64,000 bases of DNA. Source: an uncultured bacterium. GTDB taxonomy: Bacteria > Babelota > Babeliae > Babelales > RVW-14. The stretch is from positions 32,001 through 96,000 of the forward strand of contig CAVXAT010000005.1 in NCBI GenBank assembly GCA_963759805.1. Direction: 5' to 3'. Made by a program: the position numbers and the translations under genes. Of the stretch, positions 1 through 64,000 are shown one piece after another. Under the pieces are notes generated by a model that did not search any database, was not told where the DNA came from, and saw nothing but the letters and a program-made list of their open reading frames with translations. Each line of letters starts with the position of its first letter. The first letter of the stretch is position 1.

Positions 1-5
1 ATAAT

Positions 6-2138
6 GTGTACAAATTTAACTCAGATAAATTTAAAGAATTTTTTAAAAATGCAATTCCAGTTGTTGTAGGATACCGAAGAGATAAGAATCAAGTAAATGT
101 ATATGAAAAGAATTTATCTTCAGATGAAATAAGTCATATAGTTTCAACTTATCAACCAGCAATATCCGACGTAAAAGATAAAATAGTACTCATAGAAACC
201 GATTATGATCCGAACATCGAATCCAAAAAGGACACTCTACAAAAAAAAATCAATGCTGTTATAAAGGATTCCTCTGGAAGTAAATTTGTCATTTTTATTT
301 GTGGTAACAATTTCCAAACAGGTGCACATTGGGTAGCAATTATCATTCGAAAAAATAGTAACAATAATGTAGAAATCTTATATTCTGATACAGCAAATTG
401 GAAGGTTGACCAGCTTAAGGAGCCTATTTTCCATGTTATTAGTTTAATAAAAAAATTACAAGGTAGCGAAACTTTTGAAGCTTGGATGGAAAAATTAAAG
501 CGTAATATTGATGCATACATATTTAATGAAGACAGTATGAAAGGCATAGATAAAATAAACAAACTTTATGAAGACTATAAACAAGGTAATGCTGCTGCTA
601 AAAGTTTAGAAGATTGGTTTAAAGAAAATCTTGAAAACTTAATATCAAACAACCAGCCTAGTAAAGATTTTAGAAACGCTTTGTATGAACATTTTTTAAA
701 ACCACGGTGCAAAAACTGTGGTAATGTAACTGCTAAACCTATTCCACTCCCTTGTGGAATGGTATTTGGTGAAGATCAAAGACTCACACGAAAAAAGAAT
801 TTCGATCATTACCTTGTTTGCCAAGATTGTCTAAATAATAAGTTGTTTGACGATAAGGGAAAGAGTGAAAGTACTATTTATTCATGGAAATGTCCTGAGT
901 GTGGCGGATACGTTACACATAAATTTAAAAGGCTAATTGAATCCGAGGGGTACAGTGGTAACGTAATATTAGCATGCGCAATGTATTATGGACAAGATGA
1001 TAAGGAACAATCACAATTTTCAGATACTTTTTTAGAAAAATTTATATCATCCGATGCCAGGAGTGGTATATCTGTTTATAGAGCCAAAACATATCTAGAA
1101 AGAATTAAACAGGCACAAAAGGATATCAGGCCTAAATTAGCACTCTGTAATTTGGAAGAGGTTCTAAAAAAGCCACTTCTTGGCCAACGGTTAGAAGAGC
1201 TACGAGGCTTGCTAGATTTGCCTGACCTGGGGGACAAGTGGTTTGCTCAACAATTATCAGATCTACTTTTGCAAGAAGAACCAAGCCAACTTGGAGGTAA
1301 AAATGCAGAAACATTAACTCTTAGGCTTCTAGAGCTAAACGCTGATCCAAACAAGATAATTGATAGATTATGTGATTTATCTGATAAAATTGCAAAATTT
1401 GAACTTTACGAATTCATTAAAAATAATCAAGCCAAACTCTTAAAAAATCGAACTTCAAAATTAGTAGAGGTTTTAGATGGGGAAAAAATTGAAACTCTTG
1501 CTAAAGTATCTGCATCCAATAAAAAAGAAAAAATCAGAGAACTAAACGAGCAAAAACAGTCATGGCTAAACGAATTAGCCAAGAATGATTCTGCTATTCA
1601 ATCAATCTTGGGACAGATACACAACAACCATAAATTAAGAGGCAAAGTAGAAGAGTTGGGAAAAATTCCAGCAGGACTGGATGAAGATGGGAAATACACA
1701 GAAAGTCAAATTACAGAAATTATAAAATGGTCAAACCAAAGATGGGAAAATGCAACTAAAGAGCAGCTTCGTAAAATATTGGTGGACGCAATTGAATTGT
1801 TCAGATTATCAAATAATGAGAATATACAAATAAGAAATTCATTAGATATATTAATAAAAAAATTTTGTGAGCATGATAAATCTAAAGAATATTCAGATGA
1901 AGATCTTGCAACCTTAAAAGACCTAAGCATAACTGGCGAGGATTTTGAGAGAAGTCTACCAATTGACATTCCTAGGGAGCGCCAAGAATTACTTAAAACA
2001 AAATTCGAAAACGCGCAACATGCGTCTCCACTTAAAAAAAATCTTCAATTATTAGCAACTCAATTGGAAACTTTAAAGGAAAAGCTTAAAAAATTACAAG
2101 CCAAGTTAGTTTTGTTAAATAACAAGTTACACCAATAG
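6..2138 (+). CDS. Effector-like protein, probably 5'-truncated by the window: cysteine-protease-like His/Asp segment, RING-like zinc finger, C-terminal five-heptad zipper
   Basis: GAHWVAIII...ILYSDT resembles the His/Asp strands of papain/ULP-type proteases. CKNC..C..H..CQDC..CPEC is a RING-like ligand pattern. Ends LKKNLQLLATQLETLKEKLKKLQAKLVLLNNKL. Frame is open to the window edge. Confidence 0.6.
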   Translation: MYKFNSDKFKEFFKNAIPVVVGYRRDKNQVNVYEKNLSSDEISHIVSTYQPAISDVKDKIVLIETDYDPNIESKKDTLQKKINAVIKDSSGSKFVIFICGNNFQTGAHWVAIIIRKNSNNNVEILYSDTANWKVDQLKEPIFHVISLIKKLQGSETFEAWMEKLKRNIDAYIFNEDSMKGIDKINKLYEDYKQGNAAAKSLEDWFKENLENLISNNQPSKDFRNALYEHFLKPRCKNCGNVTAKPIPLPCGMVFGEDQRLTRKKNFDHYLVCQDCLNNKLFDDKGKSESTIYSWKCPECGGYVTHKFKRLIESEGYSGNVILACAMYYGQDDKEQSQFSDTFLEKFISSDARSGISVYRAKTYLERIKQAQKDIRPKLALCNLEEVLKKPLLGQRLEELRGLLDLPDLGDKWFAQQLSDLLLQEEPSQLGGKNAETLTLRLLELNADPNKIIDRLCDLSDKIAKFELYEFIKNNQAKLLKNRTSKLVEVLDGEKIETLAKVSASNKKEKIRELNEQKQSWLNELAKNDSAIQSILGQIHNNHKLRGKVEELGKIPAGLDEDGKYTESQITEIIKWSNQRWENATKEQLRKILVDAIELFRLSNNENIQIRNSLDILIKKFCEHDKSKEYSDEDLATLKDLSITGEDFERSLPIDIPRERQELLKTKFENAQHASPLKKNLQLLATQLETLKEKLKKLQAKLVLLNNKLHQ

Positions 2139-2163
2139 ATCAAAAAGTAAAAACACAAGCAAT

Positions 2164-3385
2164 CTATATCCCCGGATCATTTGGTTGCAATGAATCCGTT
2201 AAATAATGGATGAATTCAGGTGGAAGATTTTTGCGAAGTTGTTCATCTGATACTTGAGAGGTAAACTCCTCAAATAATCCATAACTGTAGGTATTCCAAA
2301 AAAGAACCGTTTTATCCTTAAGTATGCCTTTATTTGCGTCATCAATTAATGCTGACAATGTTTTTCCAGTATAAGTTGACTCAAGTTTTTTGCCGGTTGC
2401 GCAATACAGTAATGAAATAGCATCAGCTGCCTTTGGCGTAACAGCCGCATACCCATCCCCAACGCAATCATGATTTATCTCTATATCAAGCCCGGGAATT
2501 GCTACCTGAGTTCCATTATTAAAAAGTTGCGCTGTTTCAAAATAAAAAGAGTCATCTACTTCTTTTAAATATTTACCGGTTTTATTCACAAGATCACAAA
2601 GAAACTTTGCTTTGTACTCTGGAGTAAAACTGATGCGAACCGGAATTATTTTACTTTTCAAACCCGCAGCATTTGCCCCGGCCAAAACTCCCGCAGCTGT
2701 TCCACAACTTCCAAGCGTTATATAAATAACATCAGGCTCTTTGATTCCCATCTCTTCTATTTGTTTTTTCAATTCAAAAACTGCATTAACATATCCAATT
2801 GACCCAAGTTCATTAGACCCTCCCATAGGAATAAAATAGTAACCATTTTTATCACAAATCTCCTGTGCATGTTGCTTCCATTTTTTCATTAGTATCAAAA
2901 CATGGGGGTGCATAAATAATTGCTGCACCAAAATATACCATAAGTTTAAGATTACGGATCACAACGCTTGTCTGACGTTGATCATCCAACACAAGAACGG
3001 CCTTCAAACCAACAGCTTTTGCACAAATTGCCGTTTCAAGGGCATGGTTTGATCCTGCACTACCAACAGTACACACTGTTTTATAGCCTTTTTTCAACGC
3101 ATCTGCTAAAAGAAATTCCAATTTTCTCATTTTGTTGCCGGTCAGAATTTTTGCATCACTGCTATATCCATCGTCCTTTATGTATAAGTCTTTTATTCCC
3201 AATTTTTTACTAAGCTCTTCTACCTTAACCAATGGGCTTGGATAGTTACCAAATTTAATATGAGGAATGCTTTTTGCCATTTTGGGATATTTATCAAAAA
3301 GGGGAACATTGGCATGTAGAATTGCATATGGAAACACAAAATTTGCAACAATTATAAAAGAAAAAAATCTTTTGGAAAAATTCAT
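2164..3385 (-). pseudogene. D-cysteine desulfhydrase/ACC deaminase family PLP enzyme, split by a +1 frameshift near 2866-2886 (pseudogene or sequencing error)
   Basis: N-part has LYIKDDG, GNKMRKLEFLLADA and GSNHA. C-part has FIPMGGSNELGSIGY, LGSCGTAAG and LESTYTGK. The two ORFs overlap in adjacent frames. Confidence 0.85.
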
Positions 3386-3513
3386 CGAACTTCCTTTCAA
3401 AAATACAAAACTAATGTCTGCGCCAGCAACATTTTGACTATAAATAATTTTTTATATATTATCTATCATCAGTTTAAACTGTTCGATAAGAAGCAATCAT
3501 CAAGGATACTTTT

Positions 3514-4413
3514 ATGGTTTCTGTTCTCAATATCAAAGAAAATGGAATTGTTGGTAAACTTTTTCTTCCAGATACATCTGAGCCCAGGCCCGCAATTATA
3601 GTATTAAGCGGATCATATGGGGGTTGCTACGAATATGCAGCAAGAGCATTTGCACTAGAGGGGTATGTTGCATTTGCCCTAGCATACTTTAATGCTGATG
3701 GGGTCCCCAAAAATCTAGAAAATATACCTCTAGAATATTTTTTAAATGGCATTACATGGCTTAAATTTCAGCCCCAGGTGAAATCAGGAGAAATACACCT
3801 GTATGGCGTATCAAGAGGCGGCGAGTTAGCCCTGCTTTTAGCAAGCACATTTCCAAATGAAATTTCTTCGGTCGTGGCAGCGGTTCCCAGTTGCGTAACA
3901 TATGGAGGAATTCCTAATGAGAAAAAGCCTTCTTGGACTTTGGGTGGAAAAGCACTTCCTATTGCACCTTCCCCAAATAAAGAGGATGAGTACAAGCAAT
4001 TAGAAACACAAAAGGCTGTTAATTTAACCAAGCTGTTTTTAGAGAAAATGCGTAACAACAAAGAAGCCTTCGACAAAGCTATGATAAAGGTAGAAAACAT
4101 TCGATGTCCCATCCTTATAATTTCCGGCAAGGATGACAAAATGTGGCCTTCATCTATTTATGGGGATTTGGTTATGCAGCGCTTAGATAAGTTTAAATCC
4201 CCAATTTTCAGAGAACACCTGTGTTATGATATGGCTGGGCACATGGTCCTGCATTCACTTGCACCCATTATGACAGAAGCCCAAAAGCATCCTGTTACAG
4301 GTTTATTTTATGAGGTTGGAGGAGATCCAGAGGCACAAGTTATAGCAAATAAAGACTCCTGGCATAAGATGCTGGATTTTCTTAAAAACCACCATCGTAA
4401 GGGAAACGCATAA
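3514..4413 (+). CDS. Acyl-CoA thioesterase/BAAT-family alpha/beta hydrolase
   Basis: GVSRGGELAL nucleophile elbow, GKDDKMWPS and AGH catalytic motifs. Confidence 0.85.
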   Translation: MVSVLNIKENGIVGKLFLPDTSEPRPAIIVLSGSYGGCYEYAARAFALEGYVAFALAYFNADGVPKNLENIPLEYFLNGITWLKFQPQVKSGEIHLYGVSRGGELALLLASTFPNEISSVVAAVPSCVTYGGIPNEKKPSWTLGGKALPIAPSPNKEDEYKQLETQKAVNLTKLFLEKMRNNKEAFDKAMIKVENIRCPILIISGKDDKMWPSSIYGDLVMQRLDKFKSPIFREHLCYDMAGHMVLHSLAPIMTEAQKHPVTGLFYEVGGDPEAQVIANKDSWHKMLDFLKNHHRKGNA

Positions 4414-4501
4414 ATATCTCGAAAGAAGTGCCTACCGCCGACACACAAAGCTATTAATGTAAAAATCAGAGCAAATCCCATCTTAATATATTTACATATT
4501 T

Positions 4502-4523
4502 ATATATTTGAATACAAATATAT
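4502..4523. promoter_or_regulatory. Inverted repeat upstream of the TA operon (possible operator)
   Basis: ATATATTTG-AATA-CAAATATAT about 60 bp before the antitoxin start; very AT-rich, so may be chance. Confidence 0.35.
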
Positions 4524-4582
4524 TTTCTGGTATAGTTAAACCCATTTGAATTGAGAAAAAACCCTATAAAAAGGAGCTCTTT

Positions 4583-4822
4583 ATGAAAGAAAGTAAAGTT
4601 AGATTGAGCTTTGATATTCCAGCTGAAGAACATATTGTATTAAAAAGCGAATGCGCACAATCAAGAATCGCTATGAAAGATTTTTTGCACGATTTAGTGT
4701 TAAAAGGAATACAGGAGTTAAGGGAAAAGCAACTACGGAAAAGACTAAAAAAGTCGATACAACAATCAAAAGAAGGCAAGGTTAAAAGCAGAGGTTCTTT
4801 TTCAAAGTACGTGGGACAATGA
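4583..4822 (+). CDS. Putative antitoxin (ribbon-helix-helix-like)
   Basis: 79 aa, RLSFDIPAEEH N-terminus, ATGA overlap with the downstream toxin-like gene. Confidence 0.65.
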   Translation: MKESKVRLSFDIPAEEHIVLKSECAQSRIAMKDFLHDLVLKGIQELREKQLRKRLKKSIQQSKEGKVKSRGSFSKYVGQ

Positions 4823-5115
4823 AATTTGAATTAGTTTTTACCGACCATGCTGATCAACAAATGGATGACATTGAAAAGAATAATAACAAAAGAGCAGCAT
4901 TAAAAGCTGTGCGTAAAATTTTGGGGTTTATGGAAAAAAACTTGCGGCATCCTTCATTGAATACTCACAAATATGATGTCTTAAATGGCCCAAATGATGA
5001 AGATGTTTTCGAATCCTATGCCCAGAATAAGACACCAGGAGCTTATCGCGTATTTTGGCATTATGGTCCGGGAAAAGGCAAGATCACCATTCTTGAAATT
5101 TGCCCCCATCCGTAA
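4819..5115 (+). CDS. RelE/ParE-superfamily toxin
   Basis: 98 aa, FELVFT start, RHPSLNTHK, AYRVFWHY, ITILEICPHP. Confidence 0.7.
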   Translation: MKFELVFTDHADQQMDDIEKNNNKRAALKAVRKILGFMEKNLRHPSLNTHKYDVLNGPNDEDVFESYAQNKTPGAYRVFWHYGPGKGKITILEICPHP

Positions 5116-5177
5116 CGTATCAGGAAATACAATGAGGCAAAATAGTTAATATGGAAAAACATTAAGAGGATTTTTAA

Positions 5178-5567
5178 ATGGCTATTAAACGAATTGGCTT
5201 GTCATGGATCGGAACAACTGACATAAAGAAATCCAAGAACTTTTTCACTAACATCTTGGGTTTAAATGTTTTTGAAGAGCAACCAGAATATGGTTGGCTT
5301 GAGGTACAGGGTTTACAGAAGGGACAAACTCTTGGAATTGGGCTTGCAAGTCCCGAAAGCGGAATGCCTGCCGGAGTTAATGCTGTTGTTACGTTCGTTG
5401 TTGATAATTACGACAATATGAAGCAAGATCTTATGGAAAAGGGCGTAACGTTTTTTGGTGAACTCGCCGGCATCCCAGCTGTTCCACGTATGATTTGTTT
5501 TAAAGATCCTGATGGAAATACATTTCAAATAGTTGAAGAAACCGTTGGGCATACGGATAAAATCTAA
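5178..5567 (+). CDS. VOC/glyoxalase family protein
   Basis: SKNFFTNILGL, VTFVVDN, FKDPDGNTFQIVE. Confidence 0.9.
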   Translation: MAIKRIGLSWIGTTDIKKSKNFFTNILGLNVFEEQPEYGWLEVQGLQKGQTLGIGLASPESGMPAGVNAVVTFVVDNYDNMKQDLMEKGVTFFGELAGIPAVPRMICFKDPDGNTFQIVEETVGHTDKI

Positions 5568-5574
5568 CAATACC

Positions 5575-6237
5575 TTAATGTTTCTTCTCCGGATTCCATT
5601 TACTTTTTGTTCCACATTTTGGACAAGTAACTTTATTGCAGCCTCCATCTTTAAATAAAGGTCTTTTACATTTTGGGCATGGTCTTGAATTTTCATCAAT
5701 CCAAGCTTTACTTAATTTTGAGGCTTCTTCGGATTTTTTTTCTTCCTCCATTTCTGCGCGTCTTTCTGCCTTTTTACAACTAATTTTAGGATCATGCAAT
5801 CTTAAACATTGGCAGCAATAAGTCTGATGACATTCTGGACATTCTATAATCCTAACTTCCACATCTTCATTTATGAATGCATACAGACAGTTATGGGTTG
5901 GGCAAAGTTTTGAGGCAGAATGCTTTACAAGTTCTAGATATTGAAGTTTTTTCATTATGCTACTATCACTGACTAGACGACCAAGCTCTTCTTGATTTAG
6001 ATATCGAGCACATTCGGGAAGTGGACATTTTGGACTTACACGATTTTCAATGCCAGCCGTAATTATTCCAGAAATGCATTCCAGGCAACATTCATGGCCG
6101 CAGGAGAGTTTGAAAAATGGAGAAGCCCCTTCTTCCTGATAACAAACCGGACACGTAGGACGCACAGCCATAGATGCTATGGATGGTGAACCGAGTGTCA
6201 AAAATATAAAGAACAACGTTTTGGCAAACTTGAACAT
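5575..6237 (-). CDS. Secreted RBR (RING-IBR-Rcat) E3 ubiquitin ligase-like protein
   Basis: Signal peptide; RING1 CPVC..CGHECCLEC..CPLPEC; IBR CPTHNC..CPECHQTYCCQC..H..C; Rcat CPKC..KDGGCNKVTCPKC. Confidence 0.85.
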   Translation of the reverse strand: MFKFAKTLFFIFLTLGSPSIASMAVRPTCPVCYQEEGASPFFKLSCGHECCLECISGIITAGIENRVSPKCPLPECARYLNQEELGRLVSDSSIMKKLQYLELVKHSASKLCPTHNCLYAFINEDVEVRIIECPECHQTYCCQCLRLHDPKISCKKAERRAEMEEEKKSEEASKLSKAWIDENSRPCPKCKRPLFKDGGCNKVTCPKCGTKSKWNPEKKH

Positions 6238-6360
6238 TATAACCTCCAGATATATTTATTTTACTATATTTTATACACGAAATGATGGATATAGCATGCC
6301 CGAAAGGATAAAAATTTGCAAAAAGCATTCAAAATCCAATGAATTTGCCACAAATTAACT

Positions 6361-6567
6361 CTATTTATCGCTAAATTCTAACAAATCCCCTGGCTGGCAA
6401 TCAAGAACTTTACACAACGCCTCGAGCGTGGAGAATCTTATGGCTTTTGCTTTTCCGTTTTTTAGAATAGAAAGATTGGCTTCGGTGATTCCAACCTTTT
6501 CCGCAAGTTCATTGAGGCGCATCTTACGACGCGCCATCATTTCATCGAGTTTAACAATTATTTTCAT
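6361..6567 (-). CDS. XRE/Cro HTH regulator (YozG-like)
   Basis: LAEKVGITEANLSILKNGKAKAIRFSTLEALCKVLDCQPGDLL. Confidence 0.92.
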   Translation of the reverse strand: MKIIVKLDEMMARRKMRLNELAEKVGITEANLSILKNGKAKAIRFSTLEALCKVLDCQPGDLLEFSDK

Positions 6568-6575
6568 GTTACCGC

Positions 6576-7130
6576 CTAAACAGTTAAATCTGATTCATTT
6601 TTTAAAGCATAAGCTTCTTGCATTAGCGAAGTAATTACAAGAAAAAATCCTACTACAAAAATATTTATGATATCATGCGAGGTAATCGAAACTTCAATTA
6701 CACGCTGTCCCACCGGATTAAAAAATGTGGTCACCAAGCTTAAAAGTGTGTGTTTAAGTGGAGCATACAAAGCCCATACCAAAGCTATGCGACTAACCTT
6801 TTGAAACAGTTGCAATAGATGAGACGAAAAGATTTCTCCTCTCTGATACAGCTTAAGAATTTTTATAAAATAAAAACATCCAACAAGAATCAACACACAA
6901 GAAATTCCATCAATCAGCAAATATAATATTTTTGATAATATTGGAAGATTCGCCAAGCTGGTAATGGCATCTGATGAATAATTAAACCCTACCCAAAATT
7001 CGTCGAGAGATTCACAATGTCCATTAATAAACCATCTATAAACAAATATGAAAATTATCAATGGCAAAATAATAAATTTAACAAAAAATTCCAGAAATTT
7101 TGCCCGACTTTTTAAATTTTTCATAAACAA
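6576..7130 (-). CDS. DUF2975-like membrane protein
   Basis: About four TM segments, C-terminal ALKNESDLTV, typical pairing with the downstream XRE gene. Confidence 0.8.
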   Translation of the reverse strand: MFMKNLKSRAKFLEFFVKFIILPLIIFIFVYRWFINGHCESLDEFWVGFNYSSDAITSLANLPILSKILYLLIDGISCVLILVGCFYFIKILKLYQRGEIFSSHLLQLFQKVSRIALVWALYAPLKHTLLSLVTTFFNPVGQRVIEVSITSHDIINIFVVGFFLVITSLMQEAYALKNESDLTV

Positions 7131-7173
7131 ACTCCTAGCTAAAGAACTTTATTTTACTCACAAACTTAACTAC

Positions 7174-7230
7174 ATTTTAAATATATATTATCGAATGTCA
7201 ATATAATTTTATCGATTATCGATAAAATTA
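7174..7230 (-). promoter_or_regulatory. Sigma70 promoter of the DUF2975-XRE operon overlapped by palindromic operators
   Basis: Minus-strand TTGACA (7196-7201), 16-bp spacer, TAAAAT (7174-7179). Palindrome TAATTTTATCGAT-T-ATCGATAAAATTA at 7204-7230 and a related TATCG-N5-CAATA site over the -35. Confidence 0.65.
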
Positions 7231-7980
7231 ATTTATCTAATATTATTTACAAACACACCCAAAATAATTTACGATTTTTCAGTTACCAATAAATCAAATT
7301 TTTTATAAAAGGAGAAATGTTATGCGTATAACACCCAGAAAAATTCTATTTATATTCGCCATCTTCGTATGTACTCAATTATGTTTGCAGACCCCAATTT
7401 CTGCAGCAACATTTACCGTGACAAAAACATCTGATACATATCCCATAGGACAGACAGGACAGTTACGCTGGGCAATTCAACGGGCTAATCAGACCGCCGG
7501 AACAAATCAAATTAATTTTAATATCCCAGGAACTGGCCCTTTTGTTATTCAGCCGGTCCATGATCTTGATGCTATCACTAATCCTGTAATCATTAATGGC
7601 TACAGTCAACCGGGCGCAACGGAAAATACGCTTGCCACCGGCAACAATGCACATTTACTCATTGCCATGTATGGAGCAAACTATGCCACAGGCAATGCAT
7701 ATCAAGGCTCAGGCAACGGCCTATTTTTTTATCAAGGGTCTGATGGTTCTGTTGTAAAGGGTTTAGTTATTAGTGCATGGATCAATAACGGCATTGTTGT
7801 ATACAATGCAAACAATATCAATATAGTTGGAAATTTTATTGGCACAAAGGCAACGGGAACTGCTCAATTAGCAAATCAAACAGGAATATTTATCGAGTCC
7901 GGAAATAATACAACCATTGGATCCTCTATAGTGACCCCCATTGTCAAGACAAATTTTTAACTTATATTTCAGAATTTTTA

Positions 7981-8901
7981 TCAGGCCATTTGTATCCCCA
8001 TTGATTTATTTTGTTGAACGATGATTTTGCTATTACATACAAAAGCCAATGATTCGAAAGTAAAATCAGATTGGTCTACTGCAATGATAGCTCCATAGTA
8101 AACTTCATCTGGTTTTTTATATTCGAGTGATTGGTGAAAGCGTTCTCTATTATAAAAGTTGATATAGTTTTTTATAATTAATCGCGTCTCAGCAATGTTT
8201 TCAAGAACATAAAAACACAGTGCTTCATATTTAATAGTTCGCCAGAATCGTTCAATAATGATGTTGTCTGCCCATCGACCTATTCCATCCATACTAATTT
8301 TGATACCTTCTTTTTCTAAACGAGCAACCCATCTTTCACTTGTAAACTGGCACCCTTGATCACTATTTAAAATCTCAGGCTTACCGAGTACGAGAGCCAT
8401 TTCCAATGCTTCAAGACAAACGTCTGTATCGAGATATGGTGACAATGCCCATCCCATAATCTTGCGACTAAAAACATCGATAAGACAAACCAAATAAACA
8501 AACCCACCTCTTATTTTTACGTATGTGATATCTGTTTTCCAGACTTGGTTTGGGCGGCAAACTCGTAATCCTCTTAAAAGATATTTGTACACCTTGTGTT
8601 CCTTGTTTGGAATGCTAGTTTTTTTATAAGGGGCAACTGCACAAAGACCTGTCAACGTCATTAGCCGCTGTGTTCTTTTAATGTTGTGGTTAAAGCTTTT
8701 TTCGATAAGAACTTCGTGTATTTTTCGATATCCATAAAATGGATGTCTCTCATATTCGTTGCGTATCTCATCCATAATCACCTCGTCTTGGTTGTTGGCC
8801 TTCTTTGGCTTGTAATAAAGGCTACTTCGATTTATACCGAGCAGATCGCATTTTCTGGACAAGTTCAATTTGTTGTTGTGCTCAATCCATTGCTTGCGCA
8901 C
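7981..8901 (-). CDS. IS3 transposase OrfB (DDE/rve)
   Basis: YGYRKI, PNQVWKTDITY, NSDQGCQF, DNIIIERFWRTIKYE, YNRERFHQSL. Confidence 0.95.
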   Translation of the reverse strand: MRKQWIEHNNKLNLSRKCDLLGINRSSLYYKPKKANNQDEVIMDEIRNEYERHPFYGYRKIHEVLIEKSFNHNIKRTQRLMTLTGLCAVAPYKKTSIPNKEHKVYKYLLRGLRVCRPNQVWKTDITYVKIRGGFVYLVCLIDVFSRKIMGWALSPYLDTDVCLEALEMALVLGKPEILNSDQGCQFTSERWVARLEKEGIKISMDGIGRWADNIIIERFWRTIKYEALCFYVLENIAETRLIIKNYINFYNRERFHQSLEYKKPDEVYYGAIIAVDQSDFTFESLAFVCNSKIIVQQNKSMGIQMA

Positions 8902-8909
8902 TTGGATAT

Positions 8910-9188
8910 CTAGCGACTGAGCACTTGTACTAAAAAATTGCGCTCTTCCTTTACTTGTTCAAGGTCTGCCAAAATCTTGTCATATGTTTCTTCTTTTTTA
9001 ACTTTTCTTTTGTCTGCAAAAAGTTCGTTGCCATGCTCTTCTAGGTGTTGCTTCCATGCATATGCTTGGCATGTTGAAATATTAAATTCTCTACAGATGG
9101 TATCAACTGATTTGTCGGCCTTTATCATAGCTAAAGCCACCTTAAGTTTAAGCTTGTCATCATGACTTTTTTTCGTGTCATCACTCAT
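8910..9188 (-). CDS. IS3 OrfA (HTH), proximal copy
   Basis: KLKVALAMIK..ICREFNISTCQAYAWKQ..ERNFL; T-TTT-TTA slippery heptamer at 8931-8937 with an open -1 frame into orfB. Confidence 0.85.
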   Translation of the reverse strand: MSDDTKKSHDDKLKLKVALAMIKADKSVDTICREFNISTCQAYAWKQHLEEHGNELFADKRKVKKEETYDKILADLEQVKEERNFLVQVLSR

Positions 9189-9289
9189 GAGAATGCCTTT
9201 CTTGTAAAGCAAATTTTTAGATTTAACATTCTCATGCTAATTCATTATTATTGTCGTTGTACACAGTTTATCCATTTGCGTTTATTGCA

Positions 9290-9565
9290 TTAAAGCGCCC
9301 GCAATAATGACTCACGTTCTACAATAAGCTTGCCTATAATCACATGAAACTTTTCAACATCTAAACTTTTTTTTGCAGCCATTTTTTCACTCGAAAAAAC
9401 TTCAATGCCTCGATCTTCAAGCCGTTTTTTCCATGCATAAATTTGACTTGTCGCTAATGCAAATTCTTGGCATAATTCAGCTATTGGCCTATCAGCCTTT
9501 ATAGCTGCCAATGCAACTTTTAGTTTAAATTTGTTGCTGTGGGTTCTGCTTACTTTGTTACTCAT
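9290..9565 (-). CDS. IS3 OrfA (HTH), second diverged copy
   Basis: HSNKFKLKVALAAIK..LCQEFALATSQIYAWKK..IGKLIVERE. Confidence 0.85.
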   Translation of the reverse strand: MSNKVSRTHSNKFKLKVALAAIKADRPIAELCQEFALATSQIYAWKKRLEDRGIEVFSSEKMAAKKSLDVEKFHVIIGKLIVERESLLRAL

Positions 9566-10501
9566 TTAATGCCCCCCGGGCTCATTGTTATAACTAATAT
9601 TTTTAAAGTACTTATTTTCTCAAGTTGCACTGTCTAGTTTTATGGGGTCAGTATACTCAAGACCCGCAGATCGCAATATTATTGCAGGAAGTTTTTTCTT
9701 TTTTAATGAATCATCATGCATCGTCGCCGATAATTCTCAAGGAACTGTAATCAAAGGAAACTATATCGGAACAAACGCCTCCGGCACTGCCGCGCTTGGC
9801 AACTCTCTTTCCGGAATAACATGCGCTGCATCAAATAATAGTGTTATTGGAGGATCAACACCGGCTGAAAGAAATATTATATCAGGACATGTCATCGTTG
9901 GCATATCTATTGAGAGTTCCTCAAACACACAAATTACGGGAAATTATATCGGAACAGATGCAAGTGGATCTTTGGCATTAGGTAATGCAAATGAAGGAAT
10001 TGGCATAATTGGCAGCGGTCTGGCAAACAGCGCTACCAACAACAGCATCACCGGCAATGTTATCTCAGGAAATTACATCGGCATAACGCTTGGATCAATT
10101 TCATCTCTTGGAGCAAATCAAAATACTATTCAAAACAATTACATAGGAACCGATCACACAGGAAATCTTGCACTTCCAAATAAGTATGGAATTGTCATCA
10201 ATGATAATGGCAATACGATAGGCGGAAACGCTTCTTCAAATCGCAATATTATTGCAGCAAACAGTGTTGGCGGAATTTTAATCTATGGCGGCGCGCAAAA
10301 TAATGTCATCCAGTATAATTACATTGGTCTTAATGCCTCATCTGCCCCTCTGCCAAACGGATATGGAATTCAATTGGGACTTCCCGGCGGAAAGGGTGCT
10401 GCTTCCACAAACTCCATTGCCAATAATTCATTTGGCGGCGGAAATAAGATAATAAATATATATTCATAATCACACTTTTTTATAAAAAGAAAGAAAAAAA
10501 C

Positions 10502-12265
10502 ATGAGACTAAATTTATTTTTTTGTGTCGCTTGTACATTGTTGATCGACACAATATATGCCAATGACTTTCAAGAACAGCCTGTGTTGGGTAATTCTATA
10601 GACAGCCAGTGGATTGTTGTACCAAGAGAGACCAGAATAATTGGGGAATATTCTACGCAAGTAGCTAGTAAAAACTCGCCAGAAGAACTTTGTGAAACCA
10701 CACACAAAAAAACATTTGTACAAAAACCTAATAGACGCAGAGACATCAATCGATTTGGAGAAAAACATCCACTCCCATCTCCTGTCACTGAAGAAAAACT
10801 AGTTTATGAACCCATACCAGAAGATGCAGCCATAAAAATATTACGGTCCACTTCTGCGCAAACAATTGCTTTAAATTTCACTGCTGAAACGGTAGCCAAT
10901 GCTCAAGACCCTTACATTATCCCACCAAATCTTAACGGATGGGTTGGAGCTACGCAGTATGTGCTCATGACCTACAACGTAATACGCAGTTTTAACAAAA
11001 CGACTGGCGCCCCTGATGGAGTTTTGAACATAGATGCTGCCAATTTTTTTGGAGTCTCTGCAAATGACGTTCGTATAGATTATGATAGATTTTCTCAACG
11101 TTGGTTTATGTCATGTGAAGGCATTAATGAAAGCACAGGACAAGTGGGAACGCTTGTGCTTGCAGTAAGCAACGGCAGTACTATTACCAACTCCACCTCC
11201 TGGAGTTTTTACACATTCACCAACTCGCAAGTAATGCCTCAAATTAGACCGCTGGGCAGCGGAGACCTTGATTATCAGCAACTGGCAATAGATCAAAATG
11301 CAGTCTATCTTTCAGTAGATACGTTTGACAAAAACGGTAATTTTAACGGATCCTCGGTTATAGTAATTCAAAAAAGTTCGATTGGGACAAACAATCTGGT
11401 TGCAAAAGTTTTTCACGGCATACTGACATCATCAGAATTTATTTCACCTGCTGACAATTTTGACAGCAATCCTACCTTTGGATATCTTGTTAATTCTTCG
11501 GGAAATCAGTACCCTTCTTCAAATACTTACAACAAGCTCTCTTTCTATCGAATAATTAATCCTGCAAGCACCAACCCATCATTGAGTACTTTAATCTCCA
11601 TAACAGTCCCCAAATATACCGATCCGGCAAACGCCCCATACAAGGGCAATCTTTTTTCATCTGCAACCTTTTTGCAAACGAGCGGCAGCATGATGAGCGC
11701 TTGCCACGTGCGCAAACATCAATTATACGTATGTCATAATATACAAGTTAATCGATCAGGTAATGCAAGCACTTCCGGCGATCGCGTGGGAGTTCGCTGG
11801 TATCAATTTGATTTGACGGGTGATGCGACCGGAAATGGTAGGGGTTCAGAAAAAAGTACAACCGTACCTGCACTTGTTCAATCAGGAACTCTTTTTGACA
11901 GCACCTCGATAAGCTCGCCACTCTTTTACTTTATTCCGGCAATTATGACAAACAAAAACAGGGATCTTGTAATAGCATGCTCTTGCTCCGGAGCTAACAA
12001 CTATCCTAATGTTGTTTATGCAGGAAGAAAGGCTACCGATCCTAAAGGCATTTTGCGCACGCCTGTAATGATAACAAATAGTTCGTACCCATACAATTTT
12101 GGACCATTTATGGATCCTTCAAATGGCAATATTGGACAACGCTGGGGAGATTTGTCCTCGCTGTGTCCAGACCCAATTAATGATCTTGATATTTGGGCAA
12201 CGCAAGAATTTGCGGCGGTACAAAATGGATGGGGAGTTCAGGTAACAAAATTAACGCCTGCATAA
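10502..12265 (+). CDS. Secreted beta-rich, Ser/Thr/Asn-rich hypothetical protein
   Basis: Signal peptide, 587 aa, GVRWYQF and RWGD..S..PDP motifs; co-oriented with the beta-helix gene. Confidence 0.7.
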   Translation: MRLNLFFCVACTLLIDTIYANDFQEQPVLGNSIDSQWIVVPRETRIIGEYSTQVASKNSPEELCETTHKKTFVQKPNRRRDINRFGEKHPLPSPVTEEKLVYEPIPEDAAIKILRSTSAQTIALNFTAETVANAQDPYIIPPNLNGWVGATQYVLMTYNVIRSFNKTTGAPDGVLNIDAANFFGVSANDVRIDYDRFSQRWFMSCEGINESTGQVGTLVLAVSNGSTITNSTSWSFYTFTNSQVMPQIRPLGSGDLDYQQLAIDQNAVYLSVDTFDKNGNFNGSSVIVIQKSSIGTNNLVAKVFHGILTSSEFISPADNFDSNPTFGYLVNSSGNQYPSSNTYNKLSFYRIINPASTNPSLSTLISITVPKYTDPANAPYKGNLFSSATFLQTSGSMMSACHVRKHQLYVCHNIQVNRSGNASTSGDRVGVRWYQFDLTGDATGNGRGSEKSTTVPALVQSGTLFDSTSISSPLFYFIPAIMTNKNRDLVIACSCSGANNYPNVVYAGRKATDPKGILRTPVMITNSSYPYNFGPFMDPSNGNIGQRWGDLSSLCPDPINDLDIWATQEFAAVQNGWGVQVTKLTPA

Positions 12266-12267
12266 AC

Positions 12268-13329
12268 CTACAACACGCTCTTCGCCAATTTTATAAGCTC
12301 AGAGCATAAGTTACTAAGGTCTTTAGGGGAAACAAAAAGATTGAATTTTATACCATGAAGAAAACGCAGCTCCAATTTATTTAGCTCCTCTATACTAACT
12401 TTACCAACTTCGGCATAAACTTTGTTCCAGAAAGGTCGGTCAATGCACCATTTAGCAGCCAAAACCATTATTGCCAAAAATGTTTTGAAATCCATCGAGA
12501 TGTTATCAGTAAAAATATTTTTACCATTCAGTTCACTCAACCTTTGAATGTATATAAGAGCTACCAAGTAACAAACAGGAGGACATTTAAAGTGTTGTTT
12601 TATATGTTGTAAATATTGAATTGTTGGGATAATATAGCCAGCACTACTTTTAATTTTTACTCCGCCCTTTTCAATCATTTCCCTAATTTTTTCAAAAGCA
12701 AAAAGATGAATGCTGCTGAATTCATTATAAATACATGCCGGATTATTAATTGCAAAATGGAGATCCGCACCATGATCCAAAAGAACTTTTACAATTCCAT
12801 ACTTTCCATTCTTTGCAGCCAAAAGTAGAGGTGTTAATCCATGCAAATTGTGTATTGGAAATTCTATTACAGCATCAACATTTGCACCTGCGTCCAAGAG
12901 AATTTGCACAACATTTTCATTACCTGAAATTACAGCATAATGAAGAGCTGTAAATCCGTAAAATAAATGAAATCGTGTTGTAATTCTTAAATTGATATTT
13001 CCGCCTGACTTTAAAAATCTAGAGATAAGATCTATTCTGTTATCTTTTATAGCTAAAAAAAGCTCATCAAGACTTAGTTGATCCGGACTTACTTGAAGAC
13101 TATCAGGACTTATTTGAAGGCTATCAGGACTTATTTGAAGACTATCGGGACTCATTTGCAAGACTGATTTAATTTTCTGTCTTTCTGGTTTAACGTTAAT
13201 TAGCGCCTCTTGCGGATCATTTTCCAACAACACCTCGCTAGATTCCAATTGTCTTTTCATTGAAAAAACAGGAAGCACACCAACAGTTGAAAGTAGTAAA
13301 AAAATAGAAATAAATTTGTTAAATTTCAC
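12268..13329 (-). CDS. Secreted ankyrin-repeat and PHO80-like cyclin fusion
   Basis: GTG start at 13329 after GGAGG; signal peptide; ankyrins (TALHYAV, TPLLLAAKNG); cyclin box ALIYIQRL..LAAKWCIDRPFWNKVYAEVGKVSIEELNKLELRFLHGIKFNLFV. Confidence 0.85.
   Translation of the reverse strand: MKFNKFISIFLLLSTVGVLPVFSMKRQLESSEVLLENDPQEALINVKPERQKIKSVLQMSPDSLQISPDSLQISPDSLQVSPDQLSLDELFLAIKDNRIDLISRFLKSGGNINLRITTRFHLFYGFTALHYAVISGNENVVQILLDAGANVDAVIEFPIHNLHGLTPLLLAAKNGKYGIVKVLLDHGADLHFAINNPACIYNEFSSIHLFAFEKIREMIEKGGVKIKSSAGYIIPTIQYLQHIKQHFKCPPVCYLVALIYIQRLSELNGKNIFTDNISMDFKTFLAIMVLAAKWCIDRPFWNKVYAEVGKVSIEELNKLELRFLHGIKFNLFVSPKDLSNLCSELIKLAKSVL
13081..13158 (-). repeat. 21-bp tandem repeat encoding (Q[MIV]SPDSL) about x4
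   Basis: Repeated gacttatttgaagactatcag-like units. Confidence 0.9.
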
Positions 13330-13597
13330 AAAAATAACCTCCCAATTCAATTTTAAGTTAAAAAAAGCAGAAACAAATAGCTAATTTTTCTTAGCTAGAT
13401 TAAGATTAACACATTCAGCAACAATTACAAGTAGAATTTACTTTTTACGCTTTTTATTAAATTACACGTTTTTTTCGACATAATTCTTGATAAAAACCAA
13501 TGTTTCAATAATATAAAGCGTACTGTGTAAAAACATATAAGGTAAAAACATATAAGTAAGATATCCTCAGCATCCAGGCAACATGAAAGAGCCACAC

Positions 13598-14833
13598 ATG
13601 AGAAAGCTTTTCTTAACAACACTTTGCATATCCAGCTTGTTTTATTATTCCAACAGTCAGGCAAAATCCACACAAACAAAGTCCATACAAGCAAAACCCA
13701 CGCAAGTCAAACCCAAAAAAATTGTTGTGCTGACAAGCAAAGGCGGCAATGGACACATGGCCGCTTGCAGCGTTTTAAAAGATGCCCTGCCTGACTGTGA
13801 AATCAAATTGGCGGATCCAATTAATGATACATTTAGCAGTATACTGGATTATGCAAAATGGTATGGAAAATTTTTACAAAACAATTGGATTAGGACCTCA
13901 AATTTTATTGCCAGATATCCTGGCGAGATGATTATGAGATTTAAATCCAGCGGTATTAAAAGGCAAATTACAAAGATCCTTGAGCAAGAAAAGCCCGACT
14001 TATTGATTTCTGTAATCCCATTGATCAATTACCCGGCTGCCTGTGCCGCGGAGCGTTATGGAATCCCATTTATGCTCATCACACTTGATGCCGATCTTGA
14101 ACTATGGCTTTCAAATATGAAGAAGTGCCGCAAACACGGTTTTCTTAAAAATAATAATTTTGTCATAACTGTTCAGAAAAAAACTCCCCACATTGTGCAT
14201 CAGCTAAATCGCAAATGCATTCCAATGCCATGCATTCATGAAGTTGGAGCTCCTTTGCGTAAAGACTTTTATACCCCAAAAGACACAAAAACAATTCGTA
14301 AGGAATGGAACATCCCCGCAAACAAAAAAGTTGTTATGCTCATGCGCGGTAGCACCGGCTCAGACAAGATGATTGAGTACGTAAAAACACTTGTGCAAAA
14401 TGATAATCAGATTCATCTTTTAGTCTGCGTAGGAAGAAACACAAAAATTATACCAAAACTTAATCACATAAAAACCAACGATCGTGTTACATTTTCTATC
14501 ATTCCATTCACCCCCAAAATACCGGATTTGATGGCCATTTCTGATCTATTGATTACACAGCCAACTCCAAATGTTTGCAACGAAGCACTGCACATGAAAT
14601 TACCTATTCTCATTGATCTGACCTCGACATGCCTTTTTTGGGAAACGCCAACAATTGATTGGATCAAACTTCGTGGCTGCGGCAAGGAATTTAAAAGAAT
14701 GAGCCAACTTAATAACCTGGTTGGTGAATATATCAATAAAAAGAAAACTTGCCTTACAGAAACAGGGACCTCCATTCCTGACTTTAATACTGAAATACAC
14801 AAGCTTGTTATGGGATTGATAAAAAAGGCATAA
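13598..14833 (+). CDS. MGDG synthase/UgtP-like GT28 glycosyltransferase with apparent signal peptide
   Basis: SKGGNGHMAA, EKPDLLISVIP, LVCVGRN, IPDLMAISDLLITQP. Confidence 0.8.
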   Translation: MRKLFLTTLCISSLFYYSNSQAKSTQTKSIQAKPTQVKPKKIVVLTSKGGNGHMAACSVLKDALPDCEIKLADPINDTFSSILDYAKWYGKFLQNNWIRTSNFIARYPGEMIMRFKSSGIKRQITKILEQEKPDLLISVIPLINYPAACAAERYGIPFMLITLDADLELWLSNMKKCRKHGFLKNNNFVITVQKKTPHIVHQLNRKCIPMPCIHEVGAPLRKDFYTPKDTKTIRKEWNIPANKKVVMLMRGSTGSDKMIEYVKTLVQNDNQIHLLVCVGRNTKIIPKLNHIKTNDRVTFSIIPFTPKIPDLMAISDLLITQPTPNVCNEALHMKLPILIDLTSTCLFWETPTIDWIKLRGCGKEFKRMSQLNNLVGEYINKKKTCLTETGTSIPDFNTEIHKLVMGLIKKA

Positions 14834-14846
14834 ATTTTTAAATATT

Positions 14847-17800
14847 TCATTTAAATTCTCGAATGCGTTTATTCGGATGTAACCGGTATGGAGTTAATGC
14901 TTGTTTAATTTTTGCAGCAATGGCGGCTAGAGCAATGTGAACGGGATCTGCGTCATTTGGATTTCCAACCAATCCCTTGTATACAATAGAAAGCAAAACC
15001 GCATATCTTATCGCGTCAGCATGATTTGTAATGGGTGTGGATATCCCATTAAGTACGACATCAAACTCCTCATCACTGTAAAAAAATTTCAGTGTCTTTT
15101 CTCTCGTCTGACTAAAAACGTAGACAACAACAGGACACTTCGGATCATCATTAAACATTATAATCGGCTTTTCCTTTGTCAAAATACCTATTGACTCTTT
15201 ACGAATATTTTCTGTTTTCAATGGAAATGGATAATCGTGTAATTCAGCATACCGTATCACACCGGGTAAATCACTTTTATCCTTTGTACCATATCCGGAT
15301 GCATCACAGATCAAATGAAGATTTACCCTGCGCCGCAGCAGAGGCGGAACCGGTAAGTTAAATTTATGACCGGCATCGGTCAGTTGCAAGAAAGGTTGCT
15401 CTCTTAATGGGGGTATAATTCCTGATACATGATACAAAGGATTACCAAAATACCCAGGCTGTAAAGGTATTTTATCCTTATCCTGTAATCCAGTATCCTT
15501 ACCAACCTGTGCACCACCAAAAAATAATTGTCCCAGGACCCCTGCTTGCGGATCCAATAAATTATCGATTGTAGGTTTATAATAAGAATAAATCATACGA
15601 ACAACAGTTCCAGCAACGCCTTGAATGGCATTTGTCTTTTTATTCAGCTCCAGAAATAGGCGTTCTTTATCGATAGCAAATGCAGACCCCCATGTTCCCA
15701 TCAGGTACCAAAGTGGCGGCTCGGGATGTAACGTTGCAATAGCGCCATTATCAAAATTAGCCCATGCATATTCCGGCTTGGTCCACACCCCTAACTGTTC
15801 ACTCCCAACTTCATAAGGAGAAAATTCATGCCACCAAAATTTATCTTCTGCTTCCTCATCTACTGTTTTTGCCTGCTTTCTTTCCTCCTCCGAACATACA
15901 CGCCCAACAGCAGTGGCTATAGGAAACGGATATTTAAGTGATTGCAGCTGGTTGTCACGAATACTCGATAGCTTTAAAACATTGAAAGGCAATTCAGCTA
16001 AAAAACCTCGGTACAGCAAAAATCCATAAAAATCAACAAGCGACAGAGAAGCTCCCGTATCGCTGTGAAATTTAACAACGCCCGCAAGATTACTCAAATC
16101 CTCCTGACTCAACGGACGTGAAAAATCTTTTAATTGCTGTTTTATTTTATTAACAAAATCATCATAAGGAGCTTTTTCAGCATCATATGCAAGGTAAGGG
16201 AACAGCATCCATGTTGAACCGGAAAGAGTTGTCATATAGGCTACAGCATCAAATAACCCCATTTTTTTTAATTCTCCAACAAAACCTAATGTCGCAATCT
16301 GGGCACGGCATCCACCACCGCTACATGCAACCCCTATTTTGGGGGAAGAAGATTCGAGAACTTTATGTAATAGCGCAATTTCCCCTGGCGTAAGCATATT
16401 GCTGCTCTTGTCAACAAAGTTATGCAAACAAGGCACTACCTTTTGAGCTTGGCGCTTATCTATAAATTGATTTTCTTCAACACAGATATCGCCTACGTTT
16501 CTAATAGGGTCTTTAATCGTTTCTGGCAAGAATACGTTATTAAGTTCTTGCTCAACCTTATCCCATCCAGGACAAACATCGTTACGTAAATCTTCCGGCT
16601 TTAGCTTTGCAGCCAAATAGGTTAAAATAAATATCGGCAGCACCTCATCCGGCGCCCAATCCAACGCATTAATAATGAAATTGTATGCATTTGGAGAGCC
16701 TTGAAACACGGAACCTGGGGTGTCCAGTCTGGCAGCAACTCTTTCTCCAAAAACGATATCGGATAACTGGCGCTTCAAAGTTGTATCGCTTTTCAAAATT
16801 TCACTAATTTGTTCCTTTTGTAGCAGCTTTTTTTCCGGAATCCGATCAATAATATCGGCAAGCAAATTTCTATCAAAAAATACCGGCGCACCCATATTTT
16901 TGATTGATTCTTTTAAAAGCTCTATCTGTTGCATAAGAAATGATTTTTCTAAATATCCCCCATAATAGGCAGCAAGCACTGCTACAGACTGAACCATCCA
17001 TTCGGTCATAGCTCCAACTAATGGAATCATTCCTCTTGTTTGCTCAACAGCCTGACCAACATGCTGCTGGGCCACCCCAATGCCTTTGATCATCTCATTT
17101 ACAATATCAAATAAAGCAGAGCTTTTATATTGATTTACATGGTCCCTATTTAACTTGATGTATTTAACAATCTTATCGAATTCAGCCTCAGGGTAAGATC
17201 TAAATATACCGGGATCTGCATATCCTAACTGTTCAGAACAAAAATCTAATTCACGGGCCAATTGTTCATCTATGTTGTATGAAATCCTATCGGGAATTGA
17301 ATAATACCACATGGTTCCATCACACCATTCGTGAACAATATTACCACCCTCATGTTCAACAGCTCTGTTTAAAAAAACCGGTGGAACAGAGGGCTTGACA
17401 GGCTCCTCTGGCGATCCAGTTGGCTTGGCAGCCGGTGCAACAGATGGTTTGCCAGGTTTTGTAAAAACACAAGCCAGGTCAATATTCAAATAATAGTGCT
17501 GATCAATACAGGCAATGGTTTTCGGTAATGAACCCAAAACACACAGAAGATCTCCACCGATACTAAAGCTTGTCGCTGGACAACTGCTTCCATCATATGT
17601 AAAACATTCAATATTTACAATTTTCAACCAATTTCGATTTTCATCAAAACAAGACGCTATTTTGCGCAGCGTCTGGAGGTGAACTTCTTTGGAATAAAAG
17701 TTATAAATTCTATGAGAAACACAAGGCATTAGACCTCTTTTTTTCTCAGGTGTATCTCTAAGCGCAGGAGGCGTTGCCGGATTAAGCAGTATAATTGAAT

Positions 17801-18461
17801 GCACAGTGATTTTAGCTTCATTTAATTTCGCCATAAGCTGCTCAGTTGCTGTCTTATTGGAACTAATGACTATCGACCGGACAACGTCTTGGTGTTTCAA
17901 TGATCTAATAACATCAACGGCATTAGTTTTGCAATCAAAGCGAACCTCAAACGGAGCCCGACCCGGCTGGGGACCTTCATTGATTTGTTGTCGCAAAGAA
18001 GTACAAAAAGGATTCTGTCCTTGGGCATAGGGAGGAAGATCGACATTTAAAAATATAACATGAATAGAGCTCCCTTCTTGCAAACCCTCGACAAGGGTGC
18101 GAGCAAAAGACCCGTTTACAGCCTCTTCAGCCCTCCTTGGAGCCAGCATCATTTCCTCATATTTCATTGGATTATAACTATCAATCATTAAACCATGCAG
18201 GATCGAGGTGGCCATATAGGTTTGTTCTTCAGGAGGCGGGGTTGGTACGGGATGTAGCACCGGTACCGCTACCGTTCCCAATTTTCCTTGTAATTCACCA
18301 AGCTTGCCTTGTAATCCATTCAATTTATTTTTGAGCTCTTGCAGAGACGTTTTCAGAGTCCCCAACTTTTCTTTGAGCGGATCCACCCCCATTCCCACTG
18401 CAAAATTGCTTGAAAGTGCAATTAAAATAAAAAGTCTCATCATCAAAAATTTACACTTCAT
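14847..18461 (-). CDS. Secreted cPLA2/lysophospholipase-B-type phospholipase with N-terminal five-heptad zipper
   Basis: Signal peptide; GVACSGGGCRA, TLSGSTW (catalytic Ser), EFSPYEVG, MGTWGSAFA, LTDAG (catalytic Asp), NLPVPPLLRRRV. Confidence 0.88.
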   Translation of the reverse strand: MKCKFLMMRLFILIALSSNFAVGMGVDPLKEKLGTLKTSLQELKNKLNGLQGKLGELQGKLGTVAVPVLHPVPTPPPEEQTYMATSILHGLMIDSYNPMKYEEMMLAPRRAEEAVNGSFARTLVEGLQEGSSIHVIFLNVDLPPYAQGQNPFCTSLRQQINEGPQPGRAPFEVRFDCKTNAVDVIRSLKHQDVVRSIVISSNKTATEQLMAKLNEAKITVHSIILLNPATPPALRDTPEKKRGLMPCVSHRIYNFYSKEVHLQTLRKIASCFDENRNWLKIVNIECFTYDGSSCPATSFSIGGDLLCVLGSLPKTIACIDQHYYLNIDLACVFTKPGKPSVAPAAKPTGSPEEPVKPSVPPVFLNRAVEHEGGNIVHEWCDGTMWYYSIPDRISYNIDEQLARELDFCSEQLGYADPGIFRSYPEAEFDKIVKYIKLNRDHVNQYKSSALFDIVNEMIKGIGVAQQHVGQAVEQTRGMIPLVGAMTEWMVQSVAVLAAYYGGYLEKSFLMQQIELLKESIKNMGAPVFFDRNLLADIIDRIPEKKLLQKEQISEILKSDTTLKRQLSDIVFGERVAARLDTPGSVFQGSPNAYNFIINALDWAPDEVLPIFILTYLAAKLKPEDLRNDVCPGWDKVEQELNNVFLPETIKDPIRNVGDICVEENQFIDKRQAQKVVPCLHNFVDKSSNMLTPGEIALLHKVLESSSPKIGVACSGGGCRAQIATLGFVGELKKMGLFDAVAYMTTLSGSTWMLFPYLAYDAEKAPYDDFVNKIKQQLKDFSRPLSQEDLSNLAGVVKFHSDTGASLSLVDFYGFLLYRGFLAELPFNVLKLSSIRDNQLQSLKYPFPIATAVGRVCSEEERKQAKTVDEEAEDKFWWHEFSPYEVGSEQLGVWTKPEYAWANFDNGAIATLHPEPPLWYLMGTWGSAFAIDKERLFLELNKKTNAIQGVAGTVVRMIYSYYKPTIDNLLDPQAGVLGQLFFGGAQVGKDTGLQDKDKIPLQPGYFGNPLYHVSGIIPPLREQPFLQLTDAGHKFNLPVPPLLRRRVNLHLICDASGYGTKDKSDLPGVIRYAELHDYPFPLKTENIRKESIGILTKEKPIIMFNDDPKCPVVVYVFSQTREKTLKFFYSDEEFDVVLNGISTPITNHADAIRYAVLLSIVYKGLVGNPNDADPVHIALAAIAAKIKQALTPYRLHPNKRIREFK

Positions 18462-18677
18462 TAAGAATCACCCTTCTATTTTTTACAAAAACACTTAATC
18501 ACATAACCATGTAAAACATCCCATAACACAGTTAAACAAAAAAAATCAAGTGTTGAATTTAGAAATGCATTGAATTCGGTTTTTTTACACAATTCTTGAT
18601 TAAAACCAAGGTTTCAATAGTATAAAGCATACAATGTAATAAACTTTGTACTTACTGAAAGTGTAAAAGGCCATCCT

Positions 18678-19379
18678 GTGACCACTGGTAAAAGATACCC
18701 CAAAAATTATTTCGAGAAAACCGCCTGGCAAGACAAATTTTATGTCTGTGGGATTGATGAAGTGGGCAGAGGATGCCTGGCCGGGCCATTGGTAGTTGCT
18801 GCATGCATTTTGCCTCAAAACACAAAATATGTTCTGAAAGATTCAAAAATTTTAACAGAACAGGAAAGAGAAAAGGCCTACAAATGGCTTATTAAAAATT
18901 GCTGGCACTCAGTTTCAATTATTAATCCGGCAATGATAGATAAAATCAATATTTACAATGCAACGTTGCTGGCCATGAAACGTGCATTTGTTCAACTCGT
19001 TGAAGTTATACCGTTTGAATATGAACTTTTAAAATTTTTGGTCATCGATGCAATGCCCGTAATCCTCGATCAATCTCATAAAAATAATCATCTGGAAGTT
19101 CATCATTTTCCACATGGAGAATCAGTATCTAGCTCAATTGCAGCAGCATCAATTATCGCCAAAGTTACGCGAGATAGGCTAATGGAAACAATAGATCCAA
19201 TATTTCCGGGCTTTGGCTTTGGACATCACAAAGGGTATGGAACCAAGGAACACACAGAAAGCATGAAGATAAAAGGGGCTTGCATCATTCACCGCAGAAC
19301 TTTTATAAATAAAATAGAAACTCCGGAAGATATATCAAAAAATGGAAACGACGCAAAATCACAACAGTCTATTTTCTAA
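18678..19379 (+). CDS. rnhB: Ribonuclease HII
   Basis: GIDEVGRGCLAGPLV, LKDSK, SIAAASIIAKVTRDRLM, HKGYGT, IHRRTF. Confidence 0.96.
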   Translation: MTTGKRYPKNYFEKTAWQDKFYVCGIDEVGRGCLAGPLVVAACILPQNTKYVLKDSKILTEQEREKAYKWLIKNCWHSVSIINPAMIDKINIYNATLLAMKRAFVQLVEVIPFEYELLKFLVIDAMPVILDQSHKNNHLEVHHFPHGESVSSSIAAASIIAKVTRDRLMETIDPIFPGFGFGHHKGYGTKEHTESMKIKGACIIHRRTFINKIETPEDISKNGNDAKSQQSIF

Positions 19380-20031
19380 AAAAGTGGAAGCTCATGTGGA
19401 GCTTCAAGAAAAAGCTCTTAGGACAAACGCTCAGGAGAAGCCTTTTTTTGCCGAAGTTATAGAAAGCAACCTACAAGGCTTCACAGCCCAATGTTGGAAG
19501 TGGGATAATTTTGCTGAGTTTGGATCGTTAATTCAAGTTGATTCGGGAAAAAATACGGTTCTTGGATGCGTTACCCAAGTTCAAACCGGATCACTTGACC
19601 CAATGCGCTCCCCTTTCCCATACCAAAAGACCGAAGCTGAGTTGTTGGCAGAGCAACCGCAAATTTTTGAGTTTTTAAAAACAATTTTTACCGTACAAAT
19701 TCTTGGATATATCGATAAAAATCAGAATAAAATATTTTATCTTCTGCCACCAATACCATGTAAAATTCACTCATTTGCCAAAGAGTGTTCAAACGATATT
19801 GTAGAAGCTTTCTTCAAAGAACAGTTCTATCTGCATATATTATTTAAATTTTTAAATCAAAATCCAAATTTTGATGAGCTTTTATTAGCTATTTTAAACA
19901 GGCTCTCTTCACAAAAAATTCTAACTCAAACTATGCTTGAGGATTTCTATCAGACGCTTTCCCTTCTCACTGGCAACGACTACCGAAGACTAAAACTGTT
20001 CTTAACACGAGTTGAAAAAATCGCGAAATGA
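19342..20031 (+). CDS. HAS-barrel-like conserved protein
   Basis: AEVIES..FGSLI..EQPQIFEFLKT..YLLPPIP..GNDYRRL resembles the stand-alone HAS-barrel family as recalled. Confidence 0.55.
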   Translation: METTQNHNSLFSKKVEAHVELQEKALRTNAQEKPFFAEVIESNLQGFTAQCWKWDNFAEFGSLIQVDSGKNTVLGCVTQVQTGSLDPMRSPFPYQKTEAELLAEQPQIFEFLKTIFTVQILGYIDKNQNKIFYLLPPIPCKIHSFAKECSNDIVEAFFKEQFYLHILFKFLNQNPNFDELLLAILNRLSSQKILTQTMLEDFYQTLSLLTGNDYRRLKLFLTRVEKIAK

Positions 20032-20125
20032 GTTTAAAAAATGTTGTTTTGGGCAAGCTGTTGCAAATTTGTTACAATTTTGTATACTCGATTTGTAATA
20101 CTTAAAACCAGAACGAAGGAATTTT

Positions 20126-20371
20126 ATGTCAAAATTAATGAGAATTAGCGATTTATCTGCAACCAATCTCGAATCATTAAGCAAGCTCACCGGCCAATCC
20201 AAGCAAAGGATTTTAGATAAAGCAATCACGCTTTACACTTACGAACAAAAATTAAAAAAAGCAAATGAACAATATGCTACTTTAAAAAAGGATTCCCGAG
20301 CTTGGAAGAAAATGCAAGACGAACATAAGGATTGGGATGCCACACTTGCCGACGGGCTTAAGGATGATTAA
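20126..20371 (+). CDS. Antitoxin of the MazF/PemK module
   Basis: 81 aa, RHH-like N-terminus, C-terminal WDATLADGL; overlaps the toxin start. Confidence 0.8.
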   Translation: MSKLMRISDLSATNLESLSKLTGQSKQRILDKAITLYTYEQKLKKANEQYATLKKDSRAWKKMQDEHKDWDATLADGLKDD

Positions 20372-20729
20372 TCCTAAAAATCTTATTCGTGGGTCAGTTT
20401 GGCTTGTTGATTTAGATCCAACAGTAGGGCATGAACAAGCCAAGATGCGACCATGCCTTGTTATTAGCGCCAATACATACAATCATGGATGTGCTGGGCT
20501 TGCTGTTATTATGCCAATAACCTCTTGTTACCGTGAGCTCTATTGGAACGTCTCCATAAATCCCCCCGAAGGCGGCCTTAATAAAAAATCATATGTAATC
20601 TGTGATCAGGTCCGCAGTCTCTCGCTGATGCGCTTTTCAACAAAATGGCTTGGGTTTGTAAATGACTATACCATGGAGCAAATTGAAGAACGATTAAAAG
20701 TACTATTTTATCTTGTACCCAAAGAGTAA
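20364..20729 (+). CDS. mazF: PemK/MazF family endoribonuclease toxin
   Basis: RGSVWLVDLDPTVGHEQAKMRPCLVIS, MPITS, CDQVRSLS. Confidence 0.92.
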   Translation: MINPKNLIRGSVWLVDLDPTVGHEQAKMRPCLVISANTYNHGCAGLAVIMPITSCYRELYWNVSINPPEGGLNKKSYVICDQVRSLSLMRFSTKWLGFVNDYTMEQIEERLKVLFYLVPKE

Positions 20730-20819
20730 GTTTTTTCGAATTCGCACAAAACAGTAATTTAATAGTTAAGGTACAATAATTATTATAATTTTTAAAAATT
20801 GCCCATAAAGGAGTTTGCC

Positions 20820-22547
20820 ATGCCAAAACTATTGCCAATCGGCATTGATGATTTTAAAGACTTAAGAACAGGCGGCTATCACTATGTTGATAAAAGCCTT
20901 TTCATCAAAGAATTAATTGGTGCTGGACCAAGCAAGGTCACTCTCATCCCACGCCCACGCAGATTTGGCAAAACCCTTAACATGACCATGCTTAAATACT
21001 TTTTCGAGAAACCTAAAAAAAACCACTCCCATCCGCAGCTTTTTGACAATCTTGAGATCAGTAAGCATCCCGAATGCATGAAACATCAGGGGCAGTATCC
21101 GGTAATCTATCTGACATTTAAAGACATTAAGAGTGACACATGGGAAACCTGTTATGATAAACTAAAAAAATGTATCGAGGCGGAATTTGAACGTCACAGT
21201 TACCTTCTACAAGAGAATGTGCTTACAAAACAACAACGAGAAGATTTTAACCAGATTGTAAATCAAACAGCTTCGCAAGCGGCTTTTGAAAATTCATTAG
21301 AAAATTTATCATTTTATCTACAAAAACATCACAACTCAAAGGCCATCATTCTTCTTGATGAATACGATTCACCAATTCACGCAGGCTTCGTACACGGGTA
21401 CTATGAAAAGGTTATCTCTTTTATGCGCGGGTTTATGTGCGCAGGACTCAAGGGAAATGTAAATCTTGCCTATGGCGTAGTCACGGGCATCCTGCGTGTA
21501 GCAAAAGAGAGCATTTTTTCGGGCATGAATAATCTCAATGTTCACACGCTATTGAGTGACCACTATGCCGATAAGTTCGGCTTTACAGAGCAAGAGGTAA
21601 AAAACCTTCTCGCAGTATATCAGCTATCATCAAAACTTGATGCCGTGCGTACGTGGTATAATGGCTATCGCCTTGGACAACCAACCCATTCGACCTCGCC
21701 CCAAGTGGACGATCACTATTCTTTTACCATGATCTATAATCCATGGTCTTTACTTAACTTTGTACAAAATCATGGCACATTTGGAGCCTACTGGGTCAAC
21801 ACAAGCGACAATAAAATTATCCAGGACCTGATTCGAAAAGCCTCAGAAGATGTCAAAAAAGATTTTGAGCTTATTTTTGCCGAAAAATCCATCACTAAAA
21901 TAATAGCCGAAGACATCTCTTTCCCGTCAGTTTACACAGATTCGGATGCCCTTTGGTCATTTTTGGTATTTAGTGGATACCTAACCTGGAAATCCCGTGA
22001 ACTAATGCAAGTTAGGTGCCATGCTGATCTTATTGCGCCTAATTTTGAGGTACTTGATTGTCTTAAAAGACTTGTTAGCCAATGGTTTACAGAATCAATT
22101 GGAGGCGGTGCTTACAAAAACATGCTTAGCGCATTAAATCAAGGAGATGTCCCATCATTTAAACGTTTTTTTAAGCAAAGCGTCATTGATCATTTGAGTT
22201 ATTTTGACATTACAGGACACACGCCGGAGCGTATTTATCACGCATATGTTTTGGGCATGCTAGTTGGTTTGAGCGCTACCCATGAAGTCAAATCCAATCG
22301 TGAAAGTGGCCTTGGCCGCTATGATGTCTGCATTATTCCTAAAGATCAATCCAAACCGGGTACCATCATCGAATTTAAAGCATTTAATCCAGAAGAAGAT
22401 AGGGATCTAGACGCCGCGGCACAAGGCGCACTTGCTCAGATTGAAGAAAAACTTTATGAATCAGAACTGCGTTCGCGTGGAATACAAAAAATCATTAAGA
22501 TCGCAATTGTTTTTGAGGGCAAAAAAGTTCTTATTGTTTCAAAATGA
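20820..22547 (+). CDS. AAA-ATPase-like plus PD-(D/E)XK nuclease (DUF1703-type) protein
   Basis: LPIGIDDF, YVDKS, RPRRFGKTL, LLDEYDSP, SNRESGLGRYD, IIEFK, ALAQIEEKLY. Confidence 0.92.
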   Translation: MPKLLPIGIDDFKDLRTGGYHYVDKSLFIKELIGAGPSKVTLIPRPRRFGKTLNMTMLKYFFEKPKKNHSHPQLFDNLEISKHPECMKHQGQYPVIYLTFKDIKSDTWETCYDKLKKCIEAEFERHSYLLQENVLTKQQREDFNQIVNQTASQAAFENSLENLSFYLQKHHNSKAIILLDEYDSPIHAGFVHGYYEKVISFMRGFMCAGLKGNVNLAYGVVTGILRVAKESIFSGMNNLNVHTLLSDHYADKFGFTEQEVKNLLAVYQLSSKLDAVRTWYNGYRLGQPTHSTSPQVDDHYSFTMIYNPWSLLNFVQNHGTFGAYWVNTSDNKIIQDLIRKASEDVKKDFELIFAEKSITKIIAEDISFPSVYTDSDALWSFLVFSGYLTWKSRELMQVRCHADLIAPNFEVLDCLKRLVSQWFTESIGGGAYKNMLSALNQGDVPSFKRFFKQSVIDHLSYFDITGHTPERIYHAYVLGMLVGLSATHEVKSNRESGLGRYDVCIIPKDQSKPGTIIEFKAFNPEEDRDLDAAAQGALAQIEEKLYESELRSRGIQKIIKIAIVFEGKKVLIVSK

Positions 22548-22566
22548 GGCGAAGCCTCACAAAACT

Positions 22567-23832
22567 TTAATTCAATAATTGATAAATAGATTCAATAATT
22601 TTTATCTGATTCTGAATAGTAAAATGTTGGACACAAAAATTGTATCCAGCTTCACCCATTTTTATGTTTAAATCTTTATCCGTAAGCAGCAAAAACAACT
22701 TATCAGCCCATGCATCGATGTCTTGCGGATCGATCAGATATCCTGTTTGATTGTTGATAACAAGTTCATCCAGCGGTGCAAGATCTGAAGCAATGACCGG
22801 TTTTTTCATAAAACCGGCTTCAATAATTGGCCGGGCAAAATGGCCAACTGTGGCCGGAAAAACAATCACATCACTTGCGGCCATTGCTTGCGGAATGTTT
22901 TGTATCGGGCCTAGTAAAACAACAGAATCTTTTATTTTTTCCAAAATATCGGAAACTTCTAATTTAAATTTATAAGCAGGAAAAAATTTCTTACAAAAAG
23001 ATACGCTATTTAAATCTAAATCAAAATATCCAGCCACAAGCAATTTTACTTCTGTCAGATTAGTTTTTGGCAACTGCTTCAAAACTTTTTCAAATGCTTT
23101 GAATATTACAAGTGTGCCTTTTTCTTGGGAAAGCCCGCCCAGAAATAAAATTTGGGGGGATAAAGGAACCCGCTCGCATCCTTCGAGCCGCCTTCGCCCA
23201 GGTGGCTCCGGCGCCCAGGCAAGCTGGCTGCTCATCAGATTAAAATCAAATTTTCTTGGATCTACGGCGTTGTAAACGACATGCATCTTGGGGTTGTTTT
23301 TCCAGGGCAAAGCATCATGCTTACAAATTGGCAAAATCTTACTTGAATATTTAGCCACATATTTTTGGATAATCCACTTTCTAAATCCAAAATATCCATC
23401 TGCAAGTGGCTCGCGCACATGCCATATCACCGGAATGCCTTTTTTATAAGCAACTTTTCCCCAGGCGATTAACGAACTGGTATTCAGATGAATAATATCC
23501 GGCTTTATCTTATCAAACCAGTAACTCGCTATAGAATGCTCTGTTCTAAGTGTATCCCATACTGACCGTAAAAAATACGGGAAGTGATACCAAGTAAACC
23601 ACCAAATCTTTGTGTGCGAAAAATCGTAGCGATCAACAATGCCCGCCACTTCAATACCGTTCTGCTTATAAAGCTCTACAATTTGTGAATTATGCAAAAA
23701 TAAAACCACAGGATGATACTTATCTTTATCCAGTGCGTTAATTAAAAGCAAAAGGCTGAGAGGCGCGCCTCCCAGGCCTTTGCCGTGATGAATGTATAAA
23801 ATCTTTTTTTTGTTCACAAAGTCTTTGCTCAC
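22567..23832 (-). CDS. GT4 glycosyltransferase containing an in-frame palindromic insert
   Basis: LGGAPLSL, WHVRE, EKG, FARPIIEAGFMKKPVIAS. Confidence 0.9.
   Translation of the reverse strand: MSKDFVNKKKILYIHHGKGLGGAPLSLLLLINALDKDKYHPVVLFLHNSQIVELYKQNGIEVAGIVDRYDFSHTKIWWFTWYHFPYFLRSVWDTLRTEHSIASYWFDKIKPDIIHLNTSSLIAWGKVAYKKGIPVIWHVREPLADGYFGFRKWIIQKYVAKYSSKILPICKHDALPWKNNPKMHVVYNAVDPRKFDFNLMSSQLAWAPEPPGRRRLEGCERVPLSPQILFLGGLSQEKGTLVIFKAFEKVLKQLPKTNLTEVKLLVAGYFDLDLNSVSFCKKFFPAYKFKLEVSDILEKIKDSVVLLGPIQNIPQAMAASDVIVFPATVGHFARPIIEAGFMKKPVIASDLAPLDELVINNQTGYLIDPQDIDAWADKLFLLLTDKDLNIKMGEAGYNFCVQHFTIQNQIKIIESIYQLLN
23167..23235. repeat. GC-rich palindromic (REP/RPE-like) element inside a CDS
   Basis: gccttcgcccaggtggctccggcgcccaggcaag matches intergenic gcctacgccctgtcgtggctacggcgaggcaggcaag at 27639-27675. 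Confidence 0.7.
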
Positions 23833-23843
23833 GAATTCTTTGC

Positions 23844-25238
23844 TTACAGAATTTCTTCTTTCTGTGCCAATTCTTTTTGTGCCACTAACTCTTTTTCTAT
23901 ATTTTGTGTAAGAGAATTACGTCCAATACAAAAATACTTAATTCCCGAATACGACATATCAATAGGATCAAAGCAGTTGCGTCCATCAAAAACCACTTTT
24001 TCTTTCAAAACATTAAAGTCTGCAGGTTTGTATTTGAAAAACTCTTTCCATTCAGTAAGAATAATTAAACTGTCACACTGTTCAAGAACCTCTTTTGACA
24101 TTTTTGCATAACTTACTTGATGGCCAAATAACTCTCTAAAATTTTCCATTGCAACCGGATCATATACCGTAATTTTAGCCCCATTTTTGAGCAGTATTTT
24201 CACAATATCAATCGACGGAGCACAACGTAAATCATCTGTTTCAGGCTTGAAGGCAAGTCCCCATATTCCAAGATGTTTTTTTGAAATTGTGTCCCCAAAA
24301 TATTTTAATATCTGTTGAGCAAACGCAAACCTTTGATTATCGTTTACATCTTCTACAGCTTGAATTATAGACATTGGACAATCATACTCCAAGCCCGTTG
24401 CAGCCAAAGCCTTAACATCTTTGGGAAAGCAACTTCCACCATATCCTATTCCGGCATTTAGGAAGAATGGGCCGATTCGCCTATCTTTTGCCATTCCGTT
24501 TTTTATCTGATTAATATCAGCCCCAACTTTTTTAGCAAGATTTGCAAGCTCGTTCATGAAGCTAATTCGCGTTGCCAGCATGGCATTAGAGGCATATTTG
24601 GTCAGTTCAGATGATTGAACATCCATAACTAACAACTGATCTTGATTTTTTATAAATGGTGAATAGATACGGGTTAAAAGATCTTGTGCTCGCATGCTTT
24701 GCACGCCAATTACAATTCTATCGGGGTGCAGGAAATCATTGACTGCATCCCCCTCCTTTAAAAACTCTGGATTTGATGCAACGTCAAACTCAACGGATAC
24801 TCCACGATCTGCAAGCTGTGTATCAATTACCCGCTTAACTTTTTGCGCAGCACCAACCGGAACGGTTGATTTGTTCACAATAAGGCAGTATTGCGTAATA
24901 TTTTTACCAACCTCCAAGGCAACCTGTAAGACATAAGAAAGATCGGCTGACCCATCCTCGTGGGGAGGAGTCCCAACACATGAAAAAATAACTTCCGGTC
25001 TTTGCGCAAGAGCCTCTTTTATGGTGCTAACAAATAAAATTTTTTTATTATTAATATTCTCTTTAACAAGTTCATCCAAGCCGGGTTCATAGAATGGAAC
25101 TTGTCCATTTAGCAAAGCATTGATCTTGCTTTGGTTATTTTCGACAATTGTCACAAAATAACCCTTTTGAGCAAGGCATGTACCCGTTACCAATCCCACA
25201 TACCCAGCTCCAACAACCGCAATTTTAACCACTTTCAT
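23844..25238 (-). CDS. ugd: UDP-glucose 6-dehydrogenase
   Basis: GAGYVGL, NKSTVPVG, SNPEFLKEG, GYGGSCFPKD, LAFKPETDDLR. Confidence 0.95.
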   Translation of the reverse strand: MKVVKIAVVGAGYVGLVTGTCLAQKGYFVTIVENNQSKINALLNGQVPFYEPGLDELVKENINNKKILFVSTIKEALAQRPEVIFSCVGTPPHEDGSADLSYVLQVALEVGKNITQYCLIVNKSTVPVGAAQKVKRVIDTQLADRGVSVEFDVASNPEFLKEGDAVNDFLHPDRIVIGVQSMRAQDLLTRIYSPFIKNQDQLLVMDVQSSELTKYASNAMLATRISFMNELANLAKKVGADINQIKNGMAKDRRIGPFFLNAGIGYGGSCFPKDVKALAATGLEYDCPMSIIQAVEDVNDNQRFAFAQQILKYFGDTISKKHLGIWGLAFKPETDDLRCAPSIDIVKILLKNGAKITVYDPVAMENFRELFGHQVSYAKMSKEVLEQCDSLIILTEWKEFFKYKPADFNVLKEKVVFDGRNCFDPIDMSYSGIKYFCIGRNSLTQNIEKELVAQKELAQKEEIL

Positions 25239-26385
25239 CTCCCTTCATTATGTCAATCCAAAATCTATAAGTTTTATCAGCTATCGCTTGGTGAGAATAC
25301 CGCTCAAGCGCTCTGAGATACCCTTTATTACCTAACGCTACTCTTAAAGATTCATCTAACATTAACCGATTTAAAGCCTGCTGCAAAGATTCTACATTTT
25401 TCTGTTCAAATATTAAACCAACACCTGAAATAACGTTTGGAATTTCACCGGCATCACTACCTATAATAGGAATCTTACACGCCATCGCCTCAATCAAAAC
25501 ATGACCAAACTGTTCGCGCCATCCATCAAGATCAAAAGACGGCAAAACCAAAATATCTAAATCTTGCACAAAAGTTGCAACTTGATCATGGGGAACGGTT
25601 TCTTGAATACAAACTTGAGCTTGAAGATTTTTTGCACAAATTTGTTCATGCAATTTATCACAACACGGACCACGACCAAGATAAATTAGACGCCAATTAG
25701 CATGCTTTGCACTTACATTTGCAAATGCATCAAGCAGTGTAAATATCCCCTTTTCTTCAACAAGTCGCCCAATAAAGCCAACTGTTTTAATTTTTTTATT
25801 CTGCTTTTGTGCCGGTTTAAAAACGGTTGTATCTACGCCAAGCTGCGGCAAAATGCAAATTTTACGACCAAACCCCTTATCTCTTAGAATCTTTGCGGCA
25901 TCAACATTTCCAACAAGCGCACCCTGCGAGCTTTTTAAATTAAATTTTTCAACCCAAGACCAGAATAATTTATACTTTAATGAAAATTTTTGTCGCCAGT
26001 TTATCCAGGTAAAAAAAACATTTTTTGTTTTTAGTCCCAATAATTTTGAAAAAAGTAGGCACTGCAGATAACTAAAAGCGTTATCACCCTGCTCCACGTG
26101 AATTAAATCTGGCCTGAATGTTTTTATGAGCTTAAATAGTTTTTTAAAAGCATACCCATACAACACCTCATTGCCAGATTTAAATGTACACATTGATATA
26201 AATTTGCAATTTGGTAAATCAAAAATACTAAGATCAGGCTCGACTTTGTGATTAAAAAGAGTTGCCCGCCACTGCTTTGGAAACAAAACATTTATCTGAA
26301 TATTAGGATATAGCGATGCAAAAACTTGCCACTTTTTTCTATTTATTGGGGTTATATAAGTATGACTAACAACCAGAACTCTCAT
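25225..26385 (-). CDS. GT4 glycosyltransferase
   Basis: GFIGRLVEEKG, EQFGHVLIEAMACKIPIIGS. Confidence 0.92.
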   Translation of the reverse strand: MRVLVVSHTYITPINRKKWQVFASLYPNIQINVLFPKQWRATLFNHKVEPDLSIFDLPNCKFISMCTFKSGNEVLYGYAFKKLFKLIKTFRPDLIHVEQGDNAFSYLQCLLFSKLLGLKTKNVFFTWINWRQKFSLKYKLFWSWVEKFNLKSSQGALVGNVDAAKILRDKGFGRKICILPQLGVDTTVFKPAQKQNKKIKTVGFIGRLVEEKGIFTLLDAFANVSAKHANWRLIYLGRGPCCDKLHEQICAKNLQAQVCIQETVPHDQVATFVQDLDILVLPSFDLDGWREQFGHVLIEAMACKIPIIGSDAGEIPNVISGVGLIFEQKNVESLQQALNRLMLDESLRVALGNKGYLRALERYSHQAIADKTYRFWIDIMKGDESG

Positions 26386-26568
26386 AATACAAATACCTTT
26401 TTATGAAAAAATTATAGCAATAAACAGAATTAATGCTAACTTTATTAGCGAAAAAAGCCATTTGCATAATATCCTTGAAAAATTCATTTTGTATGATAGG
26501 ATTTTACTTCGTAGTTGTTTGGTTAAGATTTTTGGGACGTTTATTTTTTATTCGAGGAGTGAATTTTT

Positions 26569-27609
26569 ATGAAGAGTAACAGATTGTCTTTGCTTATTAA
26601 GGGATCTGCTCTGATTCTAACGGTTAGTTTACTTCCAGGTTGCAAATATTTGGATTTCTTTAAAAAGAAAGAGGCTGAAAAAACCGAAACGGCTGAGGCA
26701 AAAGCAGCTGATGAGGGATTGGTACTTTGTTCTATCAATGGAAAAGCTGTAATCAAGAAAAGTGATTTCGATAAACGTGTAACACAGATGCTTCAAGCCA
26801 ACCCATACTTCAGGGGTGCCGGCGCAGATATGCTTCCATTAAATGTAAAACGTAAATTCCTAGATAGACTGGTTGAAGAAGAGCTCTTTGTACTTGATGC
26901 AGACAAACAGAATATTGAAAGAGAAGCCGAATTTCAAAAGAACCTCAAGGAGATGGTTGACCTTGTAACCCGTTCTCTTAAGATCCAGTTCAGAGAAAAG
27001 AAAATTTACGATGAAACAAAAGTGGCAGAAGACCAAGCCAAAAAATACTTTGAAGAACATAAATCCCAGTACGTAAAAGTAGCAGGCGGAACACTCACAA
27101 GTGGTATCAAATTTGATACAGACACCGCTGCAAACACTTTCTTGGCAAAGGCAAAAGCAAGCGTAAATGACTTTGAGAAGCTTGCAAAACAGACAAAATC
27201 CGGCAAATTCAGAGAATTTGGCAGAGTAGGACAAGAAGCAACCAATAATCAGAATATGGGAATGGAAGCAGTTCCAGCTCCTATTAAAGAAGCGGTACTT
27301 GCACTGCATAATTTACCAGCAATAGAAAAAGTAAAAGTTGGTAAAGAGATCTGGGTTGTTAAGGCATCTGATAAAAAAGATTCAGTCTTCTTTGATTTTG
27401 AAGAGGTAAAACCACAAGTAGAAGCAATGATCAAGAACAACGAATTCAGAAGCAAGCTCACATCAGAAATTGAAAAATTGAAAGCTGAATACAAAATAAC
27501 AGTCAACGAAGATTTCTTTAAAGATGTCAAACAGGCAGCAGAACAAGCAGCCGCAGGAGCAGAACAGAAACCTGAAGAAGCTCCAGCAGAAACTGCACAG
27601 GCTGCATAA
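26569..27609 (+). CDS. SurA/PrsA-like lipoprotein chaperone (degenerate parvulin)
   Basis: Lipobox-like LLPGC, INGKAVIKKSDF, LDRLVEEELF, FEEVKPQV, LKAEYKITVN. Confidence 0.75.
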   Translation: MKSNRLSLLIKGSALILTVSLLPGCKYLDFFKKKEAEKTETAEAKAADEGLVLCSINGKAVIKKSDFDKRVTQMLQANPYFRGAGADMLPLNVKRKFLDRLVEEELFVLDADKQNIEREAEFQKNLKEMVDLVTRSLKIQFREKKIYDETKVAEDQAKKYFEEHKSQYVKVAGGTLTSGIKFDTDTAANTFLAKAKASVNDFEKLAKQTKSGKFREFGRVGQEATNNQNMGMEAVPAPIKEAVLALHNLPAIEKVKVGKEIWVVKASDKKDSVFFDFEEVKPQVEAMIKNNEFRSKLTSEIEKLKAEYKITVNEDFFKDVKQAAEQAAAGAEQKPEEAPAETAQAA

Positions 27610-27616
27610 AATATGA

Positions 27617-27687
27617 TAATCCATGGATCCTGAAACCCGCCTACGCCCTGTCGTGGCTACGGCGAGGCAGGCAAGTTCAGGATGACA
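27617..27687. repeat. Composite palindromic repeat, copy 1
   Basis: TAATCCATGGATCCTGAAA...CAGGATGACA shell, identical ends at 56822-56891, with an internal GC-rich hairpin. Confidence 0.8.
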
Positions 27688-27701
27688 GGGTTCGAAAATA
27701 T

Positions 27702-27732
27702 AAAAAGGGAGTTGGTTACAACTCCCTTTTTT
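27702..27732. terminator. Bidirectional intrinsic terminator
   Basis: AAAAAGGGAGTTG-GTTA-CAACTCCCTTTTTT. Confidence 0.88.
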
Positions 27733-27800
27733 GTTATACTCAATTCTAGAAATTTTCGTTATTGATAGTCAAACTCAATGGAACTGCGACAGGAGAAGAG

Positions 27801-28754
27801 ATGTCTAGTTTAAGAAAAAAAAGTTTTAAAAAAGGTTATCTGTTTTGTATATTAAGTTTAATTGTTACTTTTAATAGTTTTGCAATTGAATCGACAGAAT
27901 CGACAGAATCGAAAAAACCTGCTATAGAAGCACCTGCTACAGAATTCCCCAAAAATTGGGTAATCGATAAAATAATTGTCTTGGTAAATGGAACAAAAAT
28001 TCTAAAATCAGACCTGGATAAGCCCAGAATTTCTAAAGATGGCAAAACATATAATTTAGATGAGTTAATTCAAGAAGAGCTACTTGTACAACGCTGTATA
28101 GATCGCCATATGTTACCAACTGAAACCGATGTCGACCGTCAAGTAGTAGCATTCAAGCTTCAAAATGGGTTAGGAGATCTGTCTACGGCTGACTTTGAAG
28201 AGGAACTAAAAAAATTCGGGTTCACACTAAAAGAGTATAAACTCCAAATCGGCAAATTGATTGCCTGTGAAAACATCAAGCGCATGGAGGTTACCGATAA
28301 GATTGTTGTAACATCGCAGGAAGTTGAAAATTACTATAATAACAACCCGGAAATAACACCTGAAGAGTATTATTTAAAGATGATTCCAGTAAAACAAGAA
28401 ACTCAGTCCAATCAAAACGCCAATCAAGACGAGACCAACAAAACAATTAACCCGGAGAAAAAAATCAACTTAAATCGAGCTGACACGGTTGATTTAAACT
28501 GGATCAAAAAAGAAGATCTGGACCCACGATTTGAATTTGTATTAACAATGAAAAAAGGTCAAATTTCTCAAGTCGTCAATGTTAACGATAAAGATTATGT
28601 TATCGAAGTCACCGATAAAAAAGAGAGCCGTAAAAAAATGCTAGATGAGCGGTACAGTGAGATAGAAAAACTGTTAATCAAAAAGAGACAGGAAAAACTT
28701 ATTAAGAATTTCGAAATCGATTTAAAGAAAAATTCAACAATAATTTATCTGTAA
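27801..28754 (+). CDS. SurA N-terminal domain chaperone
   Basis: Signal peptide, IDKIIVLVNGTKILKSDL, IVVTSQEVENYY, MKKGQIS. Confidence 0.75.
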   Translation: MSSLRKKSFKKGYLFCILSLIVTFNSFAIESTESTESKKPAIEAPATEFPKNWVIDKIIVLVNGTKILKSDLDKPRISKDGKTYNLDELIQEELLVQRCIDRHMLPTETDVDRQVVAFKLQNGLGDLSTADFEEELKKFGFTLKEYKLQIGKLIACENIKRMEVTDKIVVTSQEVENYYNNNPEITPEEYYLKMIPVKQETQSNQNANQDETNKTINPEKKINLNRADTVDLNWIKKEDLDPRFEFVLTMKKGQISQVVNVNDKDYVIEVTDKKESRKKMLDERYSEIEKLLIKKRQEKLIKNFEIDLKKNSTIIYL

Positions 28755-29248
28755 GAATCTACTTGAAAAATTTATATTTAGGCTAAAAAATCATTTTATC
28801 TAAAAAAATTTAATCTTGATCCTTATTTTTTTAATCGATACACCGAAACAATCAGCATATCCGACAATATTACAGTTATTTTTTTAAAAAAAGTAGAGCA
28901 TTTATCTTGAAAAATAAATTTGCATGAGCCTGCAAGCTTCCCCAAAAACAGACCCACCGCAACGCCGTCCCAATCGTACATTTAACACTGCCGCATACAA
29001 GTTACCAACAAAATTGTTGGTAACTTCATTTTCATGATGACAAATGAGCCTATTCAAAATCATTACTTTAAAATGTATCGAAACGATACATTTTAAAGAC
29101 AGCGCATCAGGTAACATTTTTGACCCGTTTTACATAATAATTACAAAAACGACACCTATTTTCATAAAATGTTGTTAGTCAAAAATGCTTAAATTTTGAA
29201 ATATAAAAATAATTTGGTAAGCTATAAAAGCTTAACTAGAGGGTTTTT

Positions 29249-30688
29249 ATGTTATTCGATAAAATATATCCGGTTACATGTCACACGGACCATGTCGGCC
29301 CTGGCTCAACCTTTGTTGCAATCAAGGGATTTAAAGACGATGGTCTAAAGTACATTCAGACTGCCATTGAAAAAGGTGCTACCAAAATTGTCCTGGATGA
29401 GTCATCACAAGTAACACACAAACAAACTGGAATCGAGTATCTCTTTGTAAAAGACACAAGAATTGCTCTGGCTGAACTTTGTGCACAGGCACTTGGAAAT
29501 CCAACAGAAAAATTAAAATTTATTGGTATTACCGGAACATCGGGCAAAACTACAACAACTTATCTTATTGATTATATTTTACGTGAAGCCGGATATAAAA
29601 CTGCGCTACTTGGATCGGTCAAAAACAGAATTTTAGACCAAGAAGAGGAAATTACTCTGACGACACAAAATAGTGACTATATCCAGATGTTTTGTGCTCA
29701 GTGTGTTAAAAAAGGTGTGCCTGTTGTCGTCATGGAAGTATCATCGCATGGGCTTGCCCTAAATCGGATTCACGGAATCAAATTTGACGTTGCGGGATTT
29801 ACAAATCTTAGCCCAGAGCATATGGATTTTCATCCCACAATGGAGCACTATCTTCAGACCAAATTGCAACTGTTTAAATATTTAAAAGATGATGGAATAG
29901 CCGTAATTAACACAGATAATCCATGGGGACTTACGGCTGCAACTGTTTTACATGACAATAATAACATAAGTAAAACCCCAAATTTTAAGATTATAACTTT
30001 TGGCCAAGCAGTACTTAACTCAAACCCAAATAACAAATTTTTTGAATTTCTGAAAAACAGCCTGCATGGCTTGAAAATCAAATTTACAAAACAGAATCAA
30101 ATAATTGAAACCAAAAAACTTCTTGGCGAATTCAATGGATACAACATTGCAATGGCGTCTCTTGCATGCAAATATTTCAATATCGCACCAGATAAAATAG
30201 CTCAAGCAATACAAAAATTTGCAGGCGTTCCGGGCAGAATGCAGTGCCATACATTGAAGAATGGCGCTCAAGCATTTGTTGATTACGCACACAAGCCCGA
30301 TGCATTTGAGAAAGTTTTAAAAAATCTTCGGCCACATACTCAAAATTTGATTGTTGTTTTTGGATGCGGTGGAAATCGTGACAAAACAAAGCGCCCTGTA
30401 ATGGGAAGCTCTGCGGCCAAATACGCTGATCTGATAATAGTCACAGACGACAATCCTCGTGATGAAGATCGTCAAACAATAGCCAATGAGATCCTGGCAG
30501 GGATATCTAAGGAAAAAATGGCTAACACTTTGTGCATTCTTGACCGCAAAGACGCCATCGAAAAGGCAGTAACTTTCGCCAAGTCCAACTCAATCATAGC
30601 AATCCTTGGCAAGGGACATGAAAATTATTACCTAATTCATGACCACAAGTATCATTTTGATGATTTTGAAGAGATAAGCAAATTTTAA
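29249..30688 (+). CDS. murE: UDP-MurNAc-tripeptide synthetase MurE (meso-DAP type)
   Basis: GITGTSGKTT, MEVSSHG, VDYAHKPD, FGCGGNRDKTKRP, DNPR, GKGHE. Confidence 0.96.
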   Translation: MLFDKIYPVTCHTDHVGPGSTFVAIKGFKDDGLKYIQTAIEKGATKIVLDESSQVTHKQTGIEYLFVKDTRIALAELCAQALGNPTEKLKFIGITGTSGKTTTTYLIDYILREAGYKTALLGSVKNRILDQEEEITLTTQNSDYIQMFCAQCVKKGVPVVVMEVSSHGLALNRIHGIKFDVAGFTNLSPEHMDFHPTMEHYLQTKLQLFKYLKDDGIAVINTDNPWGLTAATVLHDNNNISKTPNFKIITFGQAVLNSNPNNKFFEFLKNSLHGLKIKFTKQNQIIETKKLLGEFNGYNIAMASLACKYFNIAPDKIAQAIQKFAGVPGRMQCHTLKNGAQAFVDYAHKPDAFEKVLKNLRPHTQNLIVVFGCGGNRDKTKRPVMGSSAAKYADLIIVTDDNPRDEDRQTIANEILAGISKEKMANTLCILDRKDAIEKAVTFAKSNSIIAILGKGHENYYLIHDHKYHFDDFEEISKF

Positions 30689-30723
30689 CTAAAACATCTT
30701 TATACTTCTTGGGGGTTGCTGTT

Positions 30724-32232
30724 ATGAAATTTAAATTAAATTTGATTTTTATCGCTATTTTCGCGCTAGCCCACTTTCTGCCCATAAGCAAACAATTATT
30801 TTCAATGGATTTAAGGTATTTTGGCGAATTACATATTCCAGGACCAAGAGAATACTACTCTGACCTTGATCTACTCAATGACAAGTTGTTGCAATCAATG
30901 ACAATTTACGGCTGTGTATCTCGCCATATGCACAGTCAAGATTTTTTTTACCTCACAAATAAATTCATACAAAATACATCCAGCCTGTATAGTAATTCAC
31001 CTTGGCTTTACAATACAAATATTAACGATCAATTAAGCAATATTTGGAAACAGAATTTCAATGGAGAAGAGGAATTAGCAATATCAACATTCCCATGTAT
31101 CGCAAAATTAATTGTGCCACAAAATACGCGTGTGGCAATTATTGGAGACATTCATGCAGAGATGAGTACAGTAAAGGCACTTTTTTACTCCCTGAAAAAT
31201 AAATATTTTCTTAATGAATTTATGCAGATGCCTGATAACTGTCGAATCATTTTTCTGGGAGATTACACGGACAGAGGTGACTACAATTTACAAGTTTTAT
31301 GTTCAATTCTAATTTTATCGGCTAAGAACCCCGACAAAGTTTTTCTACTGAAGGGAAATCATGAATCCCTCATCTCCCAAGAAAAGAGTAAAATAATAAG
31401 TGAAATTAAAGAAATCGAACGAAATGAAACGGTTGTGAATATACTGATAAGCAATATCATCAGCGTCTACGAACTAATGCCCACAGCAATGTTTCTTGGA
31501 TTTCAAGGGCAAAGACAAACACGGTTCTATCTCCTTGCACATGGTGGCCCGGACATCAGATATGATTATACTGATTTCTTAAATCTACACGAAAATCCCT
31601 GTTTCTGGATGTTAACAGCTGACGATTCTTTAAAAACGCTTCAATCACGAAAATGGTTAGAATGTATCTATAAATGCACTAGAGAATACAAAGATATTAG
31701 CAAAGAATATGAAGATGTCAGCAAAAAATGTGAAGATATCCGAAATTCATTAACATTACATATAAATGAAAGATTAGATCAAGGATTTTTATGGAATGAT
31801 ATTATAACTTATCCTTGCTCCCTTCCAGTCTTAAATAGTATACTTAGAGGAGAAACATGTATCGAATTAAATCCTAAATTTGTTCGCAATTTTTTGGAAT
31901 CTTTTGCAACTGAGAATTCAGAGATTGTCGGAGTAATTCGTGCACATCAACATTTTATGGGTAAAATCATGGCTAAAAAAGCTGGTTTAAATTTAGGGGA
32001 TGAAACATCAAGTCCATCATGCGCACATTTTACAGGCAGATCAAAAGATGGGAAGCCTTTAACTCAAGGCTCACCAGTTTTTCTGAATAATACATTCTCA
32101 ATTGTAACCGTAATAAGCGGACCAATCGCCACCGATGACGGAAAATATATTCCATACTTGCCAACATTTTTAGAATTAAGATGCCTAGAAAATGGGATAC
32201 ATAGAATTGAGGCTATTGAATATCAGGCATAA
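30724..32232 (+). CDS. Secreted PPP-family Ser/Thr phosphatase-like metallophosphoesterase
   Basis: Signal-like N-terminus; GDIHA, GDYTDRG, KGNHE, HGG, LWND, IRAHQ. Confidence 0.85.
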   Translation: MKFKLNLIFIAIFALAHFLPISKQLFSMDLRYFGELHIPGPREYYSDLDLLNDKLLQSMTIYGCVSRHMHSQDFFYLTNKFIQNTSSLYSNSPWLYNTNINDQLSNIWKQNFNGEEELAISTFPCIAKLIVPQNTRVAIIGDIHAEMSTVKALFYSLKNKYFLNEFMQMPDNCRIIFLGDYTDRGDYNLQVLCSILILSAKNPDKVFLLKGNHESLISQEKSKIISEIKEIERNETVVNILISNIISVYELMPTAMFLGFQGQRQTRFYLLAHGGPDIRYDYTDFLNLHENPCFWMLTADDSLKTLQSRKWLECIYKCTREYKDISKEYEDVSKKCEDIRNSLTLHINERLDQGFLWNDIITYPCSLPVLNSILRGETCIELNPKFVRNFLESFATENSEIVGVIRAHQHFMGKIMAKKAGLNLGDETSSPSCAHFTGRSKDGKPLTQGSPVFLNNTFSIVTVISGPIATDDGKYIPYLPTFLELRCLENGIHRIEAIEYQA

Positions 32233-32260
32233 GTAGCGAATAAACTGGAAGGATATAGTA

Positions 32261-35069
32261 ATGACACGGTCTGTAAAAAAATTAATTAATTTGATGATTA
32301 TCTGTTTTTTATCGACAAGTTTTTTACTGGCAGGTTTTTTATCTGCAAATTCATTCCACACAAAGAACTCTTGCCATGCAAAGAGTACTTCTTGCGCATC
32401 AGGTCAATTTTTTATCTTAACTTTACCCAATTTTAAAACTCTTAAAGAATTTGGGCTATGGCTTGAAAAAACGCAACCTGCCGGCGTAATGCTAATACCG
32501 GCACATGTAAAAAATAGACAGCAAACAAAAAAACTTTGTAGTTTCTTACAATCCAAAGCCCAAAAATTAGGCATCTATCCACTTTTAATCTGCATCGATT
32601 GGGAAGGCGGAATTGTTTCACGCCCAACTGAAACCGGCGGATTTACCAGCATCCCATCACCATATAATCTTGCAAAACCAGGTGAAGCAAACTGCTTTTT
32701 AGCAGCCCAACTGATAGCTCAGCAGATGAAAGAAGTCGGAATTAATGTCGATTTTGCACCAAGCCTGGATCTGTTTGATCCAAAAAATCCTGTTCTTGCA
32801 ACCCGATGTTTTGCCCAAGATCCGGAAATAGTTGCGCAATGTGGCATTGCTTTTGCCAGAGGTCTGATCAGTTACAGAATACTCCCTGTAATAAAACATT
32901 ATCCCGGATTAATGTTGGGCAAGAGAGATACACACTTCAGCAAAGTTCAGATATCAGCCAGTCGAAAAGAATTTGAACACAATGAAGCCCCATTTTTAAA
33001 AGCACTGCAAAATGGAATTTGCGCTATCATGGTCAGTCATGCAATATATTATAATCAATTTGGCGCTATGCCGGTTAGCAGATCAAAAAATGTTATTAAT
33101 CGACTAAGGTCATATAATCCTGATGCTGTTATAATCACGGACGATATCGCAATGCAAGCATATAATCCTGAAACGCAAGCCGAATCAAACAGCAAAGATT
33201 TGATCAAAGCCATTCTTGAGTCAATTAACAACGGCTTTGATCTTCTAATTTACTCTGCTCCACCTGAGAAACAGATTGAGTTAATTAAAAAAATTAACGA
33301 TCAAATTAGTTCGAAGAAGACCAGCTCCGGTGTTACAAAATTAAAGCAAAACTTACTAAACTCAAAAAAAATACAGTTTAATCTAGACGAAAAAGAAGTT
33401 GCAAGTGAGTTAGCGCAAAAAGCACTCTGTCAAAAGATAAATCGTCTGGATTTTTCTGGCAAAAATACTGTTTTAATTTCAGTAGATTACACCAAAATTC
33501 GTCCCGCAGAGATTTTTATAAATTCGCAAAAAAGCAAAAAATCCAGCCCACAAACGCCGTTATCTTCGCTTTTTTCAAAGGCGAAGATAAAAGTTCGTGA
33601 GTTTATTTTAGATCCAAAATCAGATCAGAGTATTAACAAGCTCAAAGAACTTACAAAGTCCGGTACATTTAACAACGCTGATTACATTCTCATTCAAACA
33701 TTTTTTTACGGCGATGGAATTTGGAATAAAATTCAAACCGACTGGCTTGAACAATTAAAATCATACAAAAATAAAATTATCATAATTTCACTTGGGCATC
33801 CATTTGAAAAATTAATCATATCGCCGGCGCAAATCATTGAACTTGGTTCATTTGGCACCCCAATGTTACAAGCAGCAGTAAACAGATTAACAAATAATGG
33901 TAGCCAAGCAAGTAAACCGCTTTTAACAGGAGCAGATAAACTTGCACAAGATCCAGAGACTTTTTTGAAAAATAAAAAATTTGGACTTTTATGCCACAAA
34001 TGCAGTGTAATAAATTTAGATACTAAACTAGCAACCTCGAATAGTGAACCCGAATTTTTGCCAGACTTTTTATATCGCTGGACAAAAGACCCAATCAAAA
34101 ACCCAAATAAAGGCGCAAAACTCTGCGCCCTGTTTGCCCCTGAACATGGAATATTGGGAACAAATCAAGCCGGGGGATTTGTAAAATCAGAAAACTCAAG
34201 TAAATGGGGGTGCCCTGTATACTCTTTACACGGCGCAACCAAATGCCCATCACCAGAGATGCTTAAAGATTTAGATCTTTTAATAATAGATTTTCAAGAA
34301 GTTGGAGTACGCTGTTACACGTACTTAAGCACACTGGCCTTAACTCTGCAGGCAGCAAAAGACTGCAATCTTCCAGTATTAATTCTAGAACGACCAAATC
34401 CAATACAATTTTGGGGCAAGCTTTGGGCCAAAGTTGAATCCCAAATTTGAATCTTTTTTAGGCAAAGTCCCAACTAATTTTGGACATGGCTCAACAGTTG
34501 GCCAGATTGCAGAAAATTTAAATACCAAAATTGGGGCTGATTTAACAGTTCTGAAGTGCGCCCCAACGTCTGAATCGCCCGCAGCAGTCGAAACCTACTT
34601 CTCAACCAACTTTATCCCCCCTTCTCCAAACCTGCCAACACTTGATTCAGTTTATGTTTATCCCCTTACTGTTTTTATCGAAGGGACTAATTATTCAGAA
34701 GGTCGCGGAACACTGCATCCATTTGAACAGATTGGAGCTCCTTGGGTTAATGCAGAAAAGCTTGCAGATAGTTTAAATGAGAAAAAGTTGCCTGGAATTT
34801 ATTTTGAACCGGTCAGTTTTACCCCAAAAACAGTTCCTGGCAAAGCCGAGAACCCAAAACATAAAAACTCACTGTGCCACGGCGTTTTTTTGCATATTTA
34901 TAATCGTAAAAAGATTAAGCCATTTTTAACGGCACAGACTATTTTAAAGACGCTATTTCAGGCTTATCCCAAGCAGTCAGAATGGCTAAAATCAGGGCCA
35001 CAATATCTTGTCGACCTGCTTGCAGGCGATGATTCCGTGAGAAAATCCCCTATGAATTCATCGGTATAA
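32261..35069 (+). pseudogene. GH3 beta-N-acetylglucosaminidase (NagZ-like) fused to DUF1343/NamZ exo-muramidase; +1 frameshift near 34409-34427
   Basis: IDWEGG, NVDFAPSLD, KHYPG..DTH, IITDD; then LFAPEHG, YSLHG, QEVGVRCYTYLST, ERPNP | SPNLP, EGTNYSEGRGT, PFEQIGAPW. Confidence 0.85.
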
Positions 35070-36218
35070 AATATAAGCCTCTGTTCGCATTGGCAGATGT
35101 TTTATATGATTTACAAAATCCTGTCTGTTCTGAAAAATACCGGCAAAAAAATCGAGCTGATAAAGATTTTTGACAAACGCTCCACCGGTGTCTGCAACAA
35201 CCCCAAGCCTGATTTCGCGCTTCTGCGTAAATGGATTTATATGCTTAAGCGCAATAATTTTCCCAAGTCCAATATTAAATATGTCTCCGGCAAAAACAAC
35301 ATTTTGTCTATTACTTAATCGTTTTTTGAACTGCTCAACGGACCACTTTGAACTTCTGTCTTCCTTAAAATACCAGTATCTTTTCTGCTGCCACGAATCT
35401 TTGTTGTTCTTATCATAATCAACTCCATTACTCTGATTCGCCATAAAAACTCTCTCTTTGCCATCGGGCATTTTAACAATCACAGTCCCCTGCATGAGAG
35501 CGTCCTCAAAGTCTGCGCGTGAAAGCCAAACAATGGGTCTGACTTTACCTTTATTTGACGGCTGATTTAGAATTCCGGACAAAATCTGCTGCTTAGAATA
35601 TTTTTTGCAAATATGATCGTCAAAAATTTGATACAGTGGACAGCAACACTGCTTGGTTTTTTTGTAACTTCCCGGCACGGAAAAAATGGCATAATTGGTT
35701 AATCGGATCATCCCACCGTATGGAAGATTAACACCGTTATTCAGCGCACCCTGCCTATCTGCATTCCATTTTATAAAATTAAAATTTTCGTTCAAAAAAT
35801 CCGGATTCAGAATTCTAAATTTCCCGGACGACATATCCTGTTTAATTATCGAAATTATAAATTCAAGCGTATTTTCAACGTTTTTCAAAGTCAAAATATG
35901 TGATAAATTCGGTGGAATAATTAAACAACCGGATTTTTTGGCATTTTTACGGACAAAATTCAATGTATCTTGAGCCGCCTGCATTAAATTATAGGGATTT
36001 GTTGCAACAAATTCATGTGAAAATGGAAGCATCACTCCCGGCTCAAAAAATTTATCCGCGTGGTCAACAAGCATCTCTTTTTGTTGAACAGCATAATCTG
36101 CAGTATGCACACCATCAATGTGAAAACCAATTAAGTTTACGAAAAACAGATATGAAAAAATCATATTTAAAAGTATAAATTTCTCCATGAGTCCCTCCCC
36201 TAAAAAGAGCTGCGTCAA
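35058..36218 (-). CDS. mltA: MltA-family lytic transglycosylase (start may be ATG at 36188)
   Basis: MQGTVIV, C-terminal 3D motif ADTGGAF..LDFFAG. Confidence 0.7.
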   Translation of the reverse strand: MTQLFLGEGLMEKFILLNMIFSYLFFVNLIGFHIDGVHTADYAVQQKEMLVDHADKFFEPGVMLPFSHEFVATNPYNLMQAAQDTLNFVRKNAKKSGCLIIPPNLSHILTLKNVENTLEFIISIIKQDMSSGKFRILNPDFLNENFNFIKWNADRQGALNNGVNLPYGGMIRLTNYAIFSVPGSYKKTKQCCCPLYQIFDDHICKKYSKQQILSGILNQPSNKGKVRPIVWLSRADFEDALMQGTVIVKMPDGKERVFMANQSNGVDYDKNNKDSWQQKRYWYFKEDRSSKWSVEQFKKRLSNRQNVVFAGDIFNIGLGKIIALKHINPFTQKREIRLGVVADTGGAFVKNLYQLDFFAGIFQNRQDFVNHIKHLPMRTEAYILYR

Positions 36219-36224
36219 CCCTTG

Positions 36225-36261
36225 CCATGCCCGCCATAGCGTTTCAAACGCGACGGCTGGG
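36225..36261. repeat. Short GC-rich hairpin repeat, free-standing copy
   Basis: Reverse complement CAGCCGTCGC-gtttgaaac-GCTATGGC matches CAGCCGTCGC-acctggagt-GCTATGGC at 56848-56874. Confidence 0.75.
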
Positions 36262-36491
36262 TCATTAGCCCCCCTCCCACCCGAAAAGATGTGCCCCTAA
36301 ATATTTACAAATAATTACATCTATTGTCTAACTCATTAAATCAAATTGACCACTGAATAGTCAATAAAATTTACAAATATAAATTAATACTATAGGTTTA
36401 AGCCTGCTTATCAAGCAATAAAGAGTTACCGGTGGCTGTGGATTTTTGTTATAATCAATTTTTCACGTAAATTTCTAAAGGACGAGCCGTA

Positions 36492-37124
36492 ATGATACAA
36501 TCGCAAGCAGGGTTTGTTTTAAAACGCTTCCACCCTAATAAATCAAAAGTTACAATCCTTTCAATGCATGAAGGGAAATTTGATCTGTCTTTTAGAAAAT
36601 TTGATGACTGTTTTAAACTTTGGCCGGGAATGCTTGTATCATTTAATGTAGAAATAATGCATAAAACGCTCTTTGGATCTAACGTCCAAATTCTAGCCTC
36701 ACCAAACCTGTCCGAACATCACTCTATTTTTCTTATGCATCATATTTTGGAACTTTGCTATTTCTTTGTCCCAAGCGGTAAGCCATGCCCTGAGATTTTT
36801 CGGTTTTTAAAACACTTCTTTCTATTTTTTGACCAAGAAACTACATCCCAAAAATACTTAAATTTTACCCGAAAAATATTCATAACCAAACTATTTAGCC
36901 TTTTCGGATTCTTCTCGTATGACCCGATTTCGAAGTATTTAGCAGTACATGAGACACTTACCACAACTTTTGTTGACTTTTCCACTGAACAAAAAGTAGA
37001 ATTTCTGGAAAAGCATCTAAGCGTACACGAAGAGAAAGATCTGGACGAATGGATTTTGGAAAGCTTAAAGATACATCCCCACAGTCACCTGTTCAAAACA
37101 ACATTGTTCGTCTATAAACAGTAA
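36492..37124 (+). CDS. recO: RecO-like DNA repair protein
   Basis: N-terminal GFVLKR..KVTILSMHEGK OB-like start, ILEL..F, KLFSLFGF; divergent. Confidence 0.55.
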   Translation: MIQSQAGFVLKRFHPNKSKVTILSMHEGKFDLSFRKFDDCFKLWPGMLVSFNVEIMHKTLFGSNVQILASPNLSEHHSIFLMHHILELCYFFVPSGKPCPEIFRFLKHFFLFFDQETTSQKYLNFTRKIFITKLFSLFGFFSYDPISKYLAVHETLTTTFVDFSTEQKVEFLEKHLSVHEEKDLDEWILESLKIHPHSHLFKTTLFVYKQ

Positions 37125-37140
37125 TTTATTGGAGATTTAT

Positions 37141-40100
37141 ATGAATACACGAAAGATACACAGCAAAATACTTATTATCTTGTTAGCATGCCTGATAAAT
37201 TCAGTACCACATTCAGTACATGCAATGCAGTTTTTTAATTTTTCAAAACAGGATAACCCAAAAACCAGCACAGCCCTTCCCTTTCTAAGCAATATCGAAA
37301 TGCGTAAAAAACAGATAAGTGACTTAGAAACAGCTTTACGCGAAGTTAGAAGTCGACTTGAAGAATTAAATAAAGAATGCTCAAATGCACTCGCACAGAT
37401 ACAAATTGAAGCTACAGAGGTACAGAAAATGGGTGAAACCGCATCTGAAAGGGAAATTGAGTATTTAAATAAAAAAATATCAGCATTTAGTGCCAGAAAA
37501 CAGAATCTGATAAACATTCAGGAAGTCGATCAAGAAACTGTTGGAATAATCGAAAAAAGAATCGAAATATTAAAAGAGATATTAAATTACATTCAAGTGC
37601 CAAAAGCTCAACCTAAGCCAATTTATGCCTGGCAAGAGTTTCAAAATGCTCAAATTAAAACATCCGAGCAAATTGCACAAATTGATACAGAAAAGCTAAA
37701 ATTGGAAAATATTAAGAAACAGATTTTGGCTGAGAAAGGAACTTTGTTATCTTTACAGAAACAGCTTGATGCAAAAGAGAAAGAACGCAATAAAATTATC
37801 AATCAAACAACCGCACCTAACAAAGATGAGGAGATGTCACCAGAGATAATCAAGCTTGAATCAGAAATCATTGATCATGAAATTAATCTGTTAAATGAGA
37901 AAATAAAATATTCAAATCAAAAAATAGAGAAACTAACCGAGGAAGAAAAACTTAAAGAGACCGAATTTGAACTCTTGCAACTGAAAATTAATGACCAGAA
38001 GAACATATCCCAAGTTATAGAAAAACGACTTTTACTTGATTCAAGAGATGTAGAACTTGCAAAACTGGAGTTAAAAAAAGAGACGCATCTATCAATTGAT
38101 ATCAAAAATGAATTAAATAAGCTGCGAGAACCCAAAAAGTACGAAAAAGAAAAAATAAATGGCGAGATTAATAGCCTTCAAGATAGACTAAAACAACTTA
38201 CAAGCAAAGACAAGAAGGACACTTACAACACGCATATTACAAAATCAATGCTACAAAGAACCGAATCGCTCAAAGATCTTGTTGACAGAGAGTTACTACT
38301 GCTTGACTCAAAAAAAGAGGTAGCAGATATAAGGTTAAAAATTAAAGAGCTTCAATTCAAGATGCTGGAGTTAAGATACAAGCTGAAAACAGAAAAAGGG
38401 AACATACGCGAGCTACTTGCAAGCTACAAAACTCAAAAAGAGCTGGAAACAAGCACTCTGAAAAGTTTTAAAGAGAAGCGAATTGAGGCCGTAAATTCTC
38501 TGGTTGAAACCCAACGCAAAATATCAGGAATCAGCGCTAAAATCGAGACTATGCGTGGCAGCAAGGCTGCCGTGTTCAACCAACAACCCGCATACCTAAA
38601 TACCATCATAAATAATCTTGATGACTCAAGGCGTATCCTAAACGATCTTTCAATCGTAACTCAAGATTTCTTGGCCGTATGCTCCGATTTAATTCACCAA
38701 CAAACAACTGTTTTAAACTACTGCGACCTGATTCTTGCTGATCTTGAATCTTACACAACAACGCAGAGTATCTGGAAACGTACTCCTACTGCAATATCTT
38801 ATGAAGCGTTAGAAACATCATTGATTGAAGCTGAGGATTTCGTTAAAAAACTTTTTTGGGGGACCCCAGTGCATCTGGGACCTTTACCAATCTTCCAGTT
38901 ATTAAAAGAGTTTAGTATTTTTGACTTTTTAATTGCTCTTATTTTCATACTTTTATCTGCAGCCGCATTTATTTTCATCAAGAGATGGCTGATCAAGGTC
39001 AGTGAAAAATTTGAATATAAATCCCAACACAAGCCCGAACAGGACAAGCGTATTACATACACAATCGCTACAACCCTTTTAAATTTTATACTGGAACATT
39101 ACAATTTGATTTTCGCACTGATCTCAATTTATCTGTATATAAACCTTGAATATCAGGCATGCACACACCAATTTCTCTCTCTCCCATTTTACACCGCACT
39201 GTTCTATTTAACCTGCATACCATTTTTGGTCTTCATATCAACACGGTTACTCACAAAATTAAAGGATTTAAACAAAAAATTGAGTTTTGTCTTTTTTGCC
39301 GAACAGATTCAAGAGAGATTCGTGGTACTAATCGGCATATTTATGTACTCATCTTCCATAATTCTGCCATTCAGGAGTGCATTTTTGATTTACAGCGATA
39401 CCACAATGGGTCTGGGTGATGTTCTTATGGCAGGATACTCACTAATTTTGCTGTTAATTTTACTCTTTTTATTCACCAAAGAAGATCTGTTCAAATTACT
39501 TCCATATACGAAATACCCATTATTTGAATGGCTGAAGAAAAAATTTGAAAATTTTTATTACCCAATATTTTTCTTCATAATGGGCCTTTTGATTCTGCGC
39601 AACCCGTACGTCGGATACTCTAATCTCTCTTGGTACTTGGCATTTGCAATCCCGGCATCAGCAGGGCTTTTATGGGCATTATTTATCATACATAATTACA
39701 TCAGAACATACTCAGTATTCTTATTCATGACCGAAGACGAAGATGAGATAAAGGATAAATTTGAGCATGCCAAAACCTATTATGGAATATTAGTCATCGC
39801 ATCATTTCTGTTCCTTTTCTTTATTGATAGCATCTTCATTGCACGCATCTGGGGTTATAGTTATACAACAACCGAGATATGGCGGTTACTTTCAGAAACA
39901 TGGACTCTACCATTGGGTGACGCCAACAAACTTGGAGTCGTGCAATTTTTAACACTGGGAATATTCATTTTTTCAGGCTTTTTAATATCATCACTGCTTG
40001 ATAAATTTGTACTGAACAAACTATTTGAAATCCTGCGCACCGAGTCGGGGACCCAAAATACGTTTACAAAAATTTTACACTACGTACTGATTTCAACTGC

Positions 40101-40767
40101 TGTACTGCTCGGATTCCTTTCAATTCACCTTGAACAAACATTCTTTCTTGTGATAGTACCATTGCTAGGCATCGGGCTAGGTCTTGCTCTTAAAGATGTT
40201 CTGGCAGACTTTGTTGCAGGCTTTTTTGTGCTTATCGAACGACCAATTGAGATAGGCAATTATATTCAGATAGATGACGTTGAAGGAACGGTACAAAAAA
40301 TCTCACCACGAACAACAACCATTGTTAACTCGCGTAACTTTGCAATATTTATCCCAAACAAAGACCTGCTTGCCAAACAGATTACCAACTGGAGCCACCG
40401 CAAATTCGCAATTGGATTTGAAATTCACATTCGAGTTACACATGAGGCAGACCCTGAACTTGTACGTAAGATTATTCTTGAGATACTGCAAAGCCACCCT
40501 GCCGTGCTTAAACTTCCTGCTTGCATCTGCAGACTTGATGAGATCGAGGCTGATGCACTTTACTTCATGAGCCGCGCGTTTATCAGCACACAACGGTTGA
40601 AAGAGGGTTGGATGATTGCAGCTGAGCTAAGAACTAAGCTTGTCAAAGCATTTAAAGAGAACGGCATCAAATTCGCCAAACCGCAGAGAGTTGTTTATAT
40701 CGATGCGCAAACCAATGCGACAAAGGTTGAGGAGAAAAAGCCGCTCGGCATAAAGTTTGATAAGTAA
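37141..40767 (+). CDS. Large MscS/MscK-like mechanosensitive channel with long periplasmic coiled coil
   Basis: Signal peptide, coiled coil, many TMs, GIGLGLALKD..FVAG..ERPIEIGNYI..EGTV..IPNK..NWS. Confidence 0.92.
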   Translation: MNTRKIHSKILIILLACLINSVPHSVHAMQFFNFSKQDNPKTSTALPFLSNIEMRKKQISDLETALREVRSRLEELNKECSNALAQIQIEATEVQKMGETASEREIEYLNKKISAFSARKQNLINIQEVDQETVGIIEKRIEILKEILNYIQVPKAQPKPIYAWQEFQNAQIKTSEQIAQIDTEKLKLENIKKQILAEKGTLLSLQKQLDAKEKERNKIINQTTAPNKDEEMSPEIIKLESEIIDHEINLLNEKIKYSNQKIEKLTEEEKLKETEFELLQLKINDQKNISQVIEKRLLLDSRDVELAKLELKKETHLSIDIKNELNKLREPKKYEKEKINGEINSLQDRLKQLTSKDKKDTYNTHITKSMLQRTESLKDLVDRELLLLDSKKEVADIRLKIKELQFKMLELRYKLKTEKGNIRELLASYKTQKELETSTLKSFKEKRIEAVNSLVETQRKISGISAKIETMRGSKAAVFNQQPAYLNTIINNLDDSRRILNDLSIVTQDFLAVCSDLIHQQTTVLNYCDLILADLESYTTTQSIWKRTPTAISYEALETSLIEAEDFVKKLFWGTPVHLGPLPIFQLLKEFSIFDFLIALIFILLSAAAFIFIKRWLIKVSEKFEYKSQHKPEQDKRITYTIATTLLNFILEHYNLIFALISIYLYINLEYQACTHQFLSLPFYTALFYLTCIPFLVFISTRLLTKLKDLNKKLSFVFFAEQIQERFVVLIGIFMYSSSIILPFRSAFLIYSDTTMGLGDVLMAGYSLILLLILLFLFTKEDLFKLLPYTKYPLFEWLKKKFENFYYPIFFFIMGLLILRNPYVGYSNLSWYLAFAIPASAGLLWALFIIHNYIRTYSVFLFMTEDEDEIKDKFEHAKTYYGILVIASFLFLFFIDSIFIARIWGYSYTTTEIWRLLSETWTLPLGDANKLGVVQFLTLGIFIFSGFLISSLLDKFVLNKLFEILRTESGTQNTFTKILHYVLISTAVLLGFLSIHLEQTFFLVIVPLLGIGLGLALKDVLADFVAGFFVLIERPIEIGNYIQIDDVEGTVQKISPRTTTIVNSRNFAIFIPNKDLLAKQITNWSHRKFAIGFEIHIRVTHEADPELVRKIILEILQSHPAVLKLPACICRLDEIEADALYFMSRAFISTQRLKEGWMIAAELRTKLVKAFKENGIKFAKPQRVVYIDAQTNATKVEEKKPLGIKFDK

Positions 40768-40815
40768 ACAGTTTTTACATAAAAATTTAGTAATTTAAGA
40801 AGAGGGAGAGTAGTA

Positions 40816-42474
40816 ATGAAGCTTTATTTTAAATACTTTATTTTAGTAACTATATTAATTTCATATCAGTCGATTTATTCAGAAAATAAGGGTCTCGAAA
40901 ATTGTGGGAATAGCTGCTACTTCAATGCATCATTACAAGCATTATCGCATCTTGATAAATTCAATTCGCTACTTCAGGAAAATTTATACGCACCTGATGA
41001 TCTTATTCCACGTTTTTACATAAATCTTATGGAAGAAATAAAGAAGGGGCCTGGAACAATTTCCTGCAATTATAAATATACAAATTTGGATAATAAAACT
41101 GAACGAAATTTTTATAACTTGGCGGGAGATTTGTTTTTTGGACAACAAGGGCAGCAAGAAGATGCCCCTGAGTTTATACAGAATCTTTTTAAAAATATCA
41201 TAGAAAATTCGTCATACTATAGGACAATTAAAGAATTAATAGAAAAAGAAATCGAACCTATATTCGATACAGCCTTCAATAAAATTAGCCCTAATGATAA
41301 AAAATTTGCGCAACCTGTTGTAAAGGCAAAGGCATCCTTGTCCGCAAAAGAAAATGAGACTTTACAAAAAATACATTCACGTTTTTTTGAAAGTTTTGCT
41401 AAAGGATTAAAAATAACAAGAGAAGATTTATTAACAAATATCCTAGATCAATGTATAGAACTTTTAGATAGGAATCCCGATATTTTCCAAGCAAATTTAT
41501 TTAACAACCTTAAAACATCTGAAACACAAGCAAAAAAGATAATAACTGAAACAGAAGTAAAAAGGATAGCAAAAAGAATAGTAAAAGCAAAAAGGATAGT
41601 CACTGAAACAAAAGCAGAAACCATTGCAAAGAATTATATAAAAACTATAGATGAAACATTTAAAAATGCATTAACTAACTACAAAAACATACAAATTGAT
41701 GAAGATCAACCTATAGAAGTTGAAACCTACACAGGTAAAGGGAATCCAACAAGAAAATTTACACCTACTGATGATGGTTTGAACAAGGCGACAACCCTCA
41801 TAAAAAATCTTTCTTTAGCAAAGATGGAGACTAATCTCGAACCAATCTTTAATGGTATTAATGGAACATTTTGGAAATTTCCAGAAGGGAATTTATCAGA
41901 AGTACAAAAAAATTTAACTGCCATAATAAATTTAAAAAAATATTACCCTTATTGGTTACAGTTAAGCATCCCCAATAAAAAAACAAATTTAAAAGAGCTA
42001 GAAGACCTCGAATCCATTGAATTAGAAAAAGCATTTCCTTATGTTATTGTTTGGCTAAAAAGATACAAAAATGAGGAGGGGAAGTTACAAAAAAATAGTA
42101 CCACCATACCTTTTGAAAACCAAATCAATCTAAAACATGTAACCAAATCATTAAAATATAATCTAATTGCTTTTGTAGTTCAAAGCGGCAGTACCGGCGA
42201 AGGCCACTACTGGGCTTACGGAAAGGATAAAGATGATAAATGGTGGCGATATAATGACCCAAACGTAACCGACGCTTCGATAGAAGACGATGACAAAAAA
42301 AGCATTAAGGATATCTTCGAAACTGGCCTAGATCGCAATAAAGCAACCCCTTACGTTCTCTTCTATGAACTTGAAGAACCACTTAGTCTACTCAAGTCAT
42401 CATTGCAGAAACTTAAAACAAAAGTGGAAATGTTGCAAGAGAAGTTGGGAACGCTGAGGGGTAAATTGGGATAG
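40816..42474 (+). CDS. Secreted USP (C19) deubiquitinase-like protein with C-terminal five-heptad zipper
   Basis: Cys box GLENCGNSCYFNASLQAL, QQEDAPEF, His box YNLIAFVVQSGSTGEGHYWAY..WWRYND..PYVLFYE. Confidence 0.92.
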   Translation: MKLYFKYFILVTILISYQSIYSENKGLENCGNSCYFNASLQALSHLDKFNSLLQENLYAPDDLIPRFYINLMEEIKKGPGTISCNYKYTNLDNKTERNFYNLAGDLFFGQQGQQEDAPEFIQNLFKNIIENSSYYRTIKELIEKEIEPIFDTAFNKISPNDKKFAQPVVKAKASLSAKENETLQKIHSRFFESFAKGLKITREDLLTNILDQCIELLDRNPDIFQANLFNNLKTSETQAKKIITETEVKRIAKRIVKAKRIVTETKAETIAKNYIKTIDETFKNALTNYKNIQIDEDQPIEVETYTGKGNPTRKFTPTDDGLNKATTLIKNLSLAKMETNLEPIFNGINGTFWKFPEGNLSEVQKNLTAIINLKKYYPYWLQLSIPNKKTNLKELEDLESIELEKAFPYVIVWLKRYKNEEGKLQKNSTTIPFENQINLKHVTKSLKYNLIAFVVQSGSTGEGHYWAYGKDKDDKWWRYNDPNVTDASIEDDDKKSIKDIFETGLDRNKATPYVLFYELEEPLSLLKSSLQKLKTKVEMLQEKLGTLRGKLG

Positions 42475-42490
42475 AAAATAAAAAATTAAG

Positions 42491-42860
42491 TGGAGGCGAT
42501 GGGATTTGAACCCATGTCCGTAATACCCAGCTCTTCGAGCACTACATGCTTAGTTCTTATTTATACTTCTACTATGCTGCAAGAACACAGGACAAGTAAA
42601 AGCCGGTTCAGTATACAATCCGGATACACTACCAAAAAGTCTTTCCAGAAGGTTCTATCTGATTATACGTGTATGCTAGGCTGATAGACACGTCCGCATA
42701 CAAGCCATAGATGCCCTACTTAATTAAGCAGCTGCAACTAAAGGACTACTCACATTGGAATAGTTTGCATTTATGTTTTTGAACGTTGATTAACGAGTTC
42801 CATTCAAAACTCGGCATGCTCTCAAAGCTCTTGACACTACGTCGAAGCCAACACGCCCCC
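42491..42860 (-). ncRNA. ssrA: tmRNA; tag (A)ANYSNVSSPLVAAA* at 42768-42724
   Basis: 5' GGGGGCG pairs with 3' CGCCTCC-A with G3.U; T-arm ATGGGTTCAAATCCCAT; resume codon GCA and tag ending AAA-stop; CCA not fully encoded. Confidence 0.96.
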
Positions 42861-42902
42861 AAATTTTTCAAAGATCAAAAGATTATAATAAATATAAGTA
42901 TA

Positions 42903-42931
42903 ATTATATAAGTATATTTTCTATGTGTCAA
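42903..42931 (-). promoter_or_regulatory. Consensus sigma70 promoter of ssrA
   Basis: TTGACA (42931-42926), 17 bp, TATAAT (42908-42903). Confidence 0.85.
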
Positions 42932-43094
42932 CAATAGCCCAAATTCAAAAAACAGGTCTTATCGGCTTAAAACCCACCTTTTAACCCCAAAAAACAGAGT
43001 AAATTAGACTTTGCAGACTGATTATGTAAACTATCTGTAATTAATACAAATTTTATAACTCTAAAAACTAAGGTTTTTTTATTAAGGGTCTTTT

Positions 43095-44276
43095 ATGAGT
43101 AAGAAAAGTACAATTTTCACCCTAGGCCTTGCCACATTCACAATGTTTTTTGGGGCAGGCAACGTCGTATTCCCACTCAGTCTTGGCAGAGATATGGGGA
43201 ATATGGTTTTTTATGCAATCCTAGGCTTTTTTGCAACGGCAATTTTTGTTCCGCTACTTGGCCTAATTTCAGTAATGCTTTTTGAAGGCGATTATAAAAA
43301 ATTCTTATCTACGATGGGGACAATTCCTGCAAGCTTGATCGCTCTTGTCTGCATGATTTTACTAGGCCCATTCGGATGCATAGCTCGCTGCATCGTTCTT
43401 TCATACTCTGCAATTCAGTGGCATCTTCCAAATATATCACTGTTTACCTACAGCTTGATCGCATCTATTTTTGTGTTTTTGGTAACACAGAATAAAGGCA
43501 GAATCGTCAATCTGCTTGGCAAATATCTTGGACCTGTAAAATTAACATTACTGCTTTCGGTTATAGCAGTCGGACTTATTTCTCCATTTATGATGGAGCC
43601 AACAACATTCACTGCCGGACAGAGTTTTATGCGCGGTTTTAATGATGGTTACTTCACAATGGATCTGATCGGAGCACTATTTTTCTCAATGTTAATTTAC
43701 ACCGCATTGAAAAAAATGTTGTCTGAAGAAGGGAAGACGTCAACAAAAGATTTAATCGTTTATGGTATAAAATCAAGTCTTATCGGTGGTGGGTTGCTCG
43801 GAATCGTCTACCTTGGCTTTTGTACAATTTCCGCAATGTACGGCCCACACATCCATGGAATTGGAAGAGATCAAATCTTAAGTGCTTTGACAACCAAAAT
43901 CCTTGGCCATGGTGCCGGAATTCTTGCCAACGCCACCGTTGCAATCACATGCTTAACAACAGCAATTGCATTAACAACGGTCTTTGCCGATTACCTGGCA
44001 CATGAACTTACAAAGTCTAAAATTCGTTACCCTTATGCACTTTTAATAACAACAGTTATCACATTTGCAATGTCCAATCTCGGTTTTGAGGGAATTATGA
44101 ATTTTGTTGAACCGATAATTGTTGTGCTTTATCCTGCTCTTATAGTTTTATGCTTAGCAAATATTGCCAATAAACTCTTTGGTTTTAAATACATTAAGCT
44201 TGTTGTCTTTTCATCTTTGATTGCAAGTTTGGTTCTCAATTATGGACAAGCAATTGCAGGCCTGATGATCAAATGA
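43095..44276 (+). CDS. brnQ: Branched-chain amino acid carrier (LIVCS)
   Basis: FTMFFGAGNVVFP, GKYLGP, GYFTMDL, TCLTTAIAL, LYPALI. Confidence 0.92.
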   Translation: MSKKSTIFTLGLATFTMFFGAGNVVFPLSLGRDMGNMVFYAILGFFATAIFVPLLGLISVMLFEGDYKKFLSTMGTIPASLIALVCMILLGPFGCIARCIVLSYSAIQWHLPNISLFTYSLIASIFVFLVTQNKGRIVNLLGKYLGPVKLTLLLSVIAVGLISPFMMEPTTFTAGQSFMRGFNDGYFTMDLIGALFFSMLIYTALKKMLSEEGKTSTKDLIVYGIKSSLIGGGLLGIVYLGFCTISAMYGPHIHGIGRDQILSALTTKILGHGAGILANATVAITCLTTAIALTTVFADYLAHELTKSKIRYPYALLITTVITFAMSNLGFEGIMNFVEPIIVVLYPALIVLCLANIANKLFGFKYIKLVVFSSLIASLVLNYGQAIAGLMIK

Positions 44277-44305
44277 ACTTTAAATAGCTTAATTCTTAAA
44301 TTTTG

Positions 44306-44340
44306 ACAGGCAGGGCGCTAAAAATGCTCTGCCTGTTTTA
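44306..44340 (+). terminator. Intrinsic terminator after brnQ
   Basis: ACAGGCAGGGCG-loop-TGCTCTGCCTGT followed by T-rich tail. Confidence 0.65.
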
Positions 44341-44466
44341 TTATAAGTTACGGCAAAAACCATCAATTTATATAAACCATGTACTATTTTAAGTTGATTT
44401 TAATAAATTTAATAAAATTAACAGAATTTAATTAAAGAAAAATTTAATTTAAAGAGAGGGTACTCT

Positions 44467-46686
44467 ATGAAGTTTGTTAAGGCTATTTTATTAATATTTT
44501 TAATTACAACATCTTTATCTCCGATGAAAAAGCCTGGTAAAAGCGTCATGCCAACGAAAAAGCCTGGTAAAATTGTCGTACCTGTGAAAAAGCCTAAAAG
44601 TGTCGCGCCAATAAAAAAACCTAAAAGTGTCGCGCCTGTAAAAAAACCTAAAAGTGTTGTGCCTGTAAAAAAACCTAAAAGTGAATTGCAAGTTAAATTG
44701 GAACAACTAAAATCACCCTTGGCCGAATTAAGAACCAAGTTAATGAAATTGCAGGAAAAGCTTGAGTCTTTGAGAATATTTCTAGACCCGGTAACCGAAG
44801 AAAATATCTGGGATAAAATAAAAAACTTGATACAAAACCAAAATGGTAATGAATTTAATCTTAAGCCAGAAATAATCGATGAATGGATGTTGCTTGACAA
44901 TCAACTCGGTACATTAAAAACTGATATGACTAAAATCAAAAATGATATTGTAATCGACAATGAATATTTTAAAGGAATTAGATTAGCAGATTATGCACCT
45001 GTTTTATATGCATTTGGAGATGATGTAAATAAAAGCAACGAAAGAGCCGTAATGCTCTTTAAACGTTTATGTGAAAAGGTAACACCTATCATATTGGATA
45101 CAACTCCAAAATCTTGCAATTCTATAGGCAAACGAATAGAACAACTAGAAACTCATCATGCCGGTATGATTGGATTCTTCGCAAGGAAAAATGCAGACAA
45201 AAGAATACAAGACCTTTATAACAAAAAACACGACCAGCTTAATATCGTGTCTAAATTAATTGATGAAATAAAAATAGGAATGTTCAATAGATTGCAAGAG
45301 GTATTTTTTTATTTATATAAAGGATACACATACAAAAATCAAATGGGTGCCCCAACGCCTATATCTATTATCGACGCTAATATTGCAAACAAAAAAGCAC
45401 TCATTGAAAACTTTGCACTACAATTTAACAGAGGGTTTGATGTTATTGATAAAGTATTTATTAATAGTTTTAGCGTTTGGCGTTACACGTTTGCAGGACA
45501 GCATAACATAGATGATATTGATTCAGGGGGAATACGAAGAGTTGCTATTTCCGACCTTGCTGCTTACTATAATTCGAAAGCAGAAGAAAATGGATTTGAT
45601 AATAATGCAACTCGTGAAGCATTTCCAAAACTCATCTGGTTTCTGCTTGCAAATATGTTCAAACCAAGCCGCGACTCTCTTTTAATCCAGGCTTGGAACA
45701 ACAATCATGATGTACAATTTGATGGGTTTTCTGCAATCATAAATCTCCCACTGCCATTTTGGGGCACATTGCTATCTCAAGGCTCACTTGAGATTTCTGA
45801 AGATGATACGAAAAACGTGTTTACAGAACTTGGTATGCAAGGTGCAATAGTAGGCAACCTAAAAGATGCCTTAGGTTGCGATACAGACAAAGAAACCATT
45901 GATGAATTAAATAAAAAGATCAAACTTAAGGATAAATACATTCAAGCACTCAAATTAAACAAGATCCTTTCGTTTGAGGATAAAGTAAAAAACATGCTCA
46001 GCCGATATTTAGCCTCAAAATATCACATAGATGAGATCAAAAAAGACTTCTGGCAGGATGCCAACCTCGTAAATTTAAGACGGGATGCAGGTGTGGATGA
46101 AGACACCTTATTATCAACCGGCGCATTTCTTGATAATAACGAAATTCAACGCCATCTGAATAATGGCAACGTACAGTTTTTACTCATGAGGAAGTTTCTT
46201 AAAGAATTAAATTCTCAACACTTGTTCAATATGTTTAATAAACCACCAATGGCTCAAGAAATTAAAGATATGATTGTTGAAGGAGTTAGACAGAATAGAT
46301 ATGCTATCAGTTCAGAAGTGACTGATGCAATCACCCTATCAGAAACATTCATAAGGGATTTATTCGCAAGAAAACGATTAGAGCTACAGGCTAACAGCAC
46401 AGATCCCTCCCTCCAAGCACAAGTTTTGATACTCAAAGCAATTGTATGGACTTTTAACTTTATCAACGAAAATGCTGGTGATGAAAAAGAACAAATAGAT
46501 ATTCGTACTGGATTTGTAAAATTTGTTACTGGTCAATCACGCCCAGCATATATGGTAGTCACTACACAAACAATTGGAAACTTAGAAGCTCATACCTGCT
46601 TTAAAACGATAAACATTCCTGAGCAGTTGCTACAAGCAGATGATTATAATTCATTCAAAATCGCTCTTATAGGTGTTGTAAAGTAA
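44467..46686 (+). CDS. Secreted HECT-like E3 ubiquitin ligase with Lys/Pro repeats and N-terminal five-heptad zipper
   Basis: Signal peptide; DIDSGGIRR (cf. HECT DxGGxxRE), LPLPFWGTLL, FVKFVTGQSR, LEAHTCFKTINIP (cf. AHTCFNxLxLP; Cys codon at 46597). Confidence 0.75.
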   Translation: MKFVKAILLIFLITTSLSPMKKPGKSVMPTKKPGKIVVPVKKPKSVAPIKKPKSVAPVKKPKSVVPVKKPKSELQVKLEQLKSPLAELRTKLMKLQEKLESLRIFLDPVTEENIWDKIKNLIQNQNGNEFNLKPEIIDEWMLLDNQLGTLKTDMTKIKNDIVIDNEYFKGIRLADYAPVLYAFGDDVNKSNERAVMLFKRLCEKVTPIILDTTPKSCNSIGKRIEQLETHHAGMIGFFARKNADKRIQDLYNKKHDQLNIVSKLIDEIKIGMFNRLQEVFFYLYKGYTYKNQMGAPTPISIIDANIANKKALIENFALQFNRGFDVIDKVFINSFSVWRYTFAGQHNIDDIDSGGIRRVAISDLAAYYNSKAEENGFDNNATREAFPKLIWFLLANMFKPSRDSLLIQAWNNNHDVQFDGFSAIINLPLPFWGTLLSQGSLEISEDDTKNVFTELGMQGAIVGNLKDALGCDTDKETIDELNKKIKLKDKYIQALKLNKILSFEDKVKNMLSRYLASKYHIDEIKKDFWQDANLVNLRRDAGVDEDTLLSTGAFLDNNEIQRHLNNGNVQFLLMRKFLKELNSQHLFNMFNKPPMAQEIKDMIVEGVRQNRYAISSEVTDAITLSETFIRDLFARKRLELQANSTDPSLQAQVLILKAIVWTFNFINENAGDEKEQIDIRTGFVKFVTGQSRPAYMVVTTQTIGNLEAHTCFKTINIPEQLLQADDYNSFKIALIGVVK
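44521..44682 (+). repeat. Coding tandem repeat of 30- and 27-bp units, PxKKP(G)KSVx about x6
   Basis: cctgtaaaaaaacctaaaagtgt-like units. Confidence 0.92.
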
Positions 46687-46859
46687 AAAAAGGCATGCAG
46701 AATTAAGATTTACCAACAGCCAATCTAGATCTGGCTAATTTTTATCTTTTTATCTCCAAACATTGACGAATTTTGCAATATCAGGCATCTTCTGAATGTT
46801 TTAATAGGCAATTTTCCAAGGGTTATTTTAAATATTTTATTTTAATATGGGCTGATTCT

Positions 46860-49265
46860 ATGAAACTCTCGCTTGCATGGATATTCGATCACATTAATGC
46901 GGACTGGAAAAAACAGGATATAGATCAAATTTTTTCAAAATTTAATACCACAACAGCCGAAATTGAAGATTTTCATAAACTGAAAATCGACTTGCAAAAC
47001 TTCTTTCTTGGGAAAATTGTTGCAAGCACCAATAATAAAATAATTTTTTTGGTGCCGGAGTTAAAAAAAGAGATTGAGTTGGCGCAACCCCAAGCGCAAA
47101 CCGATGGGACTTTTACACATACCCCAAATCCTGTTGTCCCAAATCCTATCTTAATGATCAAAAAAGTTAATGGCGTTTTTTACTGGGCAAATTTAGTTGA
47201 TTTTGGAATGGAAAAGGACGGCCTCTTACCTGCATTTGATATAAAAGAGGAAGATCTGTCCGGAAACTGGCGCAATCAATTTGAAAACGAAGACATCATT
47301 CTTGAAATCGACAACAAATCAATCACACACAGACCGGATATGTGGGGGCACAGGGGCTTTGCTCGAGAAATTGCCATGATTATGGATCTACCATTTAAAG
47401 AACAATCTGAATTTTTAAAAGATATTCCAGTGCAGTGCTTTGATGGTCAAAGTAGAGCAACACAAACTAATCCAATCACAATCGAAAATCAGGCACCTGA
47501 AGGCTGCAAAAGATTCACAGGGCTTTATTTTAAATCAATTGAAAACAGACCATCCAACATTTTTATTGCAAGCAGGCTGCTCAAAATTGGGCAACGACCA
47601 ATTAATGGAATAATAGATCTAACAAACTACATTGCCCAAGAGTGGGCACAGCCCGTTCATGCTTATGACACAGAAAAAATTACAGACAAAAAAATCATTA
47701 TTAGATTAGCTAAAAAAGGCGAAAAGATTGAGCTCCTGGACGGAAATAGCATCGAACTAACCAATCACGACATGGTCATCGCAGACAGTAAACATGCAAT
47801 GTGCTTGGCAGGAGTCAGAGGTGGGATAAGCAGTGCTATAAGCGGCGCAACAAACTCTATCCTTTTTGAATCGGCAACCTTTGATGCCGGGACGGTTCGA
47901 CGCAGCGCCTTAAGACACAAAACCCGCACCGACTCTTCTGCAAGATTTGAGAAAACACTTGATCCAAACCAAACAACTCAAGCAACCCAAAGATTTTTGA
48001 AATTACTGGATGAGTATGGAATAAAAGCTGAATATGCTCCGGAAATTATCTCAATTGGGCATCCGGTTGCAGAAAATGTAATTGAGCTAAGTCACGACTT
48101 TTTAGAAAAACGCTCAGGAATTAGCTTGCAAGAAAGCGATGTCATCAGGCCTCTTACAAAACTAGGTTTCACAGTTTCAGTGAAAAAAACGCCGGCTTCA
48201 ATACTTTATGATATTAAAATTCCTACTTTTCGAGGTAGCAAAGATATCAAAATAAAAGAGGACATACTTGAAGAAGTGGCGCGCTGTTATGGTCTTAATA
48301 ACATTCCTCTGAATTTGCCTGTTTTTATTAGAAAGCCTTACGATCTGAAATCCCAAGCAAGACTACGCTTAATTAAAGATTACCTGTCCAGCGAGGCCAA
48401 AATGTCCGAACAACAAAATTATGTGTTCTTTGATGAGGATTTTTTGACCGAAGTAAATTTGGCTGGAGCAAATCTGAATGAGCAGAACATAGTCAGCGTG
48501 GTTAATCCGGTTTCGCAAAACAACTTTAGGTTGGTTTGTTCACTTGTCCCGGGACTGCTTAAAAATATAAAAAATAATCATATACATCACGATAAACTTG
48601 CTTTTTTTGAATTCGCACGCGTCTGGAATGTGGAAAAGAATAAAGTTGTTGAGCATAAGTCTCTTGCCGGCATATTTTTTGAAAAATACACAGAGATAGA
48701 TTTTTACAGATGCAAACAACACATAATTGATCTGTTTTTAGCTCTTGGATTTGATGTAAAAAAACTTGAATGGCAAAAAATTGATAAGCCTGCCACTGAT
48801 TGGTACAGGGAGTATCAGACTGCAGAAATTATATTTGATGGCAAAAAAGTTGGCATTGCAGGTAACGCAGATCCGGTCTTTTTAAGTAAACTTAAAATTC
48901 ACGAACAAAACTCGGCATTCATTTTTGAAATTGATGGAAAGTGGCTTTTAGAAGGCAAAACCAAGGCAAAACGTTACTCTGCATTTTCAAAATTTCAGGA
49001 AACATACTTTGACTTGAGCATTCTTGTACCATTAACCGTAACCACAAAATTTGTCGAAGATAAGTTAGAAAAAGTAAACACACTTATTAAAAAAGTTGAA
49101 TTAATCGACTTTTTTGAAAAAGCTGAATGGACTGACTCTCGATCACAAACATTTAGAATTTGGCTTGAACATCCGGATAAAACACTAGAAAAAGAGGATA
49201 TCGACAACACAATGCAATTGGCAATCAAGGCGATAGAATCATTTGGTGCAAAACTCAGATCCTAG
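46860..49265 (+). CDS. pheT: Phenylalanine-tRNA ligase beta subunit
   Basis: MKLSLAWI, ITHRPDMWGHRGFAREIA, IDLTNY..QPVHAYD, FESATF, SARFEK, EDILEEVAR, FDX-ACB-like end. Confidence 0.95.
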   Translation: MKLSLAWIFDHINADWKKQDIDQIFSKFNTTTAEIEDFHKLKIDLQNFFLGKIVASTNNKIIFLVPELKKEIELAQPQAQTDGTFTHTPNPVVPNPILMIKKVNGVFYWANLVDFGMEKDGLLPAFDIKEEDLSGNWRNQFENEDIILEIDNKSITHRPDMWGHRGFAREIAMIMDLPFKEQSEFLKDIPVQCFDGQSRATQTNPITIENQAPEGCKRFTGLYFKSIENRPSNIFIASRLLKIGQRPINGIIDLTNYIAQEWAQPVHAYDTEKITDKKIIIRLAKKGEKIELLDGNSIELTNHDMVIADSKHAMCLAGVRGGISSAISGATNSILFESATFDAGTVRRSALRHKTRTDSSARFEKTLDPNQTTQATQRFLKLLDEYGIKAEYAPEIISIGHPVAENVIELSHDFLEKRSGISLQESDVIRPLTKLGFTVSVKKTPASILYDIKIPTFRGSKDIKIKEDILEEVARCYGLNNIPLNLPVFIRKPYDLKSQARLRLIKDYLSSEAKMSEQQNYVFFDEDFLTEVNLAGANLNEQNIVSVVNPVSQNNFRLVCSLVPGLLKNIKNNHIHHDKLAFFEFARVWNVEKNKVVEHKSLAGIFFEKYTEIDFYRCKQHIIDLFLALGFDVKKLEWQKIDKPATDWYREYQTAEIIFDGKKVGIAGNADPVFLSKLKIHEQNSAFIFEIDGKWLLEGKTKAKRYSAFSKFQETYFDLSILVPLTVTTKFVEDKLEKVNTLIKKVELIDFFEKAEWTDSRSQTFRIWLEHPDKTLEKEDIDNTMQLAIKAIESFGAKLRS

Positions 49266-49285
49266 GATATTTCGAGATAAACATT

Positions 49286-49765
49286 ATGAATAGAAGTTCG
49301 TCTTTTGTTTTATATTTATTTTTAATTTCAACAATTATAACAGCCGATCAAGCTGCAAAACGCTGGGCTCTGGCAAACCTGGCTAACAATGCAGATATGC
49401 CAATTAACGGATGGTGCAATTTGTCATTTTCTGCCAACCGTGGCATAAGCTGGAGCTTGTTTAATAATTTAAAATCAGATTTTGGATTTTATATCCTCAC
49501 ATTCATTATTTCAACAGTAATTCTTGCATTTGCATTTTATGCTGTAATTAAACATTTAAATAAAAAACCAATTTATTTTGAAAGCTTCGTAATCGGAGGT
49601 GCGATTGCAAATATTATTGACAGAATCACCCACGGTTTTGTTATAGATTTTATAGACGTACATTTAGGCATCTGGCACTGGCCAACATTTAACATTGCGG
49701 ATATTTTTGTAGTAATAGGAGTTTTGGGAGTATTATTTAAAGAATTGCGGAAAAAACATGTTTGA
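49286..49765 (+). CDS. lspA: Lipoprotein signal peptidase II
   Basis: DQAAK, NRGISWSL, GGAIANIIDR, VIDFID, WPTFNIAD. Confidence 0.96.
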   Translation: MNRSSSFVLYLFLISTIITADQAAKRWALANLANNADMPINGWCNLSFSANRGISWSLFNNLKSDFGFYILTFIISTVILAFAFYAVIKHLNKKPIYFESFVIGGAIANIIDRITHGFVIDFIDVHLGIWHWPTFNIADIFVVIGVLGVLFKELRKKHV

Positions 49766-50231
49766 AAAAATAAAAAATTTTTTTATCAAAATCGCAACCT
49801 TGGATTCGCTCGGTAACTGGTTTTTTGGTGGTGTAATTTCAGCATTGCTGGCCATTCCATTTTTATATATTTTACAGTTTTTATATGGCAAATTTCCATA
49901 CATATTCCATTCACTCTGGATTGCAATCGTCTTGTTATGCCTGGTATCAATTTACATCGCACTCAAAGAGTTCAAAAGTAGCATTGTTCTTCATAAATTC
50001 ATTGGAGTAATGATCGCATTTTACTGCGTTCCATTAACATTGAGAATTGTCTTTTCCGGAATACTTCTATTTTATCTTTGGGATTTTTTGATACCCCTAA
50101 TAATCTTTAAAAATCATAATCATAATGAGCTTGGTAAAATCAAACAGATGTTTTATCTGATAATCCCCGCTGTTGCATCAGGAATTATTGTAAATGCCTT
50201 CTTACACCTTGTAATCTGGATCGCCCATTAA
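49758..50231 (+). CDS. Membrane protein, possibly a degenerate PgpA-like protein
   Basis: About 5 TMs; KIATL..LG, IVLHKFIG (cf. IVIDEVVG), LFYLWD (cf. LFRFFD). Confidence 0.45.
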   Translation: MFEKIKNFFIKIATLDSLGNWFFGGVISALLAIPFLYILQFLYGKFPYIFHSLWIAIVLLCLVSIYIALKEFKSSIVLHKFIGVMIAFYCVPLTLRIVFSGILLFYLWDFLIPLIIFKNHNHNELGKIKQMFYLIIPAVASGIIVNAFLHLVIWIAH

Positions 50232-50350
50232 TACTATTAATACTAATTCAATTAAATTACATAATTTTGTTTTAGACCAGATCAAAAAGCATCTGGCCCT
50301 ATATAATTTTTCTGAAATAAAGACTCAAGAACTGGGGGCATCCTGACGCA

Positions 50351-51103
50351 ATGAGTCGGCAACTCTTGAGTTCGGCTCTTGAACAAGCAGCTAAAGTTTA
50401 TTCACATAACCAAACGCAAGAATCAGACCAGCTTGGCATTGAGATACTAAACACAAATAATATAGAACAATATGCATATCTCATCAAAATGCTTGATTCA
50501 CTTTGCATGGAAAGGCTCAGGCTTGAAAATTATGCTATAAAGCTAAATTTACAAAACGATAGCCAAGAATGGAACGAGTTGACTAAGCTGCTGCAAATAT
50601 TGTCAGTCAGCTATGTTGCTGCGCCCAATCTCACTAAAAATCTTGAAAACCCCAATGAAATGAGCTTTGAATTTGTTTCGCGCGATCTTGGTGCAGACAT
50701 AACATTTATTTGCGGTAAATGCTACGCCATCAACAATAATATTCAAAATATTCAAGCAAAAATTGACATAAACAAGTTGATTATACTTGTTGAAAAACAG
50801 CAAAGCAGGCTGTTAATTCCTGAAAATCTCCCCCTGCATGTTGTCATTCCAATCGGCAAAGAACAGAGGGCTTTGGCCTTACTGTTGGCAGATAAATTAC
50901 AATCAAACTCATTGAGCACAGATGTGATTTTGGAAGATATATCATTGCCAGATATGATGGCAAAAGCAAATAAGCTCGGTGCAAAATATGTTTTGATTGT
51001 TGGACAAGACGAACAAAGGGACGGCACCGTCACAATCAAAAACATGCAAAAAGGTGATAGCACCACTGTTAAGCAGTCCGAAATAATTTCGTATTTAAAA
51101 TAA
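50351..51103 (+). CDS. Truncated HisRS-like protein with His/Gly/Thr/Pro anticodon-binding domain
   Basis: FEFVSRDLGA..ICG; ANKLGAKYVLIVGQDEQRDGTVTIKNMQKG. Confidence 0.75.
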   Translation: MSRQLLSSALEQAAKVYSHNQTQESDQLGIEILNTNNIEQYAYLIKMLDSLCMERLRLENYAIKLNLQNDSQEWNELTKLLQILSVSYVAAPNLTKNLENPNEMSFEFVSRDLGADITFICGKCYAINNNIQNIQAKIDINKLIILVEKQQSRLLIPENLPLHVVIPIGKEQRALALLLADKLQSNSLSTDVILEDISLPDMMAKANKLGAKYVLIVGQDEQRDGTVTIKNMQKGDSTTVKQSEIISYLK

Positions 51104-51104
51104 T

Positions 51105-51833
51105 CTATTTTTCTTCAACTTGTTTTGCTTGTGCAGGAGCCTGTTTAGATTTGATATACGCTTCAACAATCGTGAGATGCTTCAGCTGCTCATCGAAACC
51201 AAAAGTGTATCTTGAAAAACTGATAGCAATATCACGTTTAACGTTTTTTAGATAGCGCTTAACTCCGTTCATTTGCAGTTCAAGATAGTCTTCTATTTTG
51301 TCAGGAGCCTGAAGCGGAACAACAACTTTATCCATTGGTGGGGCCTCATCTGAAACAAAAACATTATAATAAGCAATTTCACCACTTAATTCATTTATGA
51401 TTCCATCCAACAAATGCGTGTAACTTTGAGCGCTTTTTTCTGATCTTTCAAATTCAGCCTTATCTATGCGAACTTTTTTAGATTCGCTCAAAAATGTGAT
51501 TTTTTCTTTTATAAGTTTTTGTTTGGTAATAATTTCTACTTTTTTATTGAAGATATCTAATCTCATTAATGCCAGCTCTTCAACTACTTTTTTTAATTTT
51601 ATTTTGAAATCTTGGGGAACAGGCTTAATGTAAAGATATTTTTGGGTTTTTGAATCAAGCTCTTCGATTTTCTTTTCAACTCCGCTTTTCCCCGTTTCAG
51701 TCTGGGAAGAATTTTCCAACACACCCTGAGAACTGTCTTGGGCTACCTCTCCCCCCTTCTCATTCGATTTCAAATTATCAAGTTCTAAATTATCAAGATT
51801 AAGCATAAAAACACCATAATTAAATTCTACCAA
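51105..51833 (-). CDS. Hypothetical helical protein
   Basis: 242-aa ORF filling the gap between genes; no motif recognised. Confidence 0.65.
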   Translation of the reverse strand: MVEFNYGVFMLNLDNLELDNLKSNEKGGEVAQDSSQGVLENSSQTETGKSGVEKKIEELDSKTQKYLYIKPVPQDFKIKLKKVVEELALMRLDIFNKKVEIITKQKLIKEKITFLSESKKVRIDKAEFERSEKSAQSYTHLLDGIINELSGEIAYYNVFVSDEAPPMDKVVVPLQAPDKIEDYLELQMNGVKRYLKNVKRDIAISFSRYTFGFDEQLKHLTIVEAYIKSKQAPAQAKQVEEK

Positions 51834-52115
51834 TTAAAACGCTACCATTTTAAATAAAATTGAGACAAAGCAAGTGTACTTTACATATGGGAAAATAGCA
51901 AAATGATTACTATTTTTCCATTATTTAAACCAACCCTGGTATAGCTCGCCAACATTATTTCAAACATTAGATTAAATTCATGGTTAAGTCTCGCTATATT
52001 CTGCTAGAAATAAAGTTGGGAGCATGTGAGGGATTTGTTTGATTTTAAGCCTATAAAATGTAGTATTAAACATTATTGGTTAGCATTGGAGGCCCGTCTT
52101 TAAAGGAACATAACT

Positions 52116-52826
52116 ATGATTTTAAAAAAATTGATTTCAGGTTTAATTGTAGTACTTATTAGTTTAAATTTTGCCATGTATCCGGTAGACGGTGAGTCGG
52201 AGAATTTAAATTTGGTTCATGGTTGTAAGGAAGACAGCAAAGATCAAAATTTGGATGGCAATGAAGGTGGTAAACCAGCCTGTAATGATGAGTGTACAGG
52301 TGCCGATATCGATAAACAGCTTTTGAATTTTATATATACAATCTTTACAGAAGATGAAATAAATGAGATGAATCAATCTGCCAAAGACAAGAGTTATACA
52401 GATTTGAAAAAAAAATGTGGATGCAGAATGTGGTTTAACAAAAATTATGATTGTGCAGAAGTATACTTATGTGATGAACATTTCCGATATTTTGAGCTTT
52501 TGCATGCGCCAGAATCAGATTCAGAGAATTCCAATGGTACAAGTAGCAAACCAACGATCAAAAACGAGGCGCTACAAATCAGTAATGAAGGCAGGGCTAC
52601 ACAAGGTAACACAAGTATTAATAGGGGCATTTGTAACAGTGATTTGTGTAAAGGTGATATAGATTTAGAAAATATAAATATGGAGGATTTTCGTGAATAT
52701 AATTGCACAGATCACGCAGGCAGTAATATGGGAAACAAAACAACTGGAGCTGTAAATAGCCATAAAAACTATGATGCATCAGGTATAGGCTTTACTGATA
52801 TAACCTTGGAAGATATAGATCATTAG
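52116..52826 (+). CDS. Secreted acidic, Cys-containing hypothetical protein
   Basis: AAGGA RBS, signal peptide, D/E/N-rich low complexity. Confidence 0.65.
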   Translation: MILKKLISGLIVVLISLNFAMYPVDGESENLNLVHGCKEDSKDQNLDGNEGGKPACNDECTGADIDKQLLNFIYTIFTEDEINEMNQSAKDKSYTDLKKKCGCRMWFNKNYDCAEVYLCDEHFRYFELLHAPESDSENSNGTSSKPTIKNEALQISNEGRATQGNTSINRGICNSDLCKGDIDLENINMEDFREYNCTDHAGSNMGNKTTGAVNSHKNYDASGIGFTDITLEDIDH

Positions 52827-52831
52827 ACTAA

Positions 52832-55363
52832 TTAAACTGCACCTGTTAATTGTTTATTCAATAGTTCCAATTTTGAACTTAGCATTAAAAGTTTTTGTTT
52901 GAGCATGCCCAGCGAAGTTTTAAGGCGTCTGAGGTTCATTTGTAATCGAAATTGTTGTTCAAGTCTCAGCTCTAATTGGGTTCGATCTTTAAGCTTTTGA
53001 TGTAATTCAAATTGATTTTTTTGTTGTTCAAACTGTATCCATTCGTCCGCTGTTATGACAGGAGTTTGTATCATTGTCTGTTTAATTACAACAGGATTAA
53101 GTTTTTCAATAAAATCCTTAAACGACAATGTTGCTGATGGATTTTGGAGCTTGATGTTTGTTTTTTCACTTTGAAAAATATATCTTACTACAGGTAGCTG
53201 TGCATAGTAATCTGCGAGATTTAGTTCCGCCAAATATGTGAGATTAGCAGATTTCAGGTTGTTTTTATGTAATAATTCGGATTCTTTAAAGCGCCAAAGA
53301 GATTGCGATTTATCGGCAGGCAGAGTGGCCCATTCAAGGTTTAGATCTTTTGTTATATAGGACAAATTCCATGCTTTACCACTAAAATTGAAGGATATAG
53401 TTATATGCGTAAGAAAATTCTCTGATTTCGTTTTTGATTTTACTCTTGAGGTTCTAATAAAGGTATTTTGCAAAATTATTTGCTTCGTCTCTAGCTTTTT
53501 CTTGCCCAAAAATTTTTTAAATTCATCTTGATCATCCAAAATTTGGGAAAAATCATTGAAACCCTCAAGTTCTTTGATGAAAAATGTTTTTTCAGATTTT
53601 CTATTTCGTAAGATTAAGAAACTATCCCGCAAAAAATTAAGTATTCCAGTTTCAGTAGTTGGTTCGCCTGCATTTGGAATATTTATTTTGGCAAAAAGGT
53701 TAAGACTGTCACCTCTTTGCATTGAAATAAATTGTGGATAGACATAAAAATTTTTTTCTACTGGATTGGCGCTATAAACTGTGTTAAAGCATGAAATTGA
53801 GGGAAAGTATTTATAAAGATTAACAAGCCATCTAGATAAATTGTTTTGATACAAAATTTTGGTGTTTAGTTGGGTGTTCGGAATTATATTGATATTGGCA
53901 AAAACAATTTCTGAATATAACAGTAAGGCTAGCCTCTGCTTAATGTCAAGTGTTCCAGCTTCTGCAAAGTACATTTTTTTTAGGCGATCTATTATTACTT
54001 TCTTAGTTTGGGGTGTTTTTCCCATTGTATCCTCTATTTCCACCTCCTCCCCCTCAATAAGTTCAGGTTTTGCTAAAGTCTTTATAATTCTAGCGTCAGT
54101 TATTTTCTCAAAATTAAATGTCTGAAACCAGCCAACTTCCGGAATCAAAATTTGAGAGATACCGTTGGGTCCTTCAGGGAAAATATACCATGAAGGAGGT
54201 AATGATAATTTTTCTAAAACTCCCTCAAGCCCGCTATTTTTCTCTAACCTTTTAATTTCTGATTTTATTACTTTGGGAGGTTCTGTGGTTTTAGATTTGA
54301 TTGTCTTTATTTTATCGCTAAATGACTCAGTGCTATCTTGAAATTTCTCTATAGCCTCAAAATATCCATTAAAATCAAGCCCACTGTACCCCTTGGGGTT
54401 AACGGGAAAGGTTCCATATGATGGTGCATCTGTGATAGAATCAACTATGAAAAGATACTTTATTCTTATTGGTATATAGTTTTTAACTTGTATTAGATCT
54501 AAAATTTTTCCGCCAGAATAGCACGAGAGGAGTCGTACGGATTTAGTGTTAAGCTTATCATTGAAAAAAATTAGCATGTTGGCCATATCCTCAATCGACA
54601 TGCCAGCTACAGTAAACTTTTCCGGTTCAATATAAATTTCCCCCACCTTTTTTCCTGGTGAGTAACTGCCATGTCCATTTATGAATATGTTACATGGCTG
54701 CAATAAACTTAATTTTTCATAATCTTCAAGTGGTTTAAAAATTAAAGATAATTGAGTAGGATCAAATTTTTTATGAATGGTTGTTTCGGGTGCTTTCAAA
54801 TCTTTTATATCAGTATTTGTGTCTTTAGCGTAAGTGATATACTTCATATTTTCATTAGACAGCAATCTTTTGGCCTCAATTGGGATGTCTTTTGCCCAAG
54901 GTATTATTGGAAAGTCTTTATTCCCTTTGCCATTGTATTCGTCGCCAGCAGAAAGATTAATTTTGGTCCATAAAGTTTTATTAAAAATCGGATTGTCGTA
55001 ATCTCTCGAAGCAAAAATAAAAAAATGAGTATTTTTAACCTGATAAATATCCCAGTCATTTAAGTCTATAGTTAGGCTATCAAGAAACGGATCTGGATTT
55101 TCTGTATATTTTCTCAGAATCATATTTTTTAAGACATAATTTGAAACGATAGTAACATGCGAAGTTTTTTTCGAGAGTGTACGTGCAAATTCTCCCGTTA
55201 TGGCACCACGTTTTCCAGAGCCAAACCTTTCGCTATGATCATCAATAAAAAAAGCAATTCTAACTGGTTTAATATTTTCCTCAGCTGTGGGCACCTGAGT
55301 TTTTACAGCAGCAAAAATATTTGAACTTAAGATAAACACCAACAATACTACTATCTTACGCAT
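52832..55363 (-). CDS. Secreted protein with putative clan CD (caspase/CPD-like) protease dyad and C-terminal five-heptad zipper
   Basis: ATG at 55363 after AAGGAG; signal peptide; NIFINGHGS and VRLLSCYSGG; ends LQMNLRRLKTSLGMLKQKLLMLSSKLELLNKQL. Confidence 0.6.
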   Translation of the reverse strand: MRKIVVLLVFILSSNIFAAVKTQVPTAEENIKPVRIAFFIDDHSERFGSGKRGAITGEFARTLSKKTSHVTIVSNYVLKNMILRKYTENPDPFLDSLTIDLNDWDIYQVKNTHFFIFASRDYDNPIFNKTLWTKINLSAGDEYNGKGNKDFPIIPWAKDIPIEAKRLLSNENMKYITYAKDTNTDIKDLKAPETTIHKKFDPTQLSLIFKPLEDYEKLSLLQPCNIFINGHGSYSPGKKVGEIYIEPEKFTVAGMSIEDMANMLIFFNDKLNTKSVRLLSCYSGGKILDLIQVKNYIPIRIKYLFIVDSITDAPSYGTFPVNPKGYSGLDFNGYFEAIEKFQDSTESFSDKIKTIKSKTTEPPKVIKSEIKRLEKNSGLEGVLEKLSLPPSWYIFPEGPNGISQILIPEVGWFQTFNFEKITDARIIKTLAKPELIEGEEVEIEDTMGKTPQTKKVIIDRLKKMYFAEAGTLDIKQRLALLLYSEIVFANINIIPNTQLNTKILYQNNLSRWLVNLYKYFPSISCFNTVYSANPVEKNFYVYPQFISMQRGDSLNLFAKINIPNAGEPTTETGILNFLRDSFLILRNRKSEKTFFIKELEGFNDFSQILDDQDEFKKFLGKKKLETKQIILQNTFIRTSRVKSKTKSENFLTHITISFNFSGKAWNLSYITKDLNLEWATLPADKSQSLWRFKESELLHKNNLKSANLTYLAELNLADYYAQLPVVRYIFQSEKTNIKLQNPSATLSFKDFIEKLNPVVIKQTMIQTPVITADEWIQFEQQKNQFELHQKLKDRTQLELRLEQQFRLQMNLRRLKTSLGMLKQKLLMLSSKLELLNKQLTGAV

Positions 55364-55640
55364 TCCATTCTCCTTTTTAACAAAATAACCCAAAATAAGT
55401 CTTGGGGATTTTAGCATTATGCAGCTGAAGAAATAAAGCTTAAGTTAGAAATTATTTTTTTTAGCGCATGTACAGGTAAAAATAGTTTACTTGAAATGTT
55501 TTTGCAGACTTTTTTTAAGTTTTACCTAAGCTTATTGAGCAGTTACCAACCCTGATTTAAATAACCTTGCTTTATTATTGCGCTTTGGTATTCTCCAAAA
55601 AGATAGCTTTATAAACCAAAATTACGCATATGGGTGAAAG

Positions 55641-56811
55641 ATGGAGAGACCTGTTGTTGTGTTGGTAGGTACAAGGCCGGAAGCACTAAAGCTGCTGCTC
55701 TTGCACAAAAGATTGCAGGCAGAAGGTTTTTCGTCTCTTCTTTGTTCAACAGAACAACACTCAGAGCTCCTAAATCAAGTCTTAAAAATTTTCGATATTC
55801 TGCCTGATATTTCGCTTGGCATAATGAGACCAAACCAAGATCTATTCGACATAACCTCTTCAATCTTAACCAAATTCAAAGAAGTTTTAATTAAGCTCAA
55901 TCCCAAATTACTGATAGTCCAGGGGGATACTACATCCGCCTTTGCCGCGGCATTATCGGCCTTTTATCTAAAAATTCCCATAGCCCATGTTGAAGCCGGG
56001 CTAAGAAGCGGCAACATGTATGCTCCTTATCCTGAGGAGTTAAACCGTACAGTAATCTCAAAAATTGCAGACTACAACTTTGCCCCAACAGCGCGAAGTT
56101 GTGCAAACTTACTAAACGAAGGAGTTGCCAGAGAGAAGATATTTTGCACGGGCAACACAGTCGTTGATTCTCTATTCTGGATAAGAGATAAAATAAGTTC
56201 CGGACAGATAAAAGTAGATAAAAATTTAGTTGAGAAAGTTGCAGAATGCAAAAAATTAAATACAAAAATTGCGCTACTCACAGCCCATCGACGAGAGTCT
56301 TTTGGCGGCGGGCTTTTGCAAATATTTAGATCCATCAAAAAATTTGCACAGGGCCACAAAGACTTATTTATCTTTTACACTTTACATCCAAATCCCAATG
56401 TCATTGCAGAATTTGAAAAATCAGGGTTGGGAGAGCTTGAGAATGTTTTTGTTAGTAATCCACCTGGGATACACGGAACTTGTGTATCTCTTAACAAATT
56501 CATCTTTTGTTATAACAGATTCTGGCGGAATTCAGGAGGAAGCGATGAGCTTGGGAAAGAGAGTAATTGTACTTCGAGATGTCACGGAAAGAGTTGAAGG
56601 GTTATGGGAAGGACTTGGAAAACTTGTGGGAACAGATGACCATTTAATTAATCAAGGATTGCAGACATTTTATTCAACAGATTTTCAAGATAAAACATCG
56701 ACGGTTTTTGGTGATGGGAAAGCGGTCGAACGAATCTGCAATATTTTAAAAGAAAAACTAAATATGACGGAAAAACGAACAGGAAGAGTTGTTATAGGCA
56801 CGAATGGTTGA
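55641..56811 (+). pseudogene. wecB: UDP-GlcNAc 2-epimerase with +1 frameshift near 56460-56466
   Basis: GTRPEALK, VQGDT, HVEAGLRS, PEELNR, TGNTVVD, TAHRRE | ITDSGGIQEEA, TER, FGDGKA. Confidence 0.92.
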
Positions 56812-56821
56812 GGAAGTTTAT

Positions 56822-56891
56822 TAATCCATGGATCCTGAAATAAATTTCAGCCGTCGCACCTGGAGTGCTATGGCCGACAGGCAGGATGACA
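56822..56891. repeat. Composite palindromic repeat, copy 2
   Basis: Same 19-bp 5' end and CAGGATGACA 3' end as 27617-27687, with a different internal hairpin. Confidence 0.8.
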
Positions 56892-56907
56892 TAAGCGGGG
56901 AACACAA

Positions 56908-58215
56908 ATGAGACGCATTTCAGTTGTTGGACTAGGATACATAGGATTGCCAACTGCAATTCTTGCTGCCCAATCTGATTTTGAAGTTTTTGGCTTTGAT
57001 ATCGATCAGGAAAAAGTAAAAAAAATAAACGCTGGGCAAGCTCCAATCGTAGAACCCGGTATGACCGAACACTTATGGAATGTTTTGAGTAAGGGAACAT
57101 TTAAGGCGTTCAAAGATTTGCAGTATGCGGACTGTTTTGTTATCACAGTTCAAACACCAATCAAAGAGAATAAAATTGCAGATCTGAGCCACGTTTTTGC
57201 GGCGGGAGAACTGGTTGCCAAAAGACTCATGCCCGGCAACTTGGTCATACTGGAATCAACCGTTCCGGTTGGAACAACAGAGGCACTAGCAACACAACTT
57301 GAAGAAATATCAGGGTTAAAACTCGGAATAGATTTTTTTGTGTCACACTGCCCTGAACGCGTAATTCCGGGGAAAATACTAAAAGAGTTAATAGATAATG
57401 ATCGCGTAATTGGCGGAATGTGCGACAAGGCTTGCAAATTATCCAAAATATTTTATTCAAAGTTCGTAAAAGGTTTTTTACATATCACTGATGATAAAAC
57501 TGCTGAGTTGGTCAAACTGGTTGAAAATAGCTGCCGCGACGTTCAAATCGCATTTGCAAATCAAGTTGCGGCAATGGCCATGCATGCAGGCGTTAATCCT
57601 TTTCAAGTCATAGAATTTGCCAACAAACATCCACGTGTCAAAATACTGTCTCCGGGAACGGGAGTCGGTGGGCACTGCGTAGCAGTTGATCCATATTTTT
57701 TAATTGAGGGCTTTCCTGATCATACTGCACTTTTGCAAACAGCAAGACAGGTAAACAACGACAAACCTTCCCAGGTCCTTAACCTGATTTTAGAAAAAAT
57801 TGAAGGCCTAAAAACACGCGGGATTGAAAAGCCAAAGGTCTGCGTTTTGGGGATTACATTTAAACCAAATGTAGATGATATACGAGAATCTCCGTCTCTC
57901 AAAATTGCACTTGAATTAAATAGAAAAAAAGATTCTATGGATCTGTGTATATTCGATCCCAATATCCCGGCGGCAACCATGCAAAAATTGGGCTTAAACC
58001 CAAAACTCGATCTATTCGAAATATTAAGCGATTCTGATTTGATCGCAATTTTGGTTAAACATAAAGAATTTGAATTTTTACCAGAGAGTATTTTTGATGG
58101 CAAAGTAATAATAGATCCATGTGGTCTTCTGTATGATATGCATATGAAAAAATCCAAAGATCTTTTAAGTGGGTTAATGCGCGTTAAAGAAACGCTTGGG
58201 CAACTAGGAATTTGA
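56908..58215 (+). CDS. wecC: UDP-N-acetyl-D-mannosamine dehydrogenase
   Basis: GLGYIGLPTA, LESTVPVGTT, CPERVIPG, GVGGHC, FKPNVDDIRESP; follows wecB. Confidence 0.88.
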   Translation: MRRISVVGLGYIGLPTAILAAQSDFEVFGFDIDQEKVKKINAGQAPIVEPGMTEHLWNVLSKGTFKAFKDLQYADCFVITVQTPIKENKIADLSHVFAAGELVAKRLMPGNLVILESTVPVGTTEALATQLEEISGLKLGIDFFVSHCPERVIPGKILKELIDNDRVIGGMCDKACKLSKIFYSKFVKGFLHITDDKTAELVKLVENSCRDVQIAFANQVAAMAMHAGVNPFQVIEFANKHPRVKILSPGTGVGGHCVAVDPYFLIEGFPDHTALLQTARQVNNDKPSQVLNLILEKIEGLKTRGIEKPKVCVLGITFKPNVDDIRESPSLKIALELNRKKDSMDLCIFDPNIPAATMQKLGLNPKLDLFEILSDSDLIAILVKHKEFEFLPESIFDGKVIIDPCGLLYDMHMKKSKDLLSGLMRVKETLGQLGI

Positions 58216-58226
58216 AAAAAAATTAC

Positions 58227-60398
58227 ATGAAACAAGTTTTTTTGAAAAAAGGGCAGGTCAAGCTTTATCAAGTCGATATCCCACTACTTAATCAAAACAG
58301 TATTTTAGTAAGAGTCGACTACTCCTTTATTAGCAGTGGAACAGAATTTGCAACTGTTGCAGCATCAGGCAAATCACTCTTTGAGAAAGCGTATTCAAAT
58401 TTCAACCAGAATATGCAAAAGGTTACCGGAGCAATTAAGGATAACGGGCTTGCCGCAACTTTTGCCCTAATTCGTGAAAAACTTGATACGGTAATGCCAC
58501 TTGGATATTCATGCTCAGGACAGGTTATATCTGTTGGGAAAAATGTTGAAGGTTTTTTCGTAGGCGATTATGTCGCATGTGCTGGATCCGGACATGCAAA
58601 CCACGCAGATGTGGTAGTTGTACCCCAAAATTTAGCTGTAAAAATTCAAAATCCCGAGATGCTTAAACAGGCAAGTCTCACTACCATTGGAGCCATCGCC
58701 CTGCAAGGAATCCGACGTGCAAATCTTGAGTTGGGTCAAAAAGTTTGCGTTGTCGGCCTTGGCTTGATCGGACAGCTAACATTGCAGTTGGCAAAACTCT
58801 GCGGATGCCAGGTTTATGGGATTGACATTCAAGAATCTCGTTTGAATTTGGCAAAAAATCTAGGCGCTGATTTTGCTTTTAACCCCGCAACTAGTAACAT
58901 TATAAAAGAGATAGAATGGGCAACTGCAAATCACGGAGTTGACGTAACCATAATTACAGCTGCCGGTAAAGACGGACATATAATCCAGCAAGCAATGCAA
59001 ATGACTCGTCGCAAAGGAAAAGTCGTTCTGGTCGGTGACGTAAAAATTGATTTCGATCGTGACCCTTTTTATTCAAAAGAGATTGATTTTTTAATATCGT
59101 GTTCCTACGGCCCGGGCCGTTATGATGATGTTTATGAAAAACGCGGTGTTGACTACCCTTATGACTATGTTCGCTGGACAGAAAACAGGAATATGGAACT
59201 GTTTTCAAAACTCGTTCAAGAAAAAAAGATTTTAATTGACCCACTTGTCTCACAAGAGTTTGATTTAAGCGGCGTTGAAGCAGCTTATCAGTCACTACAA
59301 ACAAAAGAGTCGCTAGGTATAGTGCTTTGCTACAAAACAGCTAGAGAGAATTTAGAGCAAGAGATAGGCGCTAAGTTAAATCAAAATGAGCCCTGCGCAA
59401 CCAGTTTCGTACCCAGCAACAGTATAAACACAGGTTTTATTGGCATTGGTGGATTTAGCAAAACAAAACTGCTGCCAATTATTTCTAAAATTAAAAATGT
59501 ACAAATGCAAGCTATGGTAGATGCCAACTCAACAACTTTAATCAACGCTTCAAATTTGTACAAAGTCAAAAACACAAGCAATGATTATAAAACACTGATT
59601 AATGACAAAACCATAAATGCCGTCATAATCGCAACACCACATTATTTGCATGCAGACCAGGCAATTGATTGCATGACCGCAGGCAAGGCAGTTTTTGTTG
59701 AAAAACCCGCAGCGGTAAATTATGAACAACTCGAAAAATTAAAGCTGTTTTTGAATAACAACAGAGACGTTCTTTACTGCGTAGACTTCAACCGTTCTTT
59801 TTCGCCATTTATCAAAAAAATTAAAGCGACAGTCAACACCCGAAATAACCCATTAATCGTACACTACCGCATGAATGCCGGATTTATTCCCAAAGATCAC
59901 TGGTTAAACTCTCCCGATAATGGCGGCAGAATTATAGGCGAAGCTTGTCATATTTTTGAACTGTTCTGCTTTTTAACAAATTCAGAACCGGTATCCATAT
60001 CAGTTGAATCAATTAACTCAAATAATGATTCAGTTAAATCGGCTGACAACTTTGTTGCACAAATTCGCATGCAAGACGGATCCTGCTGCTCCCTACTTTA
60101 CACATCAGTTGGAAATGCAGAATCAGGAAAGGAACGAATGGAGCTCTTCTTCGACGGAAATTCAATTATTATGAACGACTTTTATGAACTTAATGGATTT
60201 GGCCTACCTAAAAATTTTGATATGCGTAGCAAAACCCAAGATAAAGGGCATGAATGTTTGTTACGTGAATTTTTTACCGCAGCTCAAATGCCAAATTTTC
60301 AACCACCTATCCCATTTGAACGAATCTTGCTGGCCACTGAAATCAGCTTGATTGTCGATGGGCTTGTCAGGGATGGCGGTGGGCACAGGCCATTGTAG
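58227..60398 (+). CDS. Bi-domain oxidoreductase (Zn-ADH-like plus Gfo/Idh/MocA)
   Basis: SFISSGTE, PLGYS, GLGLIGQL, SYGPGRYD, RWTENRNM; IATPHYLH, VFVEKP, GRIIGEACH. Confidence 0.92.
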   Translation: MKQVFLKKGQVKLYQVDIPLLNQNSILVRVDYSFISSGTEFATVAASGKSLFEKAYSNFNQNMQKVTGAIKDNGLAATFALIREKLDTVMPLGYSCSGQVISVGKNVEGFFVGDYVACAGSGHANHADVVVVPQNLAVKIQNPEMLKQASLTTIGAIALQGIRRANLELGQKVCVVGLGLIGQLTLQLAKLCGCQVYGIDIQESRLNLAKNLGADFAFNPATSNIIKEIEWATANHGVDVTIITAAGKDGHIIQQAMQMTRRKGKVVLVGDVKIDFDRDPFYSKEIDFLISCSYGPGRYDDVYEKRGVDYPYDYVRWTENRNMELFSKLVQEKKILIDPLVSQEFDLSGVEAAYQSLQTKESLGIVLCYKTARENLEQEIGAKLNQNEPCATSFVPSNSINTGFIGIGGFSKTKLLPIISKIKNVQMQAMVDANSTTLINASNLYKVKNTSNDYKTLINDKTINAVIIATPHYLHADQAIDCMTAGKAVFVEKPAAVNYEQLEKLKLFLNNNRDVLYCVDFNRSFSPFIKKIKATVNTRNNPLIVHYRMNAGFIPKDHWLNSPDNGGRIIGEACHIFELFCFLTNSEPVSISVESINSNNDSVKSADNFVAQIRMQDGSCCSLLYTSVGNAESGKERMELFFDGNSIIMNDFYELNGFGLPKNFDMRSKTQDKGHECLLREFFTAAQMPNFQPPIPFERILLATEISLIVDGLVRDGGGHRPL

Positions 60399-60500
60399 AC
60401 GCAAATTGCTGGAAATTCAAAGAAGTTATGCTATACTAGCCTGACTTTCATGCTGAATATATTGTATTAATAACAAATAGCTTAAATTTCAGAAGTTTTT

Positions 60501-61181
60501 ATGATAAAAAAATTAAAAATTTTATTATTTGGCTTAGCTTTAGTTTTGGCTCAACCTGCAACATTTGCACAAAGTGCTGAAAAAACACAAACCGTAGATA
60601 TTAAAGAAGAAACAGAAAAATGGCAGTTTATCGAAAAACATTTCGCCTCAGATTTGAATGCATTAAAATTTCAGCAAAAAATGGGTTCTTTTTGGGGGAA
60701 GCACTCTTCTTATGTGGCAGCTCCCACAGCCTGCGCACTTGCATCCTTTATGGCTCTACATTTAGATAAAAAGGATAGCATCTTCGCAAAACTAGATGAC
60801 AAAATTCTTGATACAATAGGGTATGCTTTTAATATAATCATAAATAGAGACGATCGACGCTATGCAGCTCTTACGATTATTACTATTGTAGAATTCATAA
60901 TTATTTTTTTAGTTATAAAGACAACACTAAAAGCTATCGGCAAAAGACTTGAAAATAAAGATGAACATTGTCTGCAACTATTAACAAATTTTTTAAACAA
61001 CTGGGAAAAAAATAAAGCACAAACTCCAGCATCGTTAATACCCATGTTCGAAACATTGGCAACATACAATCACATATCACGAAAACTCTTGCAAAAAACG
61101 GTTGATAAAGCTCTCGCAAAAAAGGTAGTAGACACCCTAATTGCAACTTCGTTAATATTCGTTAATAACAAATATTGCTAG
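60501..61181 (+). CDS. Tandem paralog family member 1 (signal peptide plus two hydrophobic segments)
   Basis: ETEKWQFIEK.FASDLN and LQLLTNFLNNW..NK.QTPASLIPMFE motifs shared by five adjacent genes. Confidence 0.85.
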   Translation: MIKKLKILLFGLALVLAQPATFAQSAEKTQTVDIKEETEKWQFIEKHFASDLNALKFQQKMGSFWGKHSSYVAAPTACALASFMALHLDKKDSIFAKLDDKILDTIGYAFNIIINRDDRRYAALTIITIVEFIIIFLVIKTTLKAIGKRLENKDEHCLQLLTNFLNNWEKNKAQTPASLIPMFETLATYNHISRKLLQKTVDKALAKKVVDTLIATSLIFVNNKYC

Positions 61182-61210
61182 TAATTCAAAAAAATGAGAA
61201 TTTCATCTTT

Positions 61211-61864
61211 ATGATAAAATTAAGAGTTTTTTTATTTAGTTTGGTCTTGGCTTTGACACAATTTACAATATTCGCACAAGACGAAATAACAAATTCAGAA
61301 ATAACCAATACCAAATATGAAACGGAAAAATGGCAATATATCGAAAAATATTTCGCCTCAGATTTGAATACATCAAAATTACAGCAAAAAGTGGGTGCTT
61401 TTTTGGATAAGCACTCTTCTTATGTGGCAGCTCCCGCTGCATGCGCAATTGCGTTCTTTATGGCTCTCTATTCAAATAACATAGATGATAACATTTTCGC
61501 ACAACTAGATTTCAAAATTCTTGAGACAATAGAGTACGCCTTTAAGATAACCCCGGAGAAAGACGAAAGACTCTACGCAGCATTAGCGAGTATTATTATT
61601 GTGAGACTCATAATTATTTTTTTAATTACAAACAAAATACTAAAAGATATAGGCAAAAGACTTGAAAATGAATATAGGCCTTGTCTACAACTATTAACAA
61701 ATTTTTTAAACAACTGGAAAGAAAATAAAGAGCAAACGCCAGCATCGTTAATCCCTATGTTCGAAAAATTAGCAACTGGTGATAACATATCAAAAGTAGA
61801 TGAAGCTCTTGCGAAAAAAATAGTAGATGCAATAATCACAACTTCGTTAATGAGACCTTTATGA
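61211..61864 (+). CDS. Tandem paralog family member 2
   Basis: Same shared motifs. Confidence 0.85.
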   Translation: MIKLRVFLFSLVLALTQFTIFAQDEITNSEITNTKYETEKWQYIEKYFASDLNTSKLQQKVGAFLDKHSSYVAAPAACAIAFFMALYSNNIDDNIFAQLDFKILETIEYAFKITPEKDERLYAALASIIIVRLIIIFLITNKILKDIGKRLENEYRPCLQLLTNFLNNWKENKEQTPASLIPMFEKLATGDNISKVDEALAKKIVDAIITTSLMRPL

Positions 61865-62655
61865 TGATAAAAAAATTAAAGATTTTGTTATTTGGTTTAG
61901 TTTTGGTTTTGACACAATTTGCAATATTTGCACAAAGTGAAGCCCCCAGTACAACGGACTTGGGTAATGAAGTAGAAATAACACCTGAAATTGTAACGCA
62001 GGCGATTAACGCTGCCACACAAGAAACACAAATAACAGCTGTTAAAGAAGAAACAGAAAAATGGCAGTTTATCGAAAAATACTTTGCTTCAGATTTGAAT
62101 ACGTCAAAATTACAACAAAAAGTGGGATTTTCTTTAAATAATTACTCATCTTATATAGCATTTCCTACCACATTCACATTGTCATGTTTTATGGCTCTCT
62201 ATGCAAGAGGTAGTGGTTATGATAATATTTTCGAAAAACTAGATAACAAGTTTCTTGATGCAATAAAGTACATTACAAAGCTAATTACAGATGCGCCAAC
62301 AACATCCGACTGGGAGGCTGAAAGGAACGCTAGGTGTTATACCGTTGGGGGGATGGGTAAAGTTTTGAGACCCATAATTATTTTTTTAGTTATAAACAAA
62401 ATACTAAAAGCTATCAGCAAAAAACTTGAAAATGAAGATGAACGCTCTCTGCAACTATTAACAGATTTTTTAAACAACTGGGAAAAAAATAAAGCACAAA
62501 CACCAACATCATTAATCCCTATGTTCGACGCATTGACAACAGAAAACAATATATCACGAAAGCCCTTCCAAAAAACGGTTGATAAAGCTCTTGCAAAAAA
62601 GATTGTAGCCGCAATAAGTGCAACCTCATTAATAATGAGGAGTTCATTATCATGA
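61861..62655 (+). CDS. Tandem paralog family member 3
   Basis: Same shared motifs; ATGA overlap with member 2. Confidence 0.85.
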   Translation: MMIKKLKILLFGLVLVLTQFAIFAQSEAPSTTDLGNEVEITPEIVTQAINAATQETQITAVKEETEKWQFIEKYFASDLNTSKLQQKVGFSLNNYSSYIAFPTTFTLSCFMALYARGSGYDNIFEKLDNKFLDAIKYITKLITDAPTTSDWEAERNARCYTVGGMGKVLRPIIIFLVINKILKAISKKLENEDERSLQLLTDFLNNWEKNKAQTPTSLIPMFDALTTENNISRKPFQKTVDKALAKKIVAAISATSLIMRSSLS

Positions 62656-63311
62656 AAAATTTAAAATTTTTTTTATTTGGTTTGGTTTTTGTTTTGACAC
62701 AATTTACAATATTTGCACAAGATGAAATAACAAATACAGAAACAACAAATGTTAAAGAAGAAACAGAAAAATGGCAGTTTATAGAAAAATATTTTACTTC
62801 AGATTTGAATCCATCAAAATTACAAAAAGTGGGGCTTTCTTTAAATAATTACTCATCTTACATAGCAGTTCCTACCACATGCAGATTGTTATGGTTTCCT
62901 GATAACATTTTCACAAAACTAAATATCCCAATTATTAATGCAATAAACGAAATTTTCTATAAAAACCTAAATATAAACATCGCAAACTATACTGAGTTTA
63001 GTCTTACTATTTTGGAATCTATAATTGTTTTTTTAATTACAAACAAGGTACTACAAGCTATCGGCAAAAGACTTGAAAATGAAGATGAACGTTGTCTGCA
63101 ACTATTAACGGATTTTGTGAATGGCTGGAAAGAAAATAAAGAGCAAACACCGGCATCGTTAATACCTATGTTCGAAACATTGACAACAGACGATAACATA
63201 TCACGAAAACCCTTGCAAAAAACGATTGATAAAGCTCTTGCAAAAAAAGTAGTCGCTGCTATAATTGCAACTTCGTTAATGATAGATAGTGCTAGTAATT
63301 CAAGAAAATAA
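62652..63311 (+). CDS. Tandem paralog family member 4
   Basis: Same shared motifs; ATGA overlap with member 3. Confidence 0.85.
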   Translation: MKNLKFFLFGLVFVLTQFTIFAQDEITNTETTNVKEETEKWQFIEKYFTSDLNPSKLQKVGLSLNNYSSYIAVPTTCRLLWFPDNIFTKLNIPIINAINEIFYKNLNINIANYTEFSLTILESIIVFLITNKVLQAIGKRLENEDERCLQLLTDFVNGWKENKEQTPASLIPMFETLTTDDNISRKPLQKTIDKALAKKVVAAIIATSLMIDSASNSRK

Positions 63312-63324
63312 GGAGTTTATTATT

Positions 63325-63987
63325 ATGAAAAATTTAAGATTTTTTTTATTTGGTTTGGTTTTGACGCAATTTACAATATTTGCACAAGAAGCAACGCCCA
63401 AAGCTGTGGAAGATGCCCAAACAGAAAGCATTGCATCTGAAGCAACACAAATCATTGAAGAAATCGCAACAAGCTCTGATGAAACAGAAAAATGGCAATT
63501 TATCGAAAAATATTTCGCCGCAGATTTGAACATATTAAAAATTCATCAAAAATTAGGTCGTTTTTTAGATAACTACTCTTCTTACATGGCAGCCTGTGTC
63601 ACGCCTTGGTCGGCATTGGTAGCAGTTGGAATTTTTGATAAAATTGAGAAGAAAATTAACATTAACATTAAAAATAATCGTGCTTGGGATTTATTTGAGC
63701 TGACAAATTGTTGTTGTATAGCACCTATAATTGGTTTTTTAATTACAAACAAAATACTAAAAGCTATCGGCGAAAAGCTTGAAAATGAAGATGAACGTTG
63801 TCTGCAACTATTAACAGATTTCTTAAACAACTGGGAAAAAAATAAAGCACAAACTCCCGCATCATTAATACCTATGTTCGAAAAACTAGCAACTGATAAT
63901 AACATATCAAAGGGTGATAAAGCTTTTGCACAAAAAATTGTGGAAACAATAATTGCAACTTCTTTAATGATAAATTCGGTCAAATGA
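63325..63987 (+). CDS. Tandem paralog family member 5
   Basis: Same shared motifs; AAGGAG RBS. Confidence 0.85.
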   Translation: MKNLRFFLFGLVLTQFTIFAQEATPKAVEDAQTESIASEATQIIEEIATSSDETEKWQFIEKYFAADLNILKIHQKLGRFLDNYSSYMAACVTPWSALVAVGIFDKIEKKININIKNNRAWDLFELTNCCCIAPIIGFLITNKILKAIGEKLENEDERCLQLLTDFLNNWEKNKAQTPASLIPMFEKLATDNNISKGDKAFAQKIVETIIATSLMINSVK

Positions 63988-64000
63988 TCTAAATAAAAGA

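Follow-up and report, generated by a model that had tools for sequence, protein, structure and literature searches.

Background

Conserved modules such as the T9SS CTD, PEP-CTERM, GlyGly-CTERM and the T6SS MIX/FIX mark varied exported cargo and can be used to list it; these sorting tags are fixed at one end of the protein and bound to a dedicated machine or sortase. Among elements built on heptads, the bZIP zipper has Leu at d, mixed residues including Asn at a, and a basic DNA-binding region upstream, the SNARE motif is 60-70 residues long and has a Gln/Arg layer at its centre, and the basic 'Velcro' zippers, which share the type of layout described below, zip with an acidic partner. A designed peptide with this same heptad layout, peptide K, both zips and adsorbs to anionic bilayers, according to PMC6531448. 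Leucine-rich amphipathic localisation domains common to unrelated effectors, and lying at either terminus, are described in PMC3417404, and PMC7007526 provides a Chlamydia amphipathic example of an effector localisation domain.

The Babelota are widespread intracellular parasites of protists. Here we describe a tag that bears on how their signal-peptide-bearing proteins reach the host and are placed in it: a real, new and family-restricted portable effector module outside the catalogued families, with a Leu(a,d)/Lys(e,g) pattern and predominantly terminal placement on unrelated protein bodies within a single bacterial family. In the Dependentiae/Babelota literature on effectors, secretion and coiled coils (subscription papers and supplements lay outside this scope), we found no published description of the motif.

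Results and Discussion

Five tag copies in the window

The window is a stretch of 64,000 nucleotides (G000:C5:32001-96000) from a 1.5-Mb, 89% complete genome, G000. In a scan of 7 of the 64 parts of the collection, candidate division TM6 sequences came nearest to its SecA (68%), and one such SecA nests within the family tree; the organism is accordingly assigned to the Babelota (Dependentiae). The initial annotation had noticed a common segment on five dispersed genes, and translation recovers all five with the same letters, coordinates and strands (Table 1). It took the segment for five heptads; the 33 residues amount to 4.7 heptads with ten Leu, which occupy both a and d. Signal peptides, claimed for the four complete carriers, are predicted there and extend to all five, as the first gene, truncated by the window's edge, also has a signal-peptide-like start. 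The enzyme labels fared unevenly. The phospholipase and the deubiquitinase pass the Pfam cut-offs, whereas HECT is a lead only (Atlas 0.91), with no match from Pfam HECT; the CE-type protease (RickCE_cat, E 0.005) and the C80-like protease (E 0.1, found in a paralogue) lie under the cut-off, and zf-RING_2 gave no match on the 875-aa carrier that had been labelled RING. Searches of PDB sequences with the HECT-like and protease bodies returned no significant match, and scanning DNA for sequences akin to the C80-like carrier yielded none. In a structure model of the USP carrier, whose gene adjoins an MscK-like gene, the tag forms a single helix (residues 523-551, pLDDT about 90) past the last USP strand; a single-sequence fold of this protein was set aside (pLDDT 37).

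Table 1. Tag copies and carrier genes in the window, with the secretin loci of the same genome
Feature	Position	Strand	Remarks
CE-type protease-like carrier gene, 3' part	1..2138	+	875-aa gene beginning 490 bases upstream of the window (G000:C5:31511); a CE-type protease-like and a Cys-rich zinc-finger-like domain lie between a signal-peptide-like start and the C-terminal tag
Tag copy of the 875-aa gene	2031..2129	+	ends 2 residues ahead of the stop
cPLA2-type phospholipase gene	14847..18461	-	PLA2_B E 6e-22, passes Pfam cut-off; signal-peptide-like start
Tag copy of the cPLA2 gene	18279..18377	-	immediately behind the predicted signal peptide
USP deubiquitinase gene	40816..42474	+	UCH E 4e-29, passes Pfam cut-off; USP fold; signal-peptide-like start
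Tag copy of the USP gene	42370..42468	+	ends 1 residue ahead of the stop
Likely HECT-type ligase gene	44467..46686	+	signal-peptide-like start; Pro/Lys-rich linker precedes the tag
Tag copy of the HECT-like gene	44686..44784	+	residues 74-106
His/Cys protease-like (C80-like, weak) gene	52832..55417	-	in the largest carrier family, 16/115
Tag copy of the C80-like gene	52847..52945	-	ends 4 residues ahead of the stop
G000 secretin loci	C4:14353-19006; C21:1-2427; C13:12093-14750		

Each C80-like carrier gene converges head-on with a secreted-looking gene (52116-52826 in the window; L002:4725-5426 and 8206-8871; also in L004, L005 and L006), and three near-identical split copies of this carrier lie on contigs C3, C9 and C15. 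The window also contains untagged genes of eukaryotic aspect, namely an RBR-type ligase with IBR matches (5575-6237) and an ankyrin-cyclin fusion (12268-13350). A secreted-looking repeat gene (7322-10469) is split by an apparent IS3-type element (7981-9212), both labelled by eye. Five paralogues, each about 230 aa long and opening with a signal-peptide-like segment, stand in tandem at 60501-63987.

Separation from generic coiled coils

A profile built from the five segments, as the initial annotation had proposed, recovered eight further full-length copies among the 14,034 stop-to-stop frames of the genome (scores 34.5-41.6; next frame 17.1), giving 13 in total. A single C80-like paralogue family accounts for six of these, four being fragments of split genes, and the remaining seven are borne by unrelated bodies. 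The anticipated distinction from ordinary coiled coils is borne out: with 11 distinct copies, leave-one-out scores ranged from 41.5 to 61.5, as against at most 10.5 for non-carriers, MscK-, SbcC- and EnvC-like coils among them. Leave-one-out and these control coils were used in place of a reversed-sequence null, which was uninformative: with so nearly palindromic a profile, carriers read backwards also score high.

All 11 distinct G000 tags lie under every Pfam cut-off; across 112 tags of the wider set, at E 0.01, at most eight share a Pfam match and three a PHROG match, and none of three tags matched NCBIfam. The earlier view that the tag has no named family thus holds for Pfam, NCBIfam and PHROG.

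Anatomy of the tag

Over 112 tags, the positions 1, 5, 8, 12, 15, 19, 22, 26, 29 and 33, corresponding to a and d, are 92% Leu, with each of the ten core layers 81-98% Leu, and Lys occupies e in 51% and g in 54%, for a net charge of +4.9. Individual positions have distinct preferences (K9 73%, S11 49%, K16 79%, K18 92%), and a chi-square test sets the heptads apart from one another at positions e and g (p about 1e-30, with the caveat that related tags are not independent). Position 23 is small or polar (S 23%, Q 18%), so the LQxKL consensus proposed for the fourth heptad does not generalise. The near-palindrome is about position 17 and centred on LKxKL. At both boundaries the Leu period ends abruptly, giving way to Pro- and Gly-rich linkers. 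Nor is the length fixed: across the family it is 26-36 residues, with about 26 in genus g7, where the second half is also less basic, and somewhat more than 33 in genome G017.

Compared with 33 control heptad windows of G000, 166 tags are enriched in Lys at e/g (0.55 vs 0.15), depleted in acidic residues there (0.03 vs 0.20), and basic overall (+4.9 vs -0.9); Gly/Ser/Thr make up 0.37 of b/c/f vs 0.26 in controls, with few helix formers, and Lys outnumbers Arg about 8:1 vs 2:1 in the proteome. The hydrophobic period over 33 residues favours a supercoil (0.422, 101.5-102.9 degrees) over a straight helix (0.393, 100 degrees) and, at 0.323, an 11/3 membrane helix. Of the 112 tags, 87% exceed, in the best 18-residue window of each, what we take to be the HeliQuest lipid-binding threshold, a proportion inflated by the choice of the best window.

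The carriers

The carrier set comprises 115 proteins: 102 of the 114 hits at fetched loci (score at least 20, gapless) and the 13 of G000. With the tag masked, they fall into 58 BLAST families, confirming that the module is portable across unrelated bodies. It is C-terminal in 69, N-terminal in 34 and internal in 12; the claim that it is always terminal therefore stands for 103 of the 115 and fails for the internal copies, most of which lie at interdomain joints. In complete frames, 96/107 tags are terminal against 21 expected. By a hydrophobicity heuristic 93/108 carriers have signal peptides, as against 459/958 G000 frames (87/105 vs 427/958 by a stricter heuristic), and those missing one are, by eye, mostly fragments or cases of start-site problems. 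The proposed restriction to exported effector-like proteins, with enrichment at either terminus, is thereby supported.

Pfam names 35 of the 102 carriers from relatives and has no match for 67. The named bodies include 13 USPs, ankyrin, PPDK_N, WH2, macro, dual-specificity and metallo-phosphatase, EEP, HD, DnaJ, PLA2 and ubiquitin-like domains. Within the PLA2 family the tag changes ends, being N-terminal in G000 and C-terminal in genome G001, and all 15 other PLA2 homologues returned are untagged. Another G001 protein (L065:1986-5216) is a fusion of a USP with a HECT-like body, the tag lying between the two; the homologues of both bodies are separate genes in the window. The tag marks a minority of effector-like proteins: in G000, as counted from tables, it is present on 1/3 USP frames, 0/18 ankyrin frames and 0/8 RING frames. 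With one exception among real carriers, there is a single tag per protein.

Several related proteins deserve mention in their own right. An untagged USP of G000 (C10:7094-8389) has catalytic motifs close to those of the tagged one, and ahead of its domain a stretch that we take to be UIM-like. PPDK_N ATP-binding proteins of 1500-2000 aa, with a signal peptide and N-terminal tag, occur in three genomes of two genera (L003:4465-9096; L054:6563-12532; two genes of L087), and are possible secreted kinase-like effectors. Giant multi-USP frames are found in G019 (C17:15571-23664, 3751 aa, five USP matches) and G005 (C2, 3283 aa).

Distribution and genus dialects

The HMM of the 11 G000 copies had matches in 14/61 genomes, and that of 112 tags in 15 of 261 genomes of the phylum Babelota. 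Within the window's family, 14/35 genomes are tagged, with 13, 16, 23, 26, 10, 16, 13, 2, 8, 8, 29, 23, 15 and 1 matches; outside it there is a single match (E 7e-4) in 1/226 genomes. In a tree of SecA that covers 30 family genomes and one candidate division TM6 record, genomes with at least two tags account for 12 of the 22 rows of one supported subclade and 0/9 of the other. USP genes are found in 28/35 family genomes, and the tag is kept on USP paralogues separated by 1.6-2.8 changes per site. The USP genes of G004, G007 and G010 have divergent terminal heptad helices, weakly basic or neutral in G010 and G007, which suggest decay or divergence of the tag rather than clean absence. A USP tree for tag gain and loss left 14/23 inner branches undecided, the motif cut having omitted 9/35 sequences.

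Among 1.84 billion representative proteins there were 81 matches, of which 12 were set aside as near-perfect tandem heptad repeats lacking signal peptides (heptad self-identity 0.62-0.96, vs at most 0.58 in real tags). Fifteen of the rest were already in our set and 54 were new (28 N-terminal, 23 C-terminal, 3 internal; 37 with a signal-peptide-like start). The names of ten library carriers that were looked up are uninformative, and an ESM Atlas search with the tag gave no usable match.

The tags show genus dialects. In 100/141 cases a tag's closest counterpart on an unrelated body comes from its own genus, against 45 expected, and outer-face positions are conserved on unrelated bodies within three of five genera (0.51, 0.31 and 0.19 vs about 0.10), namely g15, g7 and g16; g1 and g17 show no such dialect. 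When tags on unrelated bodies are compared, their synonymous identity matches the codon-usage expectation in 6/7 genomes and is slightly above it in G017; by genus there is some excess in g15 (0.35 vs 0.26) and g7 (0.44 vs 0.37). Being at or little above expectation, it speaks against recent DNA copying as the source of the likeness, which is hence kept mainly at the protein level, with the caveat that the tags of related carriers are not independent.

Export route

G000 encodes GspF and GspG/H-like pseudopilins and, by inspection, GspC, two GspD and GspJ/K/L/M. As a rule, each family genome has three secretins, two long GspD-like ones plus a shorter one, about 570 aa in length, that lies within a PilB/PilQ-like cluster. 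Type II components are core in TM6, with two gspD and no pilQ reported, according to PMC4776705, and PMC6561590 describes Chromulinavorax as having about 44% signal-peptide proteins and shedding vesicles. Hence, going by gene content, the carriers are likely to be exported by Sec and the type II system. Nevertheless, the tag cannot be a general type II secretion signal, nor the general export-sorting tag initially envisaged, for secretins are present in 35/35 family genomes, tagged or not, as against 14/35 with the tag, and most effector-like proteins of G000 are untagged.

Proposed function and rival explanations

The all-Leu core, the 3.5 period, the trimeric-zipper matches, the designed-coil PDB matches and a trimer model together indicate coiled-coil character. 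Against this, the Lys flanks, low helix propensity and Lys-over-Arg bias imply that the tag should not zip unaided, and the excess of like-charged over attractive g-e' pairs in a parallel homo-coil (227 vs 19 of 664) implies that zipping needs a charge-neutralising surface. This double character, as in peptide K, leads us to read the tag as a conditional address helix, which would fold or bundle on an anionic membrane and co-localise a subset of effectors; we favour this tentatively, at somewhat less than an even chance. Having crossed the inner membrane via Sec and left through the type II system, carriers would have a tag loosely structured in solution, owing to mutual repulsion of its Lys flanks and to its Gly/Ser/Thr-rich outer face. 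Anionic lipid would neutralise the Lys, whether at the face of a vacuole or an organelle, or on the outer surface or vesicles of the bacterium itself. The Leu stripe might then insert, or zip with other tags into small coiled coils, so that deubiquitinases, lipase, phosphatases and actin binders would gather at one membrane. Against membrane docking count the better fit of a supercoil than of a straight or an 11/3 membrane helix to the hydrophobic period, the outer-face conservation within genera, which a lipid surface does not require, and the weakly basic or neutral USP helices of G010 and G007 together with the less basic second half in g7.

The dialects and the invariant centre are better explained if a dedicated protein reads the tag, either as the basic component of a zipper made of two parts or as a ligand that fits a groove. 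The reader might be a bacterial cargo adaptor, serving a type II secretion branch or the loading of vesicles, or else a host coiled coil of acidic character. The registered, position-specific profile, with its K18, S11 and unlike heptads, is as expected of such a ligand, as are the near-expectation synonymous identity, the single tag per protein, and the PDB matches, which are almost only designed coils and, we presume, basic zipper tags on receptor constructs. We nonetheless consider a receptor a possibility on the unlikely side. A search of G000 for an acidic mirror zipper peaked at 18.7, in an SbcC-like cytoplasmic protein, vs 31.9-41.7 when the 13 tags are scored with the basic profile; no dedicated neighbour gene recurs beside the carriers, which stand singly amid housekeeping genes; the three secretins occur in nearly all 35 family genomes irrespective of the tag; g1 and g17 lack an outer-face dialect; and the synonymous excess in g15 and g7 would allow cassette spread as the cause of dialects. 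The same searches gave no support to the dockerin-scaffold pair once suggested, as neither an acidic nor a multi-copy partner appeared in G000, though this genome is 89% complete, so that a partner gene may be missing, and a partner of another fold would escape. A related proposal, which we regard as doubtful, is that the tag is a lineage-coded, position-independent address read after Sec/type II export by a dedicated receptor or membrane-crossing step; if true, it would represent an undescribed way for a parasite to deliver a chosen set of effectors into its host, or to assemble it there, without an injection needle.

Unlikely, in our estimate, is a constitutive homo- or hetero-trimerisation zipper assembling multi-enzyme complexes without a membrane. 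The Leu content and period accord with it, as do the natural USP-tag-HECT-like fusion of G001 and the small flank residues 11 and 23, which would face the central Lys 16 and 18. The trimer model also reaches the mark (0.42 vs 0.00 for the best of three controls; the runs share 96% of contacts, with pLDDT no lower than 82), a mark attained by 20/30 solved pairs and 1/23 single chains in a calibration that did not extend to three copies, and this pass may reflect likeness to designed or solved coils. Such a zipper is at odds with the g-e' repulsion and the low helix propensity at b/c/f, charge anti-correlation at predicted contact pairs is not significant in a parallel/antiparallel packing test, and the confinement to exported proteins would go unexplained. 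Leu/Lys amphipathic helices also resemble designed penetrating peptides, the cargoes act on cytosolic targets, and PMC13142472 reports autonomous entry for some effectors; a natural cell-penetrating helix taking secreted enzymes through the vacuole membrane into the host cytosol is nevertheless very improbable, as G000 has ankyrin, RING and USP proteins that are just as much directed at the cytosol yet untagged, and whole genera with USP effectors are untagged too. Finally, a position-free basic-zipper profile picks out the same 13 proteins, and the plain tandem repeats among the library matches likewise recall convergent low-complexity heptads with no common role. This is scarcely credible in view of the sharp ends with flanks devoid of a Leu period, the one-family distribution, the terminal excess, and the persistence on diverged USP paralogues.

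Comparison with known systems

The SNARE mimicry initially considered can be rejected: at 33 residues the tag is too short, all its core layers being Leu with no polar central layer and no period past its ends. The bZIP zipper is similarly set aside, the a positions being 92% Leu and the upstream region a signal peptide or Pro-rich linker. CLZ (PF16526) and TolA_bind_tri (PF16331) resemble the tag in their Leu-rich heptads and similar length, and are its commonest weak Pfam matches, but only 7 and 8 of 112 tags, respectively, match them at E up to 0.01, and the host proteins differ. Unlike the T9SS CTD, PEP-CTERM, GlyGly-CTERM and MIX/FIX, the tag occurs at either end, and the analysis turned up no machine dedicated to it. 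Peptide K of the E/K coil, going by PMC6531448, has the same hydrophobic a/d positions and Lys at e and g. It is synthetic, whereas the tag is natural and has an all-Leu core, with small residues at 11 and 23 and Gly/Ser/Thr on its outer face, and the search of G000 revealed no acidic partner for it. The tag is a peptide-sized natural counterpart of designed basic zippers.

The 4HBM of MARTX, PMT and clostridial toxins, as presented in PMC3417404, is likewise portable on unrelated catalytic domains, and it binds anionic lipid via basic and hydrophobic residues, in which it would parallel the role proposed here; it is a folded bundle of about 80 residues with a binding loop, whereas the tag is a single helix. 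Among the closest are the effector membrane localisation domains (MLDs), and on the best reading the tag would work like them. The MLD of ExoS/ExoT/YopE and other effector MLDs are, from the same text, short Leu-rich amphipathic helices with basic residues, present in several effectors, at both termini and internally, as is the tag, itself a basic amphipathic element common to unrelated effectors. The tag provides a sequence handle on effector placement in the Babelota and a marker for listing host-directed enzymes; of the 102 carriers from relatives, 67 are without a Pfam match. The MLD described there has about 22 residues and few carriers, all type III substrates; the tag differs in its strict ten-Leu heptad pattern, borne by Sec-signal proteins, up to 29 per genome, on at least 58 unrelated bodies.
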